Part shown: positions 1 through 64,000 of the stretch, piece after piece
How the letters are laid out: the number at the start of each line of letters is the position of its first letter
Position numbering within the stretch: the stretch's first letter is position 1
DNA from: a virus
Taxonomy: Duplodnaviria; Caudoviricetes
Direction: 5' to 3' (one strand)
IMG/VR virus record: IMGVR_UViG_3300043427_002668
DNA: 64,000 nucleotides
Notes under the pieces: model-generated
Told to the model about the DNA's origin: nothing
Seen by the model: the letters and a program-made list of their open reading frames with translations, nothing else
Databases searched by the model: none
Made by a program: the position numbers and the translations under genes

Positions 1-3000
1 TTTAGAAATAATGAAGTAGTTCTTTATGATCCACAAGGACAAACTAAAATAACAGGGTTAAGTACAAATTCTCAATATTATGCTTCAGTAATTGATCCTC
101 TTACAATTAAATTATATAAAAATTTAGAAGACTCTTCTGCAGGAATTAATACTGTCAATTTAACAGGAATTGGTACAGGAAGACAATCATTTAAATCTGT
201 TGCAAAGAAAAAGCAAATAGGTTCAGTACAAGTAATCAATTCTGGATTTGGATATGAAACTAAAAAAAGAACAGTATCTTCTGTAGGAATTGATACTTTT
301 TCGGGAACAATTACTATAAAAAATCATGGTTATCGTGAAGGGGAGATAATAACTTATAATTCAACTGATACGGATATAGGTGGACTTACCTCAGGTTCTT
401 CTTATTATGTAAGTTTTGTTAGTGAGAATAAATTTAAACTATCTAACGTTGGTCTTGGAAATACTGAAAAAGACTTTTTCTATAAAACAGGAAATTACAT
501 TAATTTTACATCAATTGGACTAGGAACTCACTCTTTTAATTATGAACCAATAACAATAACAGTTATTGGAAAAACTGGAATAGGAACCACTTATTCAAAT
601 CAAGTAAATTTAAGGCCAATATTTACAGGGAAAGTTACATCGGTTCATTTGGAAAATAAGGGATTTTTGTATGGATCTGAGATTATTAATTATAACAGAC
701 AACCAAATGTAACATTATTGAGTGGTAAAAACGCTCAGGCAAAACCAATAATACAAAATGGAAAAATAGTAGAAGTTGTAATAATTAATAGTGGAACTCA
801 GTATTATTCTACTCCAAAAATTAATATTGTAGGAAATGGGTCTGGTGCCGTTCTTACTCCTATTATAGAAAATAATGTATTGAAAAAAATAAAAGTTATT
901 TATGGTGGAGGTGGATATAAAGAAAATACAATAATTAATATAGTTCCATCAGGATCTGAGTCTAAATTTGAAACTAAGATTGCAACCTGGAGATTTAATC
1001 TTTTTGAAAGACTTTTTAGAAATAATCAAATTCCTCCAGATGATGGAGTCCTTTATGAAGGAAAAAATGATAAAAATGGTTTAGAGTATACTCATTTATA
1101 TGCACCTAGAAAATTAAGGTCTTCTGTTCTAGGGCAAAGAAGTCTTAATGGAAAAGTAGTTTATAATCCCGATTTAGAGTTAATCAATGGATCAGAATCT
1201 ATTTCACTAACCCATTCTCCAATAATTGGATGGGCATATGATGGAAATCCAATTTATGGACCTTATGGTTATACTTCTATAACCGGCGGTTCAATCAAAC
1301 AAATGGTTTCTGGTTATGAACTTATAGGTAATGCCGCAGTAAATCGACCAAATTATCCTTTTGGTTCTTTTGTTGAGGATTATTCATTTACTAATAATGG
1401 AGATCTAGATGAACATAATGGAAGATTTTGTGTTACTCCAGAATTTCCAAATGGGGTATATGCGTACTTCTGTACCATTGATACAGGTCTTCCACAAAAT
1501 AGTGAGCCATTTCTCAATTATAAAAAACCACAATTTCCTTATGTAATAGGAAATACTTATAAATCCTCTCCTATTGAATTTAATTTCTTATCCACTTCAA
1601 ATTTAAATAAATTCAATTTAAATGAATCATCCCTATTAAGAAATACAAAACCATATGGGATATTAGACAAATATACTCAATACGACCAAATTATTGATCC
1701 AAATAAAATTAAAAACCAAGTATCAAGAATAAAGTCAGTATCTGAGGGTAAAGTTGATTTTATTGGAATTGTAACGGGAGGAAATTCTTACAGAGTTAAT
1801 CAAGGTATTACACTGTCAGATCAGAAAACAAAAGCTTTTGTTTCCGAAATAGAAGGAAAATATGTTAACAATATTAGTGTGGCTACTACTACAATTTCTA
1901 ATATTGAATTTGTTCGAAATAATGATAAGTATGTTGGTTTTTCATCTGTACCTCACAACTTACTTACTAATGATCTTGTAGTTATTACCTCAACATATGA
2001 TTATAATATAACTGGCAATATAGATGTAAAAAATTACACATTAACCTTAAGATCTGGTATTGAGTCCTCATCAGTAACCGGAATAGTTACCTATTTAGAT
2101 GTCACAGGATCCTTAGATGAATCAAAAATTAGAGAAAATGACATATATTTTCTTGGAAATGAACAGATTAAAATATTAAATATAGATCCACAAAAGTCTA
2201 GATTAAGAATATTGAGAAATCAATATGGAACCATTGGGGTTTCTTCTATTTCTGTAGGAACTGCTATAACGGAGAATCCAAGAAAGTTTGAAATTAATTT
2301 TGGTATTACAACTTCATATGATTTTAATTACAACAGACAATTATACTTTGATCCTATTTTATCTGTTGGACTGGGGACAACTTCCGGAGTTGGAATTAAT
2401 TCAACTTTATTCTTAAGTACAAATAATTTTAAACATCCAGTATCTATAGGAACTGGCACTACTACATTTTTATATTTTTCTGATATTAAAGATCTTCAAG
2501 AGTATACTAGTGGTGGATATGTTGATTTAGTAGATTCTACCAATACTTCATTTAATGTATCTAAGAAAAAAATAGTTTCTATAGGATCAAGTGCTATAGG
2601 AATTAATTTTAATAGTTCAGCACTGTCTGGAACTGGTGTTATTTCATATGTAAATAAATGGATTTCTAAGGATATTCCTACAAGAACAATATATTTACCA
2701 AATCATAATTTAAATACTGGCGATTCCTTAATTTATTCTTCAAATGGTGGCACAAGAGTTTCTGTTTCGACAAATGGAATTTCCAATTTCCAACTTGGAG
2801 AAAATTCAATTCTTTATGTTGCAAAAATCTCTAGCGATTTAATTGGCATATCTACAATAAAAGTTGGATTGGGATCAACCGGAACGTTTGTTGGTGTTGG
2901 ATCAATTTCGTCTTCTATCTTATACCTCACTTCTGTTGGAACAGGTAACACTCATAGTTTTACTACTAACTATAATAATATTTTTGTTGCCGATTTATCA

Positions 3001-6000
3001 AAAAATGTGGCAACAATACAAACAAAGGAACCTCATGAATTAATTAGAAATGATTATGTTAATGTATCAGTTTTATCTGGGGTCAGTACATCAATTAAAT
3101 TTACATATAATAAAAAACATAGAAGAGTTTTGGTCGATCCAAAAACTTTTGTATCATCGAATGTAGATCTAATAAAAAATATTATAACAATCAATAAACA
3201 TAATTTTAAAACAGGACAGAAAGTTATTCACACTTGCACTGGATCTCCAGTGGGTGGGTTGATAAATGATAAAATTTATTTTGTAATAGTAATAGATCAG
3301 AATAAAATAAGGTTATCCGATACTTTTTATAATGCTATAAAGGCAGAACCAAATTACGTTATCTTTACGTCAACTTCATCCGGAACTATTTCAAAAATTA
3401 ATCCACAAATTGATATAGTCAAAAATTCTCAAGTAATTTTTGACTTATCGGACTCATCATTATCATTTACAAATAATTCAAAAGATTATCCCGCATTTAG
3501 TCTAGATTTTTATACAGATTCAACATTTACTAACAAGTATGAAAGTTCCGGATTAACCAAAAAATTTGATGTTACTAGATCTGGATTGGTTGGAATTGAC
3601 AGTCAGGCAAGGGTAACTCTAAATTCCACCAATTCCCCGAACATTTTATATTATAAACTAAATCCAATTAATACAAAAATTAATTCTAATGAAAATCTTG
3701 AAGTGATTATTGATACGGAAATAACAAACTCAAATAAAATTCAGATAACTGAAAGTTCATATAATGGAAGACATAAAATTGTTGGGGTTGGAAGCACTAC
3801 CTTTACATTTGATTTAGAAAAAAATCCAGAAACATCTTCGTATTCATCAGAATCTTCATCTATAAAATATTCTACAAATTCTTCCTCCGCAACTGGACAA
3901 ATAAGTAATGTTACGATTTATTCTACAAACACAAATTTAAAGTCTTTACCAAAAGTTGTTTCTTCTTCGGATATATCTAATTCTAGCGCAATATTATACG
4001 CTGAAGGATTTGGGATAGGAAGAGTAGAGCAAAAAAATATAGAAATACTAGACATTGGATTTGACTACTCTTCAGATTTTTCAATTAGACCGACCGCAAA
4101 GTTCTCATCTTTGTTTGAAATAGAATCATATTCTACTATAGAAAGTATTTCTGTTCTTTCGGTCGGTAAACAATATTCAGTAAAACCAGATTTAGTTCTA
4201 TTTGATACTTATACTAAAAAAATAATTAATGATGTTGTTCTGAATTATAATATTCAAAATCATAGTGTAACTATTCTTAAAAATACAAATAATATCACTG
4301 GAAATTATATTCCTTTAATTATACCAATAAACAACAGTAATGGAGTTGGAATAAGTTCAATTTCTTATAATTCTTCCAATAAGACGGTAACTGTTGGATT
4401 AGCAAAATCTTATAGTAGTATAAGTGACTTCCCATTTGCTGTAGGGGATAGTGTAGTTATTGAAAATGTAAGCGTTGGTATAGGATCCACATTAAAGGGA
4501 TATAATTCTTCAGAATATGAATATAGTTCATTTGAAATTATAAGTAGAGATCCAAATATTGGAGGTTCTAATGGAACTATAACCTATAGTATGAATAATT
4601 ATTTGAGCGATTCTGATATTTTAGGATCCTATGATTTGTTAAATTCTTCAGGTAAAATTATCAATACAAATAATTTACCAATCTTTGAGGTTAAAACTAA
4701 GAAAAAACAATTCTTTAAAAATGAAACTATTACATCAAATGGTTCTGCAGGAATAATTGAAAACCACGATACTGATAGAGATATTATTAAGGTCTCAACT
4801 GTTGATGATTTTTATGTGGGAAATATAGTAAAAGGATCATCCTCAAATACAATAGGAAAAATTAAAAAGATAAGTGAATTTGATCTTAATTATAATGTAT
4901 CTTCATCTACAGTTGTCAATAAAGGATGGTCTAAAGAAACTGGATTCTTAAATTATAACACTCAAAGAATACACGATAGTGATTATTATCAATATTTTTC
5001 ATATTCTGTTCAATCAAAAGTTGAATATGAAAAATGGAATGAAAATGTAAGTAAATTAACTCACACTTCTGGATTTAAAAAATTTAGTGATTTAATAGTT
5101 GATTCGGATTCAAAATATTCTGGAATGTCCAAGGATCAAAATAGCAGTGACATATCAGGAATATCAGACATCCATAGTGCTGCAAGCGTTCATTGTTACT
5201 ATGATTTTGACTTAGTAAGGGAGAATAATATTTCCTTTAATTCAGAAATAGGTTCTAATGAGATAACATTTAACTCAAAAATACTTCAGGATTACATAGA
5301 ATCTGTTGGCAATAGAGTATTAATTATTGATGATGTGTCAGATTCTTTTAGTAGTAGTCCGAGGACAAGTAAGTTTAGTATTGTGGATTCTTTTGATATT
5401 TCCGAAGATCCTTTTCTTTCTAACAGATATAAAAAGTATTTCTTTAGTATCAGAGATAAGGTATATTTGGATCCGGTTGAGGTTGGATTAATATCACTCC
5501 TACACGATGATAATTTTGGTTATTTAAATCAATATGGATTTACTAATTCGGAATATTCATTGGGAACTTTTGATTTTTCAATCAGTTCTGGATTTGGTCA
5601 ACTAAGATTTTTCCCAATTAATTTTTCTGAGCAAATTTATAGTGTCAATCTATTTTCTATCGGTTTTCCAAATGTTGCTGCTGGAGTAGGAAGCACAAAT
5701 ATTGGCAATATTGTAAATATATCTTCAAATTATGTTAATGTCAGTACAGCAAATACTACTTCGATAGTAAGTATTTCTTCTACCTATAGATCATCTAAAG
5801 TTTTGGTTCAAATTGGTTCTACAGATGGAAATTACTATGAAATAAATGAATTTACTCTTTTGAATGATGGGACAAATGTAAGTTCACTCGAATATGGAAT
5901 GTTGAATACAAATTCACTCAACTCGTATTCAACAAGTGGAATATCTACTTTTAATTTTAATATTGTTGGGGGCGATTTAAATGTTGAAATAAATCCAATA

Positions 6001-9000
6001 TCTGGTTATGGATCTAATATTAATGTAAATGCCTTTGTTGTTTCTATAGCTAATACTACTTCTACTGGAATTTCCACAGAACAATATTCTAATGGATATA
6101 TTAACTCCAGATTTAAACAAATATCTTCATCAGTAACTCCTTCAGCAAACGTAATTTCAAGTTTCGACTCTGCATCCAATGGAGCTTATTACATAGTTTC
6201 TATCGAAGATTTAACAAATAATGAGTATCAAACTTGCGAAATTATAATTGTCAGAAATGACGCCACTTCAGGAATTTCCGAATTTGGTGTAGTCCAAACA
6301 AACAATTCTTTAGGAGAATTTACTTCAGATATTTCTGGGTCGAATTGCAGATTATTATTTACACCAATTCCAAACATTGATGTTGAAGTTAGAGTTTGTG
6401 AATTTTCAATTTCAGAATTGGATGAAACATATCCAACAGAACTTGATTTTGGAAATGGTTTTTCCGTACAATACACAACATCCGAATATACTGGAACAGA
6501 TATTGATATAAGAAAATCGTTTGATTTAACTTATAAGAAAAATCCAATTTTCCAAAAAACTTTTAGTGGAATATCTAGTGGAGTTGTTAATGTTGAAGAT
6601 AATACAATACAAATTCCATATCATTATTTTGTAACAGGTGAAGAAGTTCAATATTCTTACCCAAATTCAAATGTATCGACTGCAAATGCTATTGGAATCG
6701 CTACAACTACCATTAGTGGAATAGGAAATACTGATAGATTACCCAACACTCTTTATATTGTAAAGGTGAATGACTCAAAAGTAAGAGTTTCTGCTTCAGC
6801 ATCAGAAGCTCTCAAAACAGTGCCAAATGTTCTGAATATAACTTCAGTTGGAATAGGGTCTCATACCTTTACCTCAAAGAAACAAAATTCAAAATGTTTA
6901 ATTTCCATAGACAATATAGTTCAATCTCCTATTGTTTCTACATCTATTACTTCAATATTAGCAACATCAGTTTCTAAAACTACAAATGTAATAGACATAT
7001 CAGATCCAAGCGAATTTTATGGCGGAGATTTTATTAAAATTAATGATGAAATTATGAAGATAAGATCTGTTGGTTTTGGAAGTACGAATTCGATTTTGGT
7101 TCAAAGACCGCTTCTAGGAACTTCACCCCAAAGTCATAATTCATCCGATATCGTTACAAAAATTTCTGGTCAATACAATATTGTTAACAATACACTGCAC
7201 TTTTCAGAACCTCCATTCGGAAAAGTACCATTTTTAAATGAAAATAATAGGGGAGATGAAGAAGATTATTATAAATTAGAAACTAGTTCAAAGTTTAATG
7301 GAAGAGTTTTTATAAGATCTGGGGTCGAAAATTCTTCAGAAGAAACTTATAAAAATAACTATATTTTTGATAGTATATCTTCAAATTTCACTGGATTTAC
7401 TACAGAATTTACTCTGACATCTAACAGTTCTAATATAAGTGGGATTGTTACTTCAAATGCAATTGTTTTGGTTAATAACGTTTTCCAATTTCCAAATAAA
7501 AATACAGGTTCTATCGAAGAAAATCAATATGAACTAAAAGAGTTTTCTGGTATTACAAGTATTACCTTTGAACCAAGTACTTTGACAAATTATTCTTCTG
7601 ATATTAATAAAACTAATTTACCTAGAGGTGGAATCATACTCTCTGTAGCCTCTACTGAGGGATTTGGTTATCAACCTCTTGTAGCGGCAGGTGGAACTGC
7701 TATTGTGTCTTTGGCTGGTACTATTCAGTCAATAAGTATCGGAAACAGTGGATCTGGTTATAGATCTGGAATTCAAACTGCAGTAAATGTTAGTGTGGCG
7801 ACTTCTAGCACAGGAATAGTTAATATTACTAAAATAGGAACCGCTACAGTAAATAATGGTAATATTGTAAGTGTTGCTATTACAAATCCCGGAATAGGAT
7901 ATACGTCAACAAATCCACCTATTGTTATATTCGATTCTCCTTTACCTTATTATAATATTCCATTAGTTTATAATTCATCATCTTCCGGAATTGGTACTGG
8001 AGCAAAAGTTAACATTATTGTGGGACAAGGATCTAGTGTTATTAATTTTGAAATTTCAAACTATGGATTTGGTTATGAGATTGGAGATATCTTAACAGTA
8101 AATATTGGAGGATCTACTGGAATTCCTACAAACACTTCTTTACCATTCAAAGAATTTAATTTAACAGTGGATCAAATTTATAATGATATATTCTATGGAT
8201 GGTCTGTTGGAGATCTTCAGGTTTTAGATTCTGTTGATGATCTAATAGATGGAAATCGCAAATTATTCCCAATTAAACTAAATGGACAACAAATTTCTAT
8301 TAGAGCAAGGAAGGGTTCAAGTATAGACGTTCAGGCAACATTATTAGTGTTTATAAATGACATATTACAAGTTCCCGGAGAAGGATATATTTTTAATGGT
8401 GGAAGTGTTATTGAAATCAGTGAATCTCTAAAAGAAGGAGATAAATTAAGAATTCTATTCTATAAAGGAACGGGAAGTGTTGATACTCAAAATGTAGATA
8501 TCCTTGAACCTGTTGAAATTGGCGATTTAGTTAATATAAATTCCACAGATTTAATTCTAGATCAAAGTGATAGATTAACGGAGCAAATTACTAATAGTGA
8601 TTTAATTGTAACAAATTCTTATTTTGGTGTTGGTATTTCGTCAGATTCAACTGTAGTCAGACCAATTACATTATGCAAACAAACTGAAGATAGATTTGTT
8701 GATGGAAAATATGTATCTAAAGATAGAAACATATATGAACCACTAATTTTCCCAACGACTAATATTATAGAAAATGTTAGTACATCTTCAACAACTATTT
8801 TTGTTGAAAGTGTAAAAACTTTCTTTGACAGTGGAAAAGAATACATTCAAAATAATGTAGACAATATTCCACAAAAATCCGTAAGAATATTATCACAAAC
8901 ATCAACATCCGTTGCTATTGCCACTGCAATAGTTTCTGCAGCTGGGTCCATAACTTCAATAGTAATTTCTGATGGGGGGGTTGGATATTCAACGAATCCT

Positions 9001-9753
9001 TCAGTGATTATACAGAATCCAGTGGGTTCCGGTGTAACAATTGGTATTGGATCTACAGCGTTAGTATCTTCTACAATATCCGTGGGTGGAACAGTTTCAT
9101 CAATAACTGTTGTAGATTCTGGAATTGGATATACAACATCAAATCCACCAGTAGTAATGATAGAACCACCATTTGCAACATATGAAGACATTAACAATGT
9201 TACATATAATGGTGACTTTGGAATAATAGTCGGTATTGCTACAACATCTCTTGTTGGAGTAGCTTCGACAGGCATTGTATTTGATCTATTTGTTCCAACA
9301 TCATCTGCTCTCAGAAATACTTCAATAAATGTGGGAGTTGCTACTACTGGTATAAGTGGAATACAGACAAATTATCTTTTTGTTGTAAGCAACTCAAATA
9401 TAGGAAATGGAGTTACTTCATTAAATTCTTCTGGATCAATAGTTGGTGTTGGTTCTACTTTCTTGGACGGAATTTATAGTGCTGTTAAAGTTTCTGTAGC
9501 GCAGACATCAGTTCCCGGTGTTGGGATTACAAATGTCTCCAGGGTTGTTGTAAGTGTTAGGAGTTATAATGGATTGACTGGAACTGGATACAGTGAGTTT
9601 TTTGGAAATTATTCTTGGGGAATATTATCAAACTTAACAAGAAAAAATCCGCAATCATTTACTGCAAATGTAAATGGATATAGTGGGATTTCTTCCTCTC
9701 CGATTGTTATTAGATCAAATTCACTTAAATATATTGGGTATTCTACCACATAA
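1..9753 (+). CDS. Giant baseplate wedge protein (gp7-like), 5'-truncated; contains a YHYH-like domain
   Basis: Frame 1 is open from base 1 (FRNNEVVLYDPQG...), so the TTG at 649 is not the start. Ser/Thr/Gly-rich beta-type repeats; HSPIIGWAYDGNPIYGPYG...DLDEHNGRFCVTPEFPNG motif; lies directly upstream of gp8, the gp7 position in T4-like phages. Confidence 0.75.
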   Translation, partial: FRNNEVVLYDPQGQTKITGLSTNSQYYASVIDPLTIKLYKNLEDSSAGINTVNLTGIGTGRQSFKSVAKKKQIGSVQVINSGFGYETKKRTVSSVGIDTFSGTITIKNHGYREGEIITYNSTDTDIGGLTSGSSYYVSFVSENKFKLSNVGLGNTEKDFFYKTGNYINFTSIGLGTHSFNYEPITITVIGKTGIGTTYSNQVNLRPIFTGKVTSVHLENKGFLYGSEIINYNRQPNVTLLSGKNAQAKPIIQNGKIVEVVIINSGTQYYSTPKINIVGNGSGAVLTPIIENNVLKKIKVIYGGGGYKENTIINIVPSGSESKFETKIATWRFNLFERLFRNNQIPPDDGVLYEGKNDKNGLEYTHLYAPRKLRSSVLGQRSLNGKVVYNPDLELINGSESISLTHSPIIGWAYDGNPIYGPYGYTSITGGSIKQMVSGYELIGNAAVNRPNYPFGSFVEDYSFTNNGDLDEHNGRFCVTPEFPNGVYAYFCTIDTGLPQNSEPFLNYKKPQFPYVIGNTYKSSPIEFNFLSTSNLNKFNLNESSLLRNTKPYGILDKYTQYDQIIDPNKIKNQVSRIKSVSEGKVDFIGIVTGGNSYRVNQGITLSDQKTKAFVSEIEGKYVNNISVATTTISNIEFVRNNDKYVGFSSVPHNLLTNDLVVITSTYDYNITGNIDVKNYTLTLRSGIESSSVTGIVTYLDVTGSLDESKIRENDIYFLGNEQIKILNIDPQKSRLRILRNQYGTIGVSSISVGTAITENPRKFEINFGITTSYDFNYNRQLYFDPILSVGLGTTSGVGINSTLFLSTNNFKHPVSIGTGTTTFLYFSDIKDLQEYTSGGYVDLVDSTNTSFNVSKKKIVSIGSSAIGINFNSSALSGTGVISYVNKWISKDIPTRTIYLPNHNLNTGDSLIYSSNGGTRVSVSTNGISNFQLGENSILYVAKISSDLIGISTIKVGLGSTGTFVGVGSISSSILYLTSVGTGNTHSFTTNYNNIFVADLSKNVATIQTKEPHELIRNDYVNVSVLSGVSTSIKFTYNKKHRRVLVDPKTFVSSNVDLIKNIITINKHNFKTGQKVIHTCTGSPVGGLINDKIYFVIVIDQNKIRLSDTFYNAIKAEPNYVIFTSTSSGTISKINPQIDIVKNSQVIFDLSDSSLSFTNNSKDYPAFSLDFYTDSTFTNKYESSGLTKKFDVTRSGLVGIDSQARVTLNSTNSPNILYYKLNPINTKINSNENLEVIIDTEITNSNKIQITESSYNGRHKIVGVGSTTFTFDLEKNPETSSYSSESSSIKYSTNSSSATGQISNVTIYSTNTNLKSLPKVVSSSDISNSSAILYAEGFGIGRVEQKNIEILDIGFDYSSDFSIRPTAKFSSLFEIESYSTIESISVLSVGKQYSVKPDLVLFDTYTKKIINDVVLNYNIQNHSVTILKNTNNITGNYIPLIIPINNSNGVGISSISYNSSNKTVTVGLAKSYSSISDFPFAVGDSVVIENVSVGIGSTLKGYNSSEYEYSSFEIISRDPNIGGSNGTITYSMNNYLSDSDILGSYDLLNSSGKIINTNNLPIFEVKTKKKQFFKNETITSNGSAGIIENHDTDRDIIKVSTVDDFYVGNIVKGSSSNTIGKIKKISEFDLNYNVSSSTVVNKGWSKETGFLNYNTQRIHDSDYYQYFSYSVQSKVEYEKWNENVSKLTHTSGFKKFSDLIVDSDSKYSGMSKDQNSSDISGISDIHSAASVHCYYDFDLVRENNISFNSEIGSNEITFNSKILQDYIESVGNRVLIIDDVSDSFSSSPRTSKFSIVDSFDISEDPFLSNRYKKYFFSIRDKVYLDPVEVGLISLLHDDNFGYLNQYGFTNSEYSLGTFDFSISSGFGQLRFFPINFSEQIYSVNLFSIGFPNVAAGVGSTNIGNIVNISSNYVNVSTANTTSIVSISSTYRSSKVLVQIGSTDGNYYEINEFTLLNDGTNVSSLEYGMLNTNSLNSYSTSGISTFNFNIVGGDLNVEINPISGYGSNINVNAFVVSIANTTSTGISTEQYSNGYINSRFKQISSSVTPSANVISSFDSASNGAYYIVSIEDLTNNEYQTCEIIIVRNDATSGISEFGVVQTNNSLGEFTSDISGSNCRLLFTPIPNIDVEVRVCEFSISELDETYPTELDFGNGFSVQYTTSEYTGTDIDIRKSFDLTYKKNPIFQKTFSGISSGVVNVEDNTIQIPYHYFVTGEEVQYSYPNSNVSTANAIGIATTTISGIGNTDRLPNTLYIVKVNDSKVRVSASASEALKTVPNVLNITSVGIGSHTFTSKKQNSKCLISIDNIVQSPIVSTSITSILATSVSKTTNVIDISDPSEFYGGDFIKINDEIMKIRSVGFGSTNSILVQRPLLGTSPQSHNSSDIVTKISGQYNIVNNTLHFSEPPFGKVPFLNENNRGDEEDYYKLETSSKFNGRVFIRSGVENSSEETYKNNYIFDSISSNFTGFTTEFTLTSNSSNISGIVTSNAIVLVNNVFQFPNKNTGSIEENQYELKEFSGITSITFEPSTLTNYSSDINKTNLPRGGIILSVASTEGFGYQPLVAAGGTAIVSLAGTIQSISIGNSGSGYRSGIQTAVNVSVATSSTGIVNITKIGTATVNNGNIVSVAITNPGIGYTSTNPPIVIFDSPLPYYNIPLVYNSSSSGIGTGAKVNIIVGQGSSVINFEISNYGFGYEIGDILTVNIGGSTGIPTNTSLPFKEFNLTVDQIYNDIFYGWSVGDLQVLDSVDDLIDGNRKLFPIKLNGQQISIRARKGSSIDVQATLLVFINDILQVPGEGYIFNGGSVIEISESLKEGDKLRILFYKGTGSVDTQNVDILEPVEIGDLVNINSTDLILDQSDRLTEQITNSDLIVTNSYFGVGISSDSTVVRPITLCKQTEDRFVDGKYVSKDRNIYEPLIFPTTNIIENVSTSSTTIFVESVKTFFDSGKEYIQNNVDNIPQKSVRILSQTSTSVAIATAIVSAAGSITSIVISDGGVGYSTNPSVIIQNPVGSGVTIGIGSTALVSSTISVGGTVSSITVVDSGIGYTTSNPPVVMIEPPFATYEDINNVTYNGDFGIIVGIATTSLVGVASTGIVFDLFVPTSSALRNTSINVGVATTGISGIQTNYLFVVSNSNIGNGVTSLNSSGSIVGVGSTFLDGIYSAVKVSVAQTSVPGVGITNVSRVVVSVRSYNGLTGTGYSEFFGNYSWGILSNLTRKNPQSFTANVNGYSGISSSPIVIRSNSLKYIGYSTT

Positions 9754-9756
9754 ATA
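9750..9756 (+). promoter_or_regulatory. T4-type late promoter variant (ATAAATA) overlapping the upstream stop codon
   Basis: ATAAATA 16 nt upstream of the gp8 ATG; the T4 gp55 consensus is TATAAATA. Confidence 0.6.
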
Positions 9757-9772
9757 GATAAAAAACCACAAA

Positions 9773-11344
9773 ATGTCTGCAATTATAACTGATCAATTAC
9801 GAATATTGAATGCGAAGAATTTTGTTTCATCAGCAACAACTTCTTCCAATTCACATTATGTTTTTATCGGACTTCCAAATGCAACAGAATATAATTCAGA
9901 ATGGGATAAAAATCCACCTTCTCCTAGGGATAGTTTTGATGATGAAAATGATTATTGGGATACTATTATTGCTTTAAAGAAAATTAAACCAGAAGATGTT
10001 AAGCAAGTAGTTAGAAAGATTTCTTGGCAGTCTGGTATCACTTATGATATGTATCGTCATAAGATTTCTAGAGATAATTTATCATTGCCTTCTCAGGCAA
10101 CTAATTTATATTCCGCAAACTATTATGTAGTTAATAGTGAATATAAAGTTTATATTTGCATTCATAATGGAGCAGATCCAGAAAACCCTGAGGGTAGACC
10201 TTCATTAGATGAGCCAACTTTTGTAGATTTGGAGCCAAGATCTGCAGGGACAAGTGGAGATGGATATTTGTGGAAATATTTGTACACTATTTCCCCAAGT
10301 GATATTATAAAATTTGATGGAATTAATTATATCCCCGTACCTAAAAATTGGGGAGAAGATTCTGCAACATCAATTATTAAAGAAAATGCAAAAACAAGTA
10401 CTCAAATTAAAAATATAATTATAAGAAGCAGAGGAGATAACCTCGGTTCTCCGGGGATTTATTCTAATGTTCCAATTAAAGGAGACGGAACTGGAGCAGA
10501 AGCAACCATCATTATTAATGATAATTTTCAAGTTGAATCAATTACAGTATCTAATGGCGGATCTGGGTATACATACGCTTCAGTAGATATTGAATCTAGT
10601 GACATATCAACAACTGAGGTTGGATTTTCTTATCCACTATTTGAAGTTGTTATTCCGCCTGTGGGAGGTCACGGATATGATATCTATAGAGAACTTGGAT
10701 CTTACAACGTTTTAGTTTATTCCCGAGTTGAAAATGATTTGGAAAATCCAGATTTTATTCTAGGGAATCAAGTAGCAAGATTTGGAATTGTAAAAAATCC
10801 CCTTGCATATGAGTCGGAAGAAATTTTAAATGAGGACAAAGTTAGTGCAGTACATGCAATAAAACTTTCTGGAAATTTTCAAGATGCAGAATATATACCA
10901 GATAGTTTAATTACTCAAACAATTTCAACTGGAACAACAGCAATTGGAAAGGTTATTTCATATGATTCAAATACTGGAGTTTTGAAATATTGGCAAGATA
11001 GAACATTATATGGATTTAATTTTGATGGTACTGATAATTTGAATCCAACTTATGGATTTCAGAATATTTCATTCACTTCTTCACCAGGAACTGGTGGAAG
11101 TTTATCTATAGTTGGAGATCAATATTCATTATCCATAGATACATCTTTTGGTAGTGAATCTTTACCTGCATCAAGTACAACTATAAATAATAAAACATAC
11201 TATCTTGGACAAGAGTTTGTAGAGGGATTATCAAATCCTGAAGTAAAAAAACATTCTGGAGATATTATTTACGTTGACAATAGACCCTCAATTACCAGGT
11301 CTCAAAATCAAAAAGAAGATATCAAAGTCATTTTGCAATTTTAA
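9773..11344 (+). CDS. gp8: Baseplate wedge subunit gp8
   Basis: MSAIITDQLRILNAKNF start, W...GxTYDMY and DGYLWKYLYTI motifs, C-terminal GDIIYVDNRPSITRSQNQKEDIKVILQF. Confidence 0.9.
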   Translation: MSAIITDQLRILNAKNFVSSATTSSNSHYVFIGLPNATEYNSEWDKNPPSPRDSFDDENDYWDTIIALKKIKPEDVKQVVRKISWQSGITYDMYRHKISRDNLSLPSQATNLYSANYYVVNSEYKVYICIHNGADPENPEGRPSLDEPTFVDLEPRSAGTSGDGYLWKYLYTISPSDIIKFDGINYIPVPKNWGEDSATSIIKENAKTSTQIKNIIIRSRGDNLGSPGIYSNVPIKGDGTGAEATIIINDNFQVESITVSNGGSGYTYASVDIESSDISTTEVGFSYPLFEVVIPPVGGHGYDIYRELGSYNVLVYSRVENDLENPDFILGNQVARFGIVKNPLAYESEEILNEDKVSAVHAIKLSGNFQDAEYIPDSLITQTISTGTTAIGKVISYDSNTGVLKYWQDRTLYGFNFDGTDNLNPTYGFQNISFTSSPGTGGSLSIVGDQYSLSIDTSFGSESLPASSTTINNKTYYLGQEFVEGLSNPEVKKHSGDIIYVDNRPSITRSQNQKEDIKVILQF

Positions 11345-11350
11345 AGAATT

Positions 11351-14300
11351 ATGCCACAGGAAACTAACCTCAACGTATCACCATATTTTGATGATTTTGA
11401 TCCAGAAAAAAATTATCATAAGGTTCTTTTCAAACCGGGTTATCCAATCCAGGCTAGAGAATTAACTACATTACAATCAATTCTCCAAAATCAAATTGAG
11501 CAACAGGGAAAGCATTTATTTCAAGAAGGATCTGTTGTAATTCCAGGAAAAGTTAGAATTGATAGTCCTTTATCTGCAGTAGAAATTGAAAGTACTTATA
11601 TAGGAACGCCAGTATCTCTATACTTTGACAAACTTTTAGGGAAAAAACTAAAAGGATCAACAAGTGGAGTTTTGGCCGAAGTTGTTTATACGTTAAGGTC
11701 AGTTGATTCTCAAAGAAATAACTTTACTTTATATTTAAAGTATCTTGAGTGTGGTGGTCCTCAATTAGAAAATAAGACTTTTTTTGATGGTGAGACTTTA
11801 ATTTTACAATCTTCTCTGACTTACGGAGAATTGGGATTTACTATTCAATCCGGTGAAGGAATTTGTAATACTATAAGCAATAATTCAAATTCGTTTGGGT
11901 CATCAGCAATAGTTTCTGATGGAGTTTATTTTGCTCGCGGGCATTTCGTGTCGGTAAAAGAGCAAAGAATAATATTAGATCAATATAGTTCTTCACCATC
12001 TTATAAAATAGGTTTTAATGTACTAGAGAGTATAGTCTCTTCAGACGATGATCCATCACTTTCTGATAACGCAAAGGGATTTTCAAACTACACTGCTCCA
12101 GGAGCAGATAGATTAAAAATTGAACTAATCCTTGAAAAAAGAGGTATATTGGAATCTCCTGATAATTTTATCGAAATTATCAGAATTGAAAACGGAAATC
12201 CAATTTTTAAAAAAGAATCAACTCAATATAGTTTAATCAGAGATGAGTTAGCAAGAAGAACATTCGATGAATCTGGAGATTATTTTGTAAGACCCTTTAC
12301 AGTTTTTGTTAGGGACACTTTAAATGATAGAACTAGAACTGATGGATTATATTATAAAAATCAATTAACTTCTACAGGTGTTGCTCCATCCGACGATTTG
12401 ATGATCTATCAAATTGGACCAGGAAAAGCTTATGTAAATGGTTACGATATTGAAAAAATATCTTCATCAGAAGTTATAGTAGAAAAACCAAGAACCACAA
12501 AAACTATAGAAAATGAAGTTCTTAGGTATGATGCTGGAACTTCATTGGTTTTGAATAGAGGGTATGGATCTCCGGTTGTTGGATTAGGAACAACATCATA
12601 TGTCGAATTAAAAGATTCTAGAATTGGCGTATCTTCTCATAGTGCTTCAGGAAATACTATTGGTGTTGCTAGAGTATATGATTTTGTTCCAGAAACGGAT
12701 TATGTTAATGACACAAGTAGACTTAATGTAAGATTATTTGATATTCAAACTTATACAAAAGTTGGATTAACTACTAATATTTCTTCATTATCAACTCCAG
12801 CTTTAATTAGAGGTAAAAAAAGTAAAGCTTCTGGATACTTGTCTTCAAGTATAAGTAATTCAAGAATTTTAACACTTTATAATGTTTCTGGTTCATTTTT
12901 AGAGAATGAACCAATTTCAATTAATGGAATTGATGACGGTAGACTTATTAATGAAGTAATCGACTATAATATATCAGATATAAAATCAATATACTCCACA
13001 ACTGGAATTTCAACATTTAATGCGGATGTTGTATTATCACAGAAGACTCCAATTGCACCCCTCGGAACCAAGTTTAAAATAACAGGTTCTTCTTCTGGCA
13101 TCAGTACCGTATCTGCCGGAATTGACGTTGTTTTTACTAATCAAATTAAAGTTGGAGATATAGTTTCATATGCTAGCACCACATTAACTGGAGACACTAT
13201 ATACAATAAAGTTGAAAGTGTTTCTAATGATGGTCTTTCTTTCAATATTTCAGGAATTACAACGATATCTGGAATATGCAATGGTTCTCTACCATCATCT
13301 ACCGTAGAAGTCAACAATATCATTAAGGTATTTGGATTATCAGATTCTACAAATTCATCTTTAATGACTAAATTGAGATTTGAAAATATTTCAAATGTAA
13401 ATTTAGAAAATCAAGAAATTTTACAAAGAAGATCATTTAATAATATATCTTTTTCTGGCAATTTTATTAGGTTAACTATCACCGAACCAGATTTATATTT
13501 TGCATCCTTCGATGAGGATAGATTTATTATTACATACTCAGATGGTATTATTGAACCAATGAGAATTGATAAGTATGATTTGGACACAACTGGCAAAATA
13601 TTAACCTTCTATGGTTTGACAAAAGCAAGTGGCACTGCAAATGTAATTACTACGGTAAGAAATGTAAAACCAAGTTATAAGATTAAAAAATTAAACAAGG
13701 CATCAACTTTAGTTGTAAATAAATCAATTAAAACTTCATCTGGAATAGGAACAACAACTTTAAATGATGGATTGACTTATAGTAATGTTTATGGTCTACG
13801 AGTTCAAGATCAAGAAATTTGCCTCAATGTTCCAGATGTAGTAAGAGTTATTGCTGTTTTTGAATCTACTAATAGTCAAGATCCAACTTTACCAAAAATT
13901 CAACTCACTGGATTTACAGGATCGTTTAACAACAATCAAGACTTTATAATAGGTGAGCAAATAATTGGGGAAAGTAGTGGAGCAGTTGCATTAGTTGTAA
14001 ATCGTTCGGCATCCGATTCTTTAGAATATGTCTATCTAAACGATAGTCAGTTTACTGTGGAAGAAAGAATTACTGGAGAACAATCAAGTAATAGTGCCAC
14101 AATTACTAGTGTAATTCTAACATCATCTAAAGATATAACTCAGAATTTTTATCTCGATGATGGTCAAAGACCATCATTCTATGATTATGGTAGAATAATT
14201 AGAAAAGAAAATACTGAAAATCCAATAGGAAAACTTAAAATAGTATTTCAAAATTATACTATTGATTCTGGAGACACTGGAGAGTTAATAACAGTAAATA

Positions 14301-17300
14301 GCTATCCTGCAGATGGATTTAAATATGATATACCAAATTATGGAAATTCCAGATCATCCGATTATATTGATTTAAGACCTAGAGTTTCCGAATTTACTTC
14401 TAGTTCGTATTCACCATTTGAATTTTCAGCAAGACGTTTTGATGGAGAAGGTCAATATTCAAAATATACATTATGTCCAGATGAAAATATTATAATATCA
14501 TATTCATATTACTTGCCTAGAACTGATTTATTATACTTAACTCCGGGCGGAAACTTTGAGGTTGCCAAGGGAACTCCAAATGAAATTCCAGTTGCTCCAA
14601 ATCTACCAACAAATACTTTAGATATCGCAAGAATAACTATTCCACCATATCTATTTAATGTTGAAAATGTAAAAGTCGATATATCTCAGCATAAGAGATA
14701 TAGAATGAGTGATATATCACTTCTAGAGGATAGGGTTGATAGACTAGAAAAATATACTACTTTATCAATGTTGGAATCTAAAACTGAAAGTTATTTAATA
14801 AAAGATGCTGCAACTGGATTAGATAGATTTAAGAGTGGTTTCTTTGTTGATAATTTTAGCTCTCATGTATATCACGATTTAGAAAATCCACTATTTAGAT
14901 GTTCTATTGATACTAGTTCAAATACTCTTAGACCTCCACATTATACCACATCATTAGATCTTCAACTCGGTACAGAATCTATTAATGGATTTACTGATGA
15001 ATATTCTTCAAATTCCGATCAAAGTTATCCAACTAACTTAGGATCAACTCAGGTTAGAAAAACCGGAGATTTAATCACTCTAAATTATAATGAAATATTA
15101 TATTCATATCAGAATCTTGCATCAACTACTGAAAATGTAAACCCTTATATTGTCGGTTATTGGGAGGGATCTATTACACTTAGACCCAGTTTTGAAAATT
15201 GGATTGAAGAAAAACTGGTTACCATAGAAAGTAAAGTAGATAAAACTTATACAAATGGAGTTACTATTCCCGGATCAAATACTGGTTTAAATAACTCTGA
15301 TAATATACCAGTTTATAACAATTCACCAAGTCATAATCAAGGAATTCCTGCTTTTGATTGGATTGCAAATGCCAAAGATGTGTTTGGAGATACACTTTTA
15401 TTAGGAAGACATTCTAAACTTAATAGAAAGGGTAGTTCAATCTATACAGCATGGAAGCGTAATAAGCATCTTGGAATTGGAAGTAAATACAATAGAAAAT
15501 CAATAGAACTAATTTCTCGTGATTTGGTTGATAGGAAATTAAGTTCCGGAATCGTGAATGGAAATACCATTCATATGGAATGGAACAAAAAAGTTCGCAA
15601 TGCTGATGCTTTCTTTGATATTGCAAATAAAGTTTTTCCACCAGATATAGCAAAAGATTTTCGTAGAAGAATTGAGACCTCTAGGACAAAGAAAAAACAA
15701 ATTATTTCTGCAGAATATACTCCAAATCAAGGTACTGGAATTAATCCTAATACCAATATAGGTGCAGGTAATGGTACTGGATCCGGATCAAACTCTGGTG
15801 GAGGATCTATCGCAAATGATGGAATAACTATTATTGAAACAACGGAAACTACAGAATCAAATTACACCGAACAAATCAATTATTTGAGAAGTAGAAATAT
15901 TGAATTTGATATTACTGCATTAAAGCCAAGAACCAAATTTACCCCATTCTTTGAGTATGTGGATGTTTCTAGTTACATTATACCAAAGCTTCTTGAAATT
16001 AAAATGGTTTCTGGAGCATTCCAAATTGGAGAAACTGTAGAGAGTGACCCTCATTTTACTAGTTCTTTTATTAAGTTTAAGTTATGTGTACCTAATCATA
16101 AAACTGGAGCACATAACTTACCCCAGGAAACATACACATTAAATCCATATAATCAAACTTTATTCGAGACTGCATATTCACAATCTTCAACAGTATTAAA
16201 TGTTGATACAAGATCTTTACAATTAACCACTGAAGATTTTTATGGATCAGTCTCACCTGGAATGACTTTAAGAGGAAAATCTTCTGGTGCGGTTGCAAAA
16301 ATTACTGAGGTTCGTCTAATTTCAGATAATTCGGGAAGATTAATAGGTTCTCTCTTCATTCCAGATCCATCTGTAGTTGGAAATCCAAAATGGACTAATG
16401 GAGAAAACACTTTTAATGTAATTGACACTGATAGTAGTGCATCTACACAGTTTACCTCTTCAGGAAGACTTGATGTTACTGAAAGAAATATTATTACTAC
16501 AAGAAATATTATTATAAGACCAACTCCACCTCCACCCCCAACTCCTACACCTACACCTAATCCAAGTCCAAGACCAACACCTACTCCAGGACCAACTCCA
16601 GGACCAACTCCTACACCTACTCCCGAACCTACTCCCGAACCTACTCCCGAACCTACTCCCGAACCTACTCCTACTGTATCAAATATTGATGCCTATTGGG
16701 ATATTAATAGTCCAAGCTCCGGTAGATATACTGTTGATCTTGTTGTAACAGGAACAGGAACTGCTAGAATTTCTATTAGGCAAAAAATTGATGACGATCC
16801 AAATATTGCAGGTCAAATATATAAAAATCCACTCAGAATACCTTCACCAATATCTGATACCCTCTCATTCCCATGGAAATCTTCTGAAGATGAAACTAAG
16901 AGTGCTAAATTTACCGCAGGTAGATATAGAATGTTTACTGTCAATGCAAAAGGAGAAAGAATAACAGAAATTCCATTCCAAAAAACACCACAATATGGTA
17001 GAACTGAGGATAATGATAGGAATAAAAGAGTATTAATACTTAGAGATGGTTCCGGTAATGATACAAATGGAAGTTTTAGAATTACACGTATAGAACAACT
17101 TCCAATTAGTCAAACTGCAAATCCTAATTTCTGCAGAACTGATCCTCTAGCACAATCATTCTTTGTTGATGATGAAACTGGAATATTTGTAACTTCTGTT
17201 GATGTATTTTTTGAAACTAAGGATGAAAGTGTTCCTGTTACTTTACAACTTCGTCCAATGATTGCTGGTGTTCCAAGTAATGTAGTAATTCCATTCTCTG

Positions 17301-19636
17301 AGGTTACTTTAGATCCTGATGCGGTGACTGTATCTGCAGATGGAAGCATTGCGACTAGATTTGAATTCCCATCTCCAGTATATCTTTCTGGTCCACAAAA
17401 ACAAGTCACTAGATTTGGAGATTTTGAAAAGGACCAGTCTTCAGAATATTCTATTGTTTTACTGTCTAATAGTCCAAATTATAGAGTTTTCATTTCCCGT
17501 CTAGGTGAAGTAGATATTTCTACGCAAAATAGAATATCTACTCAACCAACACTAGGAAGTTTATTTAAATCCCAAAATGCTACTACTTGGACTCCTTCTC
17601 AGTTAGAAGATCTTAAATATAACCTATATCGTGCTTCCTTTGGCACTGAAGGTCTTGTCAGATTCTTTAATCCAAAACTCTCTGTAGGAAATCAAAAATC
17701 TACGGTGACTTCTGTAAACAGTTTTATCCCACTATCAAAGACAATTATTGTTGGATTGGGTTCTACTGGATATAACACCGCAAATGTAATTCCCGGAGTT
17801 ACTCTGTCTCAGGGTTCGGCAACAGGAAAACTTATTGGAATTGGTGCAAGTGCTACTCAGGCAATAGTGTCAAATGTCGGAATTGGTTATAGTATTGGAA
17901 CTTACACTAACATTTCGCTTGAAACTGAAACCGGATATGGAAGAGGAGCATTAGCAACAATTGGAATTACCACTGTAGGAGTAGCAACTGTTACTATTAC
18001 TTCTGGTGGACTTGGATACAGAATTGGGGATAGTGTAAAAATTCCAAGAATTCAAAATCTTGGGTATGGTGGTAGAGCAACTATTACATCAATAGGATCA
18101 AGCAACTCATTCATTATTGATGAAGTTCAGGGAACATTTAATTCTGGTATTTCAACAATTAATTATATTAATTCTTCCGGTATTACAACTCAAACAGGAA
18201 TTGGTGTTACAATATCTTCCATATTTGAAGATCAATATAATGATGGACTTCATATGAAAGTTCTTCATATGAATCATGGGATGCATTCGACAGAAAATTA
18301 CGTTAAAATCGAACAATTTAGACCAACTTCAGATGAAGTTAATTCAACTTTACTTGAGCAGGTAATAGAAACCGATACAACAATCACATTACAATCTGGT
18401 GCTGGTATCGGATTTACTAATTTTGAAGGTTCTTCCGTAAGTGCAACAAATCCAGGATATGTAATTATTGGAAATGAAGTCATTGGATATACGTCCGTTG
18501 CTGGAGATGCTTTAGTTACTTCATCAAACCTAAGAGGTATTGATGGAACTCCAATTCAATCTTATGCGGTTGGATCTCCGGTATTTAAATATGAATTTAA
18601 TGGAATTTCTTTAAGGAGAATTAATAAAGTTCATAATTTTGCTGAATCTGATGTAAATAATCATCCTATAGATTTCCATAGTTATTATATTAAAATTGAT
18701 ACAAGTGATACTGATTTTGATGGTATTGGTATAGGTTCAGATAGATCAAATAATCTATACTTCAAGAAGACTATCCAATCCGGAAGAGCTGGAACTATTT
18801 TATCAAATAACATTCAATACGAAGTTTTAGCTCCAAAAATCAATACTATTATTCCAGCTGGTTCTGATATGACTTCCAGGATAAGAACATTTACTGGAAC
18901 AAGTGTTGGAGGAAATGAAAAATCCTTTGTTGATGCAGGATACCAAGATCTTCCATTAAATGCTAGACTATATTTCCAGTCGCCTAGAATTATTTGCTCT
19001 GATATTAATGAGCAAAAGTTTATTACAGAATCTCCAGAAAGAAGATCATTTAGTATGGATGTCATTATGACATCTAATGATGAAAGAGTTTCTCCTGTAA
19101 TTGATCTTGTTCCACCGCCATCTTTAATATTAACTTCAAATTTACTGAATAACCCTGTTGGTTTAGAAGATGTTTCATTATATGCAAATGATGAAAAGGT
19201 AAGAGGAACTGAAAATGATCCACACTCTGCAGTTTATGTCTCAAGGCCGATTAATTTAGCAATCCCAGCAAATTCTATTAAAGTTATTCTTTCTGCTAAT
19301 AAGAATGAAACTAATGATATTAGAGTTTTATATAAAATCTATAGACCAGATGCCACCTTCGATGAAGAATCTTATGAATTATTCCCAGGTTATTCAAACT
19401 ATAAATTAAATGGGGTTGGAAACACCGTTGTAGATATGTCATTAAGTGACGGATCTTCAGATTTCTTTGTTAAGGAATCTAATGATGGTGAATTTAAAGA
19501 GTATGCTTATACTATTGATGGATTGCCAGATTTCACTGCTTTTGCGATTAAAATTGTTATGGCAGGAACGAATCAGGCTTCTCCACCTTTAGTTTCTCAA
19601 TTGAGAGCAATTGCAACTGCATTACCGAGGATTTGA
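11351..19636 (+). CDS. Large virion structural protein, DUF4815/VrlC-like
   Basis: N-terminus NLNVSPYFDDFD...VLFKPGYPIQARELTTLQSILQNQ; internal DRFKSGFFVDNF and DPLAQSFFV motifs typical of this T4-like family. Confidence 0.8.
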   Translation: MPQETNLNVSPYFDDFDPEKNYHKVLFKPGYPIQARELTTLQSILQNQIEQQGKHLFQEGSVVIPGKVRIDSPLSAVEIESTYIGTPVSLYFDKLLGKKLKGSTSGVLAEVVYTLRSVDSQRNNFTLYLKYLECGGPQLENKTFFDGETLILQSSLTYGELGFTIQSGEGICNTISNNSNSFGSSAIVSDGVYFARGHFVSVKEQRIILDQYSSSPSYKIGFNVLESIVSSDDDPSLSDNAKGFSNYTAPGADRLKIELILEKRGILESPDNFIEIIRIENGNPIFKKESTQYSLIRDELARRTFDESGDYFVRPFTVFVRDTLNDRTRTDGLYYKNQLTSTGVAPSDDLMIYQIGPGKAYVNGYDIEKISSSEVIVEKPRTTKTIENEVLRYDAGTSLVLNRGYGSPVVGLGTTSYVELKDSRIGVSSHSASGNTIGVARVYDFVPETDYVNDTSRLNVRLFDIQTYTKVGLTTNISSLSTPALIRGKKSKASGYLSSSISNSRILTLYNVSGSFLENEPISINGIDDGRLINEVIDYNISDIKSIYSTTGISTFNADVVLSQKTPIAPLGTKFKITGSSSGISTVSAGIDVVFTNQIKVGDIVSYASTTLTGDTIYNKVESVSNDGLSFNISGITTISGICNGSLPSSTVEVNNIIKVFGLSDSTNSSLMTKLRFENISNVNLENQEILQRRSFNNISFSGNFIRLTITEPDLYFASFDEDRFIITYSDGIIEPMRIDKYDLDTTGKILTFYGLTKASGTANVITTVRNVKPSYKIKKLNKASTLVVNKSIKTSSGIGTTTLNDGLTYSNVYGLRVQDQEICLNVPDVVRVIAVFESTNSQDPTLPKIQLTGFTGSFNNNQDFIIGEQIIGESSGAVALVVNRSASDSLEYVYLNDSQFTVEERITGEQSSNSATITSVILTSSKDITQNFYLDDGQRPSFYDYGRIIRKENTENPIGKLKIVFQNYTIDSGDTGELITVNSYPADGFKYDIPNYGNSRSSDYIDLRPRVSEFTSSSYSPFEFSARRFDGEGQYSKYTLCPDENIIISYSYYLPRTDLLYLTPGGNFEVAKGTPNEIPVAPNLPTNTLDIARITIPPYLFNVENVKVDISQHKRYRMSDISLLEDRVDRLEKYTTLSMLESKTESYLIKDAATGLDRFKSGFFVDNFSSHVYHDLENPLFRCSIDTSSNTLRPPHYTTSLDLQLGTESINGFTDEYSSNSDQSYPTNLGSTQVRKTGDLITLNYNEILYSYQNLASTTENVNPYIVGYWEGSITLRPSFENWIEEKLVTIESKVDKTYTNGVTIPGSNTGLNNSDNIPVYNNSPSHNQGIPAFDWIANAKDVFGDTLLLGRHSKLNRKGSSIYTAWKRNKHLGIGSKYNRKSIELISRDLVDRKLSSGIVNGNTIHMEWNKKVRNADAFFDIANKVFPPDIAKDFRRRIETSRTKKKQIISAEYTPNQGTGINPNTNIGAGNGTGSGSNSGGGSIANDGITIIETTETTESNYTEQINYLRSRNIEFDITALKPRTKFTPFFEYVDVSSYIIPKLLEIKMVSGAFQIGETVESDPHFTSSFIKFKLCVPNHKTGAHNLPQETYTLNPYNQTLFETAYSQSSTVLNVDTRSLQLTTEDFYGSVSPGMTLRGKSSGAVAKITEVRLISDNSGRLIGSLFIPDPSVVGNPKWTNGENTFNVIDTDSSASTQFTSSGRLDVTERNIITTRNIIIRPTPPPPPTPTPTPNPSPRPTPTPGPTPGPTPTPTPEPTPEPTPEPTPEPTPTVSNIDAYWDINSPSSGRYTVDLVVTGTGTARISIRQKIDDDPNIAGQIYKNPLRIPSPISDTLSFPWKSSEDETKSAKFTAGRYRMFTVNAKGERITEIPFQKTPQYGRTEDNDRNKRVLILRDGSGNDTNGSFRITRIEQLPISQTANPNFCRTDPLAQSFFVDDETGIFVTSVDVFFETKDESVPVTLQLRPMIAGVPSNVVIPFSEVTLDPDAVTVSADGSIATRFEFPSPVYLSGPQKQVTRFGDFEKDQSSEYSIVLLSNSPNYRVFISRLGEVDISTQNRISTQPTLGSLFKSQNATTWTPSQLEDLKYNLYRASFGTEGLVRFFNPKLSVGNQKSTVTSVNSFIPLSKTIIVGLGSTGYNTANVIPGVTLSQGSATGKLIGIGASATQAIVSNVGIGYSIGTYTNISLETETGYGRGALATIGITTVGVATVTITSGGLGYRIGDSVKIPRIQNLGYGGRATITSIGSSNSFIIDEVQGTFNSGISTINYINSSGITTQTGIGVTISSIFEDQYNDGLHMKVLHMNHGMHSTENYVKIEQFRPTSDEVNSTLLEQVIETDTTITLQSGAGIGFTNFEGSSVSATNPGYVIIGNEVIGYTSVAGDALVTSSNLRGIDGTPIQSYAVGSPVFKYEFNGISLRRINKVHNFAESDVNNHPIDFHSYYIKIDTSDTDFDGIGIGSDRSNNLYFKKTIQSGRAGTILSNNIQYEVLAPKINTIIPAGSDMTSRIRTFTGTSVGGNEKSFVDAGYQDLPLNARLYFQSPRIICSDINEQKFITESPERRSFSMDVIMTSNDERVSPVIDLVPPPSLILTSNLLNNPVGLEDVSLYANDEKVRGTENDPHSAVYVSRPINLAIPANSIKVILSANKNETNDIRVLYKIYRPDATFDEESYELFPGYSNYKLNGVGNTVVDMSLSDGSSDFFVKESNDGEFKEYAYTIDGLPDFTAFAIKIVMAGTNQASPPLVSQLRAIATALPRI
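16520..16675 (+). repeat. Pro/Thr linker containing a perfect 12-bp tandem repeat (CCTACTCCCGAA x4, 16616-16663)
   Basis: Read directly; encodes PTPPPPPTPTPTPNPSPRPTPTPGPTPGPTPTPTPEPTPEPTPEPTPEPTPT. Confidence 0.95.
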
Positions 19637-19641
19637 TTTTT

Positions 19642-19866
19642 ATGGATTATATAAAAGTAAAAGATAAAAATAATTTATCTAGAGATATTGGTAATAATGC
19701 TATTATCAATACTGATATGAAAGGTTATAATGAATATAAAGAAAATTATAAAAGATTATATAATCAAAATAAAAGGATTAATGATCTTGAAAATAATGTA
19801 AATGAAATTAAAAGTGACTTAAATGAAATTAAAAATTTATTGAGGAATTTGGCAAATGGATCCTGA
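19642..19866 (+). CDS. Small coiled-coil hypothetical protein
   Basis: ATG at 19642 just after the upstream stop; C-terminal heptad pattern INDLENNVNEIKSDLNEIKNLL. Confidence 0.75.
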   Translation: MDYIKVKDKNNLSRDIGNNAIINTDMKGYNEYKENYKRLYNQNKRINDLENNVNEIKSDLNEIKNLLRNLANGS

Positions 19867-20026
19867 CAAAATTTCGTTGGAAACAATGACAAAAATGTTT
19901 GAATATGAAAAACTTTCCAGAGATATAGATAGTATAAGTGATATTGAAACTTTGAGAGATCTTGCAAAGTCATATATTAAATTATACTTTAGTCAACAAG
20001 AAGTAATTTCTAGTCTTAGAATCTAA
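19856..20026 (+). CDS. 56-aa helical protein not in the ORF track; possible NblA-like fold
   Basis: MDPDKISLETMTKMFEYEKLSRDIDSISDIETLRDLAKSYIKLYFSQQEVISSLRI*; its TAA overlaps the gp13 ATG (TAATG) and it fills the gap exactly. Confidence 0.75.
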   Translation: MDPDKISLETMTKMFEYEKLSRDIDSISDIETLRDLAKSYIKLYFSQQEVISSLRI

Positions 20027-20880
20027 TGGCACAACCATCTACCCGTCAAGAATTAATTGACTACTGCAAGAGAAAACTAGGTGCTCCGGTTTTAGAAATA
20101 AATGTTGCAGACGAACAGATTGAAGACCTGGTAGATGATGCGGTTCAGTTCTTTCAAGAGAGACATTTTGATGGAGTATATCCAACTTTTTATAAGTATA
20201 GAGTAACTCAAAATGATATTGACAGGGGTAGAGCAGGTTATGGTTCAAATGCAGCAAGTTCAGTAGGAATTGCCAGTACATCATTGACATCAGATATAGT
20301 TGGCGCTGCTACAACTTTTACATATTACGAAAATAGTAATTACTTACAAGTTCCACCAAACATTATTGGGGTAAATAAAATTTTTACTTTTGATGGTGCT
20401 AATACTATTACTCACAACATGTTTAGTGTTAAATATCAATTATTTTTAAATGATATTTACTACTGGGGAACTACAGAACTTCTTAGTTATGCTATGGTTA
20501 AGACATATCTAGAAGATTTGGACTTTTTATTGAATACCAATAAACAAATACGTTTTAATAAAAGACAAGATAGGTTATATCTGGATATAGATTGGGGTTC
20601 TGTTACTAAAGATCAATTTTTTGTAATTGATTGCTACTCAACTTTAGATCCAAATGATTATTCTAGAGTTTGGAATGATTCTTTCTTAAAACCATATCTG
20701 ACCTCATTGATTAAAAAACAGTGGGGGCAGAATATGATGAAATTTACTGGAGTAAAACTTCCTGGTGGGGTTGAACTTAATGGTAGGCAAATGTATGACG
20801 ATGCTCAGAGAGAAATTGACGTTTTAATGGAAAAAATGTCAAGTACCTACGAACTTCCACCTCTAGATATGATAGGTTAA
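20026..20880 (+). CDS. gp13: Neck protein gp13
   Basis: MAQPSTRQELIDYCKRKLGAPVLEINV and KKQWGQNMMKFTGVKLPGGVELNG motifs; synteny. Confidence 0.92.
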   Translation: MAQPSTRQELIDYCKRKLGAPVLEINVADEQIEDLVDDAVQFFQERHFDGVYPTFYKYRVTQNDIDRGRAGYGSNAASSVGIASTSLTSDIVGAATTFTYYENSNYLQVPPNIIGVNKIFTFDGANTITHNMFSVKYQLFLNDIYYWGTTELLSYAMVKTYLEDLDFLLNTNKQIRFNKRQDRLYLDIDWGSVTKDQFFVIDCYSTLDPNDYSRVWNDSFLKPYLTSLIKKQWGQNMMKFTGVKLPGGVELNGRQMYDDAQREIDVLMEKMSSTYELPPLDMIG

Positions 20881-20884
20881 TCAT

Positions 20885-22306
20885 ATGCTTAATCCTTTTT
20901 TTCTTCAAGGATCAAAAACAGAGCAGGGTTTAATACAAGATCTTATCAACGAACAGTTGAGGATGTATGGTGTTGAAGTTCATTATTTACCTAGACAATA
21001 TATCACAGAAAAAACTGTCATTAGAGAAGTTATAGAATCTGAATTTAATAATGCATATCCAATAGAAGCATATGTAAACACATATGAAGGTTACTCAGAT
21101 AATCCTACTATTTTATCGAAATTTGGGATACAGGCTCTTAATGAAATAACCTTAACTATTTCTAGAGAAAGATTTAAAACTTATATATCTCCCCTAATTA
21201 AAAATCAACCAAATATTAAATTATCTTCAAGACCAAAAGAAGGTGATTTAATTTATTTTCCTTTGGGTAAACGATTATTTGAAATAAAATATGTGGAGCA
21301 TGAAAAACCGTTTTATCAACTTCAAGGATTATATACTTACGAATTAAGATGCGAATTGTTCCGCTATGAAGACGAACTGATTGATACAGGTATCGATGAT
21401 ATTGATGATTTGGGCAGCAGTGATGAAGATGGGGCAGGAATTACCACATCATTTAATCCATATGGAAATATTATTAATCTCACAATGGTTGGTTTTGGTG
21501 TAACCGCAACTGCAATTTCTTCCATTGTAAATGGTGGAGTAAGGTTTGTAACGATTACAAATAGGGGTGGAGGATACACAAGCACTCCTACAGTAGGATT
21601 TTCTTCTGCTCCCGCCGGAGGTCAGACAGCGAGTGCAATTGCTGAGATGATCGGTGGTATTGTAGTATGTAATAGTAATGTTAATCCACAAGCAAAATCA
21701 GTACAACAAGTTAAAATCACTAATGCTGGATATGGATATACAGTAACACCTGGCGTCAGATTTATAGGTGGTGGAGGTCGTGGTGCAACAGCTACTGCAA
21801 CACTTGGCGATGGAATAGTAGGCATTATAACAATTACAAATTCCGGATCTGGTTATGTATCTCCACCATCAATTACCTTTACCGGAATTTCTTCAGTTTC
21901 TGCTGCAGCAACTGCAGTGGTGTCTGCTGCCGGATCTATTACTGCAATTTATATCACAAATGCTGGATTAGGATACACAGAACCTCCTACCCTAACAATA
22001 GGAAATCCTGCACTAAATTCTACAGGAAACTTTATTTTCAACGAATTAGTAACTGGTTCCCAAAGTGGCGTAACTGCAAGAGTTAAATCTTGGAATTCTA
22101 TTACAAATGTTCTTCAAGTTTCTCAACTCACCGGAAGTTTTATTCCAGGAGAAAATATAGTAGGATCTGCATCTAGTGCTTCTCATTATTTGAGAAATAT
22201 TGATACATATGCCGCAAGGGATGGATTTGGTGCAAATGATGAAATTGAAGAAGAGGCAGACCAAATCATAGATTTTAGCGAAGTTAATCCATTTGGAATG
22301 CCATAG
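20885..22306 (+). CDS. gp14: Neck protein gp14 with a Gly/Thr-rich extension
   Basis: MLNPFFLQG...EQLRMYGVEVHYLPR; EGDLIYFPL..LFEIKYVEHEKPFYQL; C-terminal IDFSEVNPFG. Confidence 0.9.
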   Translation: MLNPFFLQGSKTEQGLIQDLINEQLRMYGVEVHYLPRQYITEKTVIREVIESEFNNAYPIEAYVNTYEGYSDNPTILSKFGIQALNEITLTISRERFKTYISPLIKNQPNIKLSSRPKEGDLIYFPLGKRLFEIKYVEHEKPFYQLQGLYTYELRCELFRYEDELIDTGIDDIDDLGSSDEDGAGITTSFNPYGNIINLTMVGFGVTATAISSIVNGGVRFVTITNRGGGYTSTPTVGFSSAPAGGQTASAIAEMIGGIVVCNSNVNPQAKSVQQVKITNAGYGYTVTPGVRFIGGGGRGATATATLGDGIVGIITITNSGSGYVSPPSITFTGISSVSAAATAVVSAAGSITAIYITNAGLGYTEPPTLTIGNPALNSTGNFIFNELVTGSQSGVTARVKSWNSITNVLQVSQLTGSFIPGENIVGSASSASHYLRNIDTYAARDGFGANDEIEEEADQIIDFSEVNPFGMP

Positions 22307-22308
22307 CA

Positions 22309-22316
22309 TATAAATA
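22309..22316 (+). promoter_or_regulatory. T4 late promoter TATAAATA
   Basis: Exact consensus upstream of gp15. Confidence 0.8.
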
Positions 22317-22339
22317 TTAATTAAACATGAGTTAATTGT

Positions 22340-23341
22340 ATGTTTGAATACTTTTATCACGAAATTTTAAGAAAAACCGTTGTATCATTTGGATCTTTAT
22401 TCAACAATATATCCATCAAACATACAAATAACTCCGATCAAGTCGTAAGTGTAATAAAAGTACCACTTGCGTATGGACCAACTCAAAAATTTCTTGCCAG
22501 ACTTAATCAATCTCCAAATTTAAGTAAACCAATTCAAATAACATTGCCGAGAATGTCATTTGAATTTACTGGGTTAACATATGATGCATCAAGAAAAGCA
22601 ACTACAACTCAATCATTCTTAGTAAAGTCTGAAGTTGATGGAACTGATGTAAGAAAAGCATATCTTCCAGTTCCTTATAATATGCAATTTGAACTTAGTA
22701 TAATGACTAAGTTAAATGATGATGCTCTTCAAATTGTAGAGCAAATTTTACCATATTTTCAACCGGCATATACATTGACTGTCGATTTGGTTGATACTAT
22801 TCAAGAAAAAAGAGATATTCCAGTTGTATTAGAGAATATCACTATGCAAGATGATTATGAAGGTGATTTTACTACAAGAAGAGTTTTAATATACACTTTA
22901 AGATTTACTGCAAAGACTTATCTGTTTGGTCCAGTTTCTTCCGCTTCCAAGGATATTATCAAAAAGGCATCTGTTGGTTTTATTGCGGGGGATGTTACAA
23001 CTACTCCGACACGAGAGGTTGTTTACTCAGCAGAACCAAGAGCTATCAAAAATTACACAGGTATTATACTTACCAATATATCAAATGATATAACAACATC
23101 GGATCAACTTATCGCAGTAAATGATGCAAGTTCTATTTCGGTCAATAGTTATGTTGATTTGGATGGAGAAGAGTTACTTGTAGTATCTAAATCCGGAAAT
23201 ACATTAACTGTAGAAAGAGGTAAAGATGGAACCACAATAACTTCTCACTTAGCAGGAGCACCAATTAAGTCCATTACTTCCGCAGATAATGAATTAATAG
23301 AAGTTGGTGATGATTTTGGATTTAGTGGAGAGTTCCTCTGA
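22340..23341 (+). CDS. gp15: Tail sheath stabilizer/terminator gp15
   Basis: YFYHEILRKTVVSFGSLFN, KVPLAYGP, LPRMSFE, QIVEQILPYFQP motifs. Confidence 0.92.
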   Translation: MFEYFYHEILRKTVVSFGSLFNNISIKHTNNSDQVVSVIKVPLAYGPTQKFLARLNQSPNLSKPIQITLPRMSFEFTGLTYDASRKATTTQSFLVKSEVDGTDVRKAYLPVPYNMQFELSIMTKLNDDALQIVEQILPYFQPAYTLTVDLVDTIQEKRDIPVVLENITMQDDYEGDFTTRRVLIYTLRFTAKTYLFGPVSSASKDIIKKASVGFIAGDVTTTPTREVVYSAEPRAIKNYTGIILTNISNDITTSDQLIAVNDASSISVNSYVDLDGEELLVVSKSGNTLTVERGKDGTTITSHLAGAPIKSITSADNELIEVGDDFGFSGEFL

Positions 23342-23347
23342 TAAGTT

Positions 23348-23773
23348 ATGAAAATGACGAAAAAATTTGATAAGCTTAACGAAACTTTCAATGTGGAAAG
23401 TGAGATAGTACCTGTTAAAGCAGAAAAAGTTTCTGAAGAAATTGAAAAATATTCTGCTGCCGCAGATGACATTAAAAAAGACTATGAATATGCAAGAGGA
23501 AATTTATATTCATTGGTTGAAAAGGGACAAGAAGCAATTAATGGAATTCTTGAATTAGCACAAGAAAGTGAAATGCCAAGAGCTTACGAAGTAGCAGGAC
23601 AATTGATAAAAAATACAAGTGAAATTGCAGAAAAACTAATGGCACTTCACAAGATCAAAAAGGATGTTGAGGAAGAAACTCAGAAAGGACCGACTACAGT
23701 TAATAATGCACTTTTCGTTGGGTCTACTGCAGAACTAGCAAAATTACTTAAACAGCAAACTCAAGAACAATAA
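23348..23773 (+). CDS. gp16: Terminase small subunit gp16
   Basis: DYEYARGNL, PRAYEVAGQLIK, NNALFVGSTAEL motifs. Confidence 0.9.
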   Translation: MKMTKKFDKLNETFNVESEIVPVKAEKVSEEIEKYSAAADDIKKDYEYARGNLYSLVEKGQEAINGILELAQESEMPRAYEVAGQLIKNTSEIAEKLMALHKIKKDVEEETQKGPTTVNNALFVGSTAELAKLLKQQTQEQ

Positions 23774-23776
23774 ATA
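23770..23776 (+). promoter_or_regulatory. Late promoter variant ATAAATA overlapping the gp16 stop
   Basis: Located 22 nt upstream of the ATG at 23799. Confidence 0.6.
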
Positions 23777-23798
23777 AATAAAGGTTCCTTTTATATTA

Positions 23799-25517
23799 AT
23801 GTCTAAAATTAAGTCCCATAAGTCTGTTGAGCAAATTGCAAAGAAGCATCGACTTGAAGTTTCTTTTATACAAAAGCAACTTGATATGGGAGAACCTATT
23901 GAACATGAACATACTAAAGATCACAATCTTGCTAGAGATATTGCTCTTCAGCATTTAGATGAGATACCAGATTACTATACCAGACTAAAAAAAATGGAAA
24001 ATGATGCTAAAAAGCATCATAATAAGTTTAAAGATGTGAAAGAAGAAACTAAATCCGGAGATGAAGGTCTCCATGATTGGTTCAATAAATCTAAATCATC
24101 TGACGGTAAAAAAGGTTGGGTTCAACTTGGTGGCAAATGGGCAGGAAAGCCATGTGCTCGTCAACCAGGACAAACTTCTACACCAAAATGTGGTAGCTCA
24201 AAAATGAAAAGATCACTTTCCAAAAATGAAGAAGAAGCAGCAAGACGTAGAAAAAATATACAAGACCCAAATCAACCACAAAAAACAGGTGGAGCAAAGC
24301 CAACTAACGTGAGAACTGAAGAAATGGATTTACAAGAAGTAAAAGACAAACCAGGTAAAGGTAGTGGTAAAAAAGATGCCTGTTACCATAAGGTAAAGTC
24401 ACGTTATGATGTTTGGCCTAGTGCATATGCATCTGGAGCACTAGTTAAGTGCCGCAAATCTGGTGCTGCAAACTGGGGGACAAAATCAGAGTCTACAACG
24501 CAAGACGAAGAGAGATATTGTCCCTTATGTGATAAAAGGGAGACTAGATCAGAATGCTCCTATGGAGGAAAGGCATGGGATAAAGTCTCAGTCAAAGATC
24601 ACGAATATTCCATGGTTCGTTCAGAACTCGAAACTCTCATAAATGCTGCAGAAAGACTTAAGGCAAAAGTAGAAAAAGGTGAGGGGAGTATAGAAGCTTG
24701 GGTTCAATCAAAAATCACTAAGGCAGCAGATTATCTTGACACAGCAGCAGATTATGTCGCTAGTGGAGAAATGGAAGAGGCATGTTGGTCTGGATATAAG
24801 CAAATTGGAATGAAGAAAAAAGGAAATAGAAAAGTTCCAAATTGTGTTCCCGAAAACGTAACTATTGAAGATGCTGATGGAAATACATTTGCAGAAGTTG
24901 TGGATTTAATTAAACCAGAACCGATTAAAGGATTTAAATCTCAGGTAGAAGAGGCAACCAGATTGCAGGCTCAAACTGGAAATGTAATTGGTGTTACTCT
25001 TTCTTGGAGAGGAAAATATTATTCACTTAAGATGTTTTTCCCACAGGTAAAACTTCCAACCAGAAAGGAAATTAATGTCGAACTAGAAAAGGTTTACCCT
25101 GGATGCAATGTAGTTCACCATTCCGTTTCCGAAATACAACCAGGTCAACCTCTAATTCAAGCATTTGGTCCTCAAGGTGGCAGCGCGGCAAAACCAGGAC
25201 CTAATAGAAACTATGTAAAACCAATGGGAATGTATGGTGAAGAGACGGAAGTTGATGAGGATTGGCAAAAAGTTAATCGTCAAGACAAAACTGATGGATT
25301 AAGTCAGAAAGCGGTTAATGCTTATCGCAGAGAAAATCCGGGTTCAAAACTTCAAACAGCAGTAACTGAAAAAAATCCAACAGGAAAAAGAGCAGATCGT
25401 CGTAAGTCTTTTTGTCGTCGTATGAAGGGTATGAAAAATAGACTGACATCTGCTGAAACGGCAAGGGATCCAGATAGCAGAATTAATAAAGCACTTCGTC
25501 GTTGGAATTGTAATTAA
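23799..25517 (+). CDS. Modular basic hypothetical protein, candidate capsid-internal polyprotein
   Basis: 572-aa ORF between gp16 and gp17 made of short Lys/Arg/Cys-rich modules separated by hydrophobic-X-E(E) motifs. The N-terminal EHEHT...ARDIALQHLDEIPDYYTRL and C-terminal RRKSFC...INKALRRWNC modules are recalled from other phage proteins. Confidence 0.8.
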   Translation: MSKIKSHKSVEQIAKKHRLEVSFIQKQLDMGEPIEHEHTKDHNLARDIALQHLDEIPDYYTRLKKMENDAKKHHNKFKDVKEETKSGDEGLHDWFNKSKSSDGKKGWVQLGGKWAGKPCARQPGQTSTPKCGSSKMKRSLSKNEEEAARRRKNIQDPNQPQKTGGAKPTNVRTEEMDLQEVKDKPGKGSGKKDACYHKVKSRYDVWPSAYASGALVKCRKSGAANWGTKSESTTQDEERYCPLCDKRETRSECSYGGKAWDKVSVKDHEYSMVRSELETLINAAERLKAKVEKGEGSIEAWVQSKITKAADYLDTAADYVASGEMEEACWSGYKQIGMKKKGNRKVPNCVPENVTIEDADGNTFAEVVDLIKPEPIKGFKSQVEEATRLQAQTGNVIGVTLSWRGKYYSLKMFFPQVKLPTRKEINVELEKVYPGCNVVHHSVSEIQPGQPLIQAFGPQGGSAAKPGPNRNYVKPMGMYGEETEVDEDWQKVNRQDKTDGLSQKAVNAYRRENPGSKLQTAVTEKNPTGKRADRRKSFCRRMKGMKNRLTSAETARDPDSRINKALRRWNCN

Positions 25518-25532
25518 TAATAGGTTTTTATT

Positions 25533-27182
25533 ATGTCAAATGATGTATATCTTGGTAATCCGTTACTAAAAAAAGCAAATACTCCTATAGAATTTACTCA
25601 AGAACAAATTCTTGAGTTTGTTAAGTGTCAAAATGATCCTGTTTATTTTGCTAAAAATTATGTAAAAATTGTAACCTTGGATCATGGTCTTCAGACATTT
25701 AAGCCTTATCATTTCCAAGAAAAGTTAATTAATAACTTTCACAAGCACAGATTTAATATATGTAAGATGCCTCGTCAGACAGGTAAGTCTACGACTGTGG
25801 TATCTTTTTTACTTCATTATGCAGTTTTTAACGATAATGTAAATATTGGTATTCTTGCGAACAAGGCAGCAACTGCTAGAGAACTTTTAGATAGATTGCA
25901 AACTGCATATGAGAATCTTCCCAAGTGGATGCAGCAAGGTATTATTTCTTGGAATAAAGGTTCACTTGAACTTGAAAATGGTTCTAAAATTTTAGCAGCA
26001 TCAACATCTGCATCTGCTGTTCGAGGAATGTCTTTTAACATTCTATTCTTGGACGAATTTGCGTTCGTTCCAAATCATATTGCAGATTCTTTCTTTGCAT
26101 CTGTTTATCCTACGATTACTTCAGGTAAACAAACTAAGGTTATTATTGTTTCTACTCCACACGGTATGAATCATTTCTACCGAATGTGGCACGACGCCGA
26201 AAAAGGTAAAAATGAATATGTATTTACCGACGTTCATTGGAGTGAAGTTCCCGGAAGAGATGAGGAGTGGAAAAAACAGACGATTGCAAACACTTCAGAA
26301 TCTCAGTTTAAGGTTGAGTTTGAATGTGAGTTTTTAGGGTCAGTTGATACTTTGATTGCACCATCTAAACTTAGAACCCTTGTCTACGATAGCCCTAAGA
26401 CCAGTAGCGCGGGTTTAGATGTATATGAAGACCCAGTAGAAAATCACGACTACCTCATCACTGTAGACGTTGCTAGAGGCGTTGGAAACGATTACTCAGC
26501 ATTTGCCGTTGTTGATATTACTCAGTTTCCCCACAAGGTTGTTGCAAAGTATAGAAATAATGAAATTAAACCAATGCTTTTTCCCACTATAATACATGAA
26601 GCAGCAACTGCATATAATGCAGCATATATTTTATGCGAAGTAAATGATGTTGGAGATCAAGTAGCAAGTATTCTCCAATATGATCTAGAATATAATAATC
26701 TTTTGATGTGTTCTATGAGAGGACGAGCGGGACAAATTGTAGGACAGGGATTTTCTGGAAAGAAAACTCAACTTGGAGTTAAAATGTCCAAAACAGTTAA
26801 AAAGGTTGGATGTCTTAACCTAAAGACAATGATTGAGGAGAGCAAGTTATTATTAAATGATTATGATATTATTAGTGAACTTACTACTTTTATTCAAAAA
26901 CATAATTCATTTGAAGCAGAAGAAGGATGTAATGACGACCTGGCAATGTGTTTGGTGATTTATGCTTGGTTAGTGGCTCAGGATTATTTTAAGGAACTCA
27001 CCGACCAAGATGTTAGAAAACGATTATATGAGGAACAAAAAAATCAAATAGAACAAGATATGTCTCCCTTTGGGTTTATTTCAGATGGCACTGATGAAAC
27101 AACTTTTGTCGATGATGATGGGGATAGATGGTATGTTGATGAATATGGAGATAGAGCTTATATGTGGGAATATATTCACTAA
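25533..27182 (+). CDS. gp17: Terminase large subunit gp17
   Basis: Walker A PRQTGKST, Walker B LFLDEFAF, IIVSTPHG coupling motif, nuclease motifs VDVARG and DDLAM. Confidence 0.97.
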   Translation: MSNDVYLGNPLLKKANTPIEFTQEQILEFVKCQNDPVYFAKNYVKIVTLDHGLQTFKPYHFQEKLINNFHKHRFNICKMPRQTGKSTTVVSFLLHYAVFNDNVNIGILANKAATARELLDRLQTAYENLPKWMQQGIISWNKGSLELENGSKILAASTSASAVRGMSFNILFLDEFAFVPNHIADSFFASVYPTITSGKQTKVIIVSTPHGMNHFYRMWHDAEKGKNEYVFTDVHWSEVPGRDEEWKKQTIANTSESQFKVEFECEFLGSVDTLIAPSKLRTLVYDSPKTSSAGLDVYEDPVENHDYLITVDVARGVGNDYSAFAVVDITQFPHKVVAKYRNNEIKPMLFPTIIHEAATAYNAAYILCEVNDVGDQVASILQYDLEYNNLLMCSMRGRAGQIVGQGFSGKKTQLGVKMSKTVKKVGCLNLKTMIEESKLLLNDYDIISELTTFIQKHNSFEAEEGCNDDLAMCLVIYAWLVAQDYFKELTDQDVRKRLYEEQKNQIEQDMSPFGFISDGTDETTFVDDDGDRWYVDEYGDRAYMWEYIH

Positions 27183-27412
27183 TGGATTTAGATAAGCAAA
27201 TAAAATTAGGACATTTATTACTTACAGATAGAAAGTGTAGAGTTTGTGGCGAAATAAAAAATTTGATAGATGGATTTTATAGAACCAGGAAGGATAGAGG
27301 TCCTGTTGCATCTTCATATTCTTATGAATGTAAAGAGTGCTCTGTTAAAAGAATTATTAATTTAAGGAAAAATCAATTACTACCATCGAAGTGGGAATAC
27401 CCTGACTGGTAG
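27182..27412 (+). CDS. Small zinc-finger protein (CxxC...CxxC)
   Basis: ATG overlaps the gp17 TAA; KCRVCGE...ECKECS. Confidence 0.75.
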   Translation: MDLDKQIKLGHLLLTDRKCRVCGEIKNLIDGFYRTRKDRGPVASSYSYECKECSVKRIINLRKNQLLPSKWEYPDW

Positions 27413-27449
27413 TTCACGTCTTATTTCCCCCCTGTAAAGTAACGTTTTA

Positions 27450-27456
27450 ATAAATA
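27450..27456 (+). promoter_or_regulatory. Late promoter variant ATAAATA upstream of gp18
   Basis: In the intergenic gap, followed by a GGAG RBS and the ATG at 27491. Confidence 0.65.
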
Positions 27457-27490
27457 ATTTTTAGTTAATCTGAGATTTACGGAGAAAAAC

Positions 27491-29689
27491 ATGGCGACTC
27501 CTCAATTATCTCCTGGTGTACTAATCAGAGAGGTTGATTTAACTGTAGGAAGAGCTGATAATGTTTTAGATAACATTGGAGCTATTGCAGGTCCTTTTGC
27601 AATTGGTCCAGTTGACGAAGCGGTTGATATCACTACAGAAAGAGAACTTATCAACGTTTTTGGAAAACCACTTTCAACAGATGCTCAATATGAGTATTGG
27701 ATGACAGCATCAGCATTTCTTTCTTATGGTGGTGTTCTTAAGGTTTCAAGGGTAAACGGAGATAATCTAGTAAACGCAAATGCTATTAGAAACGCTGCTG
27801 GCGTTTCTACTGCAGGAGAACCTTCATTAAAGATTAAAAATTTTGATGACTATCAGGCAAATTATGCCGATGATATTGCAAATTATATTTTTGCAGCAAA
27901 AAATCCAGGTTCTTGGTCTAATAATTTAAAGGTATGTGTAATTGACGATAAAGCGGATCAGATCCTCAATGTTGGAGCAGCAGTAACTGCTCAAGCAACT
28001 GTCGGTATGGCAGTTACAACAACTTTAACAAATGTCGTTTCTGCTGGAGTAGGAACTACTTCATTATTCAGTGGTTATTTGAAAAGTATTGTTACTGGCA
28101 TTGGGGCAAGCACTCTTGATGTAAAGATAACCTCAGTAGTCAGCACTGCCGGAGTAGAAACTCCAGTAACTTACGCACAGAAATCCAGACTAAGATCTTT
28201 TACCCCAGCAACTGGAGGTGGATCAATAACAGTTGCTTTAATAGATTCTGCCGGCAGTGAAGTTGATACTGCATCAATTAATACCGGAACTAATCCAATT
28301 AGAGATTGGTACGATCAGCAAGTTCTTACTCTAAGCAATACTGCAATTTATTGGAATTCTATTGCACCTAAACCAGGTACATCACAATATGCAGCGCAGA
28401 GAAATGGAAGAAGTGATGAAATTCACGTAGTAATTGTTGATGATACTGGTACAGTAACAGGTACACAAGGAACTCTTTTAGAAAAGCATATTGGTTTATC
28501 AAAAGCGGTTGATGCAATTTCTGCGATTAATTCTCCACAGAAAATATGGTGGAAAGATTACTTGGCACTGTATTCAAATTATGTTTATGTTGGCGATAAT
28601 CCTTCGGATGAACTAAATGTAAATGAGCCAGTCTCTGCTACTGGATTCTCAACTGCATTTACGGAATACACTAACTCAGAGGGTCTTTGGAATAAAGACG
28701 CTCAGGATAGAACCTACAGCGCACTTGGTAACGTAACTTATAATCTCAGTGGAGGTAAAGATTATTCCAATAGTGGTGGAATGACTGCTACTTTGGGAGA
28801 TTTAATTACTTCATATAATCTATTCTCCAACCGAGATGAAATTCAAGTTGATTATTTAATCATGGGTCCTGGTTTAGGAAACAAATTTGAATCTCAAGCA
28901 AAAGCGAACCATTTAATTTCTCTTGCAAATCAGAGAAAGGACTGTGTTGCTGTAATTTCTCCACATCGCACCGATGTAGTAGATGTTACGAATAGCGATG
29001 ATCAAACGGATAATGTTTTAGAGTTCTTCTCTCCACTTTCATCGTCTTCTTATGCAATTTTTGATGCTGGATACAAGTACACTTATGACAGATTTAATAA
29101 CAAATTCCGTTATATTCCCTGTAACGGAGATGTTGCTGGTCTATGTGTAAGAACTTCTATCTTTGCATATCCATGGTTCTCTCCAGCAGGTCAGCAAAGA
29201 GGAATTCTTAATAATGCTATTAAACTTGCTTACAATCCCTCAAAAGCACAGAGAGATCAACTTTATCCACAGAGAATTAATGCAATCATTAATCAACCTG
29301 GAATTGGAATTCTTCTCTTTGGTGATAAGACTGCTCTCGGATATGCATCTGCATTTGACAGAATCAATGTTCGTCGTCTGTTCCTAACCGTAGAGCAAGC
29401 TCTTGAAAGATCAGCACAGGCACAACTCTTCGAGTTGAACGATGCCATTACTAGAGCGAACTTTGTCAACATCGTAGAACCATATCTGCGCGATGTTCAA
29501 GCAAAGAGAGGTCTCTATGGATTCTTAGTTGTTTGTGATGAAACAAATAACACCCCAGATGTTATTGATAACAACGAATTCCGAGCAGACATTTATCTGA
29601 AGCCTGCGAAGTCTATTAACTATGTAACTCTAACATTCGTAGCAACCAGAACTGGTGTTGCGTTTGAAGAAGTTGTTGGAACTGTTTGA
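27491..29689 (+). CDS. gp18: Tail sheath protein gp18
   Basis: LSPGVLIREVDLT start; PWFSPAG..RG; FDRINVRRLF; IYLKPAKSINYVTLTFVATRTG. Confidence 0.97.
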   Translation: MATPQLSPGVLIREVDLTVGRADNVLDNIGAIAGPFAIGPVDEAVDITTERELINVFGKPLSTDAQYEYWMTASAFLSYGGVLKVSRVNGDNLVNANAIRNAAGVSTAGEPSLKIKNFDDYQANYADDIANYIFAAKNPGSWSNNLKVCVIDDKADQILNVGAAVTAQATVGMAVTTTLTNVVSAGVGTTSLFSGYLKSIVTGIGASTLDVKITSVVSTAGVETPVTYAQKSRLRSFTPATGGGSITVALIDSAGSEVDTASINTGTNPIRDWYDQQVLTLSNTAIYWNSIAPKPGTSQYAAQRNGRSDEIHVVIVDDTGTVTGTQGTLLEKHIGLSKAVDAISAINSPQKIWWKDYLALYSNYVYVGDNPSDELNVNEPVSATGFSTAFTEYTNSEGLWNKDAQDRTYSALGNVTYNLSGGKDYSNSGGMTATLGDLITSYNLFSNRDEIQVDYLIMGPGLGNKFESQAKANHLISLANQRKDCVAVISPHRTDVVDVTNSDDQTDNVLEFFSPLSSSSYAIFDAGYKYTYDRFNNKFRYIPCNGDVAGLCVRTSIFAYPWFSPAGQQRGILNNAIKLAYNPSKAQRDQLYPQRINAIINQPGIGILLFGDKTALGYASAFDRINVRRLFLTVEQALERSAQAQLFELNDAITRANFVNIVEPYLRDVQAKRGLYGFLVVCDETNNTPDVIDNNEFRADIYLKPAKSINYVTLTFVATRTGVAFEEVVGTV

Positions 29690-29722
29690 TTATTATAAAT
29701 TAACTATAGGAGGATCCAAAAA

Positions 29723-30313
29723 ATGGCACACTCAATTCAAGACTTCAAGAAGGCACTTATTGGTGGAGGTGCGAGACCTAATCTATTCGAAGTTGCTATT
29801 CCAACTCTCCCAAATGGAGTTGATTTTGGTGGAACTGAAGGACAAGATAACTTCAGTATGCTCTGCAAATCAGCTGCTCTTCCAGCATCAAATATAGCGT
29901 CAATCGACGTTCCCTTTAGAGGACGTATTATGAAAGTTGCTGGAGACAGAACATTTGATACTTGGACTGTAACTGTTATTAATGATGAAAACTTTGCAAT
30001 CAGAAATGCAATGGAAATTTGGATGCAAAAGATCGGTCAGTATGGTGATGCAAGCGGAGATACTAATCCAGCAGACTATATGGTTGATGCATATGTTAAG
30101 CAACTGAAGAGATCTGCATCTGCTACTGGATTTAATTCTGCAACTGGCGGGGGACTACAAGCAGCTGCTTTGTATAAGTTCTATTCAATCTTCCCAACAA
30201 ATGTTTCTGCGATTGATCTTTCATATGATACCTCCGATACCATTGAGGAATTCACTGTAGAATTCCAGGTCCAGTACTGGACTCCACAGGGAGCACAAGA
30301 GGCTTGGCAATAA
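29723..30313 (+). CDS. gp19: Tail tube protein gp19
   Basis: GGGARPNLFEV, VPFRGR..KVAGDRTFDTWTVTVIND, IEEFTVEFQVQYW. Confidence 0.96.
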   Translation: MAHSIQDFKKALIGGGARPNLFEVAIPTLPNGVDFGGTEGQDNFSMLCKSAALPASNIASIDVPFRGRIMKVAGDRTFDTWTVTVINDENFAIRNAMEIWMQKIGQYGDASGDTNPADYMVDAYVKQLKRSASATGFNSATGGGLQAAALYKFYSIFPTNVSAIDLSYDTSDTIEEFTVEFQVQYWTPQGAQEAWQ

Positions 30314-30348
30314 AGATAAATAGATAAAAATACGTTTAGACTTTAATA

Positions 30349-32037
30349 ATGGCAAAATTGTTTGGTTTTTCAATTGAGGATAACGATCCACAATCACCTG
30401 GCGCTGTTTCCCCCGTTCCTCCCAATAAGGAGGACGGGGTTGACCACTATTTGAGTAGTGGTTTTTTTGGATCTTATGTAGATATTGAAGGCGTCTATAG
30501 AACAGAATTTGACCTAATTAAAAGATATCGTGAGATGGCACTGCACCCAGAGTGCGATAGTGCTATTGAGGATATTGTTAATGAGGCAATTGTTTCTGAT
30601 ACTAATGATAGTCCCGTTCAAATTGATTTAGATAACTTGAATGCCAGCGATGGAATTAAGAAGAAAATCAGACAAGAATTTAAATATATTTTAGAACTTT
30701 TAGATTTTGATAAAAAATCTCACGAAATTTATAGAAATTGGTATGTTGATGGAAGACTTTATTACCACAAAGTAATTGATCTAAAAAATCCCGAGGCTGG
30801 TATTCAGGAACTAAGATATATTGACGCAATGAAAATGCGTTATGTTCGTCAGGCAAAGAAGAAAGAAGGAGACAAATATAGGATTTCAAACAGAAATGTA
30901 GATAATCCGATGGATTATGAGTTCCCCGAAATTGAAGAATATTTCATTTATGAACCAAAAATGACCTATCCAACAGGAACTCCAGCTCCTGGAACAATGG
31001 GAGGTTCAAATTCAGGAATCCGCATGACAAAGGATTCCATTACTTATTGTACTTCAGGTCTTGTAGATAGAAATAAAGGGTCAACACTTTCATATCTACA
31101 CAAAGCAATTAAATCACTCAATCAACTTCGTATGATTGAGGATTCACTAGTTATTTACAGATTATCTCGTGCGCCAGAACGTCGTATTTTTTACATTGAC
31201 GTAGGCAATCTACCAAAAGTGAAGGCGGAACAATATCTTCGTGATGTTATGATGCGTTATCGTAACAAACTTGTTTATGATGCAAACACTGGCGAAATTC
31301 GTGATGATCGCAAGTTTATGGCAATGCTTGAGGATTTCTGGCTTCCTCGCCGTGAAGGTGGCAGAGGAACGGAGATTTCCACACTACCCGGCGGACAGAA
31401 CCTTGGAGAAATCACAGATATTGAATATTTTAAAAAGAAACTATATCGCTCACTGAATGTTCCACCATCAAGAATGGATGGAGAAGGTGGATTTAATCTA
31501 GGTCGTTCATCAGAAATCCTCAGAGACGAAGTTAAGTTTAGTAAGTTTGTTTCTAGACTGAGAAAAAGATTCTCATATATGTTTAGTGATATGCTGAGAA
31601 CTCAATTGATTCTTAAGAACATCATTACGCCAGAGGACTGGCAGCAGATGGACGAACATATTCAATATGATTTTCTATATGATAATCATTTTGCAGAACT
31701 TAAGGATGCTGAGTTATTAAATGAAAGACTAGGTATGGTTCAAATTGCAGAACCATATGTCGGAAAATATTTCTCTCAGGATTATGTAAGACGTAAAATT
31801 CTTCGCCAAACTGACGTAGAAATCCTGGAGCAAGATGCATTAATTAAAAAAGAAATTGAAGATGGTATTATTCCGGATCCAAATGCACCAGTAGATCCTA
31901 TGACTGGTATGCCTTTAGATCAAACGGCACAAATGAATTTGGGACAACCAGTAATGGAACCGGATCTTAACGCTCAAGCAAAAACAACTCAAGTAAATGC
32001 AAAAGCAGTTGAGATGCCTAAGGGTGGTGAAATATAA
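30349..32037 (+). CDS. gp20: Portal protein gp20
   Basis: YRLSRAPERRIFYIDVGNLP and EDFWLPRREGGRGTEISTLPGG motifs. Confidence 0.97.
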   Translation: MAKLFGFSIEDNDPQSPGAVSPVPPNKEDGVDHYLSSGFFGSYVDIEGVYRTEFDLIKRYREMALHPECDSAIEDIVNEAIVSDTNDSPVQIDLDNLNASDGIKKKIRQEFKYILELLDFDKKSHEIYRNWYVDGRLYYHKVIDLKNPEAGIQELRYIDAMKMRYVRQAKKKEGDKYRISNRNVDNPMDYEFPEIEEYFIYEPKMTYPTGTPAPGTMGGSNSGIRMTKDSITYCTSGLVDRNKGSTLSYLHKAIKSLNQLRMIEDSLVIYRLSRAPERRIFYIDVGNLPKVKAEQYLRDVMMRYRNKLVYDANTGEIRDDRKFMAMLEDFWLPRREGGRGTEISTLPGGQNLGEITDIEYFKKKLYRSLNVPPSRMDGEGGFNLGRSSEILRDEVKFSKFVSRLRKRFSYMFSDMLRTQLILKNIITPEDWQQMDEHIQYDFLYDNHFAELKDAELLNERLGMVQIAEPYVGKYFSQDYVRRKILRQTDVEILEQDALIKKEIEDGIIPDPNAPVDPMTGMPLDQTAQMNLGQPVMEPDLNAQAKTTQVNAKAVEMPKGGEI

Positions 32038-32040
32038 ATA
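32033..32040 (+). promoter_or_regulatory. T4 late promoter TATAAATA overlapping the gp20 stop
   Basis: Exact consensus; TAA at 32035-32037 is the gp20 stop. Confidence 0.8.
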
Positions 32041-32068
32041 GAAACGACTCTTAATTTGGTTTATAAAA

Positions 32069-32230
32069 ATGGATGATTTACTGGATATGATTGCTTCTGA
32101 TGAGTCTGCGTCGAATATCAGCGATAAAATCAAAGATCTTTTATTCTCAAAGGCATCAGAAAAAATCGATGAAGTTCGCCCTGCAGTGGCAATGAGTATG
32201 TTTGGTCAAGAGGAACAGGAAGAGGAATGA
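32069..32230 (+). CDS. 53-aa acidic protein not in the ORF track; probable prohead core protein (gp67 position)
   Basis: MDDLLDMIASDESASNISDKIKDLLFSKASEKIDEVRPAVAMSMFGQEEQEEE*; follows the portal gene like T4 gene 67. Confidence 0.75.
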   Translation: MDDLLDMIASDESASNISDKIKDLLFSKASEKIDEVRPAVAMSMFGQEEQEEE

Positions 32231-32231
32231 T

Positions 32232-32552
32232 ATGAAATCTTTCAAGCAATTTATCTCAGAATCGGTTAATATTGCTGGTGATTTCACAGGAAATCTTTAT
32301 ATTAATTCTCAACCAGAACCACAACAACAAGTTGGTGAAGAATATGTTGCGGACATAATCTGGGAAGGGAACTTATATCGTTTAGAGTTAATTACTAAAA
32401 ACGGAATTCCATCTACTAGAGAACTTGGTGAACAGTTGCAATCCAATTATCCTGGTGCAATCGTTCATCAAATTTATCCGGTGATAGAAAAGAATTTAAA
32501 CATAAAGAACGCGCAGAGATATCATCCATCAAAATTGGAATGGATTGATTGA
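32232..32552 (+). CDS. Hypothetical protein with a capsid-targeting-like leader
   Basis: True start is the ATG at 32232 (MKSFKQFISE), which resembles the T4 internal-protein leader MKTYQEFIAE. Confidence 0.8.
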   Translation: MKSFKQFISESVNIAGDFTGNLYINSQPEPQQQVGEEYVADIIWEGNLYRLELITKNGIPSTRELGEQLQSNYPGAIVHQIYPVIEKNLNIKNAQRYHPSKLEWID

Positions 32553-32554
32553 TT

Positions 32555-33286
32555 ATGGGGTTTAAAAGCTATATTTGGGATGAACAATTTGATTTAAATG
32601 TTGCTCTTGGTAGAGTTCGTGGTGCATCATCTATTCATAAGTTTGGAGCTACTCCTCTACAGTCAAATAACACTACAGCAACTGTATGGGATAAACCAGA
32701 TACTCTATATCCATGGACAGCATTTAACACTCCAGGAGTTCTCGTTGCAGGACAAGCAAATGCATCCGATGATGGTAAGCAAGTTACTATTATTGGGTTA
32801 GATGAAAATTGGAACGAAATAACAGAAATTTTTACTCTATCCAGCGCAGCAACGGTATCCGGAACTAAAACATTCAAAAGAGTTTATCGTGGTTATGTTT
32901 CTAGTGGTGGACAAAATATAGGAAATGTTAGTTTTAATAGAGATGGAACTGAGGTTCTTAGAATTACTGCAGGTCTTGGTCAAACTTTAATGTCAATATA
33001 CAGTGTTCCTGCAGGATACACTGCTTTTCTTTATCAAGGAACAGCATCTACTCAAGTTGGTGCTGATGGGACTGGATTTATGTACGTAAGATATACTGAC
33101 GAAACTGTATTTAGAGTTGGGCATACATTTGAGGTTGATGGTTCTGGCGGACAATATTTTTATAAATTTGCATTTCCTCAAAGGATACCAGAAAAGAGTG
33201 ACGTAGATATTCGAATTACAAGTAGATCTAATAATGGAAGATTTACTGCGGCATTTGATATACTTTTAATCAAAAATGAATTATGA
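32555..33286 (+). CDS. Hypothetical beta-rich protein, probably virion-associated
   Basis: Long ORF in the head-assembly cluster with Gly/Thr-rich composition; no recognised family. Confidence 0.7.
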   Translation: MGFKSYIWDEQFDLNVALGRVRGASSIHKFGATPLQSNNTTATVWDKPDTLYPWTAFNTPGVLVAGQANASDDGKQVTIIGLDENWNEITEIFTLSSAATVSGTKTFKRVYRGYVSSGGQNIGNVSFNRDGTEVLRITAGLGQTLMSIYSVPAGYTAFLYQGTASTQVGADGTGFMYVRYTDETVFRVGHTFEVDGSGGQYFYKFAFPQRIPEKSDVDIRITSRSNNGRFTAAFDILLIKNEL

Positions 33287-33329
33287 GAGATAATTCAAAT
33301 AATAAATAACTAATAATAATCATATACAA

Positions 33330-33596
33330 ATGCAAAGGACAAAAGTATTTGAAACTGAAGAGGCAACTGGTTCTTCGGCGGGTGCGGCAACTAGTATTAG
33401 TAATGCCACTTGCATCAGATTGCATAATACAACTTCTGGTATTGTTACAGTTGGTGTTTCAACGATTGTTGGAGCAGCAACTACAATTTATTTTTCTATG
33501 CCAGGAAACTCGGTTGAGTTTTTAGAAAAACTCCCAACAGATGTTATTTGGACATCTTCAGCAATTAAGGCATCAAAAGTAGGATTTACCAACTAA
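33330..33596 (+). CDS. Small hypothetical protein upstream of gp21
   Basis: Preceded by ATAAATA (33302-33308); beta-strand-like S/T/G composition. Confidence 0.75.
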   Translation: MQRTKVFETEEATGSSAGAATSISNATCIRLHNTTSGIVTVGVSTIVGAATTIYFSMPGNSVEFLEKLPTDVIWTSSAIKASKVGFTN

Positions 33597-33600
33597 GAAA

Positions 33601-34251
33601 ATGAAACTTATCACCGAAGAAATAGAATCAGTAGAAGTTATTACCGAAGAAAAGAACGGTCAAAAAACTCTTTATATTCAAGGTCCTTTTCTACAAACTG
33701 AAGTTGTAAACAGGAATGGTAGAATGTACCGTATGCCTGTTATGGAAAGGGAAGTACGGCGTTATACAGAACAGTATGTAAATAAAGGTCGTGCTCTTGG
33801 TGAATTAGGGCATCCAGATGGGCCAACTGTAAATTTGGATCGTGTTTCTCATAAGATTGTTGAACTTCGTCGTGAGGGAAATAACTTCATTGGTAAGGCA
33901 CAAATTCTTTCTACCCCAATGGGTAAGATTGCAGAATCACTTCTTAAAGAAGGAGTGACTCTGGGAGTTTCTTCTCGCGGTATTGGTTCGGTGAGACCAA
34001 CAAGAGAGGGATATACTGAAGTTGGCGAAGACTTTATGTTAGCAACTGCTGCTGATATTGTTGCCGATCCTTCTGCTCCCGATGCATTCGTTCAAGGAAT
34101 TATGGAAGGCAAAGAATGGGTATGGGATGGTGGAATGCTAAGAGAAAGGGTAGCGGAAAACACTAAACGTAGAATAAATACTCTAGTTGATGAGGGTATT
34201 TTAGAAGAGTATAAATTATCTCTCTTCATCGAGTTCTTAAACTCATTGTAA
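33601..34251 (+). CDS. gp21: Prohead protease gp21
   Basis: NRNGRMY, RALGELGHPDGPTVNLDRVSH, LGVSSRGIGS, DIVADPSAPDAFV. Confidence 0.97.
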   Translation: MKLITEEIESVEVITEEKNGQKTLYIQGPFLQTEVVNRNGRMYRMPVMEREVRRYTEQYVNKGRALGELGHPDGPTVNLDRVSHKIVELRREGNNFIGKAQILSTPMGKIAESLLKEGVTLGVSSRGIGSVRPTREGYTEVGEDFMLATAADIVADPSAPDAFVQGIMEGKEWVWDGGMLRERVAENTKRRINTLVDEGILEEYKLSLFIEFLNSL

Positions 34252-34261
34252 TTTATTAAAT

Positions 34262-34269
34262 TATAAATA
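34262..34269 (+). promoter_or_regulatory. T4 late promoter TATAAATA
   Basis: Exact consensus upstream of gp22. Confidence 0.85.
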
Positions 34270-34307
34270 AATATAGTTTATAACTAAAGGTTAAACGGAG
34301 AGTTCAA

Positions 34308-35468
34308 ATGTCTCGTGGAGATTTACAAGAAATGGAAGTAGGCACAAAGCAATCCAGAACCGCTGTTAATGCAAATGCAAAAGCGGCAGACGCGATGCCA
34401 AAACTATCAGGCAATATTCCTGATGGTCAAACAGCAGGTTGGGAAGATCTTGGTGGCCCAACGCCAGAAAATTATAAGTCTGATGATGATTCAGCAAAAC
34501 TCAAAACACCAGGATCAACTCTTAAGCAAGTTAAGGATGTTGTAAATAAGGGTGCTGGTGCTGCTGATGCAATGAAAGGAATGAAAGAGGAAGAAGAACT
34601 CGAAGATGAGGACCTCATCGAAGAAGAAACCGAAGAAGAGGAAATCGTAGAAGCTAAGGAAGAAGAAGAGGAAGAAGAGGGCGGTAAGAAAAAAGAGGAA
34701 GAAGAAAAGGAAGAAGAGGGCGGTAAGAAGAAAATGGAAGAAGAGTTTGACATCGAAGAAGATGTTAATGCTCTTCTAGAAGGTGAAGAACTCTCAGAAG
34801 AGTTCCAAGAGAAGGCACGTATTATCTTCGAAGCTGCTATTAATTCTAGAGTTTCTCAAATTCAAGAAGCAATCGAAGAGCAATATGCAAATGCTCTTGC
34901 TGAAGAAGTTGCAGAAATTAAGTCTCAACTTTCTGAGCGTGTAGACGCTTATCTTGAGTATGTTGCTGATGAGTGGATGCAAGAAAATTCACTCGTTATC
35001 GAACAAGGTCTTAAGACCGAAATGACCGAATCATTCCTCCAAGGAATGAAGGGTCTTTTTGAAGAACATTATGTATCAATCCCTGAAGATAAATATGATG
35101 TGCTTGAGAGCATGGTAGAAAAACTTGATGAAATGGAGACAAAACTCAACGAGCAAATCGAAAAGAATGTTTCCCTAAACAAGCGTCTCGCAGAGGCGGT
35201 TGCGGATGGAATCTTTGAACAAGTCACTGAAGGTCTTGCAGACACTCAGAAAGACAAGCTCGCTTCACTTGCCGAAAGTGTTGAGTTTGAAAGTGAAGAA
35301 GAATATCGTGAAAAACTGGAGACTTTGAAGGAATCATATTTCCCTTCAAGAGTTGTTTCTCCAAAAACTAAAGCAGATACTCTTTCAGAAGGAGTAAGCT
35401 CTGATTATGAGTCACACTCACCATCAATGGCTGCTTATCTCAAGAGTCTCTCAGCATTTAGTAAATAA
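34308..35468 (+). CDS. gp22: Prohead scaffold protein gp22
   Basis: Highly acidic coiled-coil; LSEEFQEKARIIFEAA and YLEYVADEW motifs; lies between gp21 and gp23. Confidence 0.93.
   Translation: MSRGDLQEMEVGTKQSRTAVNANAKAADAMPKLSGNIPDGQTAGWEDLGGPTPENYKSDDDSAKLKTPGSTLKQVKDVVNKGAGAADAMKGMKEEEELEDEDLIEEETEEEEIVEAKEEEEEEEGGKKKEEEEKEEEGGKKKMEEEFDIEEDVNALLEGEELSEEFQEKARIIFEAAINSRVSQIQEAIEEQYANALAEEVAEIKSQLSERVDAYLEYVADEWMQENSLVIEQGLKTEMTESFLQGMKGLFEEHYVSIPEDKYDVLESMVEKLDEMETKLNEQIEKNVSLNKRLAEAVADGIFEQVTEGLADTQKDKLASLAESVEFESEEEYREKLETLKESYFPSRVVSPKTKADTLSEGVSSDYESHSPSMAAYLKSLSAFSK
34670..34729 (+). repeat. Direct repeat GAAGAAGAGGGCGGTAAGAA x2 (39-nt period) in the poly-Glu/Lys tract of gp22
   Basis: Read directly; encodes EEEGGKK twice. 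Confidence 0.85.
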
Positions 35469-35528
35469 TTGAATTTAATATAATTCAAACCCAAAAAACA
35501 AACACTTAGTAAACAAAGGTAAACGCAA

Positions 35529-36962
35529 ATGTTTCATTCAGAACATCTGCAGGAAAAGTGGGCACCTCTCTTAGACTATCAGGGTCTTGATCCAATCAAA
35601 GATTCTCATCGTAGAGCTGTAACCGCTGTCCTGCTCGAAAACCAAGAAAAATTCCTCAGAGAGCAAAGTGCATTTGAGCACGGTTCCATGAATATGCTCA
35701 TGGAAGCTCCAACCAATAGTGGTAACGCTGCTGGTGCATCAGGTGCATTTGGTGGTAGTGCTGCTGCAGGTGGTCCTACCGCAGGTTTTGATCCAGTTCT
35801 AATTTCACTCATTCGCCGTTCAATGCCTAACCTGGTCGCTTATGACCTGGCTGGCGTTCAACCAATGAGTGGTCCTACTGGACTCATCTTCGCAATGCGC
35901 TCACGCTACACCAATCAAAGTGGCACCGAGACCTTCTACAATGAAGTAGATTCTTCATTCTCAGGTCAGGATGCTGGGTTTGACGTTACTGCTGGTTTCG
36001 CACAAACCTCAACTGGTATTGGTACTACCACTCAGAGAGGCGATAACCCATCTGTCCTCAACGCTGCTTCAGTTGCTGCTGGTGACTATAACGTCGGTAG
36101 CGGAATGCCAACAGGCGATTCAGAGAACCTTGATGGTACCGGAAGCAATGCTTTCAACCAGATGGCATTCTCAATTGAGAAAGTCACGGTTACTGCAAAG
36201 TCACGCGCTCTGAAAGCCGAGTACTCACTTGAGCTCGCTCAAGACCTTAAAGCAATCCACGGTCTGAATGCTGAAGCGGAATTAGCAAACATTCTCTCAA
36301 CTGAGATTCTTGCTGAGATCAACCGCGAAGTTATTCGTACCATTTACATGGTTGCTGAAAAGGGTGCTTCCCAGAACGTTGCTACCGCTGGTGTATTTGA
36401 CCTCGACGTTGACTCCAATGGTCGTTGGTCGGTTGAAAAGTTCAAGGGTCTTCTGTTCCAAATTGAGAGAGATGCTAACGCTATCGCTCAAAGAACTCGT
36501 AGAGGAAAGGGCAACATCATCATGTGCTCTGCTGACGTTGCTTCAGCACTGACCATGGCTGGTGTTCTCGACTACACCCCTGCACTCAACGCTAATCTCC
36601 AGGTAGACGACACTGGCAACACCTTTGCTGGTACTCTGATGGGTAAGTATCGCGTATATATCGATCCTTATTCAGCAAACCTCACCGCAGCTAATGGTGC
36701 TCCAACAGGTGGCAACCAGTACTACGTTGTTGGTTATAAGGGTTCTTCACCTTATGACGCTGGACTCTTCTATTGTCCTTATGTTCCTCTCCAAATGGTT
36801 CGTGCCGTTGGCGAGAACTCCTTCCAGCCCAAGATTGGCTTCAAGACCCGTTATGGTCTCGTTGCTAACCCATTCGCAGAAGGAACCACTCAGGGTCTTG
36901 GTCGTCTCACAACCAACAGCAACCGCTACTACAGAAGAGTTGCTGTTAAGAACCTCATGTGA
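35529..36962 (+). CDS. gp23: Major capsid protein gp23
   Basis: DPVLISLIRR, GVQPMSGPTGLIFAMR, KSRALKAEYSLELAQDLKAIHGL, FQPKIGFKTRYG. Confidence 0.98.
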   Translation: MFHSEHLQEKWAPLLDYQGLDPIKDSHRRAVTAVLLENQEKFLREQSAFEHGSMNMLMEAPTNSGNAAGASGAFGGSAAAGGPTAGFDPVLISLIRRSMPNLVAYDLAGVQPMSGPTGLIFAMRSRYTNQSGTETFYNEVDSSFSGQDAGFDVTAGFAQTSTGIGTTTQRGDNPSVLNAASVAAGDYNVGSGMPTGDSENLDGTGSNAFNQMAFSIEKVTVTAKSRALKAEYSLELAQDLKAIHGLNAEAELANILSTEILAEINREVIRTIYMVAEKGASQNVATAGVFDLDVDSNGRWSVEKFKGLLFQIERDANAIAQRTRRGKGNIIMCSADVASALTMAGVLDYTPALNANLQVDDTGNTFAGTLMGKYRVYIDPYSANLTAANGAPTGGNQYYVVGYKGSSPYDAGLFYCPYVPLQMVRAVGENSFQPKIGFKTRYGLVANPFAEGTTQGLGRLTTNSNRYYRRVAVKNLM

Positions 36963-36984
36963 GTCATTTCACATAAATTACTCA

Positions 36985-37009
36985 GAGACCCGAAAGGGTC
37001 TCTTTTTTT
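36985..37009 (+). terminator. Rho-independent terminator after gp23
   Basis: GAGACCC-GAAA-GGGTCTC hairpin followed by a T-run. Confidence 0.92.
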
Positions 37010-37011
37010 AT

Positions 37012-37018
37012 CTAAATA
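37012..37018 (+). promoter_or_regulatory. Late promoter variant CTAAATA upstream of gp3
   Basis: Immediately after the gp23 terminator, 11 nt before the ATG. Confidence 0.55.
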
Positions 37019-37029
37019 CTTAAAAAAAG

Positions 37030-37587
37030 ATGACTAGAGGACAGATTGAGAATAGAAATTATCTATCTCCAACAGGGTTTAAATTCTCTTTGGTAAGAGA
37101 ACCTAAGGTTGCTTTTTTTTGTAATCAGGCAAATATACCAGATTTAAATCTTGGAGTTGCTACTCAACCCTCATACACAAAAATGCTCCCAACTCCAGGA
37201 GACATTATTGAGTTTGGAGATTTAAATTTACGTTTTCTTGTTGATGAAAATCTTGAGAATTATATGGCAATTCAAAATTGGATACGTGGTCTTGGATTCC
37301 CAGAAAGGTTGGAGCAATTTGGTGAACTAGAAAGACAAGGAATGGCGAGAGGTAATTATGTAAAAGATAGACAAAATATTTACTCTGATGGAACTTTACA
37401 GGTTCTTACAAGTAGTCAAGTTCCAAATTTTAAAATAATTTTTAAGGATTTATTTCCATATACTTTATCAACTCTAACTTTTGATGCAACAGATACAGAT
37501 ATTCAGTACTTTACTGCAGAGGTTAGTTTCAAGTATACTATCTATGATATAGTAGATTTGAGCGGAAACCCATTATATGGATATTAG
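37030..37587 (+). CDS. gp3: Tail tube terminator/completion protein gp3
   Basis: NYLSPTGFKF, FFCNQANIP, LRFLVDENLENY..IQNWIRGLG; synteny. Confidence 0.88.
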   Translation: MTRGQIENRNYLSPTGFKFSLVREPKVAFFCNQANIPDLNLGVATQPSYTKMLPTPGDIIEFGDLNLRFLVDENLENYMAIQNWIRGLGFPERLEQFGELERQGMARGNYVKDRQNIYSDGTLQVLTSSQVPNFKIIFKDLFPYTLSTLTFDATDTDIQYFTAEVSFKYTIYDIVDLSGNPLYGY

Positions 37588-38014
37588 TCTTGATAAAATT
37601 CAGGAGATGTGGGAGAAAGATTCCAACATTGACATTGACAATTTACATACGGAATCTTTAAATATTCCAATTCTCCACGCAAAATATTTTGATTTATATA
37701 ATACAATATTTCTTTTGAGAAAAAAGGCGGAGCAGCAAAAAAGAAATATAAGACATGAAAGATACGAATATTATTCGGGAAAAGCAGATCCAGATGTATA
37801 TGTAGAAAATCCATTTCCAAAGAAAATTAGGGATAAAGATACAATGCAAAAATATCTTGATGCGGATGAAAAACTTTCTACGGTATGTTTGAAAATTGAT
37901 TATTATGATACAATGCTTGTTTATATTGAGAGTATTCTCAAAATGATTCAAAACAGAACTTATCAAATCAAAAATTCTATTGAATTTATGCGATTTAACT
38001 CTGGATTGGGGTAA
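37577..38014 (+). CDS. uvsY: Recombination mediator UvsY
   Basis: ESLNIPILHAKY, RYEYYSGKADP, IQNRTYQIKNSIEF; precedes uvsW. Confidence 0.88.
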   Translation: MDISLDKIQEMWEKDSNIDIDNLHTESLNIPILHAKYFDLYNTIFLLRKKAEQQKRNIRHERYEYYSGKADPDVYVENPFPKKIRDKDTMQKYLDADEKLSTVCLKIDYYDTMLVYIESILKMIQNRTYQIKNSIEFMRFNSGLG

Positions 38015-38041
38015 ATAAATACTCATAGCATGATGAATGTT

Positions 38042-39514
38042 ATGAGTGACGTAATTATTGAAAAGAAAAATGAAGTCTTCGTAAAACTTCAATGTGAACC
38101 ACACATTCTATACGAACTTCAACCATATTTTACCTTTGAGGTTGAGTCTGCAAAATTCATGTCTCAGTATAGAAGCAGACACTGGGATGGAAAGATCAGA
38201 CTCTTAAGCACTCATACTGGAGAGATTTACGTCGGACTACTTGATAAAGTCATCGATAAACTTTCTCTGCATAATTATACTTACGAATTTAGAGAAAATA
38301 AATTCTACGGGCAACCATATGAGATCAATGAAACCATCTCATATGAAGGTGTCAAGGATTATATGAGCTCCATATGTTCTCATTCTCCCAGACAATACCA
38401 AATTGAGGGAGTATATGATGCTCTAAGACACAACCGAAAACTGCTGATATCACCAACTGCCTCAGGCAAATCTCTGATGATTTATTCAATCGTGAGATAT
38501 TATGTAGATAAAGGGCAAAAAATTCTTTTAGTTGTTCCAACGACATCTCTTGTAGAGCAGATGTATAAGGATTTTCAGGATTATGGTTGGGATGCTGAGT
38601 CATACTGTCACAGAATTTATTCAGGTAGAGAAAAGACGAATGAGTATCCCGTTACAATTACCACTTGGCAATCAGTATACAAATTAGAACGTTCATTCTT
38701 TGAAGATTATAATGTAATTATAGGAGATGAAGCTCATCTATTCAAGAGCAAGTCACTTGTTGAAATCATGACGAAACTTCATCATGCAAAGTATCGGTTT
38801 GGATTTACAGGAACTCTTGACGGAACTCAAACTCATAAATGGGTTCTAGAAGGATTGTTTGGTCCATCATACAAAGTCACAAAGACTGATGAACTAATGC
38901 GTCAAGGACATCTCTCTCAATTAGATATTCAATGTATTGTTCTGAAGCATCCTCCACAAAAATTTGAAAAGTATGAGGATGAAATTCAATATCTCATTTC
39001 CCACGATCAAAGAAATAAATTTATTACCAACCTTACTCTTGATTTAAAAGGAAATACTCTTGTCCTGTTTTCTAGAGTAGAAGCACACGGATCAATACTC
39101 TATGAAAAGATAAATAACAATAAGCGAGATGATCGTAAAGTATTTTTCATTCATGGTGGAGTTGATACTGAAGAAAGAGAATTAGTCAGAGAAATTACTG
39201 AAAGAGAAAACAATGCAGTCATTGTAGCTTCTTATGGAACTTTCTCTACAGGTATTAATATTAAAAATCTACACAATGTAATTTTTGCTTCCCCAAGCAA
39301 ATCAAGGATTCGCAATCTTCAGTCAATCGGAAGAGTTTTAAGAAAGGGAAAAAACAAAACAAAAGCAGTTCTTTATGATATTGCTGATGATTGCACTTAC
39401 AACTCAAGGAAAAACTATACCCTTAATCACCTCATAGAAAGAATTAAAATCTATAATGAAGAAAACTTTAACTATGAAATAATCACTATACAACTTAAGA
39501 AAAATGGGAATTGA
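38042..39514 (+). CDS. uvsW: DNA helicase UvsW
   Basis: WDGKIRL, SPTASGKS (Walker A), GDEAH, QSIGRVLR. The start could also be 38030. Confidence 0.95.
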   Translation: MSDVIIEKKNEVFVKLQCEPHILYELQPYFTFEVESAKFMSQYRSRHWDGKIRLLSTHTGEIYVGLLDKVIDKLSLHNYTYEFRENKFYGQPYEINETISYEGVKDYMSSICSHSPRQYQIEGVYDALRHNRKLLISPTASGKSLMIYSIVRYYVDKGQKILLVVPTTSLVEQMYKDFQDYGWDAESYCHRIYSGREKTNEYPVTITTWQSVYKLERSFFEDYNVIIGDEAHLFKSKSLVEIMTKLHHAKYRFGFTGTLDGTQTHKWVLEGLFGPSYKVTKTDELMRQGHLSQLDIQCIVLKHPPQKFEKYEDEIQYLISHDQRNKFITNLTLDLKGNTLVLFSRVEAHGSILYEKINNNKRDDRKVFFIHGGVDTEERELVREITERENNAVIVASYGTFSTGINIKNLHNVIFASPSKSRIRNLQSIGRVLRKGKNKTKAVLYDIADDCTYNSRKNYTLNHLIERIKIYNEENFNYEIITIQLKKNGN

Positions 39515-39899
39515 AGAAGACTTTTATGCAACACTCAAACTAAAGACTGGTGAAGAAATCTTTGCTAAAGTAGCAGCTTCTGAAGAAGAAGATAGAACAA
39601 TTTTAATTGTTTCTAATCCAATCACTGTATGCGAACTTAAAGGAAGAAATGGAATAGTTGGATATAAAATAGAACCTTGGTTAAAAACAACCACTGAAGA
39701 TATGTTTATTTTAAATTTAAATGATATTTTAACTATGTCTGAATCTTCAGACATTGAAATGATAATGATGTATCAAAACTATATACGTCAATCCTCTAAA
39801 GAAGGAAGCAATCATTCCCAAATTACTCGCAGAATGGGATACATTGCTAATGTCAATGACGCTAAGGAAATCTTAGAGAAACTCTATAAAAATAGCTAA
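39504..39899 (+). CDS. Conserved hypothetical protein, predicted Sm-like fold
   Basis: LKLKTGEEIFAKV...NPITV...EPWL pattern; lies between uvsW and gp55. Confidence 0.7.
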   Translation: MGIEEDFYATLKLKTGEEIFAKVAASEEEDRTILIVSNPITVCELKGRNGIVGYKIEPWLKTTTEDMFILNLNDILTMSESSDIEMIMMYQNYIRQSSKEGSNHSQITRRMGYIANVNDAKEILEKLYKNS

Positions 39900-39949
39900 G
39901 CCCATCCTTTCAACCCCGACAAAGGTTATTGTACTGAGGTTTAAGAGTC

Positions 39950-39978
39950 TTGTCAAGCATTTCTATGAGTGTTATAAT
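39950..39978 (+). promoter_or_regulatory. Sigma70-type promoter upstream of gp55
   Basis: TTGTCA-17 nt-TATAAT. Confidence 0.8.
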
Positions 39979-40003
39979 ACCTACATATTAATGATAAAAA
40001 CTT

Positions 40004-40498
40004 ATGATAACCACAGCAGTCATGACCAAAAGAAAGAGGTCAGAGCATTATGTAAACAACAAAGAGTTTCTTGCTGCTCTAATTAAGTATCGTGAGGATA
40101 TTGAAATCGCACAACTTCAGGACAAACCAAAACCCCCTATTCCCCGCTACATTGGTGAGTGCTTCTTGAAGATCGCAAATCATCTCTCCTTTAAGCCCAA
40201 CTTTGTAAATTACATGTTTAAGGAAGACATGATTTCCGATGGGATTGAAAATTGCGTTCAGTATATTCACAACTTCAATCCTGAGAAGTCACAAAACCCG
40301 TTTGCTTACTTCACCCAAATCATTCACTACGCTTTCCTTCGTCGTATTCAAAGAGAGAAGCGTCAGTTAGAAATCAAAAACAAAATTCTTGAGCGTTCAG
40401 GATATTCTGAGGTTTTTGATGACAACAGTATTGACGGATCCAACTACAGCGACTATAATAGCATTAAAGATGCAGTGCATTCTAAACTTCGTTATTGA
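40004..40498 (+). CDS. gp55: Late-transcription sigma factor gp55
   Basis: HYVNNKEF, IGECFLKIANHLS..PNFVNY, NPFAYFTQIIHYAFLRRI. Confidence 0.96.
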   Translation: MITTAVMTKRKRSEHYVNNKEFLAALIKYREDIEIAQLQDKPKPPIPRYIGECFLKIANHLSFKPNFVNYMFKEDMISDGIENCVQYIHNFNPEKSQNPFAYFTQIIHYAFLRRIQREKRQLEIKNKILERSGYSEVFDDNSIDGSNYSDYNSIKDAVHSKLRY

Positions 40499-41539
40499 AT
40501 GAAAGTCGCTATTATCACGGATCAGCATTTCGGTGCAAGAAAAAACTCAAAACTTTTTCACGATTATTTTCTGAAGTTCTACAATGATGTATTTTTCCCG
40601 ACGCTGGAACAGTACGGGATTACCACAGTCATTGATATGGGCGATACATTTGATAGTCGTAAAGGTATTGATTTTTCAGCACTTTCATGGGCTAAAAATC
40701 ATTACTATGATAGACTCCAAGAAATGGGAGTAAAAATTCACACTATTGTAGGAAATCATACTGCTTATTATAAGAATACAAACGAAGTAAATGCTGTGGA
40801 TTTACTTCTTCGTGAGTACGATAATGTAACAGTTTATTCGGAACCAACTGAGATTTTTTTGGATAAACTCAAAGTACTTTTTATACCCTGGATTAATCAG
40901 GAAAATGAAGAAAAGACTCTCAAACTCATTCAAAAGACAACTTGCCCTTGCGCGATGGGACACCTTGAACTTCATGGATTTAGAGTCAATCGACAAATCG
41001 TTATGGAACATGGTTTGGATAGCAAGTTATTTGAGAAGTTTAAGCGTGTCTACTCAGGTCACTATCACACTAGATCGACTAATGGAACCGTCTTCTACTT
41101 AGGAAATCCTTATGAGATTTATTGGACGGATGTAGGTGATACTCGCGGGTTTACTATCTTTGATACTGAAACTCTAGAGCACGAACCAATCAATAATCCT
41201 TATAGAATGTTCCACAACATTTACTATGAGGATACTAATTATCAAACTTTTGATACGCGAGATTATGAAAATAAAATCGTAAAAGTTGTTGTCCGAAAAA
41301 AGACAGATACTAAAAAGTTTGAGAAGTTCATTGATAAACTTTATTCCTCTAATATTGCTGAACTTAAGATTGTTGAAAATTTTGAGATTCAAGAATCTGC
41401 AGATTTTGAAGCATTTGAATCAGAAGATACACTTTCAATTCTGAATAGATATATTGAGGAGGCAGAAGTCAATCTTGATAAATCTGTAGTTCAAAAAATA
41501 CTTCAAGAAGTTTATCAAGAAGCATGTGAATTAGTTTAA
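40499..41539 (+). CDS. gp47: Recombination endonuclease subunit gp47 (Mre11/SbcD-like)
   Basis: ITDQHFG, MGDTFD, VGNH, GHL, SGHYH metallophosphoesterase motifs. Confidence 0.96.
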   Translation: MKVAIITDQHFGARKNSKLFHDYFLKFYNDVFFPTLEQYGITTVIDMGDTFDSRKGIDFSALSWAKNHYYDRLQEMGVKIHTIVGNHTAYYKNTNEVNAVDLLLREYDNVTVYSEPTEIFLDKLKVLFIPWINQENEEKTLKLIQKTTCPCAMGHLELHGFRVNRQIVMEHGLDSKLFEKFKRVYSGHYHTRSTNGTVFYLGNPYEIYWTDVGDTRGFTIFDTETLEHEPINNPYRMFHNIYYEDTNYQTFDTRDYENKIVKVVVRKKTDTKKFEKFIDKLYSSNIAELKIVENFEIQESADFEAFESEDTLSILNRYIEEAEVNLDKSVVQKILQEVYQEACELV

Positions 41540-41814
41540 TGTTTATTCTAACAATTAACGGCAGAGAAACTGAAGGTGCATATTCTGTAATGGATGATGA
41601 GGGAGAACATATCCTTTATCTTTTTCAAGAAGAAGATGATGCAACACGATATGCTATGATGTTAGAAGAAGATGGATATCCAGAAATGCACGTAATTGAA
41701 ATTGAAGATGAAGTTATGATAAAAACTTGTGAACTTCATGGATATCAATATACATTAATTACTCCAGATGACATTGTTATTCCTCCAAGTAATGTGACTC
41801 ATGATTTTATTTAA
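41539..41814 (+). CDS. DUF3110-like protein
   Basis: EG.....LF..EDDATRYA..LE pattern recalled from cyanobacterial DUF3110 proteins. Confidence 0.6.
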   Translation: MFILTINGRETEGAYSVMDDEGEHILYLFQEEDDATRYAMMLEEDGYPEMHVIEIEDEVMIKTCELHGYQYTLITPDDIVIPPSNVTHDFI

Positions 41815-43513
41815 AACTATTCGTTGGAAAAATTTTCTTTCTACAGGAAACCAATTTACGGAAGTTGACTTTACAAAAAATTCAACGAATCTTATTATTG
41901 GATCAAATGGTGCTGGAAAGAGTACAATTCTTGATACATTGACTTTTTCTTTGTTTGGGAAACCATTCCGTAAAATTAATAAACCGCAACTTATCAACTC
42001 TACAAATGATAGAGATTGTAGAGTTGAAGTTGAGTTTGATATTGGAAATATTTCTTGGAAGGTAGTGCGGGGTATTAAACCTAATATCTTTGAGATTTAT
42101 CGTGATGATTCTCTCTTAGATCAATCTTCTGCTGCTTTGGATCAGCAGAAATGGTTGGAGCAAAATGTTCTTAAAATGAACTATAAGTCTTTTACTCAGA
42201 TTGTGATTCTGGGTTCCAGTACTTTTGTTCCTTTTATGCAACTTCCTGCAGCTCATCGTCGTGAGGTGATTGAAGATTTGCTTGATATCAAGATCTTTTC
42301 TTCAATGAATAATGTAATTAAAGAAAAGATTCGTGCAGTTAAGGAAGAAATCAAAACTCTTGAACTGAAGAAAGAATCTCTTAATGATAAAGTTAAGATG
42401 CAAAAAGAGTTTATTGAAGAACTTGAAAATCGCGGAAAAGATAATATCAATAACAATAATCGGAAAATTTCTGATCTAATGTCTGAAATTGAACTTCATA
42501 TGACGGAAAATTCAGTTACCGAAGAAAAGGTATTTGAGTTTACTAAAGAGCAGGAGTATGTGACTGGTGCTTCCGATAAACTTCGTAAGTTAGGAAATCT
42601 CAAAGGAAAGATCTCTCAGAAAGTATCTACGATTACTAAAGAGCATAAGTTTTTCACTGAAAATACGGTTTGTCCTACTTGTACTCAAGAGATTGACGAG
42701 ACCTTTAGAATAAATAGAATTACAGACGCTCAAAATAAAGCAAAAGAGTTGCAATCTGGTTATAAAGAACTGGAGGAGGCAATTAAAGAAGAAGAAGAGC
42801 GAGAGCGTCAATTCCTTGCTCTCTCTAAGGAGATTACAAAACTCACAAATGAAATTTCTCAAAATAATATTAAGATCAATGGATGTCAACGACAAATCCG
42901 AGATCTTGAATCGGAAGTTCAAACTATTACCACTCAACTTGAAAACCGAAATACTGAACATGAGAAGTTAGAAAATTTCAGAAACAATCTCCAAACCACA
43001 TACGAAGAACTAGCCTCTAAAAAGGACTCAGTTAACTACTACGATTTCACTTATAGTTTGCTTAAGGACGGAGGAGTAAAAACTAAAATCATCAAGAAGT
43101 ATCTACCGCTGATAAATCAGCAAGTAAACCGTTATCTTCAGATGATGGATTTCTACATTAACTTTACTCTTGATGAGGAGTTTAACGAAACCGTCCAATC
43201 ACCTATTCACGAAGATTTCTCTTATGCATCTTTTAGTGAGGGTGAGAAAATGAGGATTGACCTTGCACTCCTTTTCACTTGGAGAGAAGTTGCAAGGTTT
43301 AAAAACTCAGTAAATACAAATCTCTTGATTATGGACGAGGTGTTTGATAGTTCACTTGATGGATTTGGTACAGAAGAGTTTCTCAAAATCATTCGTTATG
43401 TGATTAAGGATGCTAATATATTCGTCATTTCTCATAAGACTGGTTTAGAGGACAAATTTGAAAGCGTCATAAAGTTTGAGAAAGTCAAAGGTTTCTCGCG
43501 TATGGTGGTCTGA
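41801..43513 (+). CDS. gp46: Recombination ATPase gp46 (Rad50/SbcC-like)
   Basis: GSNGAGKS, CPTC zinc hook, FSEGE signature, LLIMDEVFD, ISH. Confidence 0.97.
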   Translation: MILFKTIRWKNFLSTGNQFTEVDFTKNSTNLIIGSNGAGKSTILDTLTFSLFGKPFRKINKPQLINSTNDRDCRVEVEFDIGNISWKVVRGIKPNIFEIYRDDSLLDQSSAALDQQKWLEQNVLKMNYKSFTQIVILGSSTFVPFMQLPAAHRREVIEDLLDIKIFSSMNNVIKEKIRAVKEEIKTLELKKESLNDKVKMQKEFIEELENRGKDNINNNNRKISDLMSEIELHMTENSVTEEKVFEFTKEQEYVTGASDKLRKLGNLKGKISQKVSTITKEHKFFTENTVCPTCTQEIDETFRINRITDAQNKAKELQSGYKELEEAIKEEEERERQFLALSKEITKLTNEISQNNIKINGCQRQIRDLESEVQTITTQLENRNTEHEKLENFRNNLQTTYEELASKKDSVNYYDFTYSLLKDGGVKTKIIKKYLPLINQQVNRYLQMMDFYINFTLDEEFNETVQSPIHEDFSYASFSEGEKMRIDLALLFTWREVARFKNSVNTNLLIMDEVFDSSLDGFGTEEFLKIIRYVIKDANIFVISHKTGLEDKFESVIKFEKVKGFSRMVV

Positions 43514-43527
43514 ACCACTCAAGAACA

Positions 43528-43749
43528 ATGCAAGTCCCAAACTGGAAGCACCATTCTAAAAAAGAACAAAAACGAAAACTTAAACCGCAAGCACTGAGGC
43601 AAGCAAAAGCACGACTAGCCCAGTTCAAAAAGCGTCATATGGGTCGCCCAAAAGGCGACCTTTCGTTTTATGATAGGTCCATACGAAACAAAACCGATGC
43701 CTGTTCGCCACGAAATCAAATCCCAACTTGCGAAACTTCTTGCGACTGA
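43528..43749 (+). CDS. Small basic hypothetical protein
   Basis: MQVPNWKHHSKKEQKRKLKPQALRQAK. The 3' part runs through a hairpin and overlaps the next gene, so the C-terminus is uncertain. Confidence 0.55.
   Translation: MQVPNWKHHSKKEQKRKLKPQALRQAKARLAQFKKRHMGRPKGDLSFYDRSIRNKTDACSPRNQIPTCETSCD
43642..43669 (+). terminator. Terminator-like hairpin
   Basis: GGTCGCC-CAAAA-GGCGACC followed by TTTCGTTTT. Confidence 0.65.
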
Positions 43750-45889
43750 AGACCTTGTGGTGGAGCATAAAAAGGTTGAGACTGCCTGCTTTAACGTCCA
43801 TACGCGGGTTCTGACGCTGCCTCTCTGGGAGAAGGCTAGCGGGACCGTCTACGACCTTCTGGTGGGTCACGAAGTGGGTCACGCACTCTTCACGCCTGAT
43901 GAGGACTGGACCGAGACTGCAAAGGTTCCCGCTCAGTTTGTGAATGTCGTAGAGGACGTTCGCGTTGAGAAACTGATGAAGCGTAAGTATGCTGGTCTTG
44001 CTAAGACTTTCTTTGGTGGATATAAGGAACTGAATGAGGAGGATTTCTTTCAACTTGAGGGTGAAGATGTCTCTACCTTTAATCTTGCTGATAAAGTAAA
44101 TCTTTACTATAAAGTCGGTAACTTCCTTTCTCTGGATTTCACTCCAGAAGAAAAGGAGATTGTTGACCTGATTGGTGCAACGGAAACGTTTGCAGATGTT
44201 CTGATTGCTTCTGAGGAACTTTATAAGTACTGTAAGAAAGAACAGCAACAACAGCAGAAAGTTGCTGACTTTGATAATCACGAAACTCAAAGTGCTTCTA
44301 CTTCTCCTAATGGTGAAGATGCTGAAATGGAGCAACCTCAGGACGAGCAAGAGGGTCAATCTAACGAATCAGAATCTACTCAATCTGAGGAGAATAGCGA
44401 TAATGAAGGACCCGCTCAAAGTCAACAAAATACTACTTCACCTTCTAACACTCAGGAAGAACCTGAAGTTCGTACTGCAGAATCTCTGGATGATAAACTT
44501 CGCAGTCTGGTAAATCAGCACGGTGAAGATAATGTGTATGTAGAACTGCCTCAAGTCAATCTTGAGACGATTATTGCGAAGAACTCTGAGGTTCATAAAG
44601 AACTTGATGACTGCTTTAATCATCAGCAGAGGAATATGGATGCTTTGAATGAAGCAAATAACGCACCTCTTTGGAGTCTTTATAAGAATGTAGACCTTGA
44701 GTTTCAGAAGTTCAAGAACTCCGCTCAGAAAGAAGTTAACTATCTTGTGAAGGAGTTTGAGTGCCGTAAAGCAGCAGATAGTTATTCCCGTGCTTCTACT
44801 GCTCGCACAGGTGTTCTAGATACTGCTCGTCTTCATTCTTATAAGTTTAGCGAAGACCTTTTCAAGAAAGTGACTGTTCTTCCTGATGGTAAGAATCACG
44901 GACTTATCTTCATTCTGGATTGGAGTGGTTCTATGCAGAATGTCCTTCTGGATACCTGTAAGCAACTCTTTAACCTGATTTGGTTCTGTAAGAAGGTTTC
45001 CATTCCTTTTGAGGTTTATGCTTTCACAAATGAATGGCGTCGTTATGAATATGACTATGAAACTGGTAAGTATATTTCTTCCGATAGAACTTCTCATTAT
45101 GAGAAGAAAGAAAGTGTGATTGCGATTGATGAAAGTTTCTCTCTGATGAACCTTCTTACTAGTAAAGTTTCTGGTAAGCAACTGGAAAATCAAATGAAGA
45201 ACATTTGGCGTCTTGCTGCGTATTTTAACAACACCTATCACTCTCCTTATACGTATCCCAATCGTTTGTGTCTTTCTGGAACTCCTCTGAATGAGGCTCT
45301 GATTTGCCTTAATCAGATTATTCCTCAGTTTCAATCTCAAAACAAACTTCAGAAGGTTCAGTGTATTGTTTTGACTGATGGTGAAGCACCTCCGCTTCCC
45401 CGTCACGTTGAAGTGAAGCGTGGTTGGGAAAGTGAGCCCTACCTTGGAACCCGTCATATCAATCCTGATAACTCTTTCCTGCGTGATAGGAAGACTGGTA
45501 TGAACTACAAGTTTGGATACGATTATCACGGATATACTGATACTCTTTTGAAGAACCTGAAGGACAAGTTTCCTTCTGTTAATCTGATTGGTATTCGTGT
45601 CCTTGAAAGTCGTGATGCAAATCGCTTCATTCAACTTTATCATTCTTGGAAGGATAAGAAGTATGATGTAATCCAGAGTGACTGGAAGAAGAATAGGAGT
45701 TTTATTATCACCAACTCTGGTTATGATGCATACTTTGGAATGTCTGCAGCAGCACTTTCTCAGGATGCTGACTTTGAGGTTGCTGAATGTGCTTCTAAAG
45801 CACAAATCAAATCTGCTTTTGTGAAGTCTCTGAAAACTAAAAAACTAAATAAAAAAGTTCTTGGTGAGTTCATTTCACTCGTCGCATAA
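43697..45889 (+). CDS. Zincin-like peptidase domain + acidic linker + vWA domain protein (CobT-like architecture)
   Basis: HEVGH (HExxH); Q/E/S-rich linker; MIDAS DWSGS, SGTPL, LTDGE. Start is the ATG at 43697. Confidence 0.85.
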   Translation: MPVRHEIKSQLAKLLATEDLVVEHKKVETACFNVHTRVLTLPLWEKASGTVYDLLVGHEVGHALFTPDEDWTETAKVPAQFVNVVEDVRVEKLMKRKYAGLAKTFFGGYKELNEEDFFQLEGEDVSTFNLADKVNLYYKVGNFLSLDFTPEEKEIVDLIGATETFADVLIASEELYKYCKKEQQQQQKVADFDNHETQSASTSPNGEDAEMEQPQDEQEGQSNESESTQSEENSDNEGPAQSQQNTTSPSNTQEEPEVRTAESLDDKLRSLVNQHGEDNVYVELPQVNLETIIAKNSEVHKELDDCFNHQQRNMDALNEANNAPLWSLYKNVDLEFQKFKNSAQKEVNYLVKEFECRKAADSYSRASTARTGVLDTARLHSYKFSEDLFKKVTVLPDGKNHGLIFILDWSGSMQNVLLDTCKQLFNLIWFCKKVSIPFEVYAFTNEWRRYEYDYETGKYISSDRTSHYEKKESVIAIDESFSLMNLLTSKVSGKQLENQMKNIWRLAAYFNNTYHSPYTYPNRLCLSGTPLNEALICLNQIIPQFQSQNKLQKVQCIVLTDGEAPPLPRHVEVKRGWESEPYLGTRHINPDNSFLRDRKTGMNYKFGYDYHGYTDTLLKNLKDKFPSVNLIGIRVLESRDANRFIQLYHSWKDKKYDVIQSDWKKNRSFIITNSGYDAYFGMSAAALSQDADFEVAECASKAQIKSAFVKSLKTKKLNKKVLGEFISLVA

Positions 45890-45892
45890 ATA
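45886..45892 (+). promoter_or_regulatory. Late promoter variant ATAAATA overlapping the upstream stop
   Basis: Lies 20 nt upstream of the MKTFQEFMCE ORF. Confidence 0.65.
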
Positions 45893-45912
45893 CCTAAAAA
45901 GTATCTGTAGAT

Positions 45913-46203
45913 ATGAAAACCTTTCAAGAGTTTATGTGCGAGTTATATCAACTTGATGAAAATGTTTCTAGTGGTCGCACTAAAGTAAGAAATGTGAAGC
46001 AAAGAGTAAGTTCTGCCGAAGTTATTACTAACACTCAAAGACAAAATAAAATCGCACAGCATTTTGCCGACCACGCTGCTAAAAAGAAAGCGGCAGGGGA
46101 CGAAGCTCATGCTGCAGCAACTAAATCTGGTAAAAGTCCTGCAGAGGCAGAAGCACATCGCCAGAGAGCACACAGAAATTATGAAAAACAAATGAGACGA
46201 TAA
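45913..46203 (+). CDS. Basic protein with a capsid-targeting-like leader
   Basis: MKTFQEFMCE start, near-identical to T4 MKTYQEFIAE; K/R/A-rich body. Confidence 0.8.
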   Translation: MKTFQEFMCELYQLDENVSSGRTKVRNVKQRVSSAEVITNTQRQNKIAQHFADHAAKKKAAGDEAHAAATKSGKSPAEAEAHRQRAHRNYEKQMRR

Positions 46204-46206
46204 ACG

Positions 46207-46392
46207 ATGAAAACAAAATTTCCCTACGAACACGTTATTAAATACGACACAAAAGAAGTGTGGGTTGCTTGTAGCAGCGTAACTACTGCTATTGGTATTC
46301 CTGCACTTGTTGAAAAATACTATCCTGGTTATAAAGGTCACATCGGCAGCAAGGAGTATCTGGAGACACTTCGGAACCAGTTGGTGAACTGA
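46207..46392 (+). CDS. Small hypothetical protein
   Basis: ATG three nt after the previous stop; plausible composition. Confidence 0.7.
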   Translation: MKTKFPYEHVIKYDTKEVWVACSSVTTAIGIPALVEKYYPGYKGHIGSKEYLETLRNQLVN

Positions 46393-46400
46393 CCACCAGG

Positions 46401-46421
46401 GGTCCCAGCGGACCTTTTTTT
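46401..46421 (+). terminator. Short terminator hairpin
   Basis: GGTCC-CAGC-GGACC followed by T7; a TATAAT box follows at 46426-46431. Confidence 0.6.
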
Positions 46422-46457
46422 GCCCTATAATGATTGAGTTGAAACAAAACACACATT

Positions 46458-47576
46458 ATGTCCCGCATTCAAATGACCGACGACCAGATCATCAGTGACC
46501 TCAAGAACACGTTTGGTGCAGAGTTTACCGCTGCTGATGTTCGCGGTTATTGTGCTTCTAAAAACCTTTCCTATCCCACCGTTACCAAGCGACTGGAAAA
46601 CTTTAAGATTGGTCGCGGTAAGTGGAATCTGGAAGTAACTCAAAAGAAAGTGGAAGAGATTGAGCGTACTTTTAATAGCGTTGCTGTTCTTCCTGAAGTT
46701 CATCAAAACCTTATTCCTGATAAAGATGATACCTTCGTCAAGTTTGGTAATTTTAACGACGTTAAAAAAATTATTCAGTCCCGTCTTTTCTATCCTACGT
46801 TCATTACGGGTCTTTCGGGTAATGGTAAAACGTTCTCTGTGGAACAAGCTTGCGCTCAACTCAAGCGTGAACTGATCCGCGTTAACATCACTATTGAGAC
46901 TGATGAGGACGATCTGATTGGTGGTTTCCGTCTTGTGAATGGTGAAACTGCCTGGCATAATGGTCCTGTGATTGAGGCACTTGAGCGTGGTGCAATTCTT
47001 CTGCTAGATGAGATTGACCTTGCTTCTAACAAAATCCTGTGCCTGCAATCCGTTCTGGAAGGTAAAGGTGTCTTCCTGAAAAAGATTGGTAAGTTCGTGA
47101 AACCCGCTCCTGGTTTCAACGTCATCGCCACCGCAAACACTAAGGGTAAGGGTTCTGATGATGGTCGTTTCATCGGCACTAATGTCCTCAATGAGGCATT
47201 CCTAGAGCGTTTCCCCGTGACCTTCGAGCAGTCCTATCCCGCTCCCTCCGTGGAGCAGAAGATCCTTGAGGGTATCGCTCTGGATCTGGGTGTGGAAGAC
47301 CGTGACTTCTGCAAGCGTCTGGTCGATTGGGGTGATATTATCCGCAAGACCTTCTATGATGGTGGTATTGAGGAAATCATTAGCACCCGTCGTCTGGTTC
47401 ATATCATCCGTGCTTACAGCATCTTCCAAGATAAAGGAAAAGCAATCCAAGTGTGCGTCAATCGTTTTGACGATGAGACTAAGCAAGCATTCCTTGAACT
47501 CTATGATAAGGTGGATGCTGATTTCGAGATGCCAGTTCAAACTGAACTGAACGTTGACGAACAGCAAGCAAACTGA
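46458..47576 (+). CDS. cobS: CobS-like / MoxR-family AAA+ ATPase
   Basis: GLSGNGKT (Walker A), LLLDEID (Walker B), ATANTKGKG, NEAFLERF, ISTRRL. Confidence 0.9.
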   Translation: MSRIQMTDDQIISDLKNTFGAEFTAADVRGYCASKNLSYPTVTKRLENFKIGRGKWNLEVTQKKVEEIERTFNSVAVLPEVHQNLIPDKDDTFVKFGNFNDVKKIIQSRLFYPTFITGLSGNGKTFSVEQACAQLKRELIRVNITIETDEDDLIGGFRLVNGETAWHNGPVIEALERGAILLLDEIDLASNKILCLQSVLEGKGVFLKKIGKFVKPAPGFNVIATANTKGKGSDDGRFIGTNVLNEAFLERFPVTFEQSYPAPSVEQKILEGIALDLGVEDRDFCKRLVDWGDIIRKTFYDGGIEEIISTRRLVHIIRAYSIFQDKGKAIQVCVNRFDDETKQAFLELYDKVDADFEMPVQTELNVDEQQAN

Positions 47577-47582
47577 TAGAAT
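47554..47582 (+). promoter_or_regulatory. Sigma70-type promoter in the last codons of cobS
   Basis: TTGACG-17 nt-TAGAAT with a TG extended -10. Confidence 0.75.
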
Positions 47583-47584
47583 AT

Positions 47585-47612
47585 GAGGAGGTAAAAAGTG
47601 CCTCCTCTTTTT
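47585..47612 (+). terminator. Terminator-like hairpin after cobS
   Basis: GAGGAGG...CCTCCTC followed by TTTTT. Confidence 0.6.
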
Positions 47613-47966
47613 ATGACTGAAACAACTTTTACTATTACTATGAGTGAAACAACAAATCATCTTTGGAAATATAACGAAGATAAAATCCTGAAAGACATTC
47701 AGGAGTATGTGACTAGTACTTATGGAAGTCATTATTGCGGTCACAATCAAGAATATCGGGACATTCAAACTATTGACCTGATGGCAGCAAAAGATCTTGC
47801 TCCTGGTTTCTGTCAGGCAAATATTTTAAAATATGGTTCTCGTTATGGTGATAAGGATGGACGCAATAAGCGTGATTTGCTGAAAGTCATTCACTATGCT
47901 ATGCTCCTTCTTCACTTTGACGGTCACTACTCTCGTCAAGATAATGGTCTCTCTGAATTTCGCTGA
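47613..47966 (+). CDS. DUF3310-like protein (putative nucleotide kinase family)
   Basis: HY...QTID...GFCQANILKYGSRYGDKDG..RDLLKVIHY pattern. The start may be 47640. Confidence 0.7.
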   Translation: MTETTFTITMSETTNHLWKYNEDKILKDIQEYVTSTYGSHYCGHNQEYRDIQTIDLMAAKDLAPGFCQANILKYGSRYGDKDGRNKRDLLKVIHYAMLLLHFDGHYSRQDNGLSEFR

Positions 47967-47971
47967 TTATT

Positions 47972-48637
47972 ATGAAACTTTCTGATAAAACTCTTTCGGT
48001 CCTGAAAAACTTCTCTGGTATCAATCAATCTATTCTCTTTAAGGAAGGAAACAAACTTCGCACAATCAGTGTGATGAAGAACATTCTTGCGGAAGCAACA
48101 ATTACTGAAGAGTTCCCTCGTGACTTTGGTATCTATGACCTTAACCAGTTTCTGAATGGTCTTGGTCTTCACAAAGCACCTGAACTGGACTTTGGAAATG
48201 ATGGTTATGTCGTCATTCGTGAAGGTAAAATGCGGTCTAAGTATTTCTTTGCCGACCCTAGTGTAATCGTTACTCCTCCAGACAAAGAAATCAATCTTCC
48301 TAGTGAAGATGTTTGTTTTGAACTCTCTACGGAGCAAATGGATAAACTTCTGAAAGCAGCAGCGGTTTATCAACTTCCTGATATTTCTGCTGTTGGTGAA
48401 GCAGGTGTTGTAAAACTGGTTGTTCGTGACAAGAAGAACGACACTTCCAACGATTTCTCTATCGTTGTTGGTGAGACTGATAGCGTCTTTACATTCAACT
48501 TCAAAGTAGAGAACATCAAGATTCTTCCTGGGACCTATGAGGTGGTTGTGTCACAAAAACTTTTGTCACGGTTTCAATCCAAGAACCACGACCTGTGCTA
48601 TTATATTGCTCTGGAACCTGATTCTACTTTCGGATGA
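47972..48637 (+). CDS. gp45: Sliding clamp gp45
   Basis: MKLSDKTLSVLKNFSGINQSI, FGIYDLNQFL, YYIALE. Confidence 0.95.
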   Translation: MKLSDKTLSVLKNFSGINQSILFKEGNKLRTISVMKNILAEATITEEFPRDFGIYDLNQFLNGLGLHKAPELDFGNDGYVVIREGKMRSKYFFADPSVIVTPPDKEINLPSEDVCFELSTEQMDKLLKAAAVYQLPDISAVGEAGVVKLVVRDKKNDTSNDFSIVVGETDSVFTFNFKVENIKILPGTYEVVVSQKLLSRFQSKNHDLCYYIALEPDSTFG

Positions 48638-49146
48638 ACATCTTTGTAACTTCCCCTTGGCCTGCTGAAAGTGCTATCTGCCTTCCCGATAAGCACGTTG
48701 TCAAGATGCCACTAGAGTGCTGTCAAATGCTGTCTATTGTAGCATCTGAAAAGTGGGGTCATGGGTATGGTTATCTTTATAAATCTGATGAGACACCTTA
48801 CAAAACTGAAAAGGGTGCTTTTCGCAATCATCCCTGCACCAAATGGGCCTTAGAAAGTATTCACAATGCCTATTGGTTGATTAAGCACGGGTTGAACTTG
48901 TGTGACGAGTACACTTTGCGTTATAATAAAGTTCATTCGTGCTACAAGACACTTGTAGATGCTTACTATCTTTTCCCCAAAGGTAAGATTACTGAAGTAA
49001 CTCCATTTGCCCGTGCGATGCCAGATGAATTTAAACTGGACACAACTATTGATACTTTTACTGCTTACAAGATGTACATTAGCAGCAAACCTTGGGTTGC
49101 ATCTAATTATCTTCGTATGCCAGAACGAAAACCTGATTGGATTTGA
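48634..49146 (+). CDS. Pyrimidine-dimer DNA glycosylase-like protein (DenV/Endo V superfamily)
   Basis: MNIFVT...DKHVVKMPLECCQMLS...NHPCTKW...PFARAMP pattern. Confidence 0.75.
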   Translation: MNIFVTSPWPAESAICLPDKHVVKMPLECCQMLSIVASEKWGHGYGYLYKSDETPYKTEKGAFRNHPCTKWALESIHNAYWLIKHGLNLCDEYTLRYNKVHSCYKTLVDAYYLFPKGKITEVTPFARAMPDEFKLDTTIDTFTAYKMYISSKPWVASNYLRMPERKPDWI

Positions 49147-49148
49147 TT

Positions 49149-49403
49149 ATGAAACTCACACGAATAATCTTTGATAAATGGAAAATCTGGATGACCCTTC
49201 CAGATAGAACCCTAATTTGGGCACTTAAAGATAAAGAAAGTTTGGGTTTTTATGATTGGTATATTATGGATTTTTGGTATTGTCTCAACCACGATTGGTA
49301 TAAGATGAATAACAAAATGTATGCCTATACTGGTTGTGAAGACCCTTATACTGAACCCAGAGATTTTATTGATTATGAAGAGTATTGGAGTGAAAATGAC
49401 TGA
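49149..49403 (+). CDS. Trp/Tyr-rich hypothetical protein
   Basis: Tightly packed ORF with an ATG just after the upstream stop. Confidence 0.55.
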   Translation: MKLTRIIFDKWKIWMTLPDRTLIWALKDKESLGFYDWYIMDFWYCLNHDWYKMNNKMYAYTGCEDPYTEPRDFIDYEEYWSEND

Positions 49404-49584
49404 ACTTACACAAGCACAAATCAAATTTTTGCAAGGGCAACTGAAATCTCAACTTGAGTTTGCATCTACACTCAAAGAACTCAATCAAAGTAATCCTGAG
49501 GTTCAAAAGAACATTGAAAAATTGGAAGCAAACATTCAACTTCTGCAAAATAAGTTAAAATTGGAGAAACTGGTGGATGAGTGA
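49396..49584 (+). CDS. Small coiled-coil hypothetical protein
   Basis: MTELTQAQIKFLQGQLKSQLEF...; starts at the ATG at 49396. Confidence 0.6.
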   Translation: MTELTQAQIKFLQGQLKSQLEFASTLKELNQSNPEVQKNIEKLEANIQLLQNKLKLEKLVDE

Positions 49585-49615
49585 TTATTCCAAACTACAT
49601 CAAATGTCGTTTGGT

Positions 49616-49623
49616 TATAAATA
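49616..49623 (+). promoter_or_regulatory. T4 late promoter TATAAATA
   Basis: Exact consensus 21 nt upstream of the HNH ORF. Confidence 0.8.
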
Positions 49624-49644
49624 ATAATAGTTATTACTCTTCTA

Positions 49645-50094
49645 ATGGAACTCAACGGAATTACCTACAAACAATCAAAAACTTATCCAGACATTTATGT
49701 AAGTGCTTGTGGTAAAATTCTAAATGTAAAACCTATTGGAAGAGTTGATAAAAGAGATGGTTATGTTGTAGTTCGTGAAAAACGACTTCATCAACTTGTG
49801 GTAGAATGTTGGGGGGAACCAAGACCAAAAGGTATAGATTGGTGTATAGACCATATTGATGAAAATAAAACCAACAACAAAGTTGAAAACTTGAGATGGT
49901 TGCCTCGTTCAGAAAACACAAGAAGGTCTCAAATTGGAAAATCAAATCCAAGAAAAGCAGTAGTTCAAATGGAACCTGACGTGAAAGGAGAAATTATGAA
50001 TCTTTCCAGTCAGGGATTGTCCCAAAGACAAGTTGCTGATATTATGGGAAAAAGTCAAAAAAGTATTTGGAATGTATTAAATGGAGTTTATTGA
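49645..50094 (+). mobile_element. Free-standing HNH homing endonuclease (NUMOD4-like/HNH/HTH)
   Basis: DHIDENKTNNKVENLRW...EN HNH core; C-terminal HTH LSQRQVADIMGKSQKSIWNVL. Confidence 0.85.
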
Positions 50095-51038
50095 TGAGTG
50101 ACAATTTTTTGTGGGTGGAAAAGTGGAGACCAAAAAAAGTAGAGGATTGTATTCTTCCAGAGGATACTAAAAAAACTTTTTTGGACTTTATTAATAAAGG
50201 TGAAATTCCCAATCTACTATTGTCTGGTCCTCCGGGCATTGGGAAAACAACTATTGCCAAGGCACTATGCGAACAATTAGGAGCAGATTACTATGTCATC
50301 AACGGATCCGACGAAGGGCGTTTCTTGGATACTGTCAGGAACCAAGCAAAGAACTTTGCTTCGACCGTATCTCTTCAAGGAAATGGTAGGCACAAAGTCA
50401 TCATTGTGGATGAGAGTGACAACACAACCTCAGATGTACAACTCCTACTACGGGCAAATATTGAGGCATTTTATAGCAACTGCCGATTCATCTTCACTTG
50501 CAATTACAAGAACAAGATCATTGAACCTCTTCATTCCCGATGTGCCGTCATTGACTTCACCATCAAAGGGAAGCAACGGGTTCAACTTGCAGGAAGTTTC
50601 TTCCAACGTCTCCAAACGATCCTGGATCAGGAAAAGATTGAGTACGATCAAAAAGTCCTTGCTGAACTTGTATCAAAGCACTTCCCAGACTTTCGTAGGG
50701 TCCTTAACGAGTGTCAGAGGTACGCTACGGGAGGAAAAATCGACTCGGGCATTCTTGCATCTTTCTCAGACATCTCTGTAAATGAACTCGTCAAGAACCT
50801 CAAGGAGAAGAACTTCCCAGAAGTCCGTAAGTGGGTGGTCTCTAACTTGGATAACGATGCTTCTCATCTACTTCGCAGGATTTATGACGCCTCTTATGAT
50901 TGCCTTTCACCCCAATCTATCCCTGCTGCCGTTCTTGTTATTGCTAAGTATCAATACCAATGTGCGTTCGTGGCTGATCAGGAAATTAACCTCCTAGCGG
51001 CACTAACTGAAATTATGTGTGAGTGTGAATTCAAATGA
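50094..51038 (+). CDS. gp44: Clamp loader large subunit gp44
   Basis: LWVEKWRPK, GPPGIGKTT, IVDESD, LHSRC, DQEINLLA. The ATG overlaps the HNH stop. Confidence 0.96.
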   Translation: MSDNFLWVEKWRPKKVEDCILPEDTKKTFLDFINKGEIPNLLLSGPPGIGKTTIAKALCEQLGADYYVINGSDEGRFLDTVRNQAKNFASTVSLQGNGRHKVIIVDESDNTTSDVQLLLRANIEAFYSNCRFIFTCNYKNKIIEPLHSRCAVIDFTIKGKQRVQLAGSFFQRLQTILDQEKIEYDQKVLAELVSKHFPDFRRVLNECQRYATGGKIDSGILASFSDISVNELVKNLKEKNFPEVRKWVVSNLDNDASHLLRRIYDASYDCLSPQSIPAAVLVIAKYQYQCAFVADQEINLLAALTEIMCECEFK

Positions 51039-51889
51039 AATCTCTTAAGACACCCCTAAGGTATCCCGGCGGTAAGTCCCGTGCTTGTGTAAAGATGGAT
51101 CCTTACTTTCCAGATCTTCGTAACTATGATGAGTTCCGTGAACCATTTCTTGGTGGAGGATCTGTTGCAATTCATATTACAAAAAAATATCCAGATCTAA
51201 AGATTTGGGTCAATGATCTTTATCCTCCTCTTGTAATCTTCTGGCAACAACTCCAGATGTTTGGGGAAGAACTGAAAGAACATCTACTTCACTTCAAAAG
51301 TGTTTGCCCCAACCCAGAATCTGCTAGGGGTCTTTTTGATATCTCAAAGCAGATCTTAAATGATCCAAACACTGGTGATTTCGAACGTGCTGTGAGATTT
51401 TATATTGTAAATAAGTGTTCTTTTAGTGGTCTTACTGAAAGTTCTTCTTTTTCGGCACAAGCAAGTAACTCTAATTTTTCTGTTCGTGGAATTGAAAAAC
51501 TCCCCGAGTACTCTAAACTTATAGAACATTGGCGTATAACTAATTACTCCTATGATTATCTGATGGATGGAAACAAGGATGCTTTTATGTATCTCGATCC
51601 TCCTTATGATATTAAGGATAATCTCTATGGGAATAAGGGATCAATGCATAAAGGATTTGATCACGATAAGTTTGCTGCTGATTGCAATTCCAACAATATG
51701 GATATGTTGGTAAGTTATAATACGAATCAACTTGTTAAAGATCGCTTCTTAGGTGAAAAATGGAATGCTGCTGAGTTTGACCTGACTTATACGATGCGTT
51801 CTGTTGGTGAATATATGCGAGAGCAAAAACAAAGAAAGGAACTGCTACTTTTTAATTATGGAATTGAAGGATTGGTTGAACTCAATTAA
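51035..51889 (+). CDS. dam: DNA adenine methyltransferase (Dam/D12 class)
   Basis: LRYPGGKS, EPFLGGGSV, YLDPPY. Confidence 0.9.
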   Translation: MKSLKTPLRYPGGKSRACVKMDPYFPDLRNYDEFREPFLGGGSVAIHITKKYPDLKIWVNDLYPPLVIFWQQLQMFGEELKEHLLHFKSVCPNPESARGLFDISKQILNDPNTGDFERAVRFYIVNKCSFSGLTESSSFSAQASNSNFSVRGIEKLPEYSKLIEHWRITNYSYDYLMDGNKDAFMYLDPPYDIKDNLYGNKGSMHKGFDHDKFAADCNSNNMDMLVSYNTNQLVKDRFLGEKWNAAEFDLTYTMRSVGEYMREQKQRKELLLFNYGIEGLVELN

Positions 51890-52226
51890 TTTTACAAAAG
51901 AAGATCTGTCGGAAAATATCAAAGAATATCCTCCATTTATTATCAATAAATGCTTAGCGGGTCATATTGATTCTGTTCTTTTTGCTAATGAAATGAATAT
52001 GAATCATCATCTTGACAAAGGTATGCAATATTCGTTTTATCTAAATAGTCTAAGGAAACGGAAGAGATTTTCTCCCTGGCTCCGCAAGGATAAGATCACG
52101 GACTTAGAATGTGTAAAACAATACTATGGTTATAGTAATGAAAAAGCATCTCAAGCACTGAAAATCCTGACAAAAGAACAACTTACTTTCATTAAAAAAC
52201 GACTTGATATTGGAGGAACAAAATGA
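51858..52226 (+). CDS. gp62: Clamp loader small subunit gp62
   Basis: MELKDWLNSIN, YPPFIINK, LRKRKRFSPW, YYGYSNEKA; the true ATG is at 51858. Confidence 0.92.
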   Translation: MELKDWLNSINFTKEDLSENIKEYPPFIINKCLAGHIDSVLFANEMNMNHHLDKGMQYSFYLNSLRKRKRFSPWLRKDKITDLECVKQYYGYSNEKASQALKILTKEQLTFIKKRLDIGGTK

Positions 52227-52660
52227 CTACTACGGTAGAACCTACTGTTAATTGGTCTCAAGACCAAATGGTAGAGGTAATTCTTAATGAACCTGATGAC
52301 TTTCTGAAAGTTCGTGAAACTTTGACCCGAATCGGAGTCGCATCACGTAAAGAGAAAAAACTCTACCAATCTTGCCATATTCTGCATAAGCAGGGAAGAT
52401 ACTACATCGTTCATTTTAAGGAACTATTTGCTCTCGACGGTAAACACGCAAACCTTACAGTAAATGACGTTCAGCGTCGCAACCGTATCGCACGTCTTCT
52501 TTCTGACTGGGGACTGATTACAGTTGTAAAGGAAGATTCTGTATCTGATATTGCACCATTGAATCAGATCAAAGTTCTTTCTTATAAAGATAAAGGCGAT
52601 TGGATTCTGGAACAAAAATATAATATTGGTAAAAAGGGAAAGGGTGTAGAAACCGAATAA
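52223..52660 (+). CDS. regA: Translational repressor RegA
   Basis: DDFLKVRETLTRIGVAS, LYQSCHILHKQGRYYIVHFKELFALDG. Confidence 0.96.
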   Translation: MTTTVEPTVNWSQDQMVEVILNEPDDFLKVRETLTRIGVASRKEKKLYQSCHILHKQGRYYIVHFKELFALDGKHANLTVNDVQRRNRIARLLSDWGLITVVKEDSVSDIAPLNQIKVLSYKDKGDWILEQKYNIGKKGKGVETE

Positions 52661-52708
52661 ATATATTTGAGACTTTCGTGCGGTCTCTACAAAAGTTCGG
52701 AACACCCT

Positions 52709-52745
52709 AAAAAGAGGTTCGGTTTTTTCCGTACCTCTTTTTTTC
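52709..52745. terminator. Potentially bidirectional terminator hairpin after regA
   Basis: AAAAAGAGGT..CGG-TTTTTT-CCG..ACCTCTTTTT with a downstream T-run. Confidence 0.7.
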
Positions 52746-52767
52746 TTATCTTGTATAATTATATTAT

Positions 52768-52821
52768 GGATGCCGAGAGGGTCCACAAAACACAAACTCG
52801 CTTTAAAAAGGAGCTACCATA
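52768..52821 (+). promoter_or_regulatory. Structured hsp20 5' UTR, ROSE-like RNA thermometer candidate
   Basis: GNRA-capped hairpin 52768-52784, A/C-rich linker, then a CUC(G)CUU-UAAA-AAGGAG hairpin occluding the SD; TATAAT at 52754-52759. Confidence 0.65.
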
Positions 52822-53256
52822 ATGACTAACCTTTCACGATATACTACTGCGGATCTTTCTACTTTGTTGGATAAGATTACTCGCAACAGTATTGGAATGG
52901 ACGAATATTTTGATCGCCTATTCAATCTTCATGAAACTACCTCTAATTATCCGCCATACAATCTTGTTCAAGTAAGCAATGTAGAATCTCGCTTAGAACT
53001 TGCACTTGCCGGATTTAAGAAGGAGGAGGTTTATGTATACACAGAGTATGGAAAACTTTTTGTTGAAGGACAAAAGGAAGACCGAGAAACTGATACCCGC
53101 TACGTCCATAAGGGATTGGCTCAAAGAAGTTTTAAGAGAGCATGGACATTATCCGATGACACAACAATCAAGGATGTCACTTTCGAGGATGGATTGTTAA
53201 CTATTGTTCTTGGTAAGATTGTTCCAGAACATCATACTCGTAAAGATTATCTCTAA
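52822..53256 (+). CDS. hsp20: Small heat shock protein Hsp20
   Basis: NYPPYNL, LELALAGF, YVHKGLAQRSF, FEDGLLTI alpha-crystallin motifs. Confidence 0.96.
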   Translation: MTNLSRYTTADLSTLLDKITRNSIGMDEYFDRLFNLHETTSNYPPYNLVQVSNVESRLELALAGFKKEEVYVYTEYGKLFVEGQKEDRETDTRYVHKGLAQRSFKRAWTLSDDTTIKDVTFEDGLLTIVLGKIVPEHHTRKDYL

Positions 53257-53259
53257 ATA
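53253..53259 (+). promoter_or_regulatory. Late promoter variant CTAAATA overlapping the hsp20 stop
   Basis: Located 9 nt upstream of the ATG at 53269. Confidence 0.55.
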
Positions 53260-53268
53260 AAAATAAAA

Positions 53269-53448
53269 ATGAAATCTTTCGAAGAGTTCAAAGAAATTGC
53301 ATATAAAAATGCAATTCCTCACACTGTTTATTCTGGAGGAAAATCAAAAAAAATTCCAAAAAGAAAAGCAGTTCCTGTAAGAAGTCGCTCAAGTGCTGGT
53401 GGTAATGGAGATGGTGGAGATGGAAGTGGGGGAGATGGTGGAGAATAA
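53269..53448 (+). CDS. 59-aa protein not in the ORF track, with a capsid-targeting-like leader
   Basis: MKSFEEFKEIAYKNAIPHTVYSGGKSKKIPKRKAVPVRSRSSAGGNGDGGDGSGGDGGE*. Confidence 0.7.
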   Translation: MKSFEEFKEIAYKNAIPHTVYSGGKSKKIPKRKAVPVRSRSSAGGNGDGGDGSGGDGGE

Positions 53449-53472
53449 ATAGAATTGAATATCGTCGGCGCA

Positions 53473-53514
53473 GAGGAGCACCTGGCACAATCCAGGTTGA
53501 CTCCTCCTTTTTTT
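53473..53514 (+). terminator. Terminator hairpin
   Basis: GAGGAG-C-ACCTGG-CACAAT-CCAGGT-TGA-CTCCTC followed by a T-run. Confidence 0.75.
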
Positions 53515-53525
53515 GTTGCTAGAAT
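53497..53525 (+). promoter_or_regulatory. Sigma70-type promoter overlapping the terminator
   Basis: TTGACT-17 nt-TAGAAT with a TG extended -10; a GGAGG RBS follows. Confidence 0.75.
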
Positions 53526-53546
53526 ATTTGGAGGTACAAGAAAAAA

Positions 53547-53936
53547 ATGTCTGTTAAACTTATTTTGTTGCAATCTGGAGAAAACATTGTTTCTGAAATA
53601 AAGGAGGGTTATTTTCAGGATAAATTAGTCTGTTATGTTTTAGAGAATCCCTGCAATGTATTTGTTAATGGAACTTACAAAATTTTAGATCAAGAGGATG
53701 ATGGGGATAATGAAAATAAAGTAAGCATCTCACTTCGTCGTTGGCCTTCTATGTTATCATTGGCAAAAGAACAACTAACTACAATTGAACTTTCTCCAAA
53801 TTCTATTGTTACAGTTTTAGATCCTGTTGAAAGTCTTAAACAAATGTATGAAACTCAAGTATTAGGTATTAAAGAAGATGAAACTAATCAAAGTATTGTT
53901 ATTAACGAACAATCAAATTCTAATAACCCAGATTGA
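53547..53936 (+). CDS. Conserved hypothetical protein, predicted Sm-like fold
   Basis: VKLILLQSGENIVSEI...LENPCNV pattern. Confidence 0.7.
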   Translation: MSVKLILLQSGENIVSEIKEGYFQDKLVCYVLENPCNVFVNGTYKILDQEDDGDNENKVSISLRRWPSMLSLAKEQLTTIELSPNSIVTVLDPVESLKQMYETQVLGIKEDETNQSIVINEQSNSNNPD

Positions 53937-54135
53937 AGAGGTAAGTGCTGATATTGGAGAACCTGACTGTAAGTTAGTTAAACCATTCACAGTCACTAAA
54001 GATAAAACATTAGAACCTTTCCTAATGGGTTATACTAAACAAGATACATTTATGATGAGTTCGGACAAGATTCTCACACTCTCTGATCCAACTCCAACAC
54101 TTCTTGAAAAATATGAGGATTTGATTAAGGAATGA
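53878..54135 (+). CDS. Conserved hypothetical protein, predicted Sm-like fold
   Basis: IKVLLLTNNQILITQI...LVKPFTV...EPFL; its stop overlaps the gp43 ATG. Confidence 0.7.
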   Translation: MKLIKVLLLTNNQILITQIEEVSADIGEPDCKLVKPFTVTKDKTLEPFLMGYTKQDTFMMSSDKILTLSDPTPTLLEKYEDLIKE

Positions 54136-55403
54136 GATTTTATACTAATGTTCAATTGATTGGAAATCAGTTTTTGGTTCGTGGGGTAGAAAATGGAAAA
54201 AGATTTGAAACAAGAGATGAGTTCTTCCCAACTCTTTATGTGAAAACTAAAAAAGATTCTAAATATCGAACATTAAGTGGCGAAGCAGTTGAACCAGTAA
54301 ATCCGGGAACAGTTCGTGACTGTCGTGAATTTTATAATAAGTATGAAAGTGTAGATGGATTTGAGATCTACGGAAATGACCGTTATATCTACCAATACAT
54401 TTCGGAAAAATATCCGGACGATGAAATTAAGTTTGATATCAGTAAAATCAAACTTGTAACTCTAGATATTGAGGTTGCATCAGAAGCAGGATTCCCTGAT
54501 GTAGAATCTGCATCTGAAGAAATCCTTTCTATCTCTATTCAGGATTATACAACAAAGAAGATTATTACTTGGGGAGTTAAACCATTCAATAACACCCGCA
54601 AGGATGTGACTTATCATCATTGCCCCTCTGAGTATGAACTTCTCAATCACTTCATCAATTATTGGATGGTGGATGTTCCTGATGTGATTACAGGATGGAA
54701 CATCCAGATGTATGACGTTCCTTATATCTGTAAGAGACTGAATCGTGTTCTTGGTGAGAAACTGATGAAACGGTTCTCTAACTGGGGACTTGTGACTGAG
54801 GGTGAAGTATTCATCAATGGACGCAAGCACACCACATTTGATGTAGGTGGTTTGACTCAACTTGACTATTTGGATCTTTATAAGAAATTTACTTATAAAG
54901 TTCAGGAATCTTATCGTCTAGATTATATTGCTGAAGTGGAACTGGGACAGAAAAAACTGGATCACTCTGAGTTTGATACATTCAAAGATTTCTACACCAA
55001 AGGATGGCAGAAGTTCATTGAATATAACATCATTGACGTAGAACTTGTTGACCGTCTGGAAGACAAGATGAAACTGATTGAACTTGCTCTGACGATGGCA
55101 TATGACGCAAAGGTGAATTATGCTGATGTGTTTTATCAGGTTCGTATGTGGGATAATATCATCTACACATATCTCAAGAAGAAGAACATTGTAATCCCCC
55201 CAAAGAACAAGACTAAGAAAGATGAAAAGTATGAAGGTGCTTATGTAAAAGAACCTATTTCTGGTATGTATGATTATGTTGTAAGTTTCGATTTGAACAG
55301 CCTTTATCCCCACCTTATTATGCAATACTCAATATCCCCAGAAACTCTTGTGAGTATGGATGATGTAAATAAGAGGATTGCAGAACTCGAAAGTATGCTA
55401 TAA
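54132..55403 (+). CDS. gp43: DNA polymerase gp43, N-terminal fragment (3'-5' exonuclease + motif A) with a novel C-terminal tail
   Basis: LDIE, TGWNIQMYD, YNIIDV exonuclease motifs; SFDLNSLYP motif A; ends ISPETL-VSMDDVNKRIAELESML*. Confidence 0.95.
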   Translation: MRFYTNVQLIGNQFLVRGVENGKRFETRDEFFPTLYVKTKKDSKYRTLSGEAVEPVNPGTVRDCREFYNKYESVDGFEIYGNDRYIYQYISEKYPDDEIKFDISKIKLVTLDIEVASEAGFPDVESASEEILSISIQDYTTKKIITWGVKPFNNTRKDVTYHHCPSEYELLNHFINYWMVDVPDVITGWNIQMYDVPYICKRLNRVLGEKLMKRFSNWGLVTEGEVFINGRKHTTFDVGGLTQLDYLDLYKKFTYKVQESYRLDYIAEVELGQKKLDHSEFDTFKDFYTKGWQKFIEYNIIDVELVDRLEDKMKLIELALTMAYDAKVNYADVFYQVRMWDNIIYTYLKKKNIVIPPKNKTKKDEKYEGAYVKEPISGMYDYVVSFDLNSLYPHLIMQYSISPETLVSMDDVNKRIAELESML

Positions 55404-55411
55404 TATAAATA
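55404..55411 (+). promoter_or_regulatory. T4 late promoter TATAAATA directly after the gp43-N stop; overlaps an extended -10 TGCTATAAT (55396-55404)
   Basis: Both motifs read directly from the sequence. Confidence 0.75.
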
Positions 55412-55430
55412 GGATATAGATAGTTTATAA

Positions 55431-55970
55431 ATGAAAAGAGAGTATCCTATGTATGTTTATCAATACAAAGATGATGATAAAGTTTTTTATGTTGGTATGG
55501 GGCAGGGGTATAGAATGTGGGCTCACTTAAAACCAAGTTCTTATATGCCATATGATGCAAATTATCCATCTTTCTATGGTAAAATAAAATCTATTTTTTT
55601 GTCGGGAAGAGAACCATTTGTTGAAAAGATTTTTGAGGGAACAAAAAAAGAATGTTTAGTCTTAGAAGAAGAACTTATTGAAAAGTATAAATTGATAAGT
55701 GAAGGTGGAACACTTTATAATATTTCAAAAAAAAGTGGTGGTAGAGTAAAAGGTAAATCATATCCTATGAGTGAAAATACCCGTCAAAGGTATAGAGAAA
55801 CTATGAGACAAAATAGAACTTATAAAATTGAAAGTGAAGATTTGAGAAAATTGTATATTATTGAGAATAAGACAAGGAAGCAAATTGCCGAACATTATAA
55901 TTGTAGTGAAGTATTGATTAAACAAAGATTAAAAGAGTTTGGTATTAAAAAAATTACTAAAATACTATGA
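55431..55970 (+). mobile_element. Free-standing GIY-YIG-type endonuclease inserted in the polymerase gene
   Basis: YVYQY...VFYVGMGQGYRMWAH (GIY-YIG variant), downstream E..E and LYN motifs, NUMOD3-like segment and C-terminal HTH. Confidence 0.8.
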
Positions 55971-57325
55971 ATAATAATATGTGGAAAGATGTTCGTCAAA
56001 TGTCTCCTCAAGAAATTAAAGAGGAATTGGAAGCACTTAAGAAAGTAAGAGAACTTTCTAATCAAGTGAATGTTGATAAACTTCTTAATCAAGAATTGGA
56101 TTTAGAACCTTTGCGAAAAGTCAATTTGACTATTACTGCAAACGGAGCACTTTATCGTAGAGTAAATGGTTTTCTTCCTGAACTGATGGAGAAGATCTAC
56201 AATGAACGTGTGATCTTCAAGAAGAAGATGCTTGCTGCAGAACAACAGTATGAGAAGACTAAAACAAAAGAGTTGGAAAAGGAAATTGCGCGATGTAATA
56301 ACATCCAAATGGCGAGGAAGATTCAGCTTAACTCTGCTTATGGTGCTATTGGCAATCAGTATTTCCGTTACTATAAACTAGCAAACGCTGAAGCGATTAC
56401 TCTTTCCGGTAAGGTTTCAATTCAGTGGATTATGAATAAGATGAACTCCTACATAAACAAAATTCTTAAAACAGATGGTGAAGATTATGTTATTGCTTCT
56501 GATACTGATTCTATCTATCTCAATATGGGTCCTTTGGTTGAAACTGTATTCAAAGGAAGAGAGAAAACTACTCAAGACATTGTTTCGTTCCTTGATAAGG
56601 TGTGTCAAGTGGAACTTGAAAAATATATTGAAAGTTCTTATCAAGAATTGGCGAATTATGTAAACGCTTACGATCAGAAGATGATTATGAAGCGTGAGTG
56701 TATTGCTGAACGTGGTATTTGGACTGCGAAGAAACGATACATTCTGAGTGTATGGGATAGTGAAGGTGTTCGATATGAATCACCCAAACTGAAAATCAAG
56801 GGTATTGAAGCAATCAAATCTTCTACTCCTGCTCCTTGTCGTAAGATGCTGAAAGAAGCATTTAATATTCTGATGAGTGGAAGTGAAGATGATATGATTC
56901 AGTTTATTGATGATTTCCGCAATAAATTTAAGAAATTACCACCTGAAGAAATCTCATTCCCACGTTCTGCGTCTGACGTTCAGAAATATACATCACACTC
57001 TCAAATTTATGTAAAGGGAACTCCGATTCATGTTCGTGGAGCACTTCTCTTTAATTATTATGTCAAAGAAAATAACCTGACTGGAAAATATTCTTTGATT
57101 CAGAACGGAGAAAAGATCAAGTTTGTTTACCTCAAGAAACCAAATACGATTCATGAGAATGTAATCTCATTTATTCAGGAGTTTCCCAAGGAACTGAATC
57201 TTGACAAATACATAGATTATGAATTACAATTTGAGAAAGCATTTCTAGAACCACTCAAAGTTATTCTTGATATTATTGGGTGGAATATGGAAAAGACAGT
57301 AAACCTTGATTCATTTTTTGCCTAA
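55967..57325 (+). CDS. gp43: DNA polymerase gp43, C-terminal fragment (fingers, palm, thumb) with a novel N-terminal extension
   Basis: KIQLNSAYG (motif B), SDTDSIY (motif C), KKRY, clamp-binding tail LDSFF; the ATG overlaps the endonuclease stop (ATGA). Confidence 0.95.
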   Translation: MNNNMWKDVRQMSPQEIKEELEALKKVRELSNQVNVDKLLNQELDLEPLRKVNLTITANGALYRRVNGFLPELMEKIYNERVIFKKKMLAAEQQYEKTKTKELEKEIARCNNIQMARKIQLNSAYGAIGNQYFRYYKLANAEAITLSGKVSIQWIMNKMNSYINKILKTDGEDYVIASDTDSIYLNMGPLVETVFKGREKTTQDIVSFLDKVCQVELEKYIESSYQELANYVNAYDQKMIMKRECIAERGIWTAKKRYILSVWDSEGVRYESPKLKIKGIEAIKSSTPAPCRKMLKEAFNILMSGSEDDMIQFIDDFRNKFKKLPPEEISFPRSASDVQKYTSHSQIYVKGTPIHVRGALLFNYYVKENNLTGKYSLIQNGEKIKFVYLKKPNTIHENVISFIQEFPKELNLDKYIDYELQFEKAFLEPLKVILDIIGWNMEKTVNLDSFFA

Positions 57326-58332
57326 TGGATTTTCTTAAAGATATTGTAAAAGAAATTGGTGATGACTATACAAAGTTAGCATCGGATATTGATGAGACGG
57401 AGATCTATGTTGACACGGGTTCGTATATTTTTAATGCACTGGTTTCGGGTAGCATCTTTGGTGGTGTATCTGGGAATAAAATTACTGCTATTGCTGGAGA
57501 GTCTTCTACTGGAAAGACTTTCTTCAGTCTCGCCGTGGTTAAGAATTTTCTTGATAATAATCCCGATGGTTATTGTCTCTATTTTGATACTGAGGCTGCC
57601 ATTACAAAGTCTCTCCTGGAGTCACGCGGCATTGACACATCACGCCTTGTCGTGGTTAATGTTGTCACCGTAGAAGAATTCCGCAGTAAGGCTCTTAAAG
57701 CAGTTGATCTTTATATGAAGAAACCCGAAGGGGAACGTAGTCCTTGCATGTTTGTGTTAGACTCTCTGGGTATGCTTTCTACAGAGAAAGAGATTACTGA
57801 TGCACTGAATGATAAGCAAGTTCGTGATATGACTAAATCGCAACTTATCAAAGGTGCTTTCCGAATGCTAACACTTAAACTAGGTCAAGCAAATGTTCCA
57901 CTCATTGTCACAAATCATACATACGATGTCATCGGAGCTTATGTACCAACGAAAGAAATGGGAGGAGGTTCTGGACTCAAATACGCAGCCTCTACAATCA
58001 TTTATCTCTCAAAGAAAAAAGAAAAGGATGGAACGGAAGTGGTCGGAAATATTATCAAGGCTAAGACTGCTAAATCGCGTTTGAGTAAAGAGAATAAAGA
58101 TGTTGAGGTTCGTCTTTATTATGATGAGCGTGGTCTTGATCGTTACTACGGTCTTCTTGAACTTGGAGAGATTGGAGGACTTTGGAAGAATGTAGCAGGA
58201 CGCTATGAGATTGATGGTAAGAAGATTTATGCTAAACAGATTCTGAAAGAACCTGAAGTATATTTCACTGAAGAAGTAATGCAACAGTTGGACGAAATCG
58301 CACGAAAGGAATTTAGTTATGGAGAAAGTTGA
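57325..58332 (+). CDS. uvsX: RecA-like recombinase UvsX
   Basis: AGESSTGKT, FDTE, VLDSLG, TNHTY, MGGGSG. Confidence 0.95.
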   Translation: MDFLKDIVKEIGDDYTKLASDIDETEIYVDTGSYIFNALVSGSIFGGVSGNKITAIAGESSTGKTFFSLAVVKNFLDNNPDGYCLYFDTEAAITKSLLESRGIDTSRLVVVNVVTVEEFRSKALKAVDLYMKKPEGERSPCMFVLDSLGMLSTEKEITDALNDKQVRDMTKSQLIKGAFRMLTLKLGQANVPLIVTNHTYDVIGAYVPTKEMGGGSGLKYAASTIIYLSKKKEKDGTEVVGNIIKAKTAKSRLSKENKDVEVRLYYDERGLDRYYGLLELGEIGGLWKNVAGRYEIDGKKIYAKQILKEPEVYFTEEVMQQLDEIARKEFSYGES

Positions 58333-59695
58333 GTTTCTAATTCTTAGAAACCTGTTACATAATGAAGAATATGTCCGAAAAGTAATACCATTTATCAAAT
58401 CTGAATATTTTGAAGATCAAAATCAAAAGATTGTATTTGAAGAAATACTTTCTTTCGTTCAGGAATATAATCAACCAGCAACCAAAGAAGTCCTTTGTAT
58501 TGAGGTAGAGAAGCGGCAGGATATTAATGATACTTCTTTTAAAGATATCATTCATCTTATTTCTTCTCTTGAAGATGTTCCAGTTGAGTTTAATTGGTTG
58601 GTTGATTGTACTGAAAAATGGTGTCGTGATCGTGCAATTTATCTTGCACTTATGGAGTCAATTCATATTGCTGACGGTAAAGATGAAAAGAAAAATAGAG
58701 ATAGTATTCCTTCTATTCTTTCTGATGCTCTTGCTGTAAGTTTTGATACTCATATAGGTCACGATTACTTACAGGATTACGAACAAAGATATGAGTCATA
58801 TCACAAAAAGGAGGATAAAATTGAATTTGATCTTGAATACTTTAACAAAATTACCAAAGGCGGTCTCCCTAATAAGACTCTTAATATCGCTCTTGCTGGT
58901 ACGGGTGTCGGCAAGTCTCTATTCATGTGCCATGTTGCTAGCTCCGTCTTGCTCCAAGGGAGGAACGTTCTCTACATTACGTTGGAAATGGCAGAAGAGC
59001 GCATTGCTGAAAGAATTGATGCAAACCTCTTGAATGTTCCTATTCAAGATATTGTTGATCTTCCCAAACAAATGTTTGAGAATAAGGTCAATAATCTTGC
59101 AAAGAAGACCCAAGGAACACTTATAATTAAGGAATATCCTACTGCTTCCGCACATGCAGGACACTTTAAGTCACTTCTTAATGAACTTGCACTTAAGAAG
59201 TCATTTAGACCTGATATTATTTTTATTGATTACCTTAATATTTGTGCTTCCTCTAGGTATCGCGGAAACAGCAACATCAATTCTTATACATTTGTCAAGG
59301 CAATTGCTGAGGAACTTAGGGGGCTCGCAGTTGAGTTTAATGTCCCGATTGTCTCCGCTACTCAGACCACTCGCTCAGGTTATGGTAGTTCTGATGTTGA
59401 ACTTACTGATACTTCTGAGTCCTTTGGTCTTCCTGCTACTGCTGACCTTATGTTTGCCCTTATTAGCACTGAAGAGTTGGAGGGTCTGGGACAGATTCTC
59501 GTAAAACAACTTAAGAATCGTTATAATGACCCAACCATTCACAAGAGGTTTGTGGTTGGAATTGATAGGGCAAAAATGCGTCTTTATGACTGCGAACAAT
59601 CCGCCCAACAAGACATACTTGACTCTGGAAAGGAAGAAGAGTATGATTATGAGGAAAAGAAACCTAAAAAATCATTTGAAGGATTTAAATTCTAA
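58319..59695 (+). CDS. gp41: Replicative helicase gp41
   Basis: LAGTGVGKS, TLEM, IDYLN, SATQTTRSG, SESFGLPATAD, KNRY. Confidence 0.97.
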   Translation: MEKVEFLILRNLLHNEEYVRKVIPFIKSEYFEDQNQKIVFEEILSFVQEYNQPATKEVLCIEVEKRQDINDTSFKDIIHLISSLEDVPVEFNWLVDCTEKWCRDRAIYLALMESIHIADGKDEKKNRDSIPSILSDALAVSFDTHIGHDYLQDYEQRYESYHKKEDKIEFDLEYFNKITKGGLPNKTLNIALAGTGVGKSLFMCHVASSVLLQGRNVLYITLEMAEERIAERIDANLLNVPIQDIVDLPKQMFENKVNNLAKKTQGTLIIKEYPTASAHAGHFKSLLNELALKKSFRPDIIFIDYLNICASSRYRGNSNINSYTFVKAIAEELRGLAVEFNVPIVSATQTTRSGYGSSDVELTDTSESFGLPATADLMFALISTEELEGLGQILVKQLKNRYNDPTIHKRFVVGIDRAKMRLYDCEQSAQQDILDSGKEEEYDYEEKKPKKSFEGFKF

Positions 59696-59696
59696 T

Positions 59697-60110
59697 ATGA
59701 CTCAAGTTATTGATACAAACAAATATATTGAATTCGTTCGTCAAACTACAAGTCCTGCAAGTAGTGATCTAGCAGCACTTCTTGCTCGTATTGCGGAACT
59801 GGAAGCAACTGCAGATGCTGATGTTCCTCGTCTTCTGACTGCTGCACTAGGTATGAGTGCAGAAGCAGGTGAGTTTACTGAAGTTGTTAAAAAGATTGTT
59901 CTTCAAGGTAAACCTTATAACGAAGAGAATGCTTTTCACCTGAAGCGTGAACTTGGTGATATCTGTTGGTATCTCTCTCAAGCATTTATGGCTCTTGATA
60001 CTAACTTTGAAGAAATTCTTCAAATGAACTATGAGAAACTGAGTGCTCGTTATCCTGAAGGTACTTTTGATGTTTATCGTTCCGAAAATCGTGTGGAGGG
60101 AGACCTGTGA
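59697..60110 (+). CDS. mazG: MazG-like nucleotide pyrophosphohydrolase
   Basis: EAGEFTE..KK and RELGDICWY motifs; NYEKLSARYP; the true ATG is at 59697. Confidence 0.9.
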   Translation: MTQVIDTNKYIEFVRQTTSPASSDLAALLARIAELEATADADVPRLLTAALGMSAEAGEFTEVVKKIVLQGKPYNEENAFHLKRELGDICWYLSQAFMALDTNFEEILQMNYEKLSARYPEGTFDVYRSENRVEGDL

Positions 60111-60292
60111 CTAAAGAAAAACAAGTAACTATTAAAATGGATGCTCGTCAAGCAGCAGCAGTTCGTCAAATTCTTTTTGAAGCACAAAAAGGATACACAT
60201 ATGATGAAGTAAGTGTTCCTCCGCGAATTGCTGATGTTCGTGAAGTCATTCAACAACTTGATGATAGTATTGGTGCTGTAGTTGGTGTTTGA
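60107..60292 (+). CDS. Small hypothetical protein
   Basis: GTG start overlapping the mazG stop, preceded by a GGAG RBS. Confidence 0.65.
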   Translation: MTKEKQVTIKMDARQAAAVRQILFEAQKGYTYDEVSVPPRIADVREVIQQLDDSIGAVVGV

Positions 60293-60322
60293 TAAATAAA
60301 TCGGAAGGTTGCTCTAACCCTC

Positions 60323-60351
60323 TTGACTTTTAGTCGAGAGGGTTTTATAAT
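60323..60351 (+). promoter_or_regulatory. Sigma70-type promoter for the tRNA, with the -35 inside an inverted repeat
   Basis: TTGACT-17 nt-TATAAT; CCCTCTTGACT-TTT-AGTCGAGAGGG inverted repeat. Confidence 0.85.
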
Positions 60352-60361
60352 ATCTGAACTC

Positions 60362-60434
60362 GGGGAATTAGCTCATTTGGTAGAGCACCGCCTTTGCACG
60401 GCGGGGGTGAGGGGTTCGAGTCCCCTATTCTCCA
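60362..60434 (+). tRNA. trnA: tRNA-Ala (anticodon TGC), CCA not encoded
   Basis: Acceptor GGGGAAT/ATTCTCC with the G3:U70 Ala identity pair; anticodon stem CCGCC/GGCGG, loop TTTGCAC; TTCGAGT T-loop. Confidence 0.97.
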
Positions 60435-60463
60435 TTCTAAATATAAGTAAATAGTCATTAAAA

Positions 60464-61801
60464 ATGACAGATACTGAAGTATTGCTAGCTGTAAATATTG
60501 CTTTAAAAAACTACCAAACTAAAGTAGTTAAAGCTGGTCCAAAGGTAGATAAAATCAGAATAATTGCTTCTCAGAGAGCAGAAGCACAAGATCTTATATC
60601 CAAAGAACTTAAGAAAAGAGGAGTTCAATTTGTTAATGAAATTGATAAAAGCGAATCTTCTTTTCCAGTAACTAAAATAGAATTAAAAAAATCAAAATCT
60701 ATTATAAAGTTAATATATAAAAAAGGTGCAGGTGGTGGATCAGGTGCTGGTGCAGCAGTAACTAAGTTAGCCGAATCATCTCAGGCTTTGTATGCTGCGA
60801 TGGCATTTAATGTTTTGAAAAGGGAAATTACAAATAAAGATTTAACAAAAGAAAACTTTCAAAAAGCACTCGCAACTGCTGATACTGATGAAAGTTTTCA
60901 AAAAATGGTGAATGATTTACCTGATGATTGGATAGAGTCATCTATAGCAGGTGCTAATGCCTTATTTAAGATGTATGGTGGAAGTGGAAAATATACTTTT
61001 CATAGAGGATCAAAATCTGTAGAAATTATAGAAAATACGTTTACTAAAATTAATAGAGAAGAACGTGCTTTTGGTAATCTTAATAAATGGAGTCCTGCTG
61101 ATATATACATGATTTCGGATTCTTCTGCCATCAGAGATATATCAGAAGAAAAAACTCTTAAGGGACTGAATGAAAAAATGTTTGAGTACATTCAAAGTAA
61201 AAAGGTGATAGGAGTTTCTTTGAAGAAGAATGAAAGTGGTAAGGCAAAAATAACACCAAAAAATTTTCCAACAGATAAAAAAATAACAACAGCATCATTT
61301 AAAGGAACTACTACAAATTTAGATGCTATGGATGGTTATATTCAATGGGGATCTGCTCCAAGTGAAAAAATTCAATTTAGAAGTTTTGGTGGAGAAACTT
61401 CATTGACTGGATGGCAGGGAGAAATTAAAGGAGCGTCTGCAAATCAAGGTAAAGTTTCTCTTGGTCCATTAAACTATATTTTAAAAAGACACGGATTTAA
61501 AGAACTACCTTCATCGCAAGAGTCTGCTAGGTTAGCGGAACAAAATACTGAGAAACACGCCAAAGATATATCAAAAATGATGGTGGATTATGGATTGATA
61601 AAAAGTGGAGATCTTGATGCTATGGCGTCAACAATTCAATCCAAATCAAACAAATATAGATATTCTAAGTATTTGGTTATGAGATTACTATTGACAATTA
61701 AGAATGCAAATAAAGATAAAGCAGATGAAGTTGTAAAGGATTTATATCTTTACGCAAGTTCTCAAGCAAGTTTTTCAGCACCTTACATAAAGTTAGAATA
61801 A
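60464..61801 (+). CDS. Hypothetical protein, probable PD-(D/E)xK-superfamily nuclease
   Basis: ES.Q helix, NKWSPADIY...VIGVSLKK pattern; preceded by CTAAATA (60437-60443). Confidence 0.6.
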   Translation: MTDTEVLLAVNIALKNYQTKVVKAGPKVDKIRIIASQRAEAQDLISKELKKRGVQFVNEIDKSESSFPVTKIELKKSKSIIKLIYKKGAGGGSGAGAAVTKLAESSQALYAAMAFNVLKREITNKDLTKENFQKALATADTDESFQKMVNDLPDDWIESSIAGANALFKMYGGSGKYTFHRGSKSVEIIENTFTKINREERAFGNLNKWSPADIYMISDSSAIRDISEEKTLKGLNEKMFEYIQSKKVIGVSLKKNESGKAKITPKNFPTDKKITTASFKGTTTNLDAMDGYIQWGSAPSEKIQFRSFGGETSLTGWQGEIKGASANQGKVSLGPLNYILKRHGFKELPSSQESARLAEQNTEKHAKDISKMMVDYGLIKSGDLDAMASTIQSKSNKYRYSKYLVMRLLLTIKNANKDKADEVVKDLYLYASSQASFSAPYIKLE

Positions 61802-61807
61802 TAAATA
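61801..61807 (+). promoter_or_regulatory. Late promoter variant ATAAATA
   Basis: Lies 20 nt upstream of the ATG at 61828. Confidence 0.65.
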
Positions 61808-61827
61808 AAGGTATAAGATTAAACAAT

Positions 61828-63132
61828 ATGAAGAGTTTCTTTACATTTTTATCAGAAGCAACACAATCACAAGCATCTCAGCAGGCTCAAAAAATGGGTT
61901 TGAAAGGAGACGGTCACGGCGGTTGGTTGGATCGTTCTGGTAAAGTCGTAGCAAGAACTGATAAAGGAAAACTGAAGTTCATTGATGGTCGCCAAGCAGC
62001 AGGAGCACAGGAACCCGCTGCAGCACCAAGGCAGTCAGGTGCAGCCCCTATGCCTCAGCAACCTCAAGGAGCACAAGCACCCGCTCCTGCCGCCCCTCAA
62101 GCACCTGGAGCAGCACCACAGGACCAAGAGCAACAACAGGAACTTCCACCACTGACTGTCGTATTTGGTCGTTTTAATCCACCAACAGTCGGACACGAAA
62201 AACTTCTAAAGTCTGCAAAGAGAATTTCTGCTGGTGGAGACATTAAGATCTATCCATCAAGATCTCAAGATCCAAAGAAAAATCCATTGGATCCAAATAA
62301 AAAAGTTTCGTTTATGAAGAGGATGTTCCCTGAGTTTAAGGATAACATCATTAACGATGATGAGATGAAGACCATCTTTAACGTTCTTGTTTCTGCTAAC
62401 GAAGATGGATACACAAGTGTAAACATTGTTGTTGGTTCTGATCGTCAGGCAGAGTTTGAGAACCTAGCGCAAAAGTACAATGGAGATCTTTATACCTTCG
62501 ATCAAATTCGTGTAATCTCCGCCGGTGTTCGTGATGCAGATGCTGAAGGTGTAGAAGGAATGTCTGCATCCAAGATGAGAAAGGCGGTAATGGATAATGA
62601 CTTTGCATCATTCCGTAGAGGAACTCCAAAGACATTGGATGATGGAGATACTCAAACACTCTTTGATGCAGTTCGTCAGGGAATGGGTGCGAAGAAAGCA
62701 TCAAAAGTCAAAAAGGAGAGTTATAATCTCTGGGAGATTGCTCCAAAATGTGATATGAGAAATCTTCGTGAAAATTATGTGAGAGGTAGAATTTTTAGAA
62801 TTGGAGATAAGGTTGAGAACTTAAATACTGGGTTGATTGGTGAAGTAATGCGTAGAGGAACCAATCATTTAATCTGTGTAACAGAAGAAGGTTATATGTT
62901 TAAATCTTGGATTAAGGATTTGATGGAATATACTGAAGTGAAAATGGATAGTCCAATGAGAGATAAGACGCATCCAAATACTTTGGTGGGAACTTTGGGT
63001 GCATTTAAGCATTATGCAAAAATGACCCCAGGAGTAATAGGAACCAATAGTCAGTATCTTCAGAAAGGTGGTAAGGCATACGGAGTCAATTTCATAAATA
63101 AGTATAAGGCAAAGAAAGCAAGTACTTATTAA
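61828..63132 (+). CDS. Cytidylyltransferase-like (HIGH-superfamily nucleotidyltransferase) protein with a capsid-targeting-like leader
   Basis: MKSFFTFLSE leader; Q/P/A linker; FGRFNPPTVGH (HxGH variant), VVGSDR, GMSASKMR. Confidence 0.85.
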   Translation: MKSFFTFLSEATQSQASQQAQKMGLKGDGHGGWLDRSGKVVARTDKGKLKFIDGRQAAGAQEPAAAPRQSGAAPMPQQPQGAQAPAPAAPQAPGAAPQDQEQQQELPPLTVVFGRFNPPTVGHEKLLKSAKRISAGGDIKIYPSRSQDPKKNPLDPNKKVSFMKRMFPEFKDNIINDDEMKTIFNVLVSANEDGYTSVNIVVGSDRQAEFENLAQKYNGDLYTFDQIRVISAGVRDADAEGVEGMSASKMRKAVMDNDFASFRRGTPKTLDDGDTQTLFDAVRQGMGAKKASKVKKESYNLWEIAPKCDMRNLRENYVRGRIFRIGDKVENLNTGLIGEVMRRGTNHLICVTEEGYMFKSWIKDLMEYTEVKMDSPMRDKTHPNTLVGTLGAFKHYAKMTPGVIGTNSQYLQKGGKAYGVNFINKYKAKKASTY

Positions 63133-63133
63133 G

Positions 63134-64000
63134 ATGTCTATTAATCCTCTGAACGATATTTCCAGAGTGTATCTGGAGCAGGTTGCATCAGATTGTGTAA
63201 CCGAAGTTTCTGCTGATCTTGCTCTAAGAGCATCAAAAGAAGCAGGAAAGAGAGCTGGTATTCTTGCTGGATTGAGTGGTGGTGATCCCAAGGTAGCAGC
63301 AAAGGCAAAGAAGAAGAGAGCACAAGCAGAAAGACTTTATAGTAAGCAAGCAAAGAGGAGAGTTGTTACTGTCTCTCCAATCAAAGAAGAGGAAAATGTA
63401 GTTGATGAAACTTCACATCTTGAGACCGATATGAAGAAGCGTCGTGAAGCAAACGAAAAGGCAGTTGAAGATATGAAGAAGACTGATGCTTATAAGAGCA
63501 TGGCGGCAGCAGCAGCAAAGAAGTTTGACGAAGCACTCGATCCCGTAGGGCACGAAGATGATGATGTTGATAATGATGGTAAGAAGAACACCAACGCCGA
63601 CAAGTATCTTAAGAACCGTAGAAAGGCAATCGGTAAGGCAATCTCAACTCACGAAGCAAAAGAAGTGAAGAGATGGTGGGATGATGATGGTGATGGAAAG
63701 GGATATGAGGAAGGAGAAGTATCTGGTAAGTTTAAGAAAAAGAAAAAAATTAAAGAAGGTTTCTCAAATTGGAGACAAGACCTTTCTGAAGTAATGGATG
63801 TCGTTGATAAAGAGCAGAACGATCAAAAAATTACTGAAAAGAAAGTAAATAATAAAATCAAGATTAACCCATCTATGGGTGAGGCAGTAGAAAATCTTGG
63901 TGGAACTCTACTTGAGATGGTAGAGATTGATGAAATGGATTATGTTGTTGAAAGCGTTTATGATGAACTTCTAGAAGAAGGATATGAAGAAGATGATATT
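63134..64000 (+). CDS. 3'-truncated modular charged protein not in the ORF track; candidate capsid-internal polyprotein
   Basis: ATG at 63134, open to the window end: MSINPLNDISRVYLEQV...EALDPVGHEDDDVDNDGKKNTNADKYLKNRRKAIGKAI...WWDDDGDGKGYEEGEVSGKF... Confidence 0.85.
   Translation, partial: MSINPLNDISRVYLEQVASDCVTEVSADLALRASKEAGKRAGILAGLSGGDPKVAAKAKKKRAQAERLYSKQAKRRVVTVSPIKEEENVVDETSHLETDMKKRREANEKAVEDMKKTDAYKSMAAAAAKKFDEALDPVGHEDDDVDNDGKKNTNADKYLKNRRKAIGKAISTHEAKEVKRWWDDDGDGKGYEEGEVSGKFKKKKKIKEGFSNWRQDLSEVMDVVDKEQNDQKITEKKVNNKIKINPSMGEAVENLGGTLLEMVEIDEMDYVVESVYDELLEEGYEEDDI

What the first reader, a model, noticed from the sequence alone, without database searches (positions are those of the whole stretch)
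32232..63132. Dispersed set of late genes carrying T4 capsid-targeting-like leaders
Seen: four unrelated ORFs start MKSFKQFISE (32232), MKTFQEFMCE (45913), MKSFEEFKE (53269) and MKSFFTFLSE (61828). Three sit in replication-gene territory, each directly behind its own (A/C)TAAATA box. Known: T4 internal proteins use MKTYQEFIAE for prohead packaging, are cut after the Glu by gp21 and are injected (IPI blocks a restriction enzyme). Inference: these are a packaged and injected cargo set, with candidate anti-defence or host-takeover roles.
Basis: partly seen in the sequence, partly recalled or inferred. Interest (0 to 1): 0.75.

Follow-up and report, generated by a model that had tools for sequence, protein, structure and literature searches.

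The report
T4-style head-targeting leaders in a cyanophage
Four late genes of this T4-like marine cyanophage start with the short "address tag" that phage T4 uses to load proteins into its head. This offers a mechanism for why one of them, an NMNAT-like enzyme, keeps turning up in purified particles of related phages, and it marks the others as probable packaged cargo.

Summary
The window is a T4-like cyanomyovirus (about 75% nucleotide identity to S-SM2 and Bellamy). ORFs at 32232, 45913 and 61828 start M-K-[ST]-F-x-x-F-[ILM]-x-E: 3 hits against 0.02 expected by chance. The same pattern recovers T4 ipII and ipIII. The ORF at 53269 has only the first seven residues of the motif.

- In 55 distinct homologues of the 434-aa nucleotidyltransferase, leader positions 1, 2, 4, 7, 10 and 11 are invariant and position 8 is Leu in 53 and Ile in 2, with synonymous codon variation. 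T4 mutagenesis mapped targeting to positions 4 and 7 and processing to 8 and 10.
- A late-type ATAAATA box lies about 20 nt upstream.
- Orthologues were found by mass spectrometry in S-SM1 and S-SCSM1 virions.
- The 45913 gene sits in a hypervariable slot where relatives keep the promoter and leader but swap very basic bodies. Its body is a module always preceded by a [LIV]-x-E protease-type site.
- The window encodes the gp21-type protease (Peptidase_S77) and the gp22 scaffold.

The 53269 family lacks a conserved cleavage Glu, so it is the weakest case. Packaging, cleavage, injection and anti-defence roles are untested in this phage. This scan has made similar notes on other cyanophage DNA. 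Verdict: new members of a known kind.

The parts
32232..32552 (+). P0001, 106 aa. Leader MKSFKQFISE|S followed by a small beta-beta-alpha-beta domain. Lies in the head-gene cluster between portal and gp21, coupled to the upstream 53-aa ORF (TGATATG overlap).
   Evidence: phrog_1742. The leader MK[SNT][FY]xxF[ILM]xES is kept in isolates at 47-75% identity. The body domain resembles residues 390-441 of the virion-protein-family gene at 23799-25517. The fold has no significant PDB match.
45886..45892 (+). Late-type box ATAAATA (CATAAATA with the preceding base), 20 nt before the P0002 ATG.
   Evidence: The same promoter string CATAAATACCTAAAAAGTAT heads leader-bearing and structural late genes in 35 viral contigs.
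45913..46203 (+). P0002, 96 aa, basic (net +8). Leader MKTFQEFMCE, then a second canonical site L-D-E|N at residue 16, then the 80-aa 'NVSSG...HRNYEKQ' module.
   Evidence: It occupies a hypervariable slot between the conserved peptidase and the 61-aa gene plus cobS. The module is preceded by [LIV]-x-E in 21 of 21 protein clusters.
53253..53259 (+). Late-type box CTAAATA overlapping the hsp20 stop codon, only 9 nt before the P0003 ATG.
   Evidence: The gp3 gene at 37030 has the same short spacing (11 nt).
53269..53448 (+). P0003, 59 aa. Has only the first half of the leader (MKSFEEF), then a basic middle and a Gly/Asp-rich tail. A real conserved gene without a conserved cleavage Glu.
   Evidence: At least 116 relatives in viral contigs. 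Codon-position diversity is 5.2 / 3.5 / 13.0, and position 9 is Glu in only 2 of 50 distinct homologues.
61801..61807 (+). Late-type box ATAAATA, 20 nt before the P0004 ATG.
   Evidence: The box is present in nearly all of the 80 related loci, mostly at the same distance of about 20 nt.
61828..63132 (+). P0004, 434 aa. Layout: leader MKSFFTFLSE|A; conserved N-domain (11-55, GDGHGGW); disordered Pro/Gln/Ala linker (56-104); HIGH-type nucleotidyltransferase domain (about 106-290, TVGH and SASKMRK motifs); C-terminal beta domain and tail.
   Evidence: Orthologue of T4-GC190, S-SCSM1 ORF91 (60% identity) and Syn9 gp184.
33601..34251 (+). gp21-type prohead protease, the presumed processing enzyme.
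   Evidence: Pfam Peptidase_S77, E 2e-36. 42% identical to T4 gp21.
34308..35468 (+). gp22-type scaffolding core protein, the presumed docking matrix, with 21 [LI]-x-E sites.
   Evidence: Pfam T4_CASP, E 1e-82. Site count.
23799..25517 (+). 572-aa modular late protein (DUF5661 ... DUF6321) of the cyanophage GC119 virion-protein family. It contains a copy of the P0001 body domain. A relative built on the same frame carries the P0002 module instead.
   Evidence: L232 / P0012.
60464..61801 (+). 445-aa late gene with its own TCTAAATA box, homologue of S-SCSM1 ORF90 (a virion protein). First gene of the late block that holds P0004.
63134..64000 (+). Gene cut by the window end, starting MSINPLNDISRVYL. 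Homologue of S-SCSM1 ORF92 (a virion protein). The same N-terminus heads several carriers of the P0002 module in other phages.

Best explanation
The four ORFs are late genes of a T4-like cyanomyovirus. Their N-termini are the cyanophage counterpart of the T4 capsid-targeting sequence (CTS).

Proposed mechanism (inferred by analogy with T4, not shown here):
1. A late sigma factor (gp55, encoded in the window) transcribes them together with the head genes.
2. The short amphipathic leader, anchored by aromatic residues 4 and 7, takes the protein into the gp22/gp21 scaffolding core while the prohead assembles.
3. The Peptidase_S77 protease then cuts after Glu10 in [ILM]-x-E, freeing the mature protein inside the head. 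From there it can leave with the DNA at infection.

This fits best for P0004, the NMNAT-like nucleotidyltransferase, whose orthologues are found in virions. It fits well for P0001 and P0002. P0002 is probably trimmed further at L-D-E16 to release an 80-aa basic module.

P0003 has only the targeting half of the leader. If it is packaged at all, it probably keeps its N-terminus.

My estimated odds of packaging: P0004 about 0.75; P0001 and P0002 about 0.55; P0003 about 0.35. Injection and an early anti-defence or takeover role (for example NAD+ resynthesis by P0004) are plausible but untested.
For: - Motif and positive control. The strict pattern gives 3 hits against 0.02 expected. The same pattern finds T4 ipII and ipIII (MKTYQEFIAE) in the T4 record. 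Relatives' genomes carry 1-3 hits each, always on the gene strand, against 0-1 for the reversed control.
- Selection acts on the peptide, not the DNA. In 55 distinct P0004 homologues M1, K2, F4, F7, E10 and A11 are invariant and position 8 is Leu in 53 and Ile in 2. Positions 5, 6, 9 and 12 vary, and codons vary synonymously (AAA/AAG 29/26, TTT/TTC 38/17, TTA/CTA/TTG). Across the window's four genes Ser3 uses TCT in two and AGT in one. T4 mutagenesis mapped targeting to positions 4 and 7 and processing to 8 and 10 (PMC9026906).
- Machinery is present. Peptidase_S77 and T4_CASP are encoded in the window. The window's gp23 has an L-M-E|A site at residue 59.
- Late expression signals.
- Virion evidence in relatives. 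T4-GC190 was found in S-SM1 virions (PMC3037559). The NMNAT ORF91 of S-SCSM1 was MS-detected, and NMNAT-like proteins were reported in further cyanophage virion proteomes (S-CBWM1 and another estuarine phage), with the authors unsure why (PMC9602691; PMC10665884). ORF91 is 60% identical to P0004 and starts MKSFLQFLKE.
- Cassette behaviour like the T-even IP locus. In at least 13 contigs the slot between the peptidase (58-93% identity) and cobS (77-96%) keeps the promoter and leader. The bodies it holds are different mosaic proteins with net charge +17 to +44.
- Protease-site logic. The P0002 module is preceded by [LIV]-x-E in 21 of 21 clusters, whatever the carrier.
- The body domains recur inside known virion-protein families: the P0001 domain in the GC119-family gene, and the P0002 module in NPLNDIS-type proteins.
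Against: - There is no proteomic, N-terminal or expression data for this phage. Every functional step is by analogy.
- The S-SCSM1 orthologue of P0001 (75% identical) is annotated 'hypothetical protein', not 'virion protein', while both of its neighbours are flagged.
- P0002 has Met rather than Leu/Ile at position 8.
- The P0003 family has no conserved Glu at positions 9 or 10 and no [LI]-x-E site anywhere. Its box lies only 9 nt from the ATG.
- T4 itself has an uncharacterised ORF, gp61.1, that starts MKTFKEFIKE and lies next to the primase gene. I know of no evidence that gp61.1 is packaged, so the motif alone does not prove packaging.
- The authors of the virion proteomes caution that abundant late proteins may co-purify with particles (PMC9602691, PMC10665884).
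Confidence: 0.65

Rival explanations
1. The shared start is a recombination linker, not a targeting signal. Promoter, ribosome site and first codons are kept because gene cassettes are swapped by homologous recombination at these conserved ends, and the peptide itself has no function.
For: The slot after the peptidase gene does exchange bodies while keeping promoter and leader. The promoter string is nearly identical between the window and G002.
Against: Downstream of the ATG the DNA diverges while the residues are kept. Examples are window ATGAAAACCTTTCAAGAGTTT against G002 ATGAAGACCTACCAACAATTC and Ser3 as TCT or AGT. In P0004, which is a fixed core gene and not a cassette, the leader is invariant at exactly the positions T4 needs, with synonymous variation. 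The two ideas are compatible: a functional leader can also serve as a recombination joint.
Confidence: 0.1
2. The leader is a gp21-cleaved propeptide, or an assembly or regulatory helix, of late proteins that act in the infected cell or in the transient prohead core (like T4 gp67/gp68). These proteins would not stay in the mature head and would not be injected.
For: P0001 lies in the gp67/gp68 position between portal and protease. Its S-SCSM1 orthologue is not flagged as a virion protein. In T4, core fragments mostly leave the head (PMC9026906).
Against: P0004 orthologues do remain in CsCl-purified virions of several phages. P0001 shows no similarity to T4 gp67 or gp68. A 96-aa mature product is easily missed by shotgun proteomics.
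Confidence: 0.15
3. For P0003 only: the resemblance is partial and incidental. It would be a small late or middle protein with another role, neither packaged nor processed.
For: Only 7 of 10 leader positions match, and the 7-residue pattern is expected about once per window by chance. There is no cleavage Glu in the family. The box-to-ATG spacing is very short. The only similarity to T4 gp61.1 is the first 7 residues.
Against: M1, K2, E6, F7, I10 and A11 are invariant, and position 4 is always Phe or Tyr, in 50 distinct homologues under purifying selection. In T4 a leader that cannot be processed still targets (Asp10 mutant; PMC9026906).
Confidence: 0.5

Closest known systems
Phage T4 capsid-targeting sequence on internal proteins IPII and IPIII (and IPI, Alt); Mullaney and Black 1996, as reviewed in PMC9026906
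   Same: A ten-residue N-terminal leader M-K-[TS]-[YF]-x-x-F-[IL]-x-E followed by Ala or Ser. Aromatic residues at positions 4 and 7. An [IL]-x-E protease site. Late expression. A co-encoded Peptidase_S77 protease and gp22 scaffold. Small, basic, non-conserved cargo bodies. A relative (G004) even has MKTFQEFIAE, one residue away from the T4 leader.
   Different: The host group (marine picocyanobacteria) and phage family (Kyanoviridae, not Straboviridae) differ. The bodies are unrelated to IPI-III. The leader prefers Ser3 and Phe4. One cargo is a 434-aa enzyme that is core to cyanomyoviruses rather than an accessory gene. Targeting, cleavage and injection have not been shown experimentally for any cyanophage protein in the papers I could search.
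Hyperplastic IP loci of T-even phages (Repoila et al. 1994, cited as ref 69 in PMC9026906; the paper itself was not read here)
   Same: A fixed genomic slot with a conserved promoter and leader, and cargo bodies that are replaced between close relatives.
   Different: Here the slot lies between a conserved 'peptidase' gene and cobS. The bodies are mosaics of shuffled basic modules. Some modules also occur inside larger virion proteins behind other N-termini.
Virion-associated NMNAT-like 'cytidyltransferase' of cyanomyoviruses (T4-GC190; S-SM1, S-SCSM1 ORF91, S-CBWM1)
   Same: P0004 is an orthologue: 60% identical to S-SCSM1 ORF91, 61% to the S-SM2 protein, in the same gene neighbourhood. It has the HIGH-nucleotidyltransferase fold.
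   Different: The published reports leave open whether the enzyme is really packaged, and the passages I read do not mention the leader. The substrate is unknown: fold matches to NaMN/NMN adenylyltransferases and to PPAT score alike.
T4 gp67/gp68 prohead core proteins
   Same: P0001 and the preceding 53-aa acidic-tailed ORF occupy the same position between the portal and protease genes.
   Different: No sequence similarity. T4 gp67 and gp68 lack the CTS-type start.

Membership tests
T4-type CTS-bearing internal (packaged) proteins | N-terminal decapeptide matching M-K-T-[YF]-x-E-F-[IL]-x-E | tested here: met
   P0001, P0002 and P0004 match M-K-[ST]-F-x-x-F-[ILM]-x-E. The same pattern finds T4 ipII and ipIII. 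P0003 matches positions 1-7 only.
T4-type CTS-bearing internal (packaged) proteins | Conserved aromatic residues at positions 4 and 7 (targeting determinants in T4) | tested here: met
   F4 and F7 are invariant in 55 P0004 homologues. In 50 P0003 homologues position 4 is Phe or Tyr and F7 is invariant. In the P0001 family position 4 is Phe or Tyr and F7 is kept.
T4-type CTS-bearing internal (packaged) proteins | gp21-type cleavage site [L/I]-x-E at positions 8-10 | tested here: inconclusive
   Met for P0001 (I-S-E|S) and P0004 (L-S-E|A; E10 invariant and position 8 Leu or Ile). P0002 has M-C-E at 8-10 plus a canonical L-D-E at 14-16. Not met for P0003: no Glu at 9 or 10 in 48 of 50 homologues. 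This tests the presence of a site, not cleavage.
T4-type CTS-bearing internal (packaged) proteins | Phage encodes the gp21 prohead protease and the gp22 scaffolding core | tested here: met
   Peptidase_S77 E 2e-36 and T4_CASP E 1e-82. 42% identity to T4 gp21.
T4-type CTS-bearing internal (packaged) proteins | Late transcription | tested here: inconclusive
   Late-type boxes lie 9-20 nt upstream, and the box is conserved in relatives. P0001 is inside the head operon. No transcript data were available.
T4-type CTS-bearing internal (packaged) proteins | Protein physically present in purified virions | not testable with these tools
   Only indirect evidence. Orthologues of P0004 were MS-detected in S-SM1 and S-SCSM1, and NMNAT-like proteins in other cyanophage virion proteomes. 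The P0001 orthologue is not flagged in S-SCSM1. There are no data for P0002 or P0003.
T4-type CTS-bearing internal (packaged) proteins | Leader removed in the mature protein, and the protein ejected into the host | not testable with these tools
   No N-terminal or semi-tryptic peptide data were accessible, and no injection assay exists for cyanophages in the searched literature.
HIGH-motif nucleotidyltransferases (NMNAT / NaMNAT / PPAT superfamily), for P0004 | (H/T)xGH motif and ISxT-like second motif in a Rossmann-like fold | tested here: met
   GRFNPPTVGH and SASKMRK are invariant in 30 homologues. Foldseek probability is 1.0 with TM 0.6 (normalised by target length) to NaMN/NMN adenylyltransferases and PPAT. 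Pfam CTP_transf_like scores 18.2 bits, below the 21-bit cut-off.
HIGH-motif nucleotidyltransferases (NMNAT / NaMNAT / PPAT superfamily), for P0004 | NMN or NaMN substrate specificity (a true NMNAT) | not testable with these tools
   Fold matches to NMNAT, NaMNAT and PPAT are not separable. There is no PDB sequence hit. The 'NMNAT' label in S-SCSM1 comes from annotation, not an assay.

The most novel reading that the evidence does not exclude
T4-like cyanophages run a broad, modular cargo-loading system that nobody has described. It would include at least three interchangeable N-terminal address peptides: the CTS type, the MDAQELRNLQEAY type and the NPLNDISxVYL type. It would also include protease-released basic modules, each preceded by [LIV]-x-E, that move between stand-alone genes and large virion proteins, and a hypervariable arms-race slot. 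One core cargo, the NMNAT-like enzyme, would be injected with the DNA to rebuild NAD+ before any phage gene is expressed, countering NAD+-depleting host immunity.
Probability: 0.2. Interest if true: 0.8.

Novelty: new member of a known kind. Interest (0 to 1): 0.55.

Why it matters
Several cyanophage virion proteomes contain an NMNAT-like enzyme, and their authors could not decide whether it is packaged or a contaminant. A conserved T4-type targeting leader offers a concrete, testable mechanism. It also gives a simple sequence rule for listing the proteins that abundant ocean phages probably carry into Prochlorococcus and Synechococcus at the first moment of infection. Those proteins are natural candidates for host takeover and counter-defence. 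The hypervariable leader-tagged slot points to where that arms race is being fought.

Tried and rejected
- Complex prediction of the gp21 protease with P0004 residues 1-55 gave no verdict (score 0.00). It is not counted either way.
- The P0001 fold model has mean pLDDT 63, and only residues 36-83 are confident. It had no PDB match at E <= 0.001. The best small-domain resemblances (T7 Gp2, YkzG) are at chance level. The Atlas search returned only unnamed viral clusters.
- tblastn of P0002 and P0003 against isolated phages found nothing. Homologues appeared only in metagenomic viral contigs and in the 1.84-billion-protein library.
- I tested whether the other non-structural virion proteins of S-SCSM1 (ORF213 lysozyme, ORF214 carboxypeptidase) carry the leader. 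They are large genes in the baseplate cluster, and the pattern scan found no leader at them.
- P0001 and the 53-aa ORF are not homologues of T4 gp68 and gp67.
- The P0003 resemblance to T4 gp61.1 is limited to the first 7 residues.
- I looked for expression-class data for the orthologues. The paper I found concerns a different cytidylyltransferase.
- No whole genome is held for the window.
- Supplement Table S8 of PMC3037559 could not be located in the stored text.

Full report
**What the window is.** GC content is 35% and all 53 called genes lie on the + strand. The DNA is about 75% identical to Synechococcus phages S-SM2 and Bellamy and collinear with S-SM2. The gene order is: giant fibre-like genes, baseplate and neck genes, terminase, sheath, tube, portal (30349-32037), gp21 protease (33601-34251), gp22 scaffold (34308-35468), gp23 (35529-36962). 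Then follow gp3, uvsY, uvsW, gp55, gp47, gp46, a 'peptidase', cobS, gp45, gp44, regA, hsp20, gp43, uvsX, gp41 and a late block ending at the window edge. No whole genome is held for this window.

**Observation.** The four N-termini are exactly as reported.
- A scan of every start codon in six frames finds no other real ORF with the motif.
- The back-translated decapeptide pattern gives 3 hits against 0.02 expected.
- The seven-residue half gives 4 hits against 1.04 expected. The fourth ORF (53269) is therefore not significant by count alone.
- [ACT]TAAATA boxes are strand-biased (43 against 13) and strongly concentrated just upstream of starts: 19 of 43 lie in the 3.8% of positions that qualify.
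- Boxes precede known late genes (portal, scaffold, sheath, gp3).
- In the replication half of the window they precede only P0002, P0003, the 445-aa gene, P0004 and two homing-endonuclease-like ORFs.

**Positive control and breadth.** The same DNA pattern run on the T4 record returns ipII and ipIII, both MKTYQEFIAE, plus the uncharacterised gp61.1 (MKTFKEFIKE) beside the primase gene.
- In Syn9, P-SSM2, S-SCSM1, S-SM2 and four near-complete metagenomic relatives it returns 1-3 hits per genome, always on the gene strand. The reversed control gives 0-1.
- The hits are the cytidyltransferase orthologue, the P0001 orthologue and various small proteins. One of these, a 154-aa protein, starts MKTFQEFIAE.
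- S-PM2 had no strict hit.

**P0004 (61828-63132).**
- It matches PHROG 'cytidyltransferase'. The fold model shows a HIGH-type nucleotidyltransferase domain that matches NaMN/NMN adenylyltransferases and PPAT equally well (probability 1.0, TM about 0.6). The substrate is therefore open.
- Eighty related loci give 55 distinct starts. M1, K2, F4, F7, E10 and A11 are invariant, and position 8 is Leu in 53 and Ile in 2. Positions 5, 6, 9 and 12 vary freely, and codons vary synonymously.
- T4 mutagenesis assigned targeting to positions 4 and 7 and processing to 8 and 10 (PMC9026906). Those positions are among the conserved ones here.
- An ATAAATA box is present in nearly all of these loci, mostly about 20 nt upstream.
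- Leader plus N-domain is found in 109 isolate records.
- Literature: T4-GC190 is a cyanophage core gene detected in S-SM1 virions (PMC3037559).
- The S-SCSM1 NMNAT ORF91 was MS-detected, as were NMNAT-like proteins in S-CBWM1 and another estuarine phage (PMC9602691; PMC10665884). Those authors are explicitly unsure whether it is packaged or a contaminant.
- ORF91 is 60% identical to P0004 and starts MKSFLQFLKE. Both of its neighbours are virion proteins and are homologous to the window's neighbours.

**P0002 (45913-46203).** It has no relatives in isolates.
- The slot it occupies, between the peptidase and the 61-aa gene plus cobS, is conserved on both sides in at least 13 contigs (58-93% and 77-96% amino-acid identity).
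- In those contigs the slot holds different proteins of 192 to 441 aa. All start M-[KR]-T-[YF]-x-[EQ]-F-x-x-E, and all are very basic (net +17 to +44). They are built from shuffled shared modules, none of which is the window's body.
- Even the closest contigs (peptidase 91-93%, cobS 96%) carry a 394-aa protein there.
- The window's body is an 80-aa module (NVSSG...HRNYEKQ) found in 23 protein clusters.
- In all 21 clusters examined it is immediately preceded by [LIV]-x-E, the gp21-type site.
- The carrier can start with a CTS-like leader, with MDAQELRNLQEAY, with NPLNDISxVYL, or can be a GC119-type frame.
- In P0002 this site is L-D-E16. The likely mature product therefore starts at N17.

**P0001 (32232-32552).** It belongs to a virus-only family (phrog_1742).
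- The leader MK[SNT][FY]xxF[ILM]xES is kept in isolates down to 47% identity.
- It always lies in late structural clusters, next to virion proteins.
- Its folded core (residues 36-83) resembles residues 390-441 of the window's 572-aa GC119-family virion protein (29% identity over 52 residues, pairwise E 7e-5).
- The S-SCSM1 orthologue is not flagged as a virion protein.
- It is not related to T4 gp68.

**P0003 (53269-53448).** It is a real gene, with at least 116 relatives and codon-position diversity of 5.2 / 3.5 / 13.0.
- M1, K2, E6, F7, I10 and A11 are invariant.
- Position 9 is Glu only in the window and one other sequence, and the protein has no [LI]-x-E site.
- It has the targeting half of a CTS without the processing half.
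- In T4 an uncleavable leader still targets (PMC9026906). Packaging without cleavage is therefore possible but weakly supported.

**Machinery.** Peptidase_S77 (E 2e-36) and T4_CASP (E 1e-82) are present. The scaffold has 21 [LI]-x-E sites and gp23 has L-M-E|A at residue 59.

**Rivals.**
- A pure recombination-linker reading is contradicted by amino-acid-level conservation with synonymous change, and by the fixed core gene P0004 having the best-conserved leader.
- A 'transient core component, not retained' reading remains possible for P0001.
- Chance resemblance remains possible for P0003.
- T4 gp61.1 shows that the motif alone is not proof of packaging.

**Comparison with the known.** This works like the T4 CTS and internal-protein system and meets the sequence-level defining features. 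The experimental ones (virion presence in this phage, cleavage, ejection) cannot be tested here.
- Full-text searches for 'capsid targeting sequence' with 'cyanophage' returned only a T4 review. That review speculates that the CTS may be general among T4-like phages.
- In the passages I read, the cyanophage proteomics papers do not mention the leader.
- Subscription literature was not searchable, so prior mention cannot be excluded.
- Earlier notes of this scan describe the same leader on other cyanophage DNA. Those notes are unchecked AI notes, not independent evidence.

**Verdict.** These are new members of a known kind, with some new detail: the hypervariable slot, the protease-site-flanked module and the alternative leaders.

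Noticed in passing
L096, L100, L104, L105; L229, L231; P0008, P0011, P0021, P0028: A second recurrent N-terminus, M-[DN]-[AS]-Q-[ED]-[LFI]-R-N-L-Q-E-A-Y, heads different late proteins behind the same late promoter and carries the same NVSSG module. It contains L-Q-E|A, a canonical gp21-type site at residue 11, so it is a candidate alternative propeptide or targeting leader. It is not present in the window.
   Followed up: partly
window 63134-64000; P0015, P0018, P0019, P0022, P0023, P0026: A third shared N-terminus, M..NPLNDISxVYL, heads the window's last (cut) gene, which is the homologue of S-SCSM1 virion protein ORF92. It also heads several long carriers of the NVSSG module in other phages.
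   Followed up: partly
T4 record NC_000866 18966-19130, minus strand (L132, L140): T4 gp61.1 is a 54-aa hypothetical protein next to primase gene 61. It begins MKTFKEFIKE, a near-perfect CTS, and has a Gly-rich and acidic tail. I know of no report that it is packaged.
   Followed up: partly
window 54132-57325: The DNA polymerase gp43 is split at about residue 407 into two ORFs (54132-55403 and 55967-57325). The split is made by a 179-aa homing-endonuclease-like ORF (55431-55970) that has its own late-type box.
   Followed up: partly
window 49645-50094: A free-standing HNH endonuclease ORF sits between the gp45-side genes and gp44, also behind a TATAAATA box.
   Followed up: no
window 23799-25517: A 572-aa late protein with DUF5661 at the N-terminus and DUF6321 at the C-terminus, in the GC119 virion-protein family. 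The middle looks like a holder for exchangeable modules: here a P0001-like domain, and in L232 / P0012 the NVSSG module on the same frame.
   Followed up: partly
L120, L121: Two late proteins carry the CTS-like motif internally (..NPRARTFEEFVGICE.., around residues 58-72), after an N-terminal extension. This suggests leaders can be buried by fusion.
   Followed up: no
L090:1501-1962 (G004): A 154-aa late protein starts MKTFQEFIAE, one residue away from the T4 IPII/IPIII leader. It has no Pfam family.
   Followed up: no
ACG-2014f records: The leader plus GDGHGGW N-domain of P0004 matches two places per genome in the ACG-2014f phages. PHROG 3561 (934-aa profile) also shares this N-terminal 68 residues. 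The N-domain is therefore itself a portable module.
   Followed up: no
window 1303-9753 and 11351-19636: Two giant ORFs (2816 and 2761 aa) lie at the start of the window, presumably fibre or baseplate proteins. They were not examined.
   Followed up: no

Follow-up and report, generated by a model that had tools for sequence, protein, structure and literature searches.

The leader of hsp20 in the phage DNA analyzed here, a stretch of 64,000 nucleotides that we refer to as the window, is likely a ROSE-type RNA thermometer that is homologous to the ibpA leaders of proteobacteria and was probably acquired along with the class A small heat shock protein (sHSP) gene it precedes. We infer temperature gating because the leader belongs to a family with characterized members, and by analogy with these members the output of phage Hsp20 is probably tuned by temperature. 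As far as its sequence places it, the leader is a phage-borne addition to the short ROSE-like thermometer class and lies outside the present Rfam boundary. The original prediction called the leader ROSE-like on the basis of a U(U/C)GCU motif opposite the SD sequence, a bulged G, and a downstream sHSP gene, and all of these are present and conserved. It also remarked that no such case was known to it for a phage sHSP. This agrees with the open-access literature, in which we found no paper containing both "RNA thermometer" and "cyanophage" (subscription journals were outside the search) and in which the papers on cyanophage sHSPs make no mention of promoters or untranslated regions.

The gene content of the window is that of a T4-like cyanomyovirus, and hsp20 belongs to the core gene set of T4-like cyanophages. 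A search of sequencing runs for the window listed freshwater DNA metagenomes with small shares and no RNA data set. Over the region from regA to hsp20, the closest named phages are Synechococcus phages DSL-LC03 and S-SRM01, with a DNA identity of only ~77%. The gene order is gp44 (50067-51038), a Dam-type methylase gene, gp62, regA, hsp20, small open reading frames (ORFs), and the DNA polymerase gene. The upstream neighbor of hsp20, regA (52223-52660, plus strand), encodes a translational repressor and was identified by Pfam Translat_reg (PF01818, 153.7 bits) and by the regA annotation in related phages. It is followed on the same strand by an intrinsic terminator at 52709-52745, formed by a stem at 52709-52742 and a U run. 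The predicted folding energy of the terminator was -16.4 kcal/mol (z = -5.9), and none of 200 shuffled sequences was equally stable. Relatives carry a terminator hairpin at the same place with a different sequence. The terminator after regA thus sets hsp20 apart as its own transcription unit. A promoter and terminator scan of the plus strand, using a scanner that demands a -35 box and a G+C-rich stem, found nothing.

The hsp20 gene (52822-53256, plus strand) encodes an IbpA-type (class A) sHSP of 144 amino acids that matches Pfam HSP20 (PF00011, 49.2 bits). Homologues are annotated as Hsp20 or IbpA in more than 500 phage records, and the NYPPYN motif of the window protein is common to proteobacterial homologues. 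The class A placement of phage Hsp20 is taken from PMC3827213; in that study, cyanophage sHSPs cluster with bacterial class A sHSPs, unlike the sHSPs of cyanobacteria.

Two further features of the neighborhood were recorded. A D12-class N6-adenine DNA methyltransferase gene (PF02086, 93.6 bits) at 51035-51889 sits between the clamp-loader genes gp44 and gp62. The family B DNA polymerase gp43 (54132-57325 overall) is encoded in two ORFs, one at 54132-55403 with the exonuclease and the start of the polymerase domain and the other at 55967-57325. Between the two halves lies a GIY-YIG-like ORF at 55431-55970, whose match to PF22945 (24.4 bits) is slightly below the cutoff, and a homing endonuclease appears to have split the polymerase gene.

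The architecture of the leader, all on the plus strand, agrees with the original prediction in each of its parts. A TATAAT box, described as starting at 52754, is read from the sequence at 52754-52759 as a -10-like element of a putative promoter. The predicted GGAUGCC-GAGA-GGGUCC fold corresponds to hairpin I at 52767-52785, a 7-bp stem with bulged G52772 and a GAGA tetraloop that is supported by folding and covariation. Its pairs are U52767-A52785, G52768-C52784, G52769-C52783, A52770-U52782, U52771.G52781, C52773-G52780, and C52774-G52779, and at 37°C the free energy amounts to -7.0 kcal/mol. The linker proposed to be unstructured is the single-stranded, A/C-rich 11-nt sequence CAAAACACAAA (52786-52796); over 258 leaders, linker composition was 61% A, 25% C, 12% U, and 2% G.

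The candidate thermosensor is hairpin II (52797-52813), in which the anti-SD sequence CUC[G]CUU (52797-52803) pairs across a UAAA loop with the SD sequence AAGGAG (52808-52813). The predicted pairing of UCGCU (52798-52802) with AGGA was found as described, with G52800 bulged and the pairs C52797-G52813, U52798-A52812, C52799-G52811, C52801-G52810, U52802-A52809, and U52803-A52808. In this ROSE register, the calculated free energy rises from -5.7 kcal/mol at 15°C to -4.4 at 25°C, -2.7 at 37°C, and -2.0 at 42°C. The SD sequence was said to end 8 nt before the AUG; AAGGAG ends at 52813 and the AUG starts at 52822, leaving an 8-nt spacer (52814-52821) that is poor in G across relatives (1.9% G). 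The predicted transcription start site (TSS) is placed at ~52766, and hence upstream of the anti-SD sequence, because the -10-like box lies 5 to 7 nt before hairpin I. A transcript starting there would have a leader of ~56 nt. Both hairpins follow one design, with Y-[G]-C-Y on the 5' side over R-G-R on the 3' side and the G invariant in both. A protein may recognize this bulged-G design as a repeated motif, or the two hairpins may have a structural module in common.

In a single window, chance could account for the hairpin II motif. The pattern TCGCT-N3-8-AGGAG matched once in the window, at least one match was found in 25 of 100 shuffled sequences, and ~0.27 matches are expected per window. 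The folding energy of the leader is ordinary (z = -0.38). A second match of the motif type, TTGCT..AGGAG at 42816, falls inside a 570-amino-acid ORF and was rejected as a chance occurrence. The significance of the leader rests on its position and on comparison across homologues rather than on the motif in one window.

For this comparison, 412 loci were gathered by Hsp20 protein with five divergent queries, at identities down to ~40%, together with 12 named cyanophages. This yielded 261 distinct 60-nt leaders, all of which contain the anti-SD/SD hairpin. The tallies for hairpin II refer to 259 parsed distinct leaders and those for hairpin I to 258; hairpin I was absent from only 1 of the 259, a leader with a deletion of the 5' arm. 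A covariance model, R1, was built from 39 of the phage leaders. In 89 of 90 diverse cyanophage sources, R1 gave exactly one match, which ended at the hsp20 AUG, and the sole miss was a source with only 17 nt upstream of the gene. The 64-kb window likewise contains one R1 match.

Both helices covary and both bulged G residues are invariant (259 of 259 leaders for hairpin II and 258 of 258 for hairpin I), which bears out the expectation of the original prediction that the pairing is kept in homologues. In helix I, seven of nine pairs changed on both sides in alignment A2. The covariation score in this alignment was 0.279, compared to 0.137 for shuffled columns, with none of 500 shuffles as high and a score of at most 0.116 when the partners were slid. 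RNAalifold found the lower stem of helix I de novo, with compensatory changes in four of five pairs. In an anchored tally, pairs -4 to -1 below the bulged G were paired in all 258 leaders, each with three to six pair types; examples of the exchanges are GC 182/AU 33/UA 38 and UG 211/CG 30/UA 15. Most hairpin I loops are of the GNRA or UUCG type.

For helix II, the pairs were tallied in two MAFFT alignments of equal-length subsets, both free of gaps. Alignment A2 misplaces the 3' arm of hairpin II, and hairpin segments of unequal length were left-justified by MAFFT (alignment A4), so that equal-length subsets were used instead. The six core pairs were 98 to 100% paired in the two alignments, and since the subsets had been picked by a parse seeking this pairing, these counts lean towards that structure. 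In the first subset, the exchanges were CG 50/GC 8, UA 51/AU 6, CG 52/UG 5/UA 1, and UA 46/UG 6/AU 3, and in the second subset, CG 29/GC 20. The covariation scores of 0.230 and 0.203 were higher than those of shuffled columns (0.077 and 0.068; none of 500 as high in either case), a control that can be exceeded by related sequences without any structure, and slid partners scored at most 0.069. On the model-fitted alignment A2, in which the 3' arm is misaligned, hairpin II was missed by RNAalifold. Both arms of hairpin II are switched together by clade, as in GUC[G]CUU/AAGGAC, AGAC[G]CUU/GAGGUCU, and ACUC[G]CUA/UAGGAGU. The loop is free to vary in sequence and length. The anti-SD motif is UCGCU or UUGCU in nearly all of the 259 leaders and A(U/C)GCU in one clade.

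Two groups of leaders depart from the common layout. In the S-RSM4 clade (L087 and L253-L332), only 0 to 1 nt separates the AUG from the hairpin II 3' arm (AAGGAC). This leaves the SD-like sequence too near the AUG for normal spacing, yet the helix is kept via compensatory C-G to G-C changes; hairpin II may act differently in this clade. The leaders of S-CAM1 and ACG-2014j (L090 and L091) and of relatives such as L275 carry an extra G+C-rich hairpin between the promoter-like box and hairpin I, giving three hairpins.

The promoter in front of the leader varies among phages. Among 258 distinct relatives, 103 had TATAAT, mostly ending 5 to 7 nt upstream of hairpin I. The T4-type late core TAAATA was present in 87 and ended 3 to 5 nt before hairpin I. 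Only three carried both. The promoter class differs even between close relatives, for example, L001 and L016. Promoter classes thus replace one another in front of a transcribed leader that persists, and this pattern in the sequences points to selection acting on the leader RNA. Given the positions of the boxes, the mRNA would begin with hairpin I, as it does in Pseudomonas. The timing of hsp20 during infection may differ between phages while the leader remains unchanged.

The relation of the leader to a curated thermometer family was examined with Rfam, whose ROSE models the original prediction had proposed for a search. ROSE_3 (RF02523) aligned to 52764-52827 over model positions 1 to 69, including both hairpins, with an E value of 4.8e-4, but the score of 29.5 bits is below the gathering threshold of 43 bits. 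The window leader and ROSE_3 have in common the GAU[G]CC...GGGUC core of hairpin I, ACUCGCU, AGGAG, and AUGAC. Four features of the short two-hairpin ROSE type are found in the window: a position in the 5' untranslated region of a class A sHSP gene, a U(U/C)GCU anti-SD sequence, a bulged G, and a more stable 5' hairpin. Weaker full-length ROSE_3 matches were obtained in 4 of 20 other phage loci, scores of 24 to 29 bits were recorded for other phage leaders, and the phage leaders overall scored 24 to 33 bits. Since they are below the ROSE_3 threshold, annotation based on Rfam would miss them. ROSE (RF00435) and ROSE_2 (RF01832) gave no match in the Rfam scans of the window and the other phage loci. 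Judging from these alignments, the phage element is a distant relative of ROSE_3 outside the curated Rfam boundary. When 151 genomes from the class that surrounds a Porticoccaceae MAG were searched with ROSE_3, nothing exceeded the cutoff.

The element is not confined to cyanophages. A scan of genome contigs based on the Hsp20 alignment yielded 64 loci that hold the closest class A sHSP genes of cellular genomes; the eight closest of these loci are probably phage contigs binned into MAGs. R1 matched ~50 of the 64 loci, always immediately upstream of the gene, with E values of 1e-14 to 1e-3. The positive taxa included complete Pelagibacterales chromosomes, Rhodobacteraceae, Burkholderiaceae, and Thiothrix. 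The same two hairpins were observed in SAR11/Pelagibacterales and other aquatic proteobacteria (L421-L476; for example, L429 at 329-388, L462 at 326-391, and L464 at 352-415). To our knowledge, the ibpA-type leaders of SAR11, Rhodobacteraceae, and Burkholderiaceae are uncurated in Rfam. ROSE_3 gave at most 33 bits on the R1-positive cellular leaders. Because proteobacterial leaders with the same element are below its threshold, the curated ROSE_3 family seems too narrow.

R1 also matched the hsp20 leader in each of the eight non-cyanophage phages examined, which were the pelagiphages Mosig, HTVC008M, HTVC103P, and HTVC115P, the Methylophilales phage Melnitz, C48C1, and the jumbo phages PA5oct and Atu_ph07. 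In L489 (OQ572409.1, "UNVERIFIED Pseudomonas phage Y7"), a Pseudomonas aeruginosa-type ibpA leader scored 69.2 bits with ROSE_3, and R1 matched the same interval (334-400). ROSE_3 thus matches the phage leader and R1 matches a true ROSE_3 leader, so that the relation is reciprocal. OQ572409.1 is an unannotated 22.6-kb record that holds ibpA and may be host chromosomal DNA, not phage.

By homology with tested members of the family, the leader would act as a zipper-type thermometer. At cooler temperatures, the weak 6-bp hairpin II would cover the ribosome-binding site. As the temperature rises, hairpin II would open gradually, 30S subunits would bind, and Hsp20 synthesis would increase without new transcription. 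At the 5' terminus, hairpin I may serve as a folding scaffold, protect the mRNA from decay, or both. Phage promoters would provide transcription; the window has the early-type TATAAT, and many relatives have the late TAAATA core. With phage promoters in front of a thermometer leader, the promoter would determine the timing in infection, and the leader would make expression temperature dependent. Two characterized leaders serve as precedents. In the short two-hairpin ROSE element of Pseudomonas ibpA, heat melts hairpin II, which suffices alone for control, and hairpin I is heat stable (Krajewski 2013, PMC3669281). The ROSE-like sHSP leader avalong of Anabaena is thermoresponsive in reporters, and deletion of the bulged residue locks expression off (Cimdins 2014, PMC4152365).

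Several points stand against the thermometer reading, among them that all of the phage leaders are below the Rfam threshold, that the predicted SD accessibility is flat, and that another register is preferred by folding. The hosts live at roughly 10 to 30°C, far under the heat shock range used in assays of bacterial ROSE elements. In a nearest-neighbor model, the mean unpaired probability of AGGAG stayed at 0.16 to 0.18 from 10 to 42°C, with no sharp melting. RNAfold applied to hairpin II alone favored the register GCUUU/GGAGC (-3.5 compared to -2.7 kcal/mol), which places this alternative ahead by 0.8 kcal/mol in the clade of the window; the SD sequence is masked either way.

In the main alternative reading, the ROSE-derived structure is real but works mainly independently of temperature, with thermosensing negligible at host temperatures. 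By analogy with IbpA, Hsp20 would repress its own translation, or the leader would be a constant attenuator with a 5' stabilizer. The flat accessibility from 10 to 42°C fits such control, and the Y-[G]-C-Y over R-G-R pattern of both hairpins resembles a repeated recognition feature. The arginine in G-x-A-x-R-x-F, R102 of the window protein, which we take to be the equivalent of E. coli IbpA R93, is invariant in 11 of 11 diverse phage Hsp20s. IbpA of E. coli, Cedecea, and Vibrio binds the ibpA 5' untranslated region and blocks its own translation, which requires Arg93, a residue common in alpha- and gammaproteobacterial IbpAs (PMC10474464). However, self-repression in E. coli adds to the thermometer and does not replace it, and hairpin II of Pseudomonas is a thermometer alone (PMC3669281). 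In addition, ROSE helices contain noncanonical pairs that are poorly handled by nearest-neighbor models. We regard control that is mainly temperature independent as unlikely. A combination of the two inputs is more doubtful still: in such a riboregulator, temperature would act together with phage Hsp20, which would bind both bulged-G hairpins via the invariant alpha-crystallin arginine, and translation would be freed once unfolded proteins titrate Hsp20. If this were true, marine and freshwater phages would sense how warm the infected cell is and also its proteotoxic state, and hsp20 would have carried the module along as it passed among cyanophages, pelagiphages, and jumbo phages.

The RegA protein of T4 recognizes A/U-rich stretches at the ribosome-binding sites of early mRNAs, and regA is directly upstream of hsp20 in the window and in many relatives. 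The leader could on these grounds be chiefly a RegA operator, through which RegA shuts off hsp20 translation later in infection, and A/U-rich sequence makes up the loop and the SD-AUG spacer of the window leader. However, the same leader precedes cellular ibpA-type genes without RegA and is also found where hsp20 is not beside regA, as in S-RIM2, P-TIM40, the pelagiphages, PA5oct, and Atu_ph07. The covariation pattern is that of a helix and not that of a protein site in single-stranded RNA, and the spacer around the AUG is unconserved between clades. An operator of this kind is very unlikely to be the main function of the leader.

Even less probable is that the conserved sequence is a DNA-level Pho box bound by PhoB. 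The sequence ATTCAAACTCGCTTAAATA at -31 of S-PM2d hsp20 was proposed as a putative Pho box, and S-PM2d hsp20 is among the genes responsive to P limitation (PMC10976474). This 19-mer, however, is the anti-SD sequence plus the loop of hairpin II, in which the loop part is free to vary and the anti-SD part covaries with the SD sequence. The site is downstream of the -10-like box and within the transcribed leader, and the same element occurs before ibpA-type genes in many unrelated bacteria and phages. Finally, an ordinary leader with UCGCU near its SD sequence by chance, to which the motif frequency of ~0.27 per window and the unexceptional folding energy would be no obstacle, can be set aside almost entirely, as both helices are conserved with compensatory changes across phages at only ~40% Hsp20 identity and the ROSE_3 matches are reciprocal.

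A ROSE-type thermometer, the preferred reading, has several implications. The conserved thermometer-type leader suggests that Hsp20 is wanted conditionally, when the cell is warm or proteins unfold. The leader would be a rare viral cis-acting RNA thermosensor taken from bacteria along with its gene. As the element is widespread in abundant aquatic phages, it would bear on the effects of temperature on phage-host dynamics. By the matches found here, the short ROSE-like class is also much broader than the Rfam family, extending to SAR11, other proteobacteria, pelagiphages, and jumbo phages.

Among known thermometers, the Pseudomonas ibpA ROSE_3 element (PMC3669281) offers the closest comparison. 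Both are two-hairpin leaders of ~60 nt directly before an IbpA-type sHSP gene. They share the GAU[G]CC...GGGUC core of hairpin I with its bulged G and, in hairpin II, the U(U/C)GCU-SD pairing with its bulged G, while the AUG is unpaired. The phage hairpin II is shorter and weaker, with 6 bp and -2.7 kcal/mol at 37°C, whereas the stem of P. aeruginosa is longer and clamped. The phage hairpin I is also shorter and has GNRA or UUCG loops. Early- and late-type phage promoters take the place of the sigma-32 promoter, and the phage element is found in viruses of cyanobacteria living at 10 to 30°C. The ibpA-type leaders of SAR11, Rhodobacteraceae, Burkholderiaceae, and others, which R1 matched with E values of 1e-9 to 1e-3, have the same two-hairpin layout, always ending at the AUG of the gene, but they are cellular.

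The classical ROSE element of alphaproteobacteria (RF00435) and ROSE_2 of E. coli ibpA (RF01832) have the anti-SD motif, the bulged G, and the gene class in common with the phage leader, but they are ~100 nt long with three or four hairpins. FourU thermometers differ in that the phage anti-SD sequence is CUCGCUU, with no UUUU opposite the SD sequence in the conserved register. The translation of lambda cIII mRNA depends on temperature through RNA structure, by means of two alternative structures, and is favored at physiological temperature. Like the lambda cIII thermosensor, the phage hsp20 leader would be, by analogy, a phage mRNA with structure-based temperature dependence. The two are unrelated in sequence and logic, however, and the cIII thermosensor controls no chaperone gene.

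The thermometers of the host phylum, Synechocystis hsp17 (PMC3074152) and Anabaena avalong (PMC4152365), are likewise SD-masking sHSP leaders. Avalong carries an anti-SD sequence that is ROSE-like, with a bulged residue, but this residue is a U, and its first hairpin is long. In contrast to the hsp17 type of cyanobacteria, the phage leader consists of two separate hairpins with the AUG outside the structure. Compared to the thermometers of cyanobacteria, the phage element resembles the proteobacterial type and not the host type.

Follow-up and report, generated by a model that had tools for sequence, protein, structure and literature searches.

How a replicative DNA polymerase could survive the interruption of its gene, within the catalytic core, by a gene for a homing endonuclease is the question raised by the gp43 region of the window, a term used here for the whole 64,000-nucleotide stretch of viral DNA that was analysed, from a freshwater T4-like cyanophage. 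ORF calls and alignment agreed with the initial annotation in finding gp43 as two ORFs separated by a GIY-YIG homing endonuclease gene, and with its description of a 27-nt gap and an ATGA overlap at the junctions; the gene is contiguous in relatives, and here its two parts flank a free-standing endonuclease gene (Table 1). The first ORF (N-half) encodes the N-terminal and 3'-5' exonuclease domains followed by the first palm segment with motif A, and aligns to RB69 gp43 as far as residue 432, while the second (C-half) supplies the fingers, which contain motif B, then motif C (DTDS) of the palm, and the thumb. By Pfam, the N-half contains DNA_pol_B_exo1 and then the beginning of DNA_pol_B, which is completed in the C-half, and all polymerase motifs are intact across the two. 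The break lies after motif A, at approximately RB69 residue 432, and the catalytic aspartates are therefore on different chains; as had been proposed, the active site would have to assemble in trans, with motif A on one chain and motifs B and C on the other. The C-half start that is kept in relatives is the second of the two possible ATG codons (MWKD); one relative (P0016) has no second methionine, and the upstream ATG is therefore used in that variant.

Table 1. Features of the split gp43 locus, with positions in the window.
Feature	Position	Strand	Remarks
gp43 N-half	54132..55403	+	423 aa plus stop; ORF call, Pfam, alignment
Converted tract (approximate)	55245..56170	+	~0.9 kb; closer to split alleles than to nearest (intact) relatives
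Motif A	55290-55316	+	in N-half
N tail	55350..55400	+	17 codons after SPETL; matches first arm of S-CAM7-type hairpin insertion
Predicted RNA hairpin	55402..55457	+	-12.2 kcal/mol, z -2.75
TATAAATA, T4-type late-promoter-like box	55404..55411	+	directly after N-half stop
GIY-YIG homing endonuclease gene, free-standing	55449..55970	+	173 aa from conserved ATG 55449
Endonuclease catalytic domain	~55449-55733	+	
Endonuclease helix-turn-helix DNA-binding module, C-terminal	55842-55952	+	predicted
gp43 C-half	55967..57325	+	452 aa from ATGA-overlap ATG; 448 aa from ATG 55979
C tail	55979..56065	+	29 codons; matches loop end and second arm of hairpin insertion
Motif B	56318-56344	+	in C-half
DTDS	56501-56512	+	in C-half

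The identity of the intervening gene was supported by several searches. The GIY...YIG motif and the downstream catalytic Arg, Glu and Asn are present, and in the A5 alignment of the endonuclease Y4, Y14, G16, R22 and E73 were invariant and H26 and N91 near-invariant. The family profile matched the solved GIY-YIG protein 9u75 (E 1.9e-5), and PHROG 314 ('homing endonuclease') matched at 1.8e-9. The top Foldseek matches were all GIY-YIG nucleases, but at E 0.013–0.5 only, and the Pfam family PF22945 (GIY-YIG) scored 24.5 bits, under its curated cut-off of 27. The ORF can be extended upstream to 179 aa (55431..55970). A tblastn search with the endonuclease found no match in 50,697 phage records, so that no cultured phage in this set carries the gene. 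No terminator was found between the two gp43 halves, and sigma-70-like sites in the gp43 region were no commoner than in shuffled sequence.

Alignment to intact cyanophage gp43 bore out the extra residues reported at the break: the N-half extends 17 residues beyond SPETL, and the C-half begins with 29 (33 from the upstream ATG) before polymerase sequence resumes at VNVDK, at a position where standard intact forms have just 7 residues. These tails are without counterpart in standard intact gp43, including that of the window's nearest relatives, which are intact and tail-less, in agreement with the view that they are new to the window's own polymerase lineage and came with the endonuclease. They are not, as had been supposed, unprecedented sequence, since the S-CAM7-type intact gp43 has both arms in one chain. 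The isolate S-CAM7 and eight metagenomic loci (L108–L115) encode intact gp43 proteins of 865–867 aa in which 36 residues are inserted where the window's gene is split; the ends of this insertion match the two tails, and tblastn of the C-half against S-CAM7 gp43 covered residues 7–67 (E 2e-14). AlphaFold2 modelled the contiguous insertion as a hairpin with a helix (residues 413–425), a loop (426–430) and a second helix (431–446) at pLDDT 84–93, and the position of the endonuclease corresponds to the loop. The tails were kept in dozens of metagenomic halves (74–98% identical), and also in lineages that are merely 35–45% identical; the core motif RIAELE of the N tail is kept in relatives. A weak likeness between the N and C tails (x-K-D ... 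I-x-E-L-E) was considered as a target duplication and set aside, the alignment being too short and ambiguous.

The initial annotation had further suggested that the tails form a coiled-coil clasp. This held in that both tails are helical and probably pack together, but an autonomous coiled coil would need longer helices than the ~13 and ~16 residues that they provide. Their net charges are -2 and 0, and a complex prediction with the tail segments only (N-half residues 385–423 and C-half residues 1–45) gave a score of 0.21 (mark 0.34), a value that speaks neither for nor against an interaction. We infer arm-to-arm contact because the contiguous segment is modelled with helix-loop-helix geometry: most likely, the two arms lie antiparallel against each other at the break, next to an interface between palm segments that is far larger, and they may contribute to the assembly of the gp43 halves.

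Codon analysis revealed that the tails are under purifying selection and selected as protein, with dN/dS of 0.20 (N tail) and 0.17 (C tail) in split forms compared with 0.075–0.10 for adjacent body codons. The arms of the contiguous forms gave values of 0.31 and 0.18; dN/dS of the arms is thus alike in contiguous and split forms, and a role of the arms that is specific to the split is therefore not distinguishable by this measure. Amino-acid conservation of the arms was higher among split alleles (0.755 vs 0.57 in contiguous forms), which could reflect recent spread rather than selection; this comparison, confounded by recent spread and accompanied by similar dN/dS, was rejected as a test of a split-specific role.

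The same split, with its tails, was found in many metagenomic T4-like phages, including approximately 30 other loci with the arrangement of the window, on long contigs (up to 255 kb) from many samples. The split persists whether the gap contains a GIY-YIG or an HNH gene or is free of endonuclease, as it is at two loci (L196, L195) with a stop/start overlap of 4 nt. A second split class, at the fingers tip, occurs in cyanophage relatives (L006, L193), one of which (L006) is also without endonuclease, and a related GIY-YIG family occupies both split sites of gp43. One further locus (L190), considered as a three-piece polymerase, was discounted, its extra break being a one-base frameshift in a T run and probably an error.

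The phylogeny of the gene differed with distance from the break. In a tree of the junction (252 nt beside the break) the split alleles formed one group (support 82), and split and hairpin-bearing intact alleles together were set apart from all standard intact alleles (support 99). In the distal C body the split alleles were scattered, and the AU test rejected a single clade (delta lnL 631, p = 1.4e-29). The sequence adjoining the break therefore has a single origin and the rest of the gene does not. Away from the break, the window gp43 was 85–100% identical to four intact relatives (L011, L009, L012 and L013), whereas within the converted tract identity to these dropped to 48–83% and split alleles were closer. 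The tract comprises the homing cassette together with ~100 bp to either side of it that were co-converted. The window gene is thus an ordinary intact-type polymerase carrying a converted tract, a population signature of the kind expected of mobility into endonuclease-free alleles with co-conversion of flanks, and on these sequence comparisons the split state evidently spreads by homing, with the arms carried along.

Putative control elements lie at the start of the endonuclease gene. The TATAAATA box is kept in all GIY-YIG loci and sits in a hairpin loop in HNH loci; of its six copies in the window, all on the + strand, five precede an ORF by 25–45 nt. Its copy number is not above chance, and we therefore infer the promoter function. 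The 3' arm of the predicted RNA hairpin covers the endonuclease start codon and the 5' arm overlaps the late-promoter-like box; one relative (L003) shares the predicted fold, and both hairpin arms are invariant among GIY-YIG loci. A conserved late-promoter-like box combined with a predicted hairpin that hides the endonuclease start would fit control in the style of I-TevI and mobE: the endonuclease would be held silent on read-through transcripts by the hairpin over its start codon, and expressed from the late promoter inside the hairpin.

The best explanation of the locus as a whole, to which we give a probability of about three in four, is a gp43 made as two polypeptides, broken in a hairpin loop, assembled non-covalently and interrupted by a mobile endonuclease unit. 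The break in the replicative family-B polymerase, which follows motif A, falls in the loop of a small alpha-hairpin on the protein surface, with the first helix staying on the N-half as its 17-aa tail and the second on the C-half as its 29-aa tail; the two chains would assemble without covalent joining. The loop is occupied by the gene for the GIY-YIG homing endonuclease with its C-terminal helix-turn-helix module. The mobile unit would comprise arm, stop, promoter/hairpin, endonuclease, start and arm, with ~100 bp of flank per side, and would home into intact polymerase genes to yield split genes with both arms delivered. A more far-reaching version, which we hold tentatively and at somewhat under even odds, is that of a homing 'break-and-clasp' cassette, which splits a polymerase that has no hairpin, delivers within one co-converted tract both arms that the halves need and has spread across T4-like phages of many hosts. 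If true, the mobile element would bring its own antidote at the protein level and would serve in place of an intein, with no splicing chemistry.

As to the order of events, we lean only slightly towards the hairpin having preceded the split. The closest competitor, which we consider rather less probable than an even bet, has the tails originate together with the split: they would be read-through or restart sequence that the endonuclease insertion brought in or that was selected after it, an origin proposed for Aeh1 NrdA. Contiguous hairpins, in S-CAM7-type and certain other intact forms, would then be secondary re-fusions after loss of the endonuclease. Split alleles are indeed far more widespread and diverse than any single hairpin-bearing intact clade, the N-arm motif is confined to split N-halves and helix-loop-helix intact forms, with no counterpart in most intact forms, and the contiguous arms evolve ~7 times faster than the adjacent body (dN 0.37–0.39 vs 0.05–0.06). 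Fusion would also be easy, as the stop/start overlaps in the two endonuclease-free loci mean that one frameshift would join the halves. Against this, gaining a helix-loop-helix at a protein surface is simple and common, the split site is hypervariable in length among intact polymerases (7–43 residues), and much of the C tail seems, on an ambiguous alignment, to match native intact sequence (for example, its SPxE(I/M) segment). Split and hairpin-intact groups are, moreover, sisters in the junction tree, and neither is therefore nested in the other.

It is also conceivable, though unlikely, that the gene was split first without any endonuclease, by a nonsense or frameshift mutation and restart in the hairpin loop, and that endonucleases colonised the gap later, an origin also raised for the seg-like gene of Aeromonas phage 25 in Edgell's review. 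The endonuclease-free split loci at both the window's site and the fingers tip would fit this sequence of events, as would the presence of two unrelated nuclease families in the same gap. Loss of the endonuclease from a split locus, however, explains empty gaps equally well, and the occurrence of a related GIY-YIG family at both gp43 split sites fits endonuclease-driven breakage.

That the halves are joined after all into a single-chain polymerase, by protein trans-splicing, RNA splicing or ribosomal bypass, was considered because the same kinds of metagenomes contain fractured phage genes in which split inteins are accompanied by a free-standing endonuclease with a hairpin upstream of it (PMC2677866). 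We judge it very improbable. In line with the initial annotation, no intein was recognised: the tails total just 46 residues, far too few, and are without intein terminal residues, the N tail starting with V or I where an intein would have C, S or A, and the C tail ending in NQ or SK before a V or I, in place of the C, S or T expected next. Nor was a group I intron, as no intron model in Rfam matched even at E up to 10 (permissive Rfam matches were chance snoRNA-like ones only) and the tails are selected as protein; in the endonuclease-free relatives, moreover, the halves overlap by 4 nt (stop/start) and an intron could not fit between them. Ribosomal bypass over 560 nt has no known precedent. 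The few 'joints' seen in DNA contigs had short sides (23–32 nt) and did not join the tails, and were read as other organisms. A decaying pseudogene or assembly chimera, with another polymerase doing the work, is scarcely credible given the low dN/dS of body codons beside the break, the intact motifs, the same architecture on long contigs from many samples, and contigs from two independent freshwater metagenome studies that bridge both junctions, spanning 55139-56233/56251 with 0–4 differences.

With the two-polypeptide reading, the locus belongs to a natural series for how essential enzymes survive cutting by selfish DNA, in which one polymerase site is seen in five states: no hairpin; contiguous hairpin; split with GIY-YIG; split with HNH; and split with an empty gap. 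The population data indicate that the split state of a gene can itself pass infectiously from one phage genome to another. The tolerated breaks of family-B polymerases (the window's site and the fingers tip) are both loops of helical hairpins, which offers a usable rule for engineering split polymerases. Since gp43 is a marker gene for T4-like phages, one-ORF annotation and diversity surveys will miscount the phages in which it is split.

A search of the literature found no description of the window's split in T4-like cyanophages; the 'split DNA polymerase' of cyanophage papers is the PolA of T7-like phages. The fractured genes with split inteins (Dassa et al. 2009, PMC2677866) have the same order of first half, hairpin, endonuclease and second half, likewise come from aquatic phage metagenomes and include loci that have lost the endonuclease, but they carry intein domains and their halves are ligated, whereas the gp43 extensions (17 and 29 residues) are without intein residues. 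The T4 topoisomerase gp39/gp60, split by mobA, is alike in its endonuclease-associated split and tail-like extensions (noted by Crona et al.), although the enzyme is different and no contiguous homologue of its tails has been described. Archaeal family-B polymerases (M. thermautotrophicus PolB1/B2; Pfu split at the fingers tip, PMC3061061) illustrate that a two-chain enzyme is tolerated, in particular when broken at the tip of a helical hairpin, but involve other break points and no mobile element.

Closer still are the gp43A/gp43B proteins of Aeromonas phages 44RR and 25, a T4-family polymerase encoded as two cistrons with, in phage 25, a GIY-YIG (seg-like) gene between them; the phage 25 proteins co-purify and are active in the split form (Petrov, Ratnayaka and Karam 2010; PMC2988022). 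Their break, however, lies elsewhere: 44RR gp43 is split at the tip of the fingers hairpin into 498 and 391 aa, the site used in the L006/L193 class of cyanophage relatives, whereas in the window the break falls in the palm, beyond motif A, and gives 423 and 448 aa. Phage 25 also has a group I intron; the window has none.

The closest parallel in kind is NrdA-a/mobE/NrdA-b of Aeh1 (Crona et al. 2011, PMC3045599; Friedrich et al. 2007), in which an essential T4-like phage enzyme is likewise split in its catalytic core by a free-standing homing endonuclease, with active-site residues on two chains and no splicing. In both systems the first half bears a tail at its C-terminus and the second at its N-terminus, and the endonuclease gene, which adjoins or overlaps that of the second half, is under the control of an RNA hairpin (here predicted). 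The enzyme and nuclease family are different (the gp43 relatives have GIY-YIG or HNH), and the Aeh1 tails, which are essential (PMC3045599), are oppositely charged (pI 10.4 and 3.8) with no known contiguous counterpart, whereas the gp43 tails match an unbroken hairpin. Aeh1 is, in addition, a single case, while the gp43 split is widespread and bears the marks of homing with co-conversion. Notwithstanding these precedents for the kind, the gp43 split at the window's site is a new variety.

The family-B DNA polymerase gene gp43 of the window is divided after motif A into two ORFs with a third between them. Pfam assigns the exonuclease domain, along with the initial 90 positions of DNA_pol_B, to the N-half and the remaining DNA_pol_B to the C-half; motif A is on the N-half, and motif B and motif C (DTDS) are on the C-half. 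Alignment of the N-half body with RB69 gp43 ends at residue 432. Compared with the intact gp43 of S-SRM01 and SynMITS9220M01, both of which have 7 residues at the split site, the N-half extends 17 residues beyond SPETL, and 29 residues of the C-half (33 from an upstream ATG) precede VNVDK, where polymerase sequence restarts. The source phage is an uncultured T4-like cyanophage, because its top nucleotide matches were Kyanoviridae at no more than 76–78% identity, none spanning the entire stretch, and the genes around the split gp43 are regA, hsp20, uvsX, gp41 and mazG; freshwater metagenomes contain near-identical DNA. Between regA and the clamp-loader genes, an ORF of 284 aa (51035-51889) resembles Dam-type DNA adenine methyltransferases, with a DPPY motif in its translation.

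Features of the split gp43 region and associated signals (window positions unless a locus is named)
Feature	Position	Strand	Detail
gp43 N-half	54132-55403	same as other two ORFs	423 aa
N tail	55350-55400		
Middle ORF	55431-55970	same as both gp43 halves	179 aa
gp43 C-half	55967-57325	same as other two ORFs	452 aa
C tail	55979-56065		
Shared helix-turn-helix module	55842-55952 (GIY-YIG, C-terminal); HNH gene L015:2933-3499 (N-terminal)		sequence comparison
Predicted RNA hairpin	55402-55457		-12.2 kcal/mol, z -2.75
TATAAATA boxes	11182, 22309, 32033, 34262, 49616, 55404	+	

The initial annotation had reported the two ORFs and their tails, correctly in every detail, and had seen neither an intein signature nor room for an intron. 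An intein was rejected, the extensions summing to 46 residues without intein start or end residues. A group I intron was likewise rejected: no Rfam family matched across the split region at thresholds up to E 10, and a distant relative with the same split (L196) has a mere 4-nt stop/start overlap, which leaves no space for one. An assembly artefact, such as a chimera, was dismissed because contigs of two independent studies run unbroken from 55139 through to 56233/56251 with 0–4 differences.

Protein searches recovered dozens of metagenomic 423–427-aa N-halves, with a terminal tail having a RIAELE core, and dozens of 448/452-aa C-halves (74–92% identical), all starting with MWKD and an amphipathic helix tail; the gene order in long contigs was N-half, small ORF, C-half, uvsX. 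The split arrangement reaches well outside cyanophages, because a search of 1.84 billion representatives returned homologous C-halves at just 35–45% identity. Two distant T4-like phages (L196:1306-3953 and L195:1-1424) share this split but lack an endonuclease; their N tail keeps a RIAELE-like motif, and stop and start overlap, as ATGA in the former and as a 13-nt frame overlap in the latter. An apparent third polymerase break at L190:3390-3430, where one extra base lies in a T run within the motif B codons, was set aside as probably a sequencing error or recent frameshift. Among split loci, dN/dS was 0.20 (N tail) and 0.17 (C tail) against 0.075–0.10 in adjacent body codons, computed with synonymous sites close to saturation, and both tails are translated and under selection.

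Unbroken counterparts of the tails were present in intact polymerases. In tblastn searches, the match of standard polymerases to the C-half begins only at residue 30, whereas the isolate S-CAM7 matches from residue 7 on (E 2e-14). The S-CAM7 gp43 is a single 867-aa ORF with a 36-residue insertion precisely at the split site, the beginning of which matches the N tail and the end the C tail; directly downstream, its indels are those of split and not of standard alleles. The same insertion was found in eight IMG/VR loci (L108–L115; identity down to 79%), and arm dN/dS was similar whether the form was contiguous or split. L114 was modelled with AlphaFold2 from an alignment of 44 rows, giving a helix (413–425), a loop (426–430) and a second helix (431–446) with pLDDT 84–93. 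Because the insertion substitutes for only 7 residues, its ends should lie near each other in space, and we therefore infer that the two helices must run out and back. As the tails match the ends of an insertion modelled as helix-loop-helix, the split site is predicted to be the loop of an α-hairpin and the two tails its arms. The tails, proposed initially as new and helical, thus correspond to helices of the L114 model and are not new, since they align to an unbroken insertion in intact homologues. The split site is hypervariable, with 7 to 43 residues in intact representatives, several having a helix-loop-helix. The N and C tails have a weak likeness to each other (an early x-K-D followed by I-x-E-(E)-L-E-x-x-L), and a target duplication at the original insertion could lie behind this very short alignment.

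Over the C-terminal body, intact and split alleles are interspersed (the window gp43 body has 94–95% protein identity to intact L011), and a single clade of split alleles was rejected by 631 log-likelihood units (AU p = 1.4e-29). In a tree of the junction (252 nt beside the break, tails left out), the split alleles form one group, and split and hairpin-bearing intact alleles are separated from all standard alleles with 99% support. Identity of the window gene to L011, L009, L012 and L013 is 85–100% along the gene and drops to 48–83% at ~55245-56170, where split alleles are nearer. This pattern is the signature of gene conversion driven by an endonuclease, ~100 bp of flank having been co-converted on each side. 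Because the converted tract sits in an otherwise intact-type gene, arms and endonuclease reached this phage's lineage together, and the split state appears to move between gp43 alleles by homing.

Close homologues of the middle ORF all lie in the same gp43 gap, with a conserved start at ATG 55449; within the family, Y, Y-x-G, R, E and N are invariant, as is typical of GIY-YIG nucleases. A search with the family profile hit a solved GIY-YIG protein (E 1.9e-5), and the N-terminal domain model weakly matches the GIY-YIG nucleases PD-T4-3, UvrC and I-TevI as top hits; the Pfam score from the single sequence is slightly below cut-off. In other split loci this gene is replaced by a 188-aa HNH endonuclease (PF01844, 33.8 bits), and in some (L196, L195) the endonuclease is absent altogether, the tails being the same in each case. 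Two nuclease families at one site have one DNA-binding module in common, because the helix-turn-helix modules of the GIY-YIG and HNH proteins are 54% identical over 41 residues (E 1.5e-9); the module has apparently been exchanged between families targeting one site. In one split locus a Dam-type N6-adenine methyltransferase gene (L017:1401-1856; PF05869, 106 bits) separates the HNH gene from the C-half.

In all GIY-YIG loci TATAAATA immediately follows the N-half stop, and the 3' arm of the ensuing hairpin spans the endonuclease start; the hairpin of HNH loci is another one and carries TATAAATA in its loop. The window has six such boxes, a number not above chance, all of them on the coding strand; five are 25–45 nt upstream of an ORF, and the boxes are consistent with T4-type late promoters. 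Under T4-type control, the starts of I-TevI and mobE are hidden on read-through transcripts and exposed on late ones begun inside the hairpin (PMC3045599 figure 5). We infer a similar layout here, in which read-through transcripts would hide the endonuclease start in the hairpin and late transcripts starting within it would expose that start. No terminator was found between N-half and C-half. In most loci GGAG lies 7 nt upstream of the MWKD start, within the last codons of either endonuclease; the window carries a variant in which the ORFs overlap at ATGA and a further ATG lies in frame four codons upstream; that ATG must be the C-half start in relatives without the second Met. Inside the endonuclease gene and upstream of the C-half, a sigma-70-like site (55692-55721; 11/12, TTGATA, 18 nt, TATAAT), of a kind at chance frequency regionally, might give the C-half a separate early transcript.

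We found no description of a motif-A split of gp43 in literature outside subscription sources. Two-cistron gp43 is already known in Aeromonas phages (PMC2988022); that of 44RR (498 + 391 aa) is broken at the fingers tip, whereas the window's break follows motif A. A second, independent split in cyanophage relatives, at the fingers hairpin tip (L006:4001-6627; L007; L193:976-4415), has the same position as gp43A/gp43B of 44RR. In L006 it comprises 487 + 387 aa that meet at TAATG, the endonuclease being absent; the order in L193/L194 is 490 aa, a GIY-YIG protein 64% identical to the window's, an 88-aa ORF and 369 aa. Both tolerated gp43 break points are helical hairpin tips. In Aeh1 NrdA, the tails arose at endonuclease insertion and are essential for activity, and its authors expected further such cases (PMC3045599).
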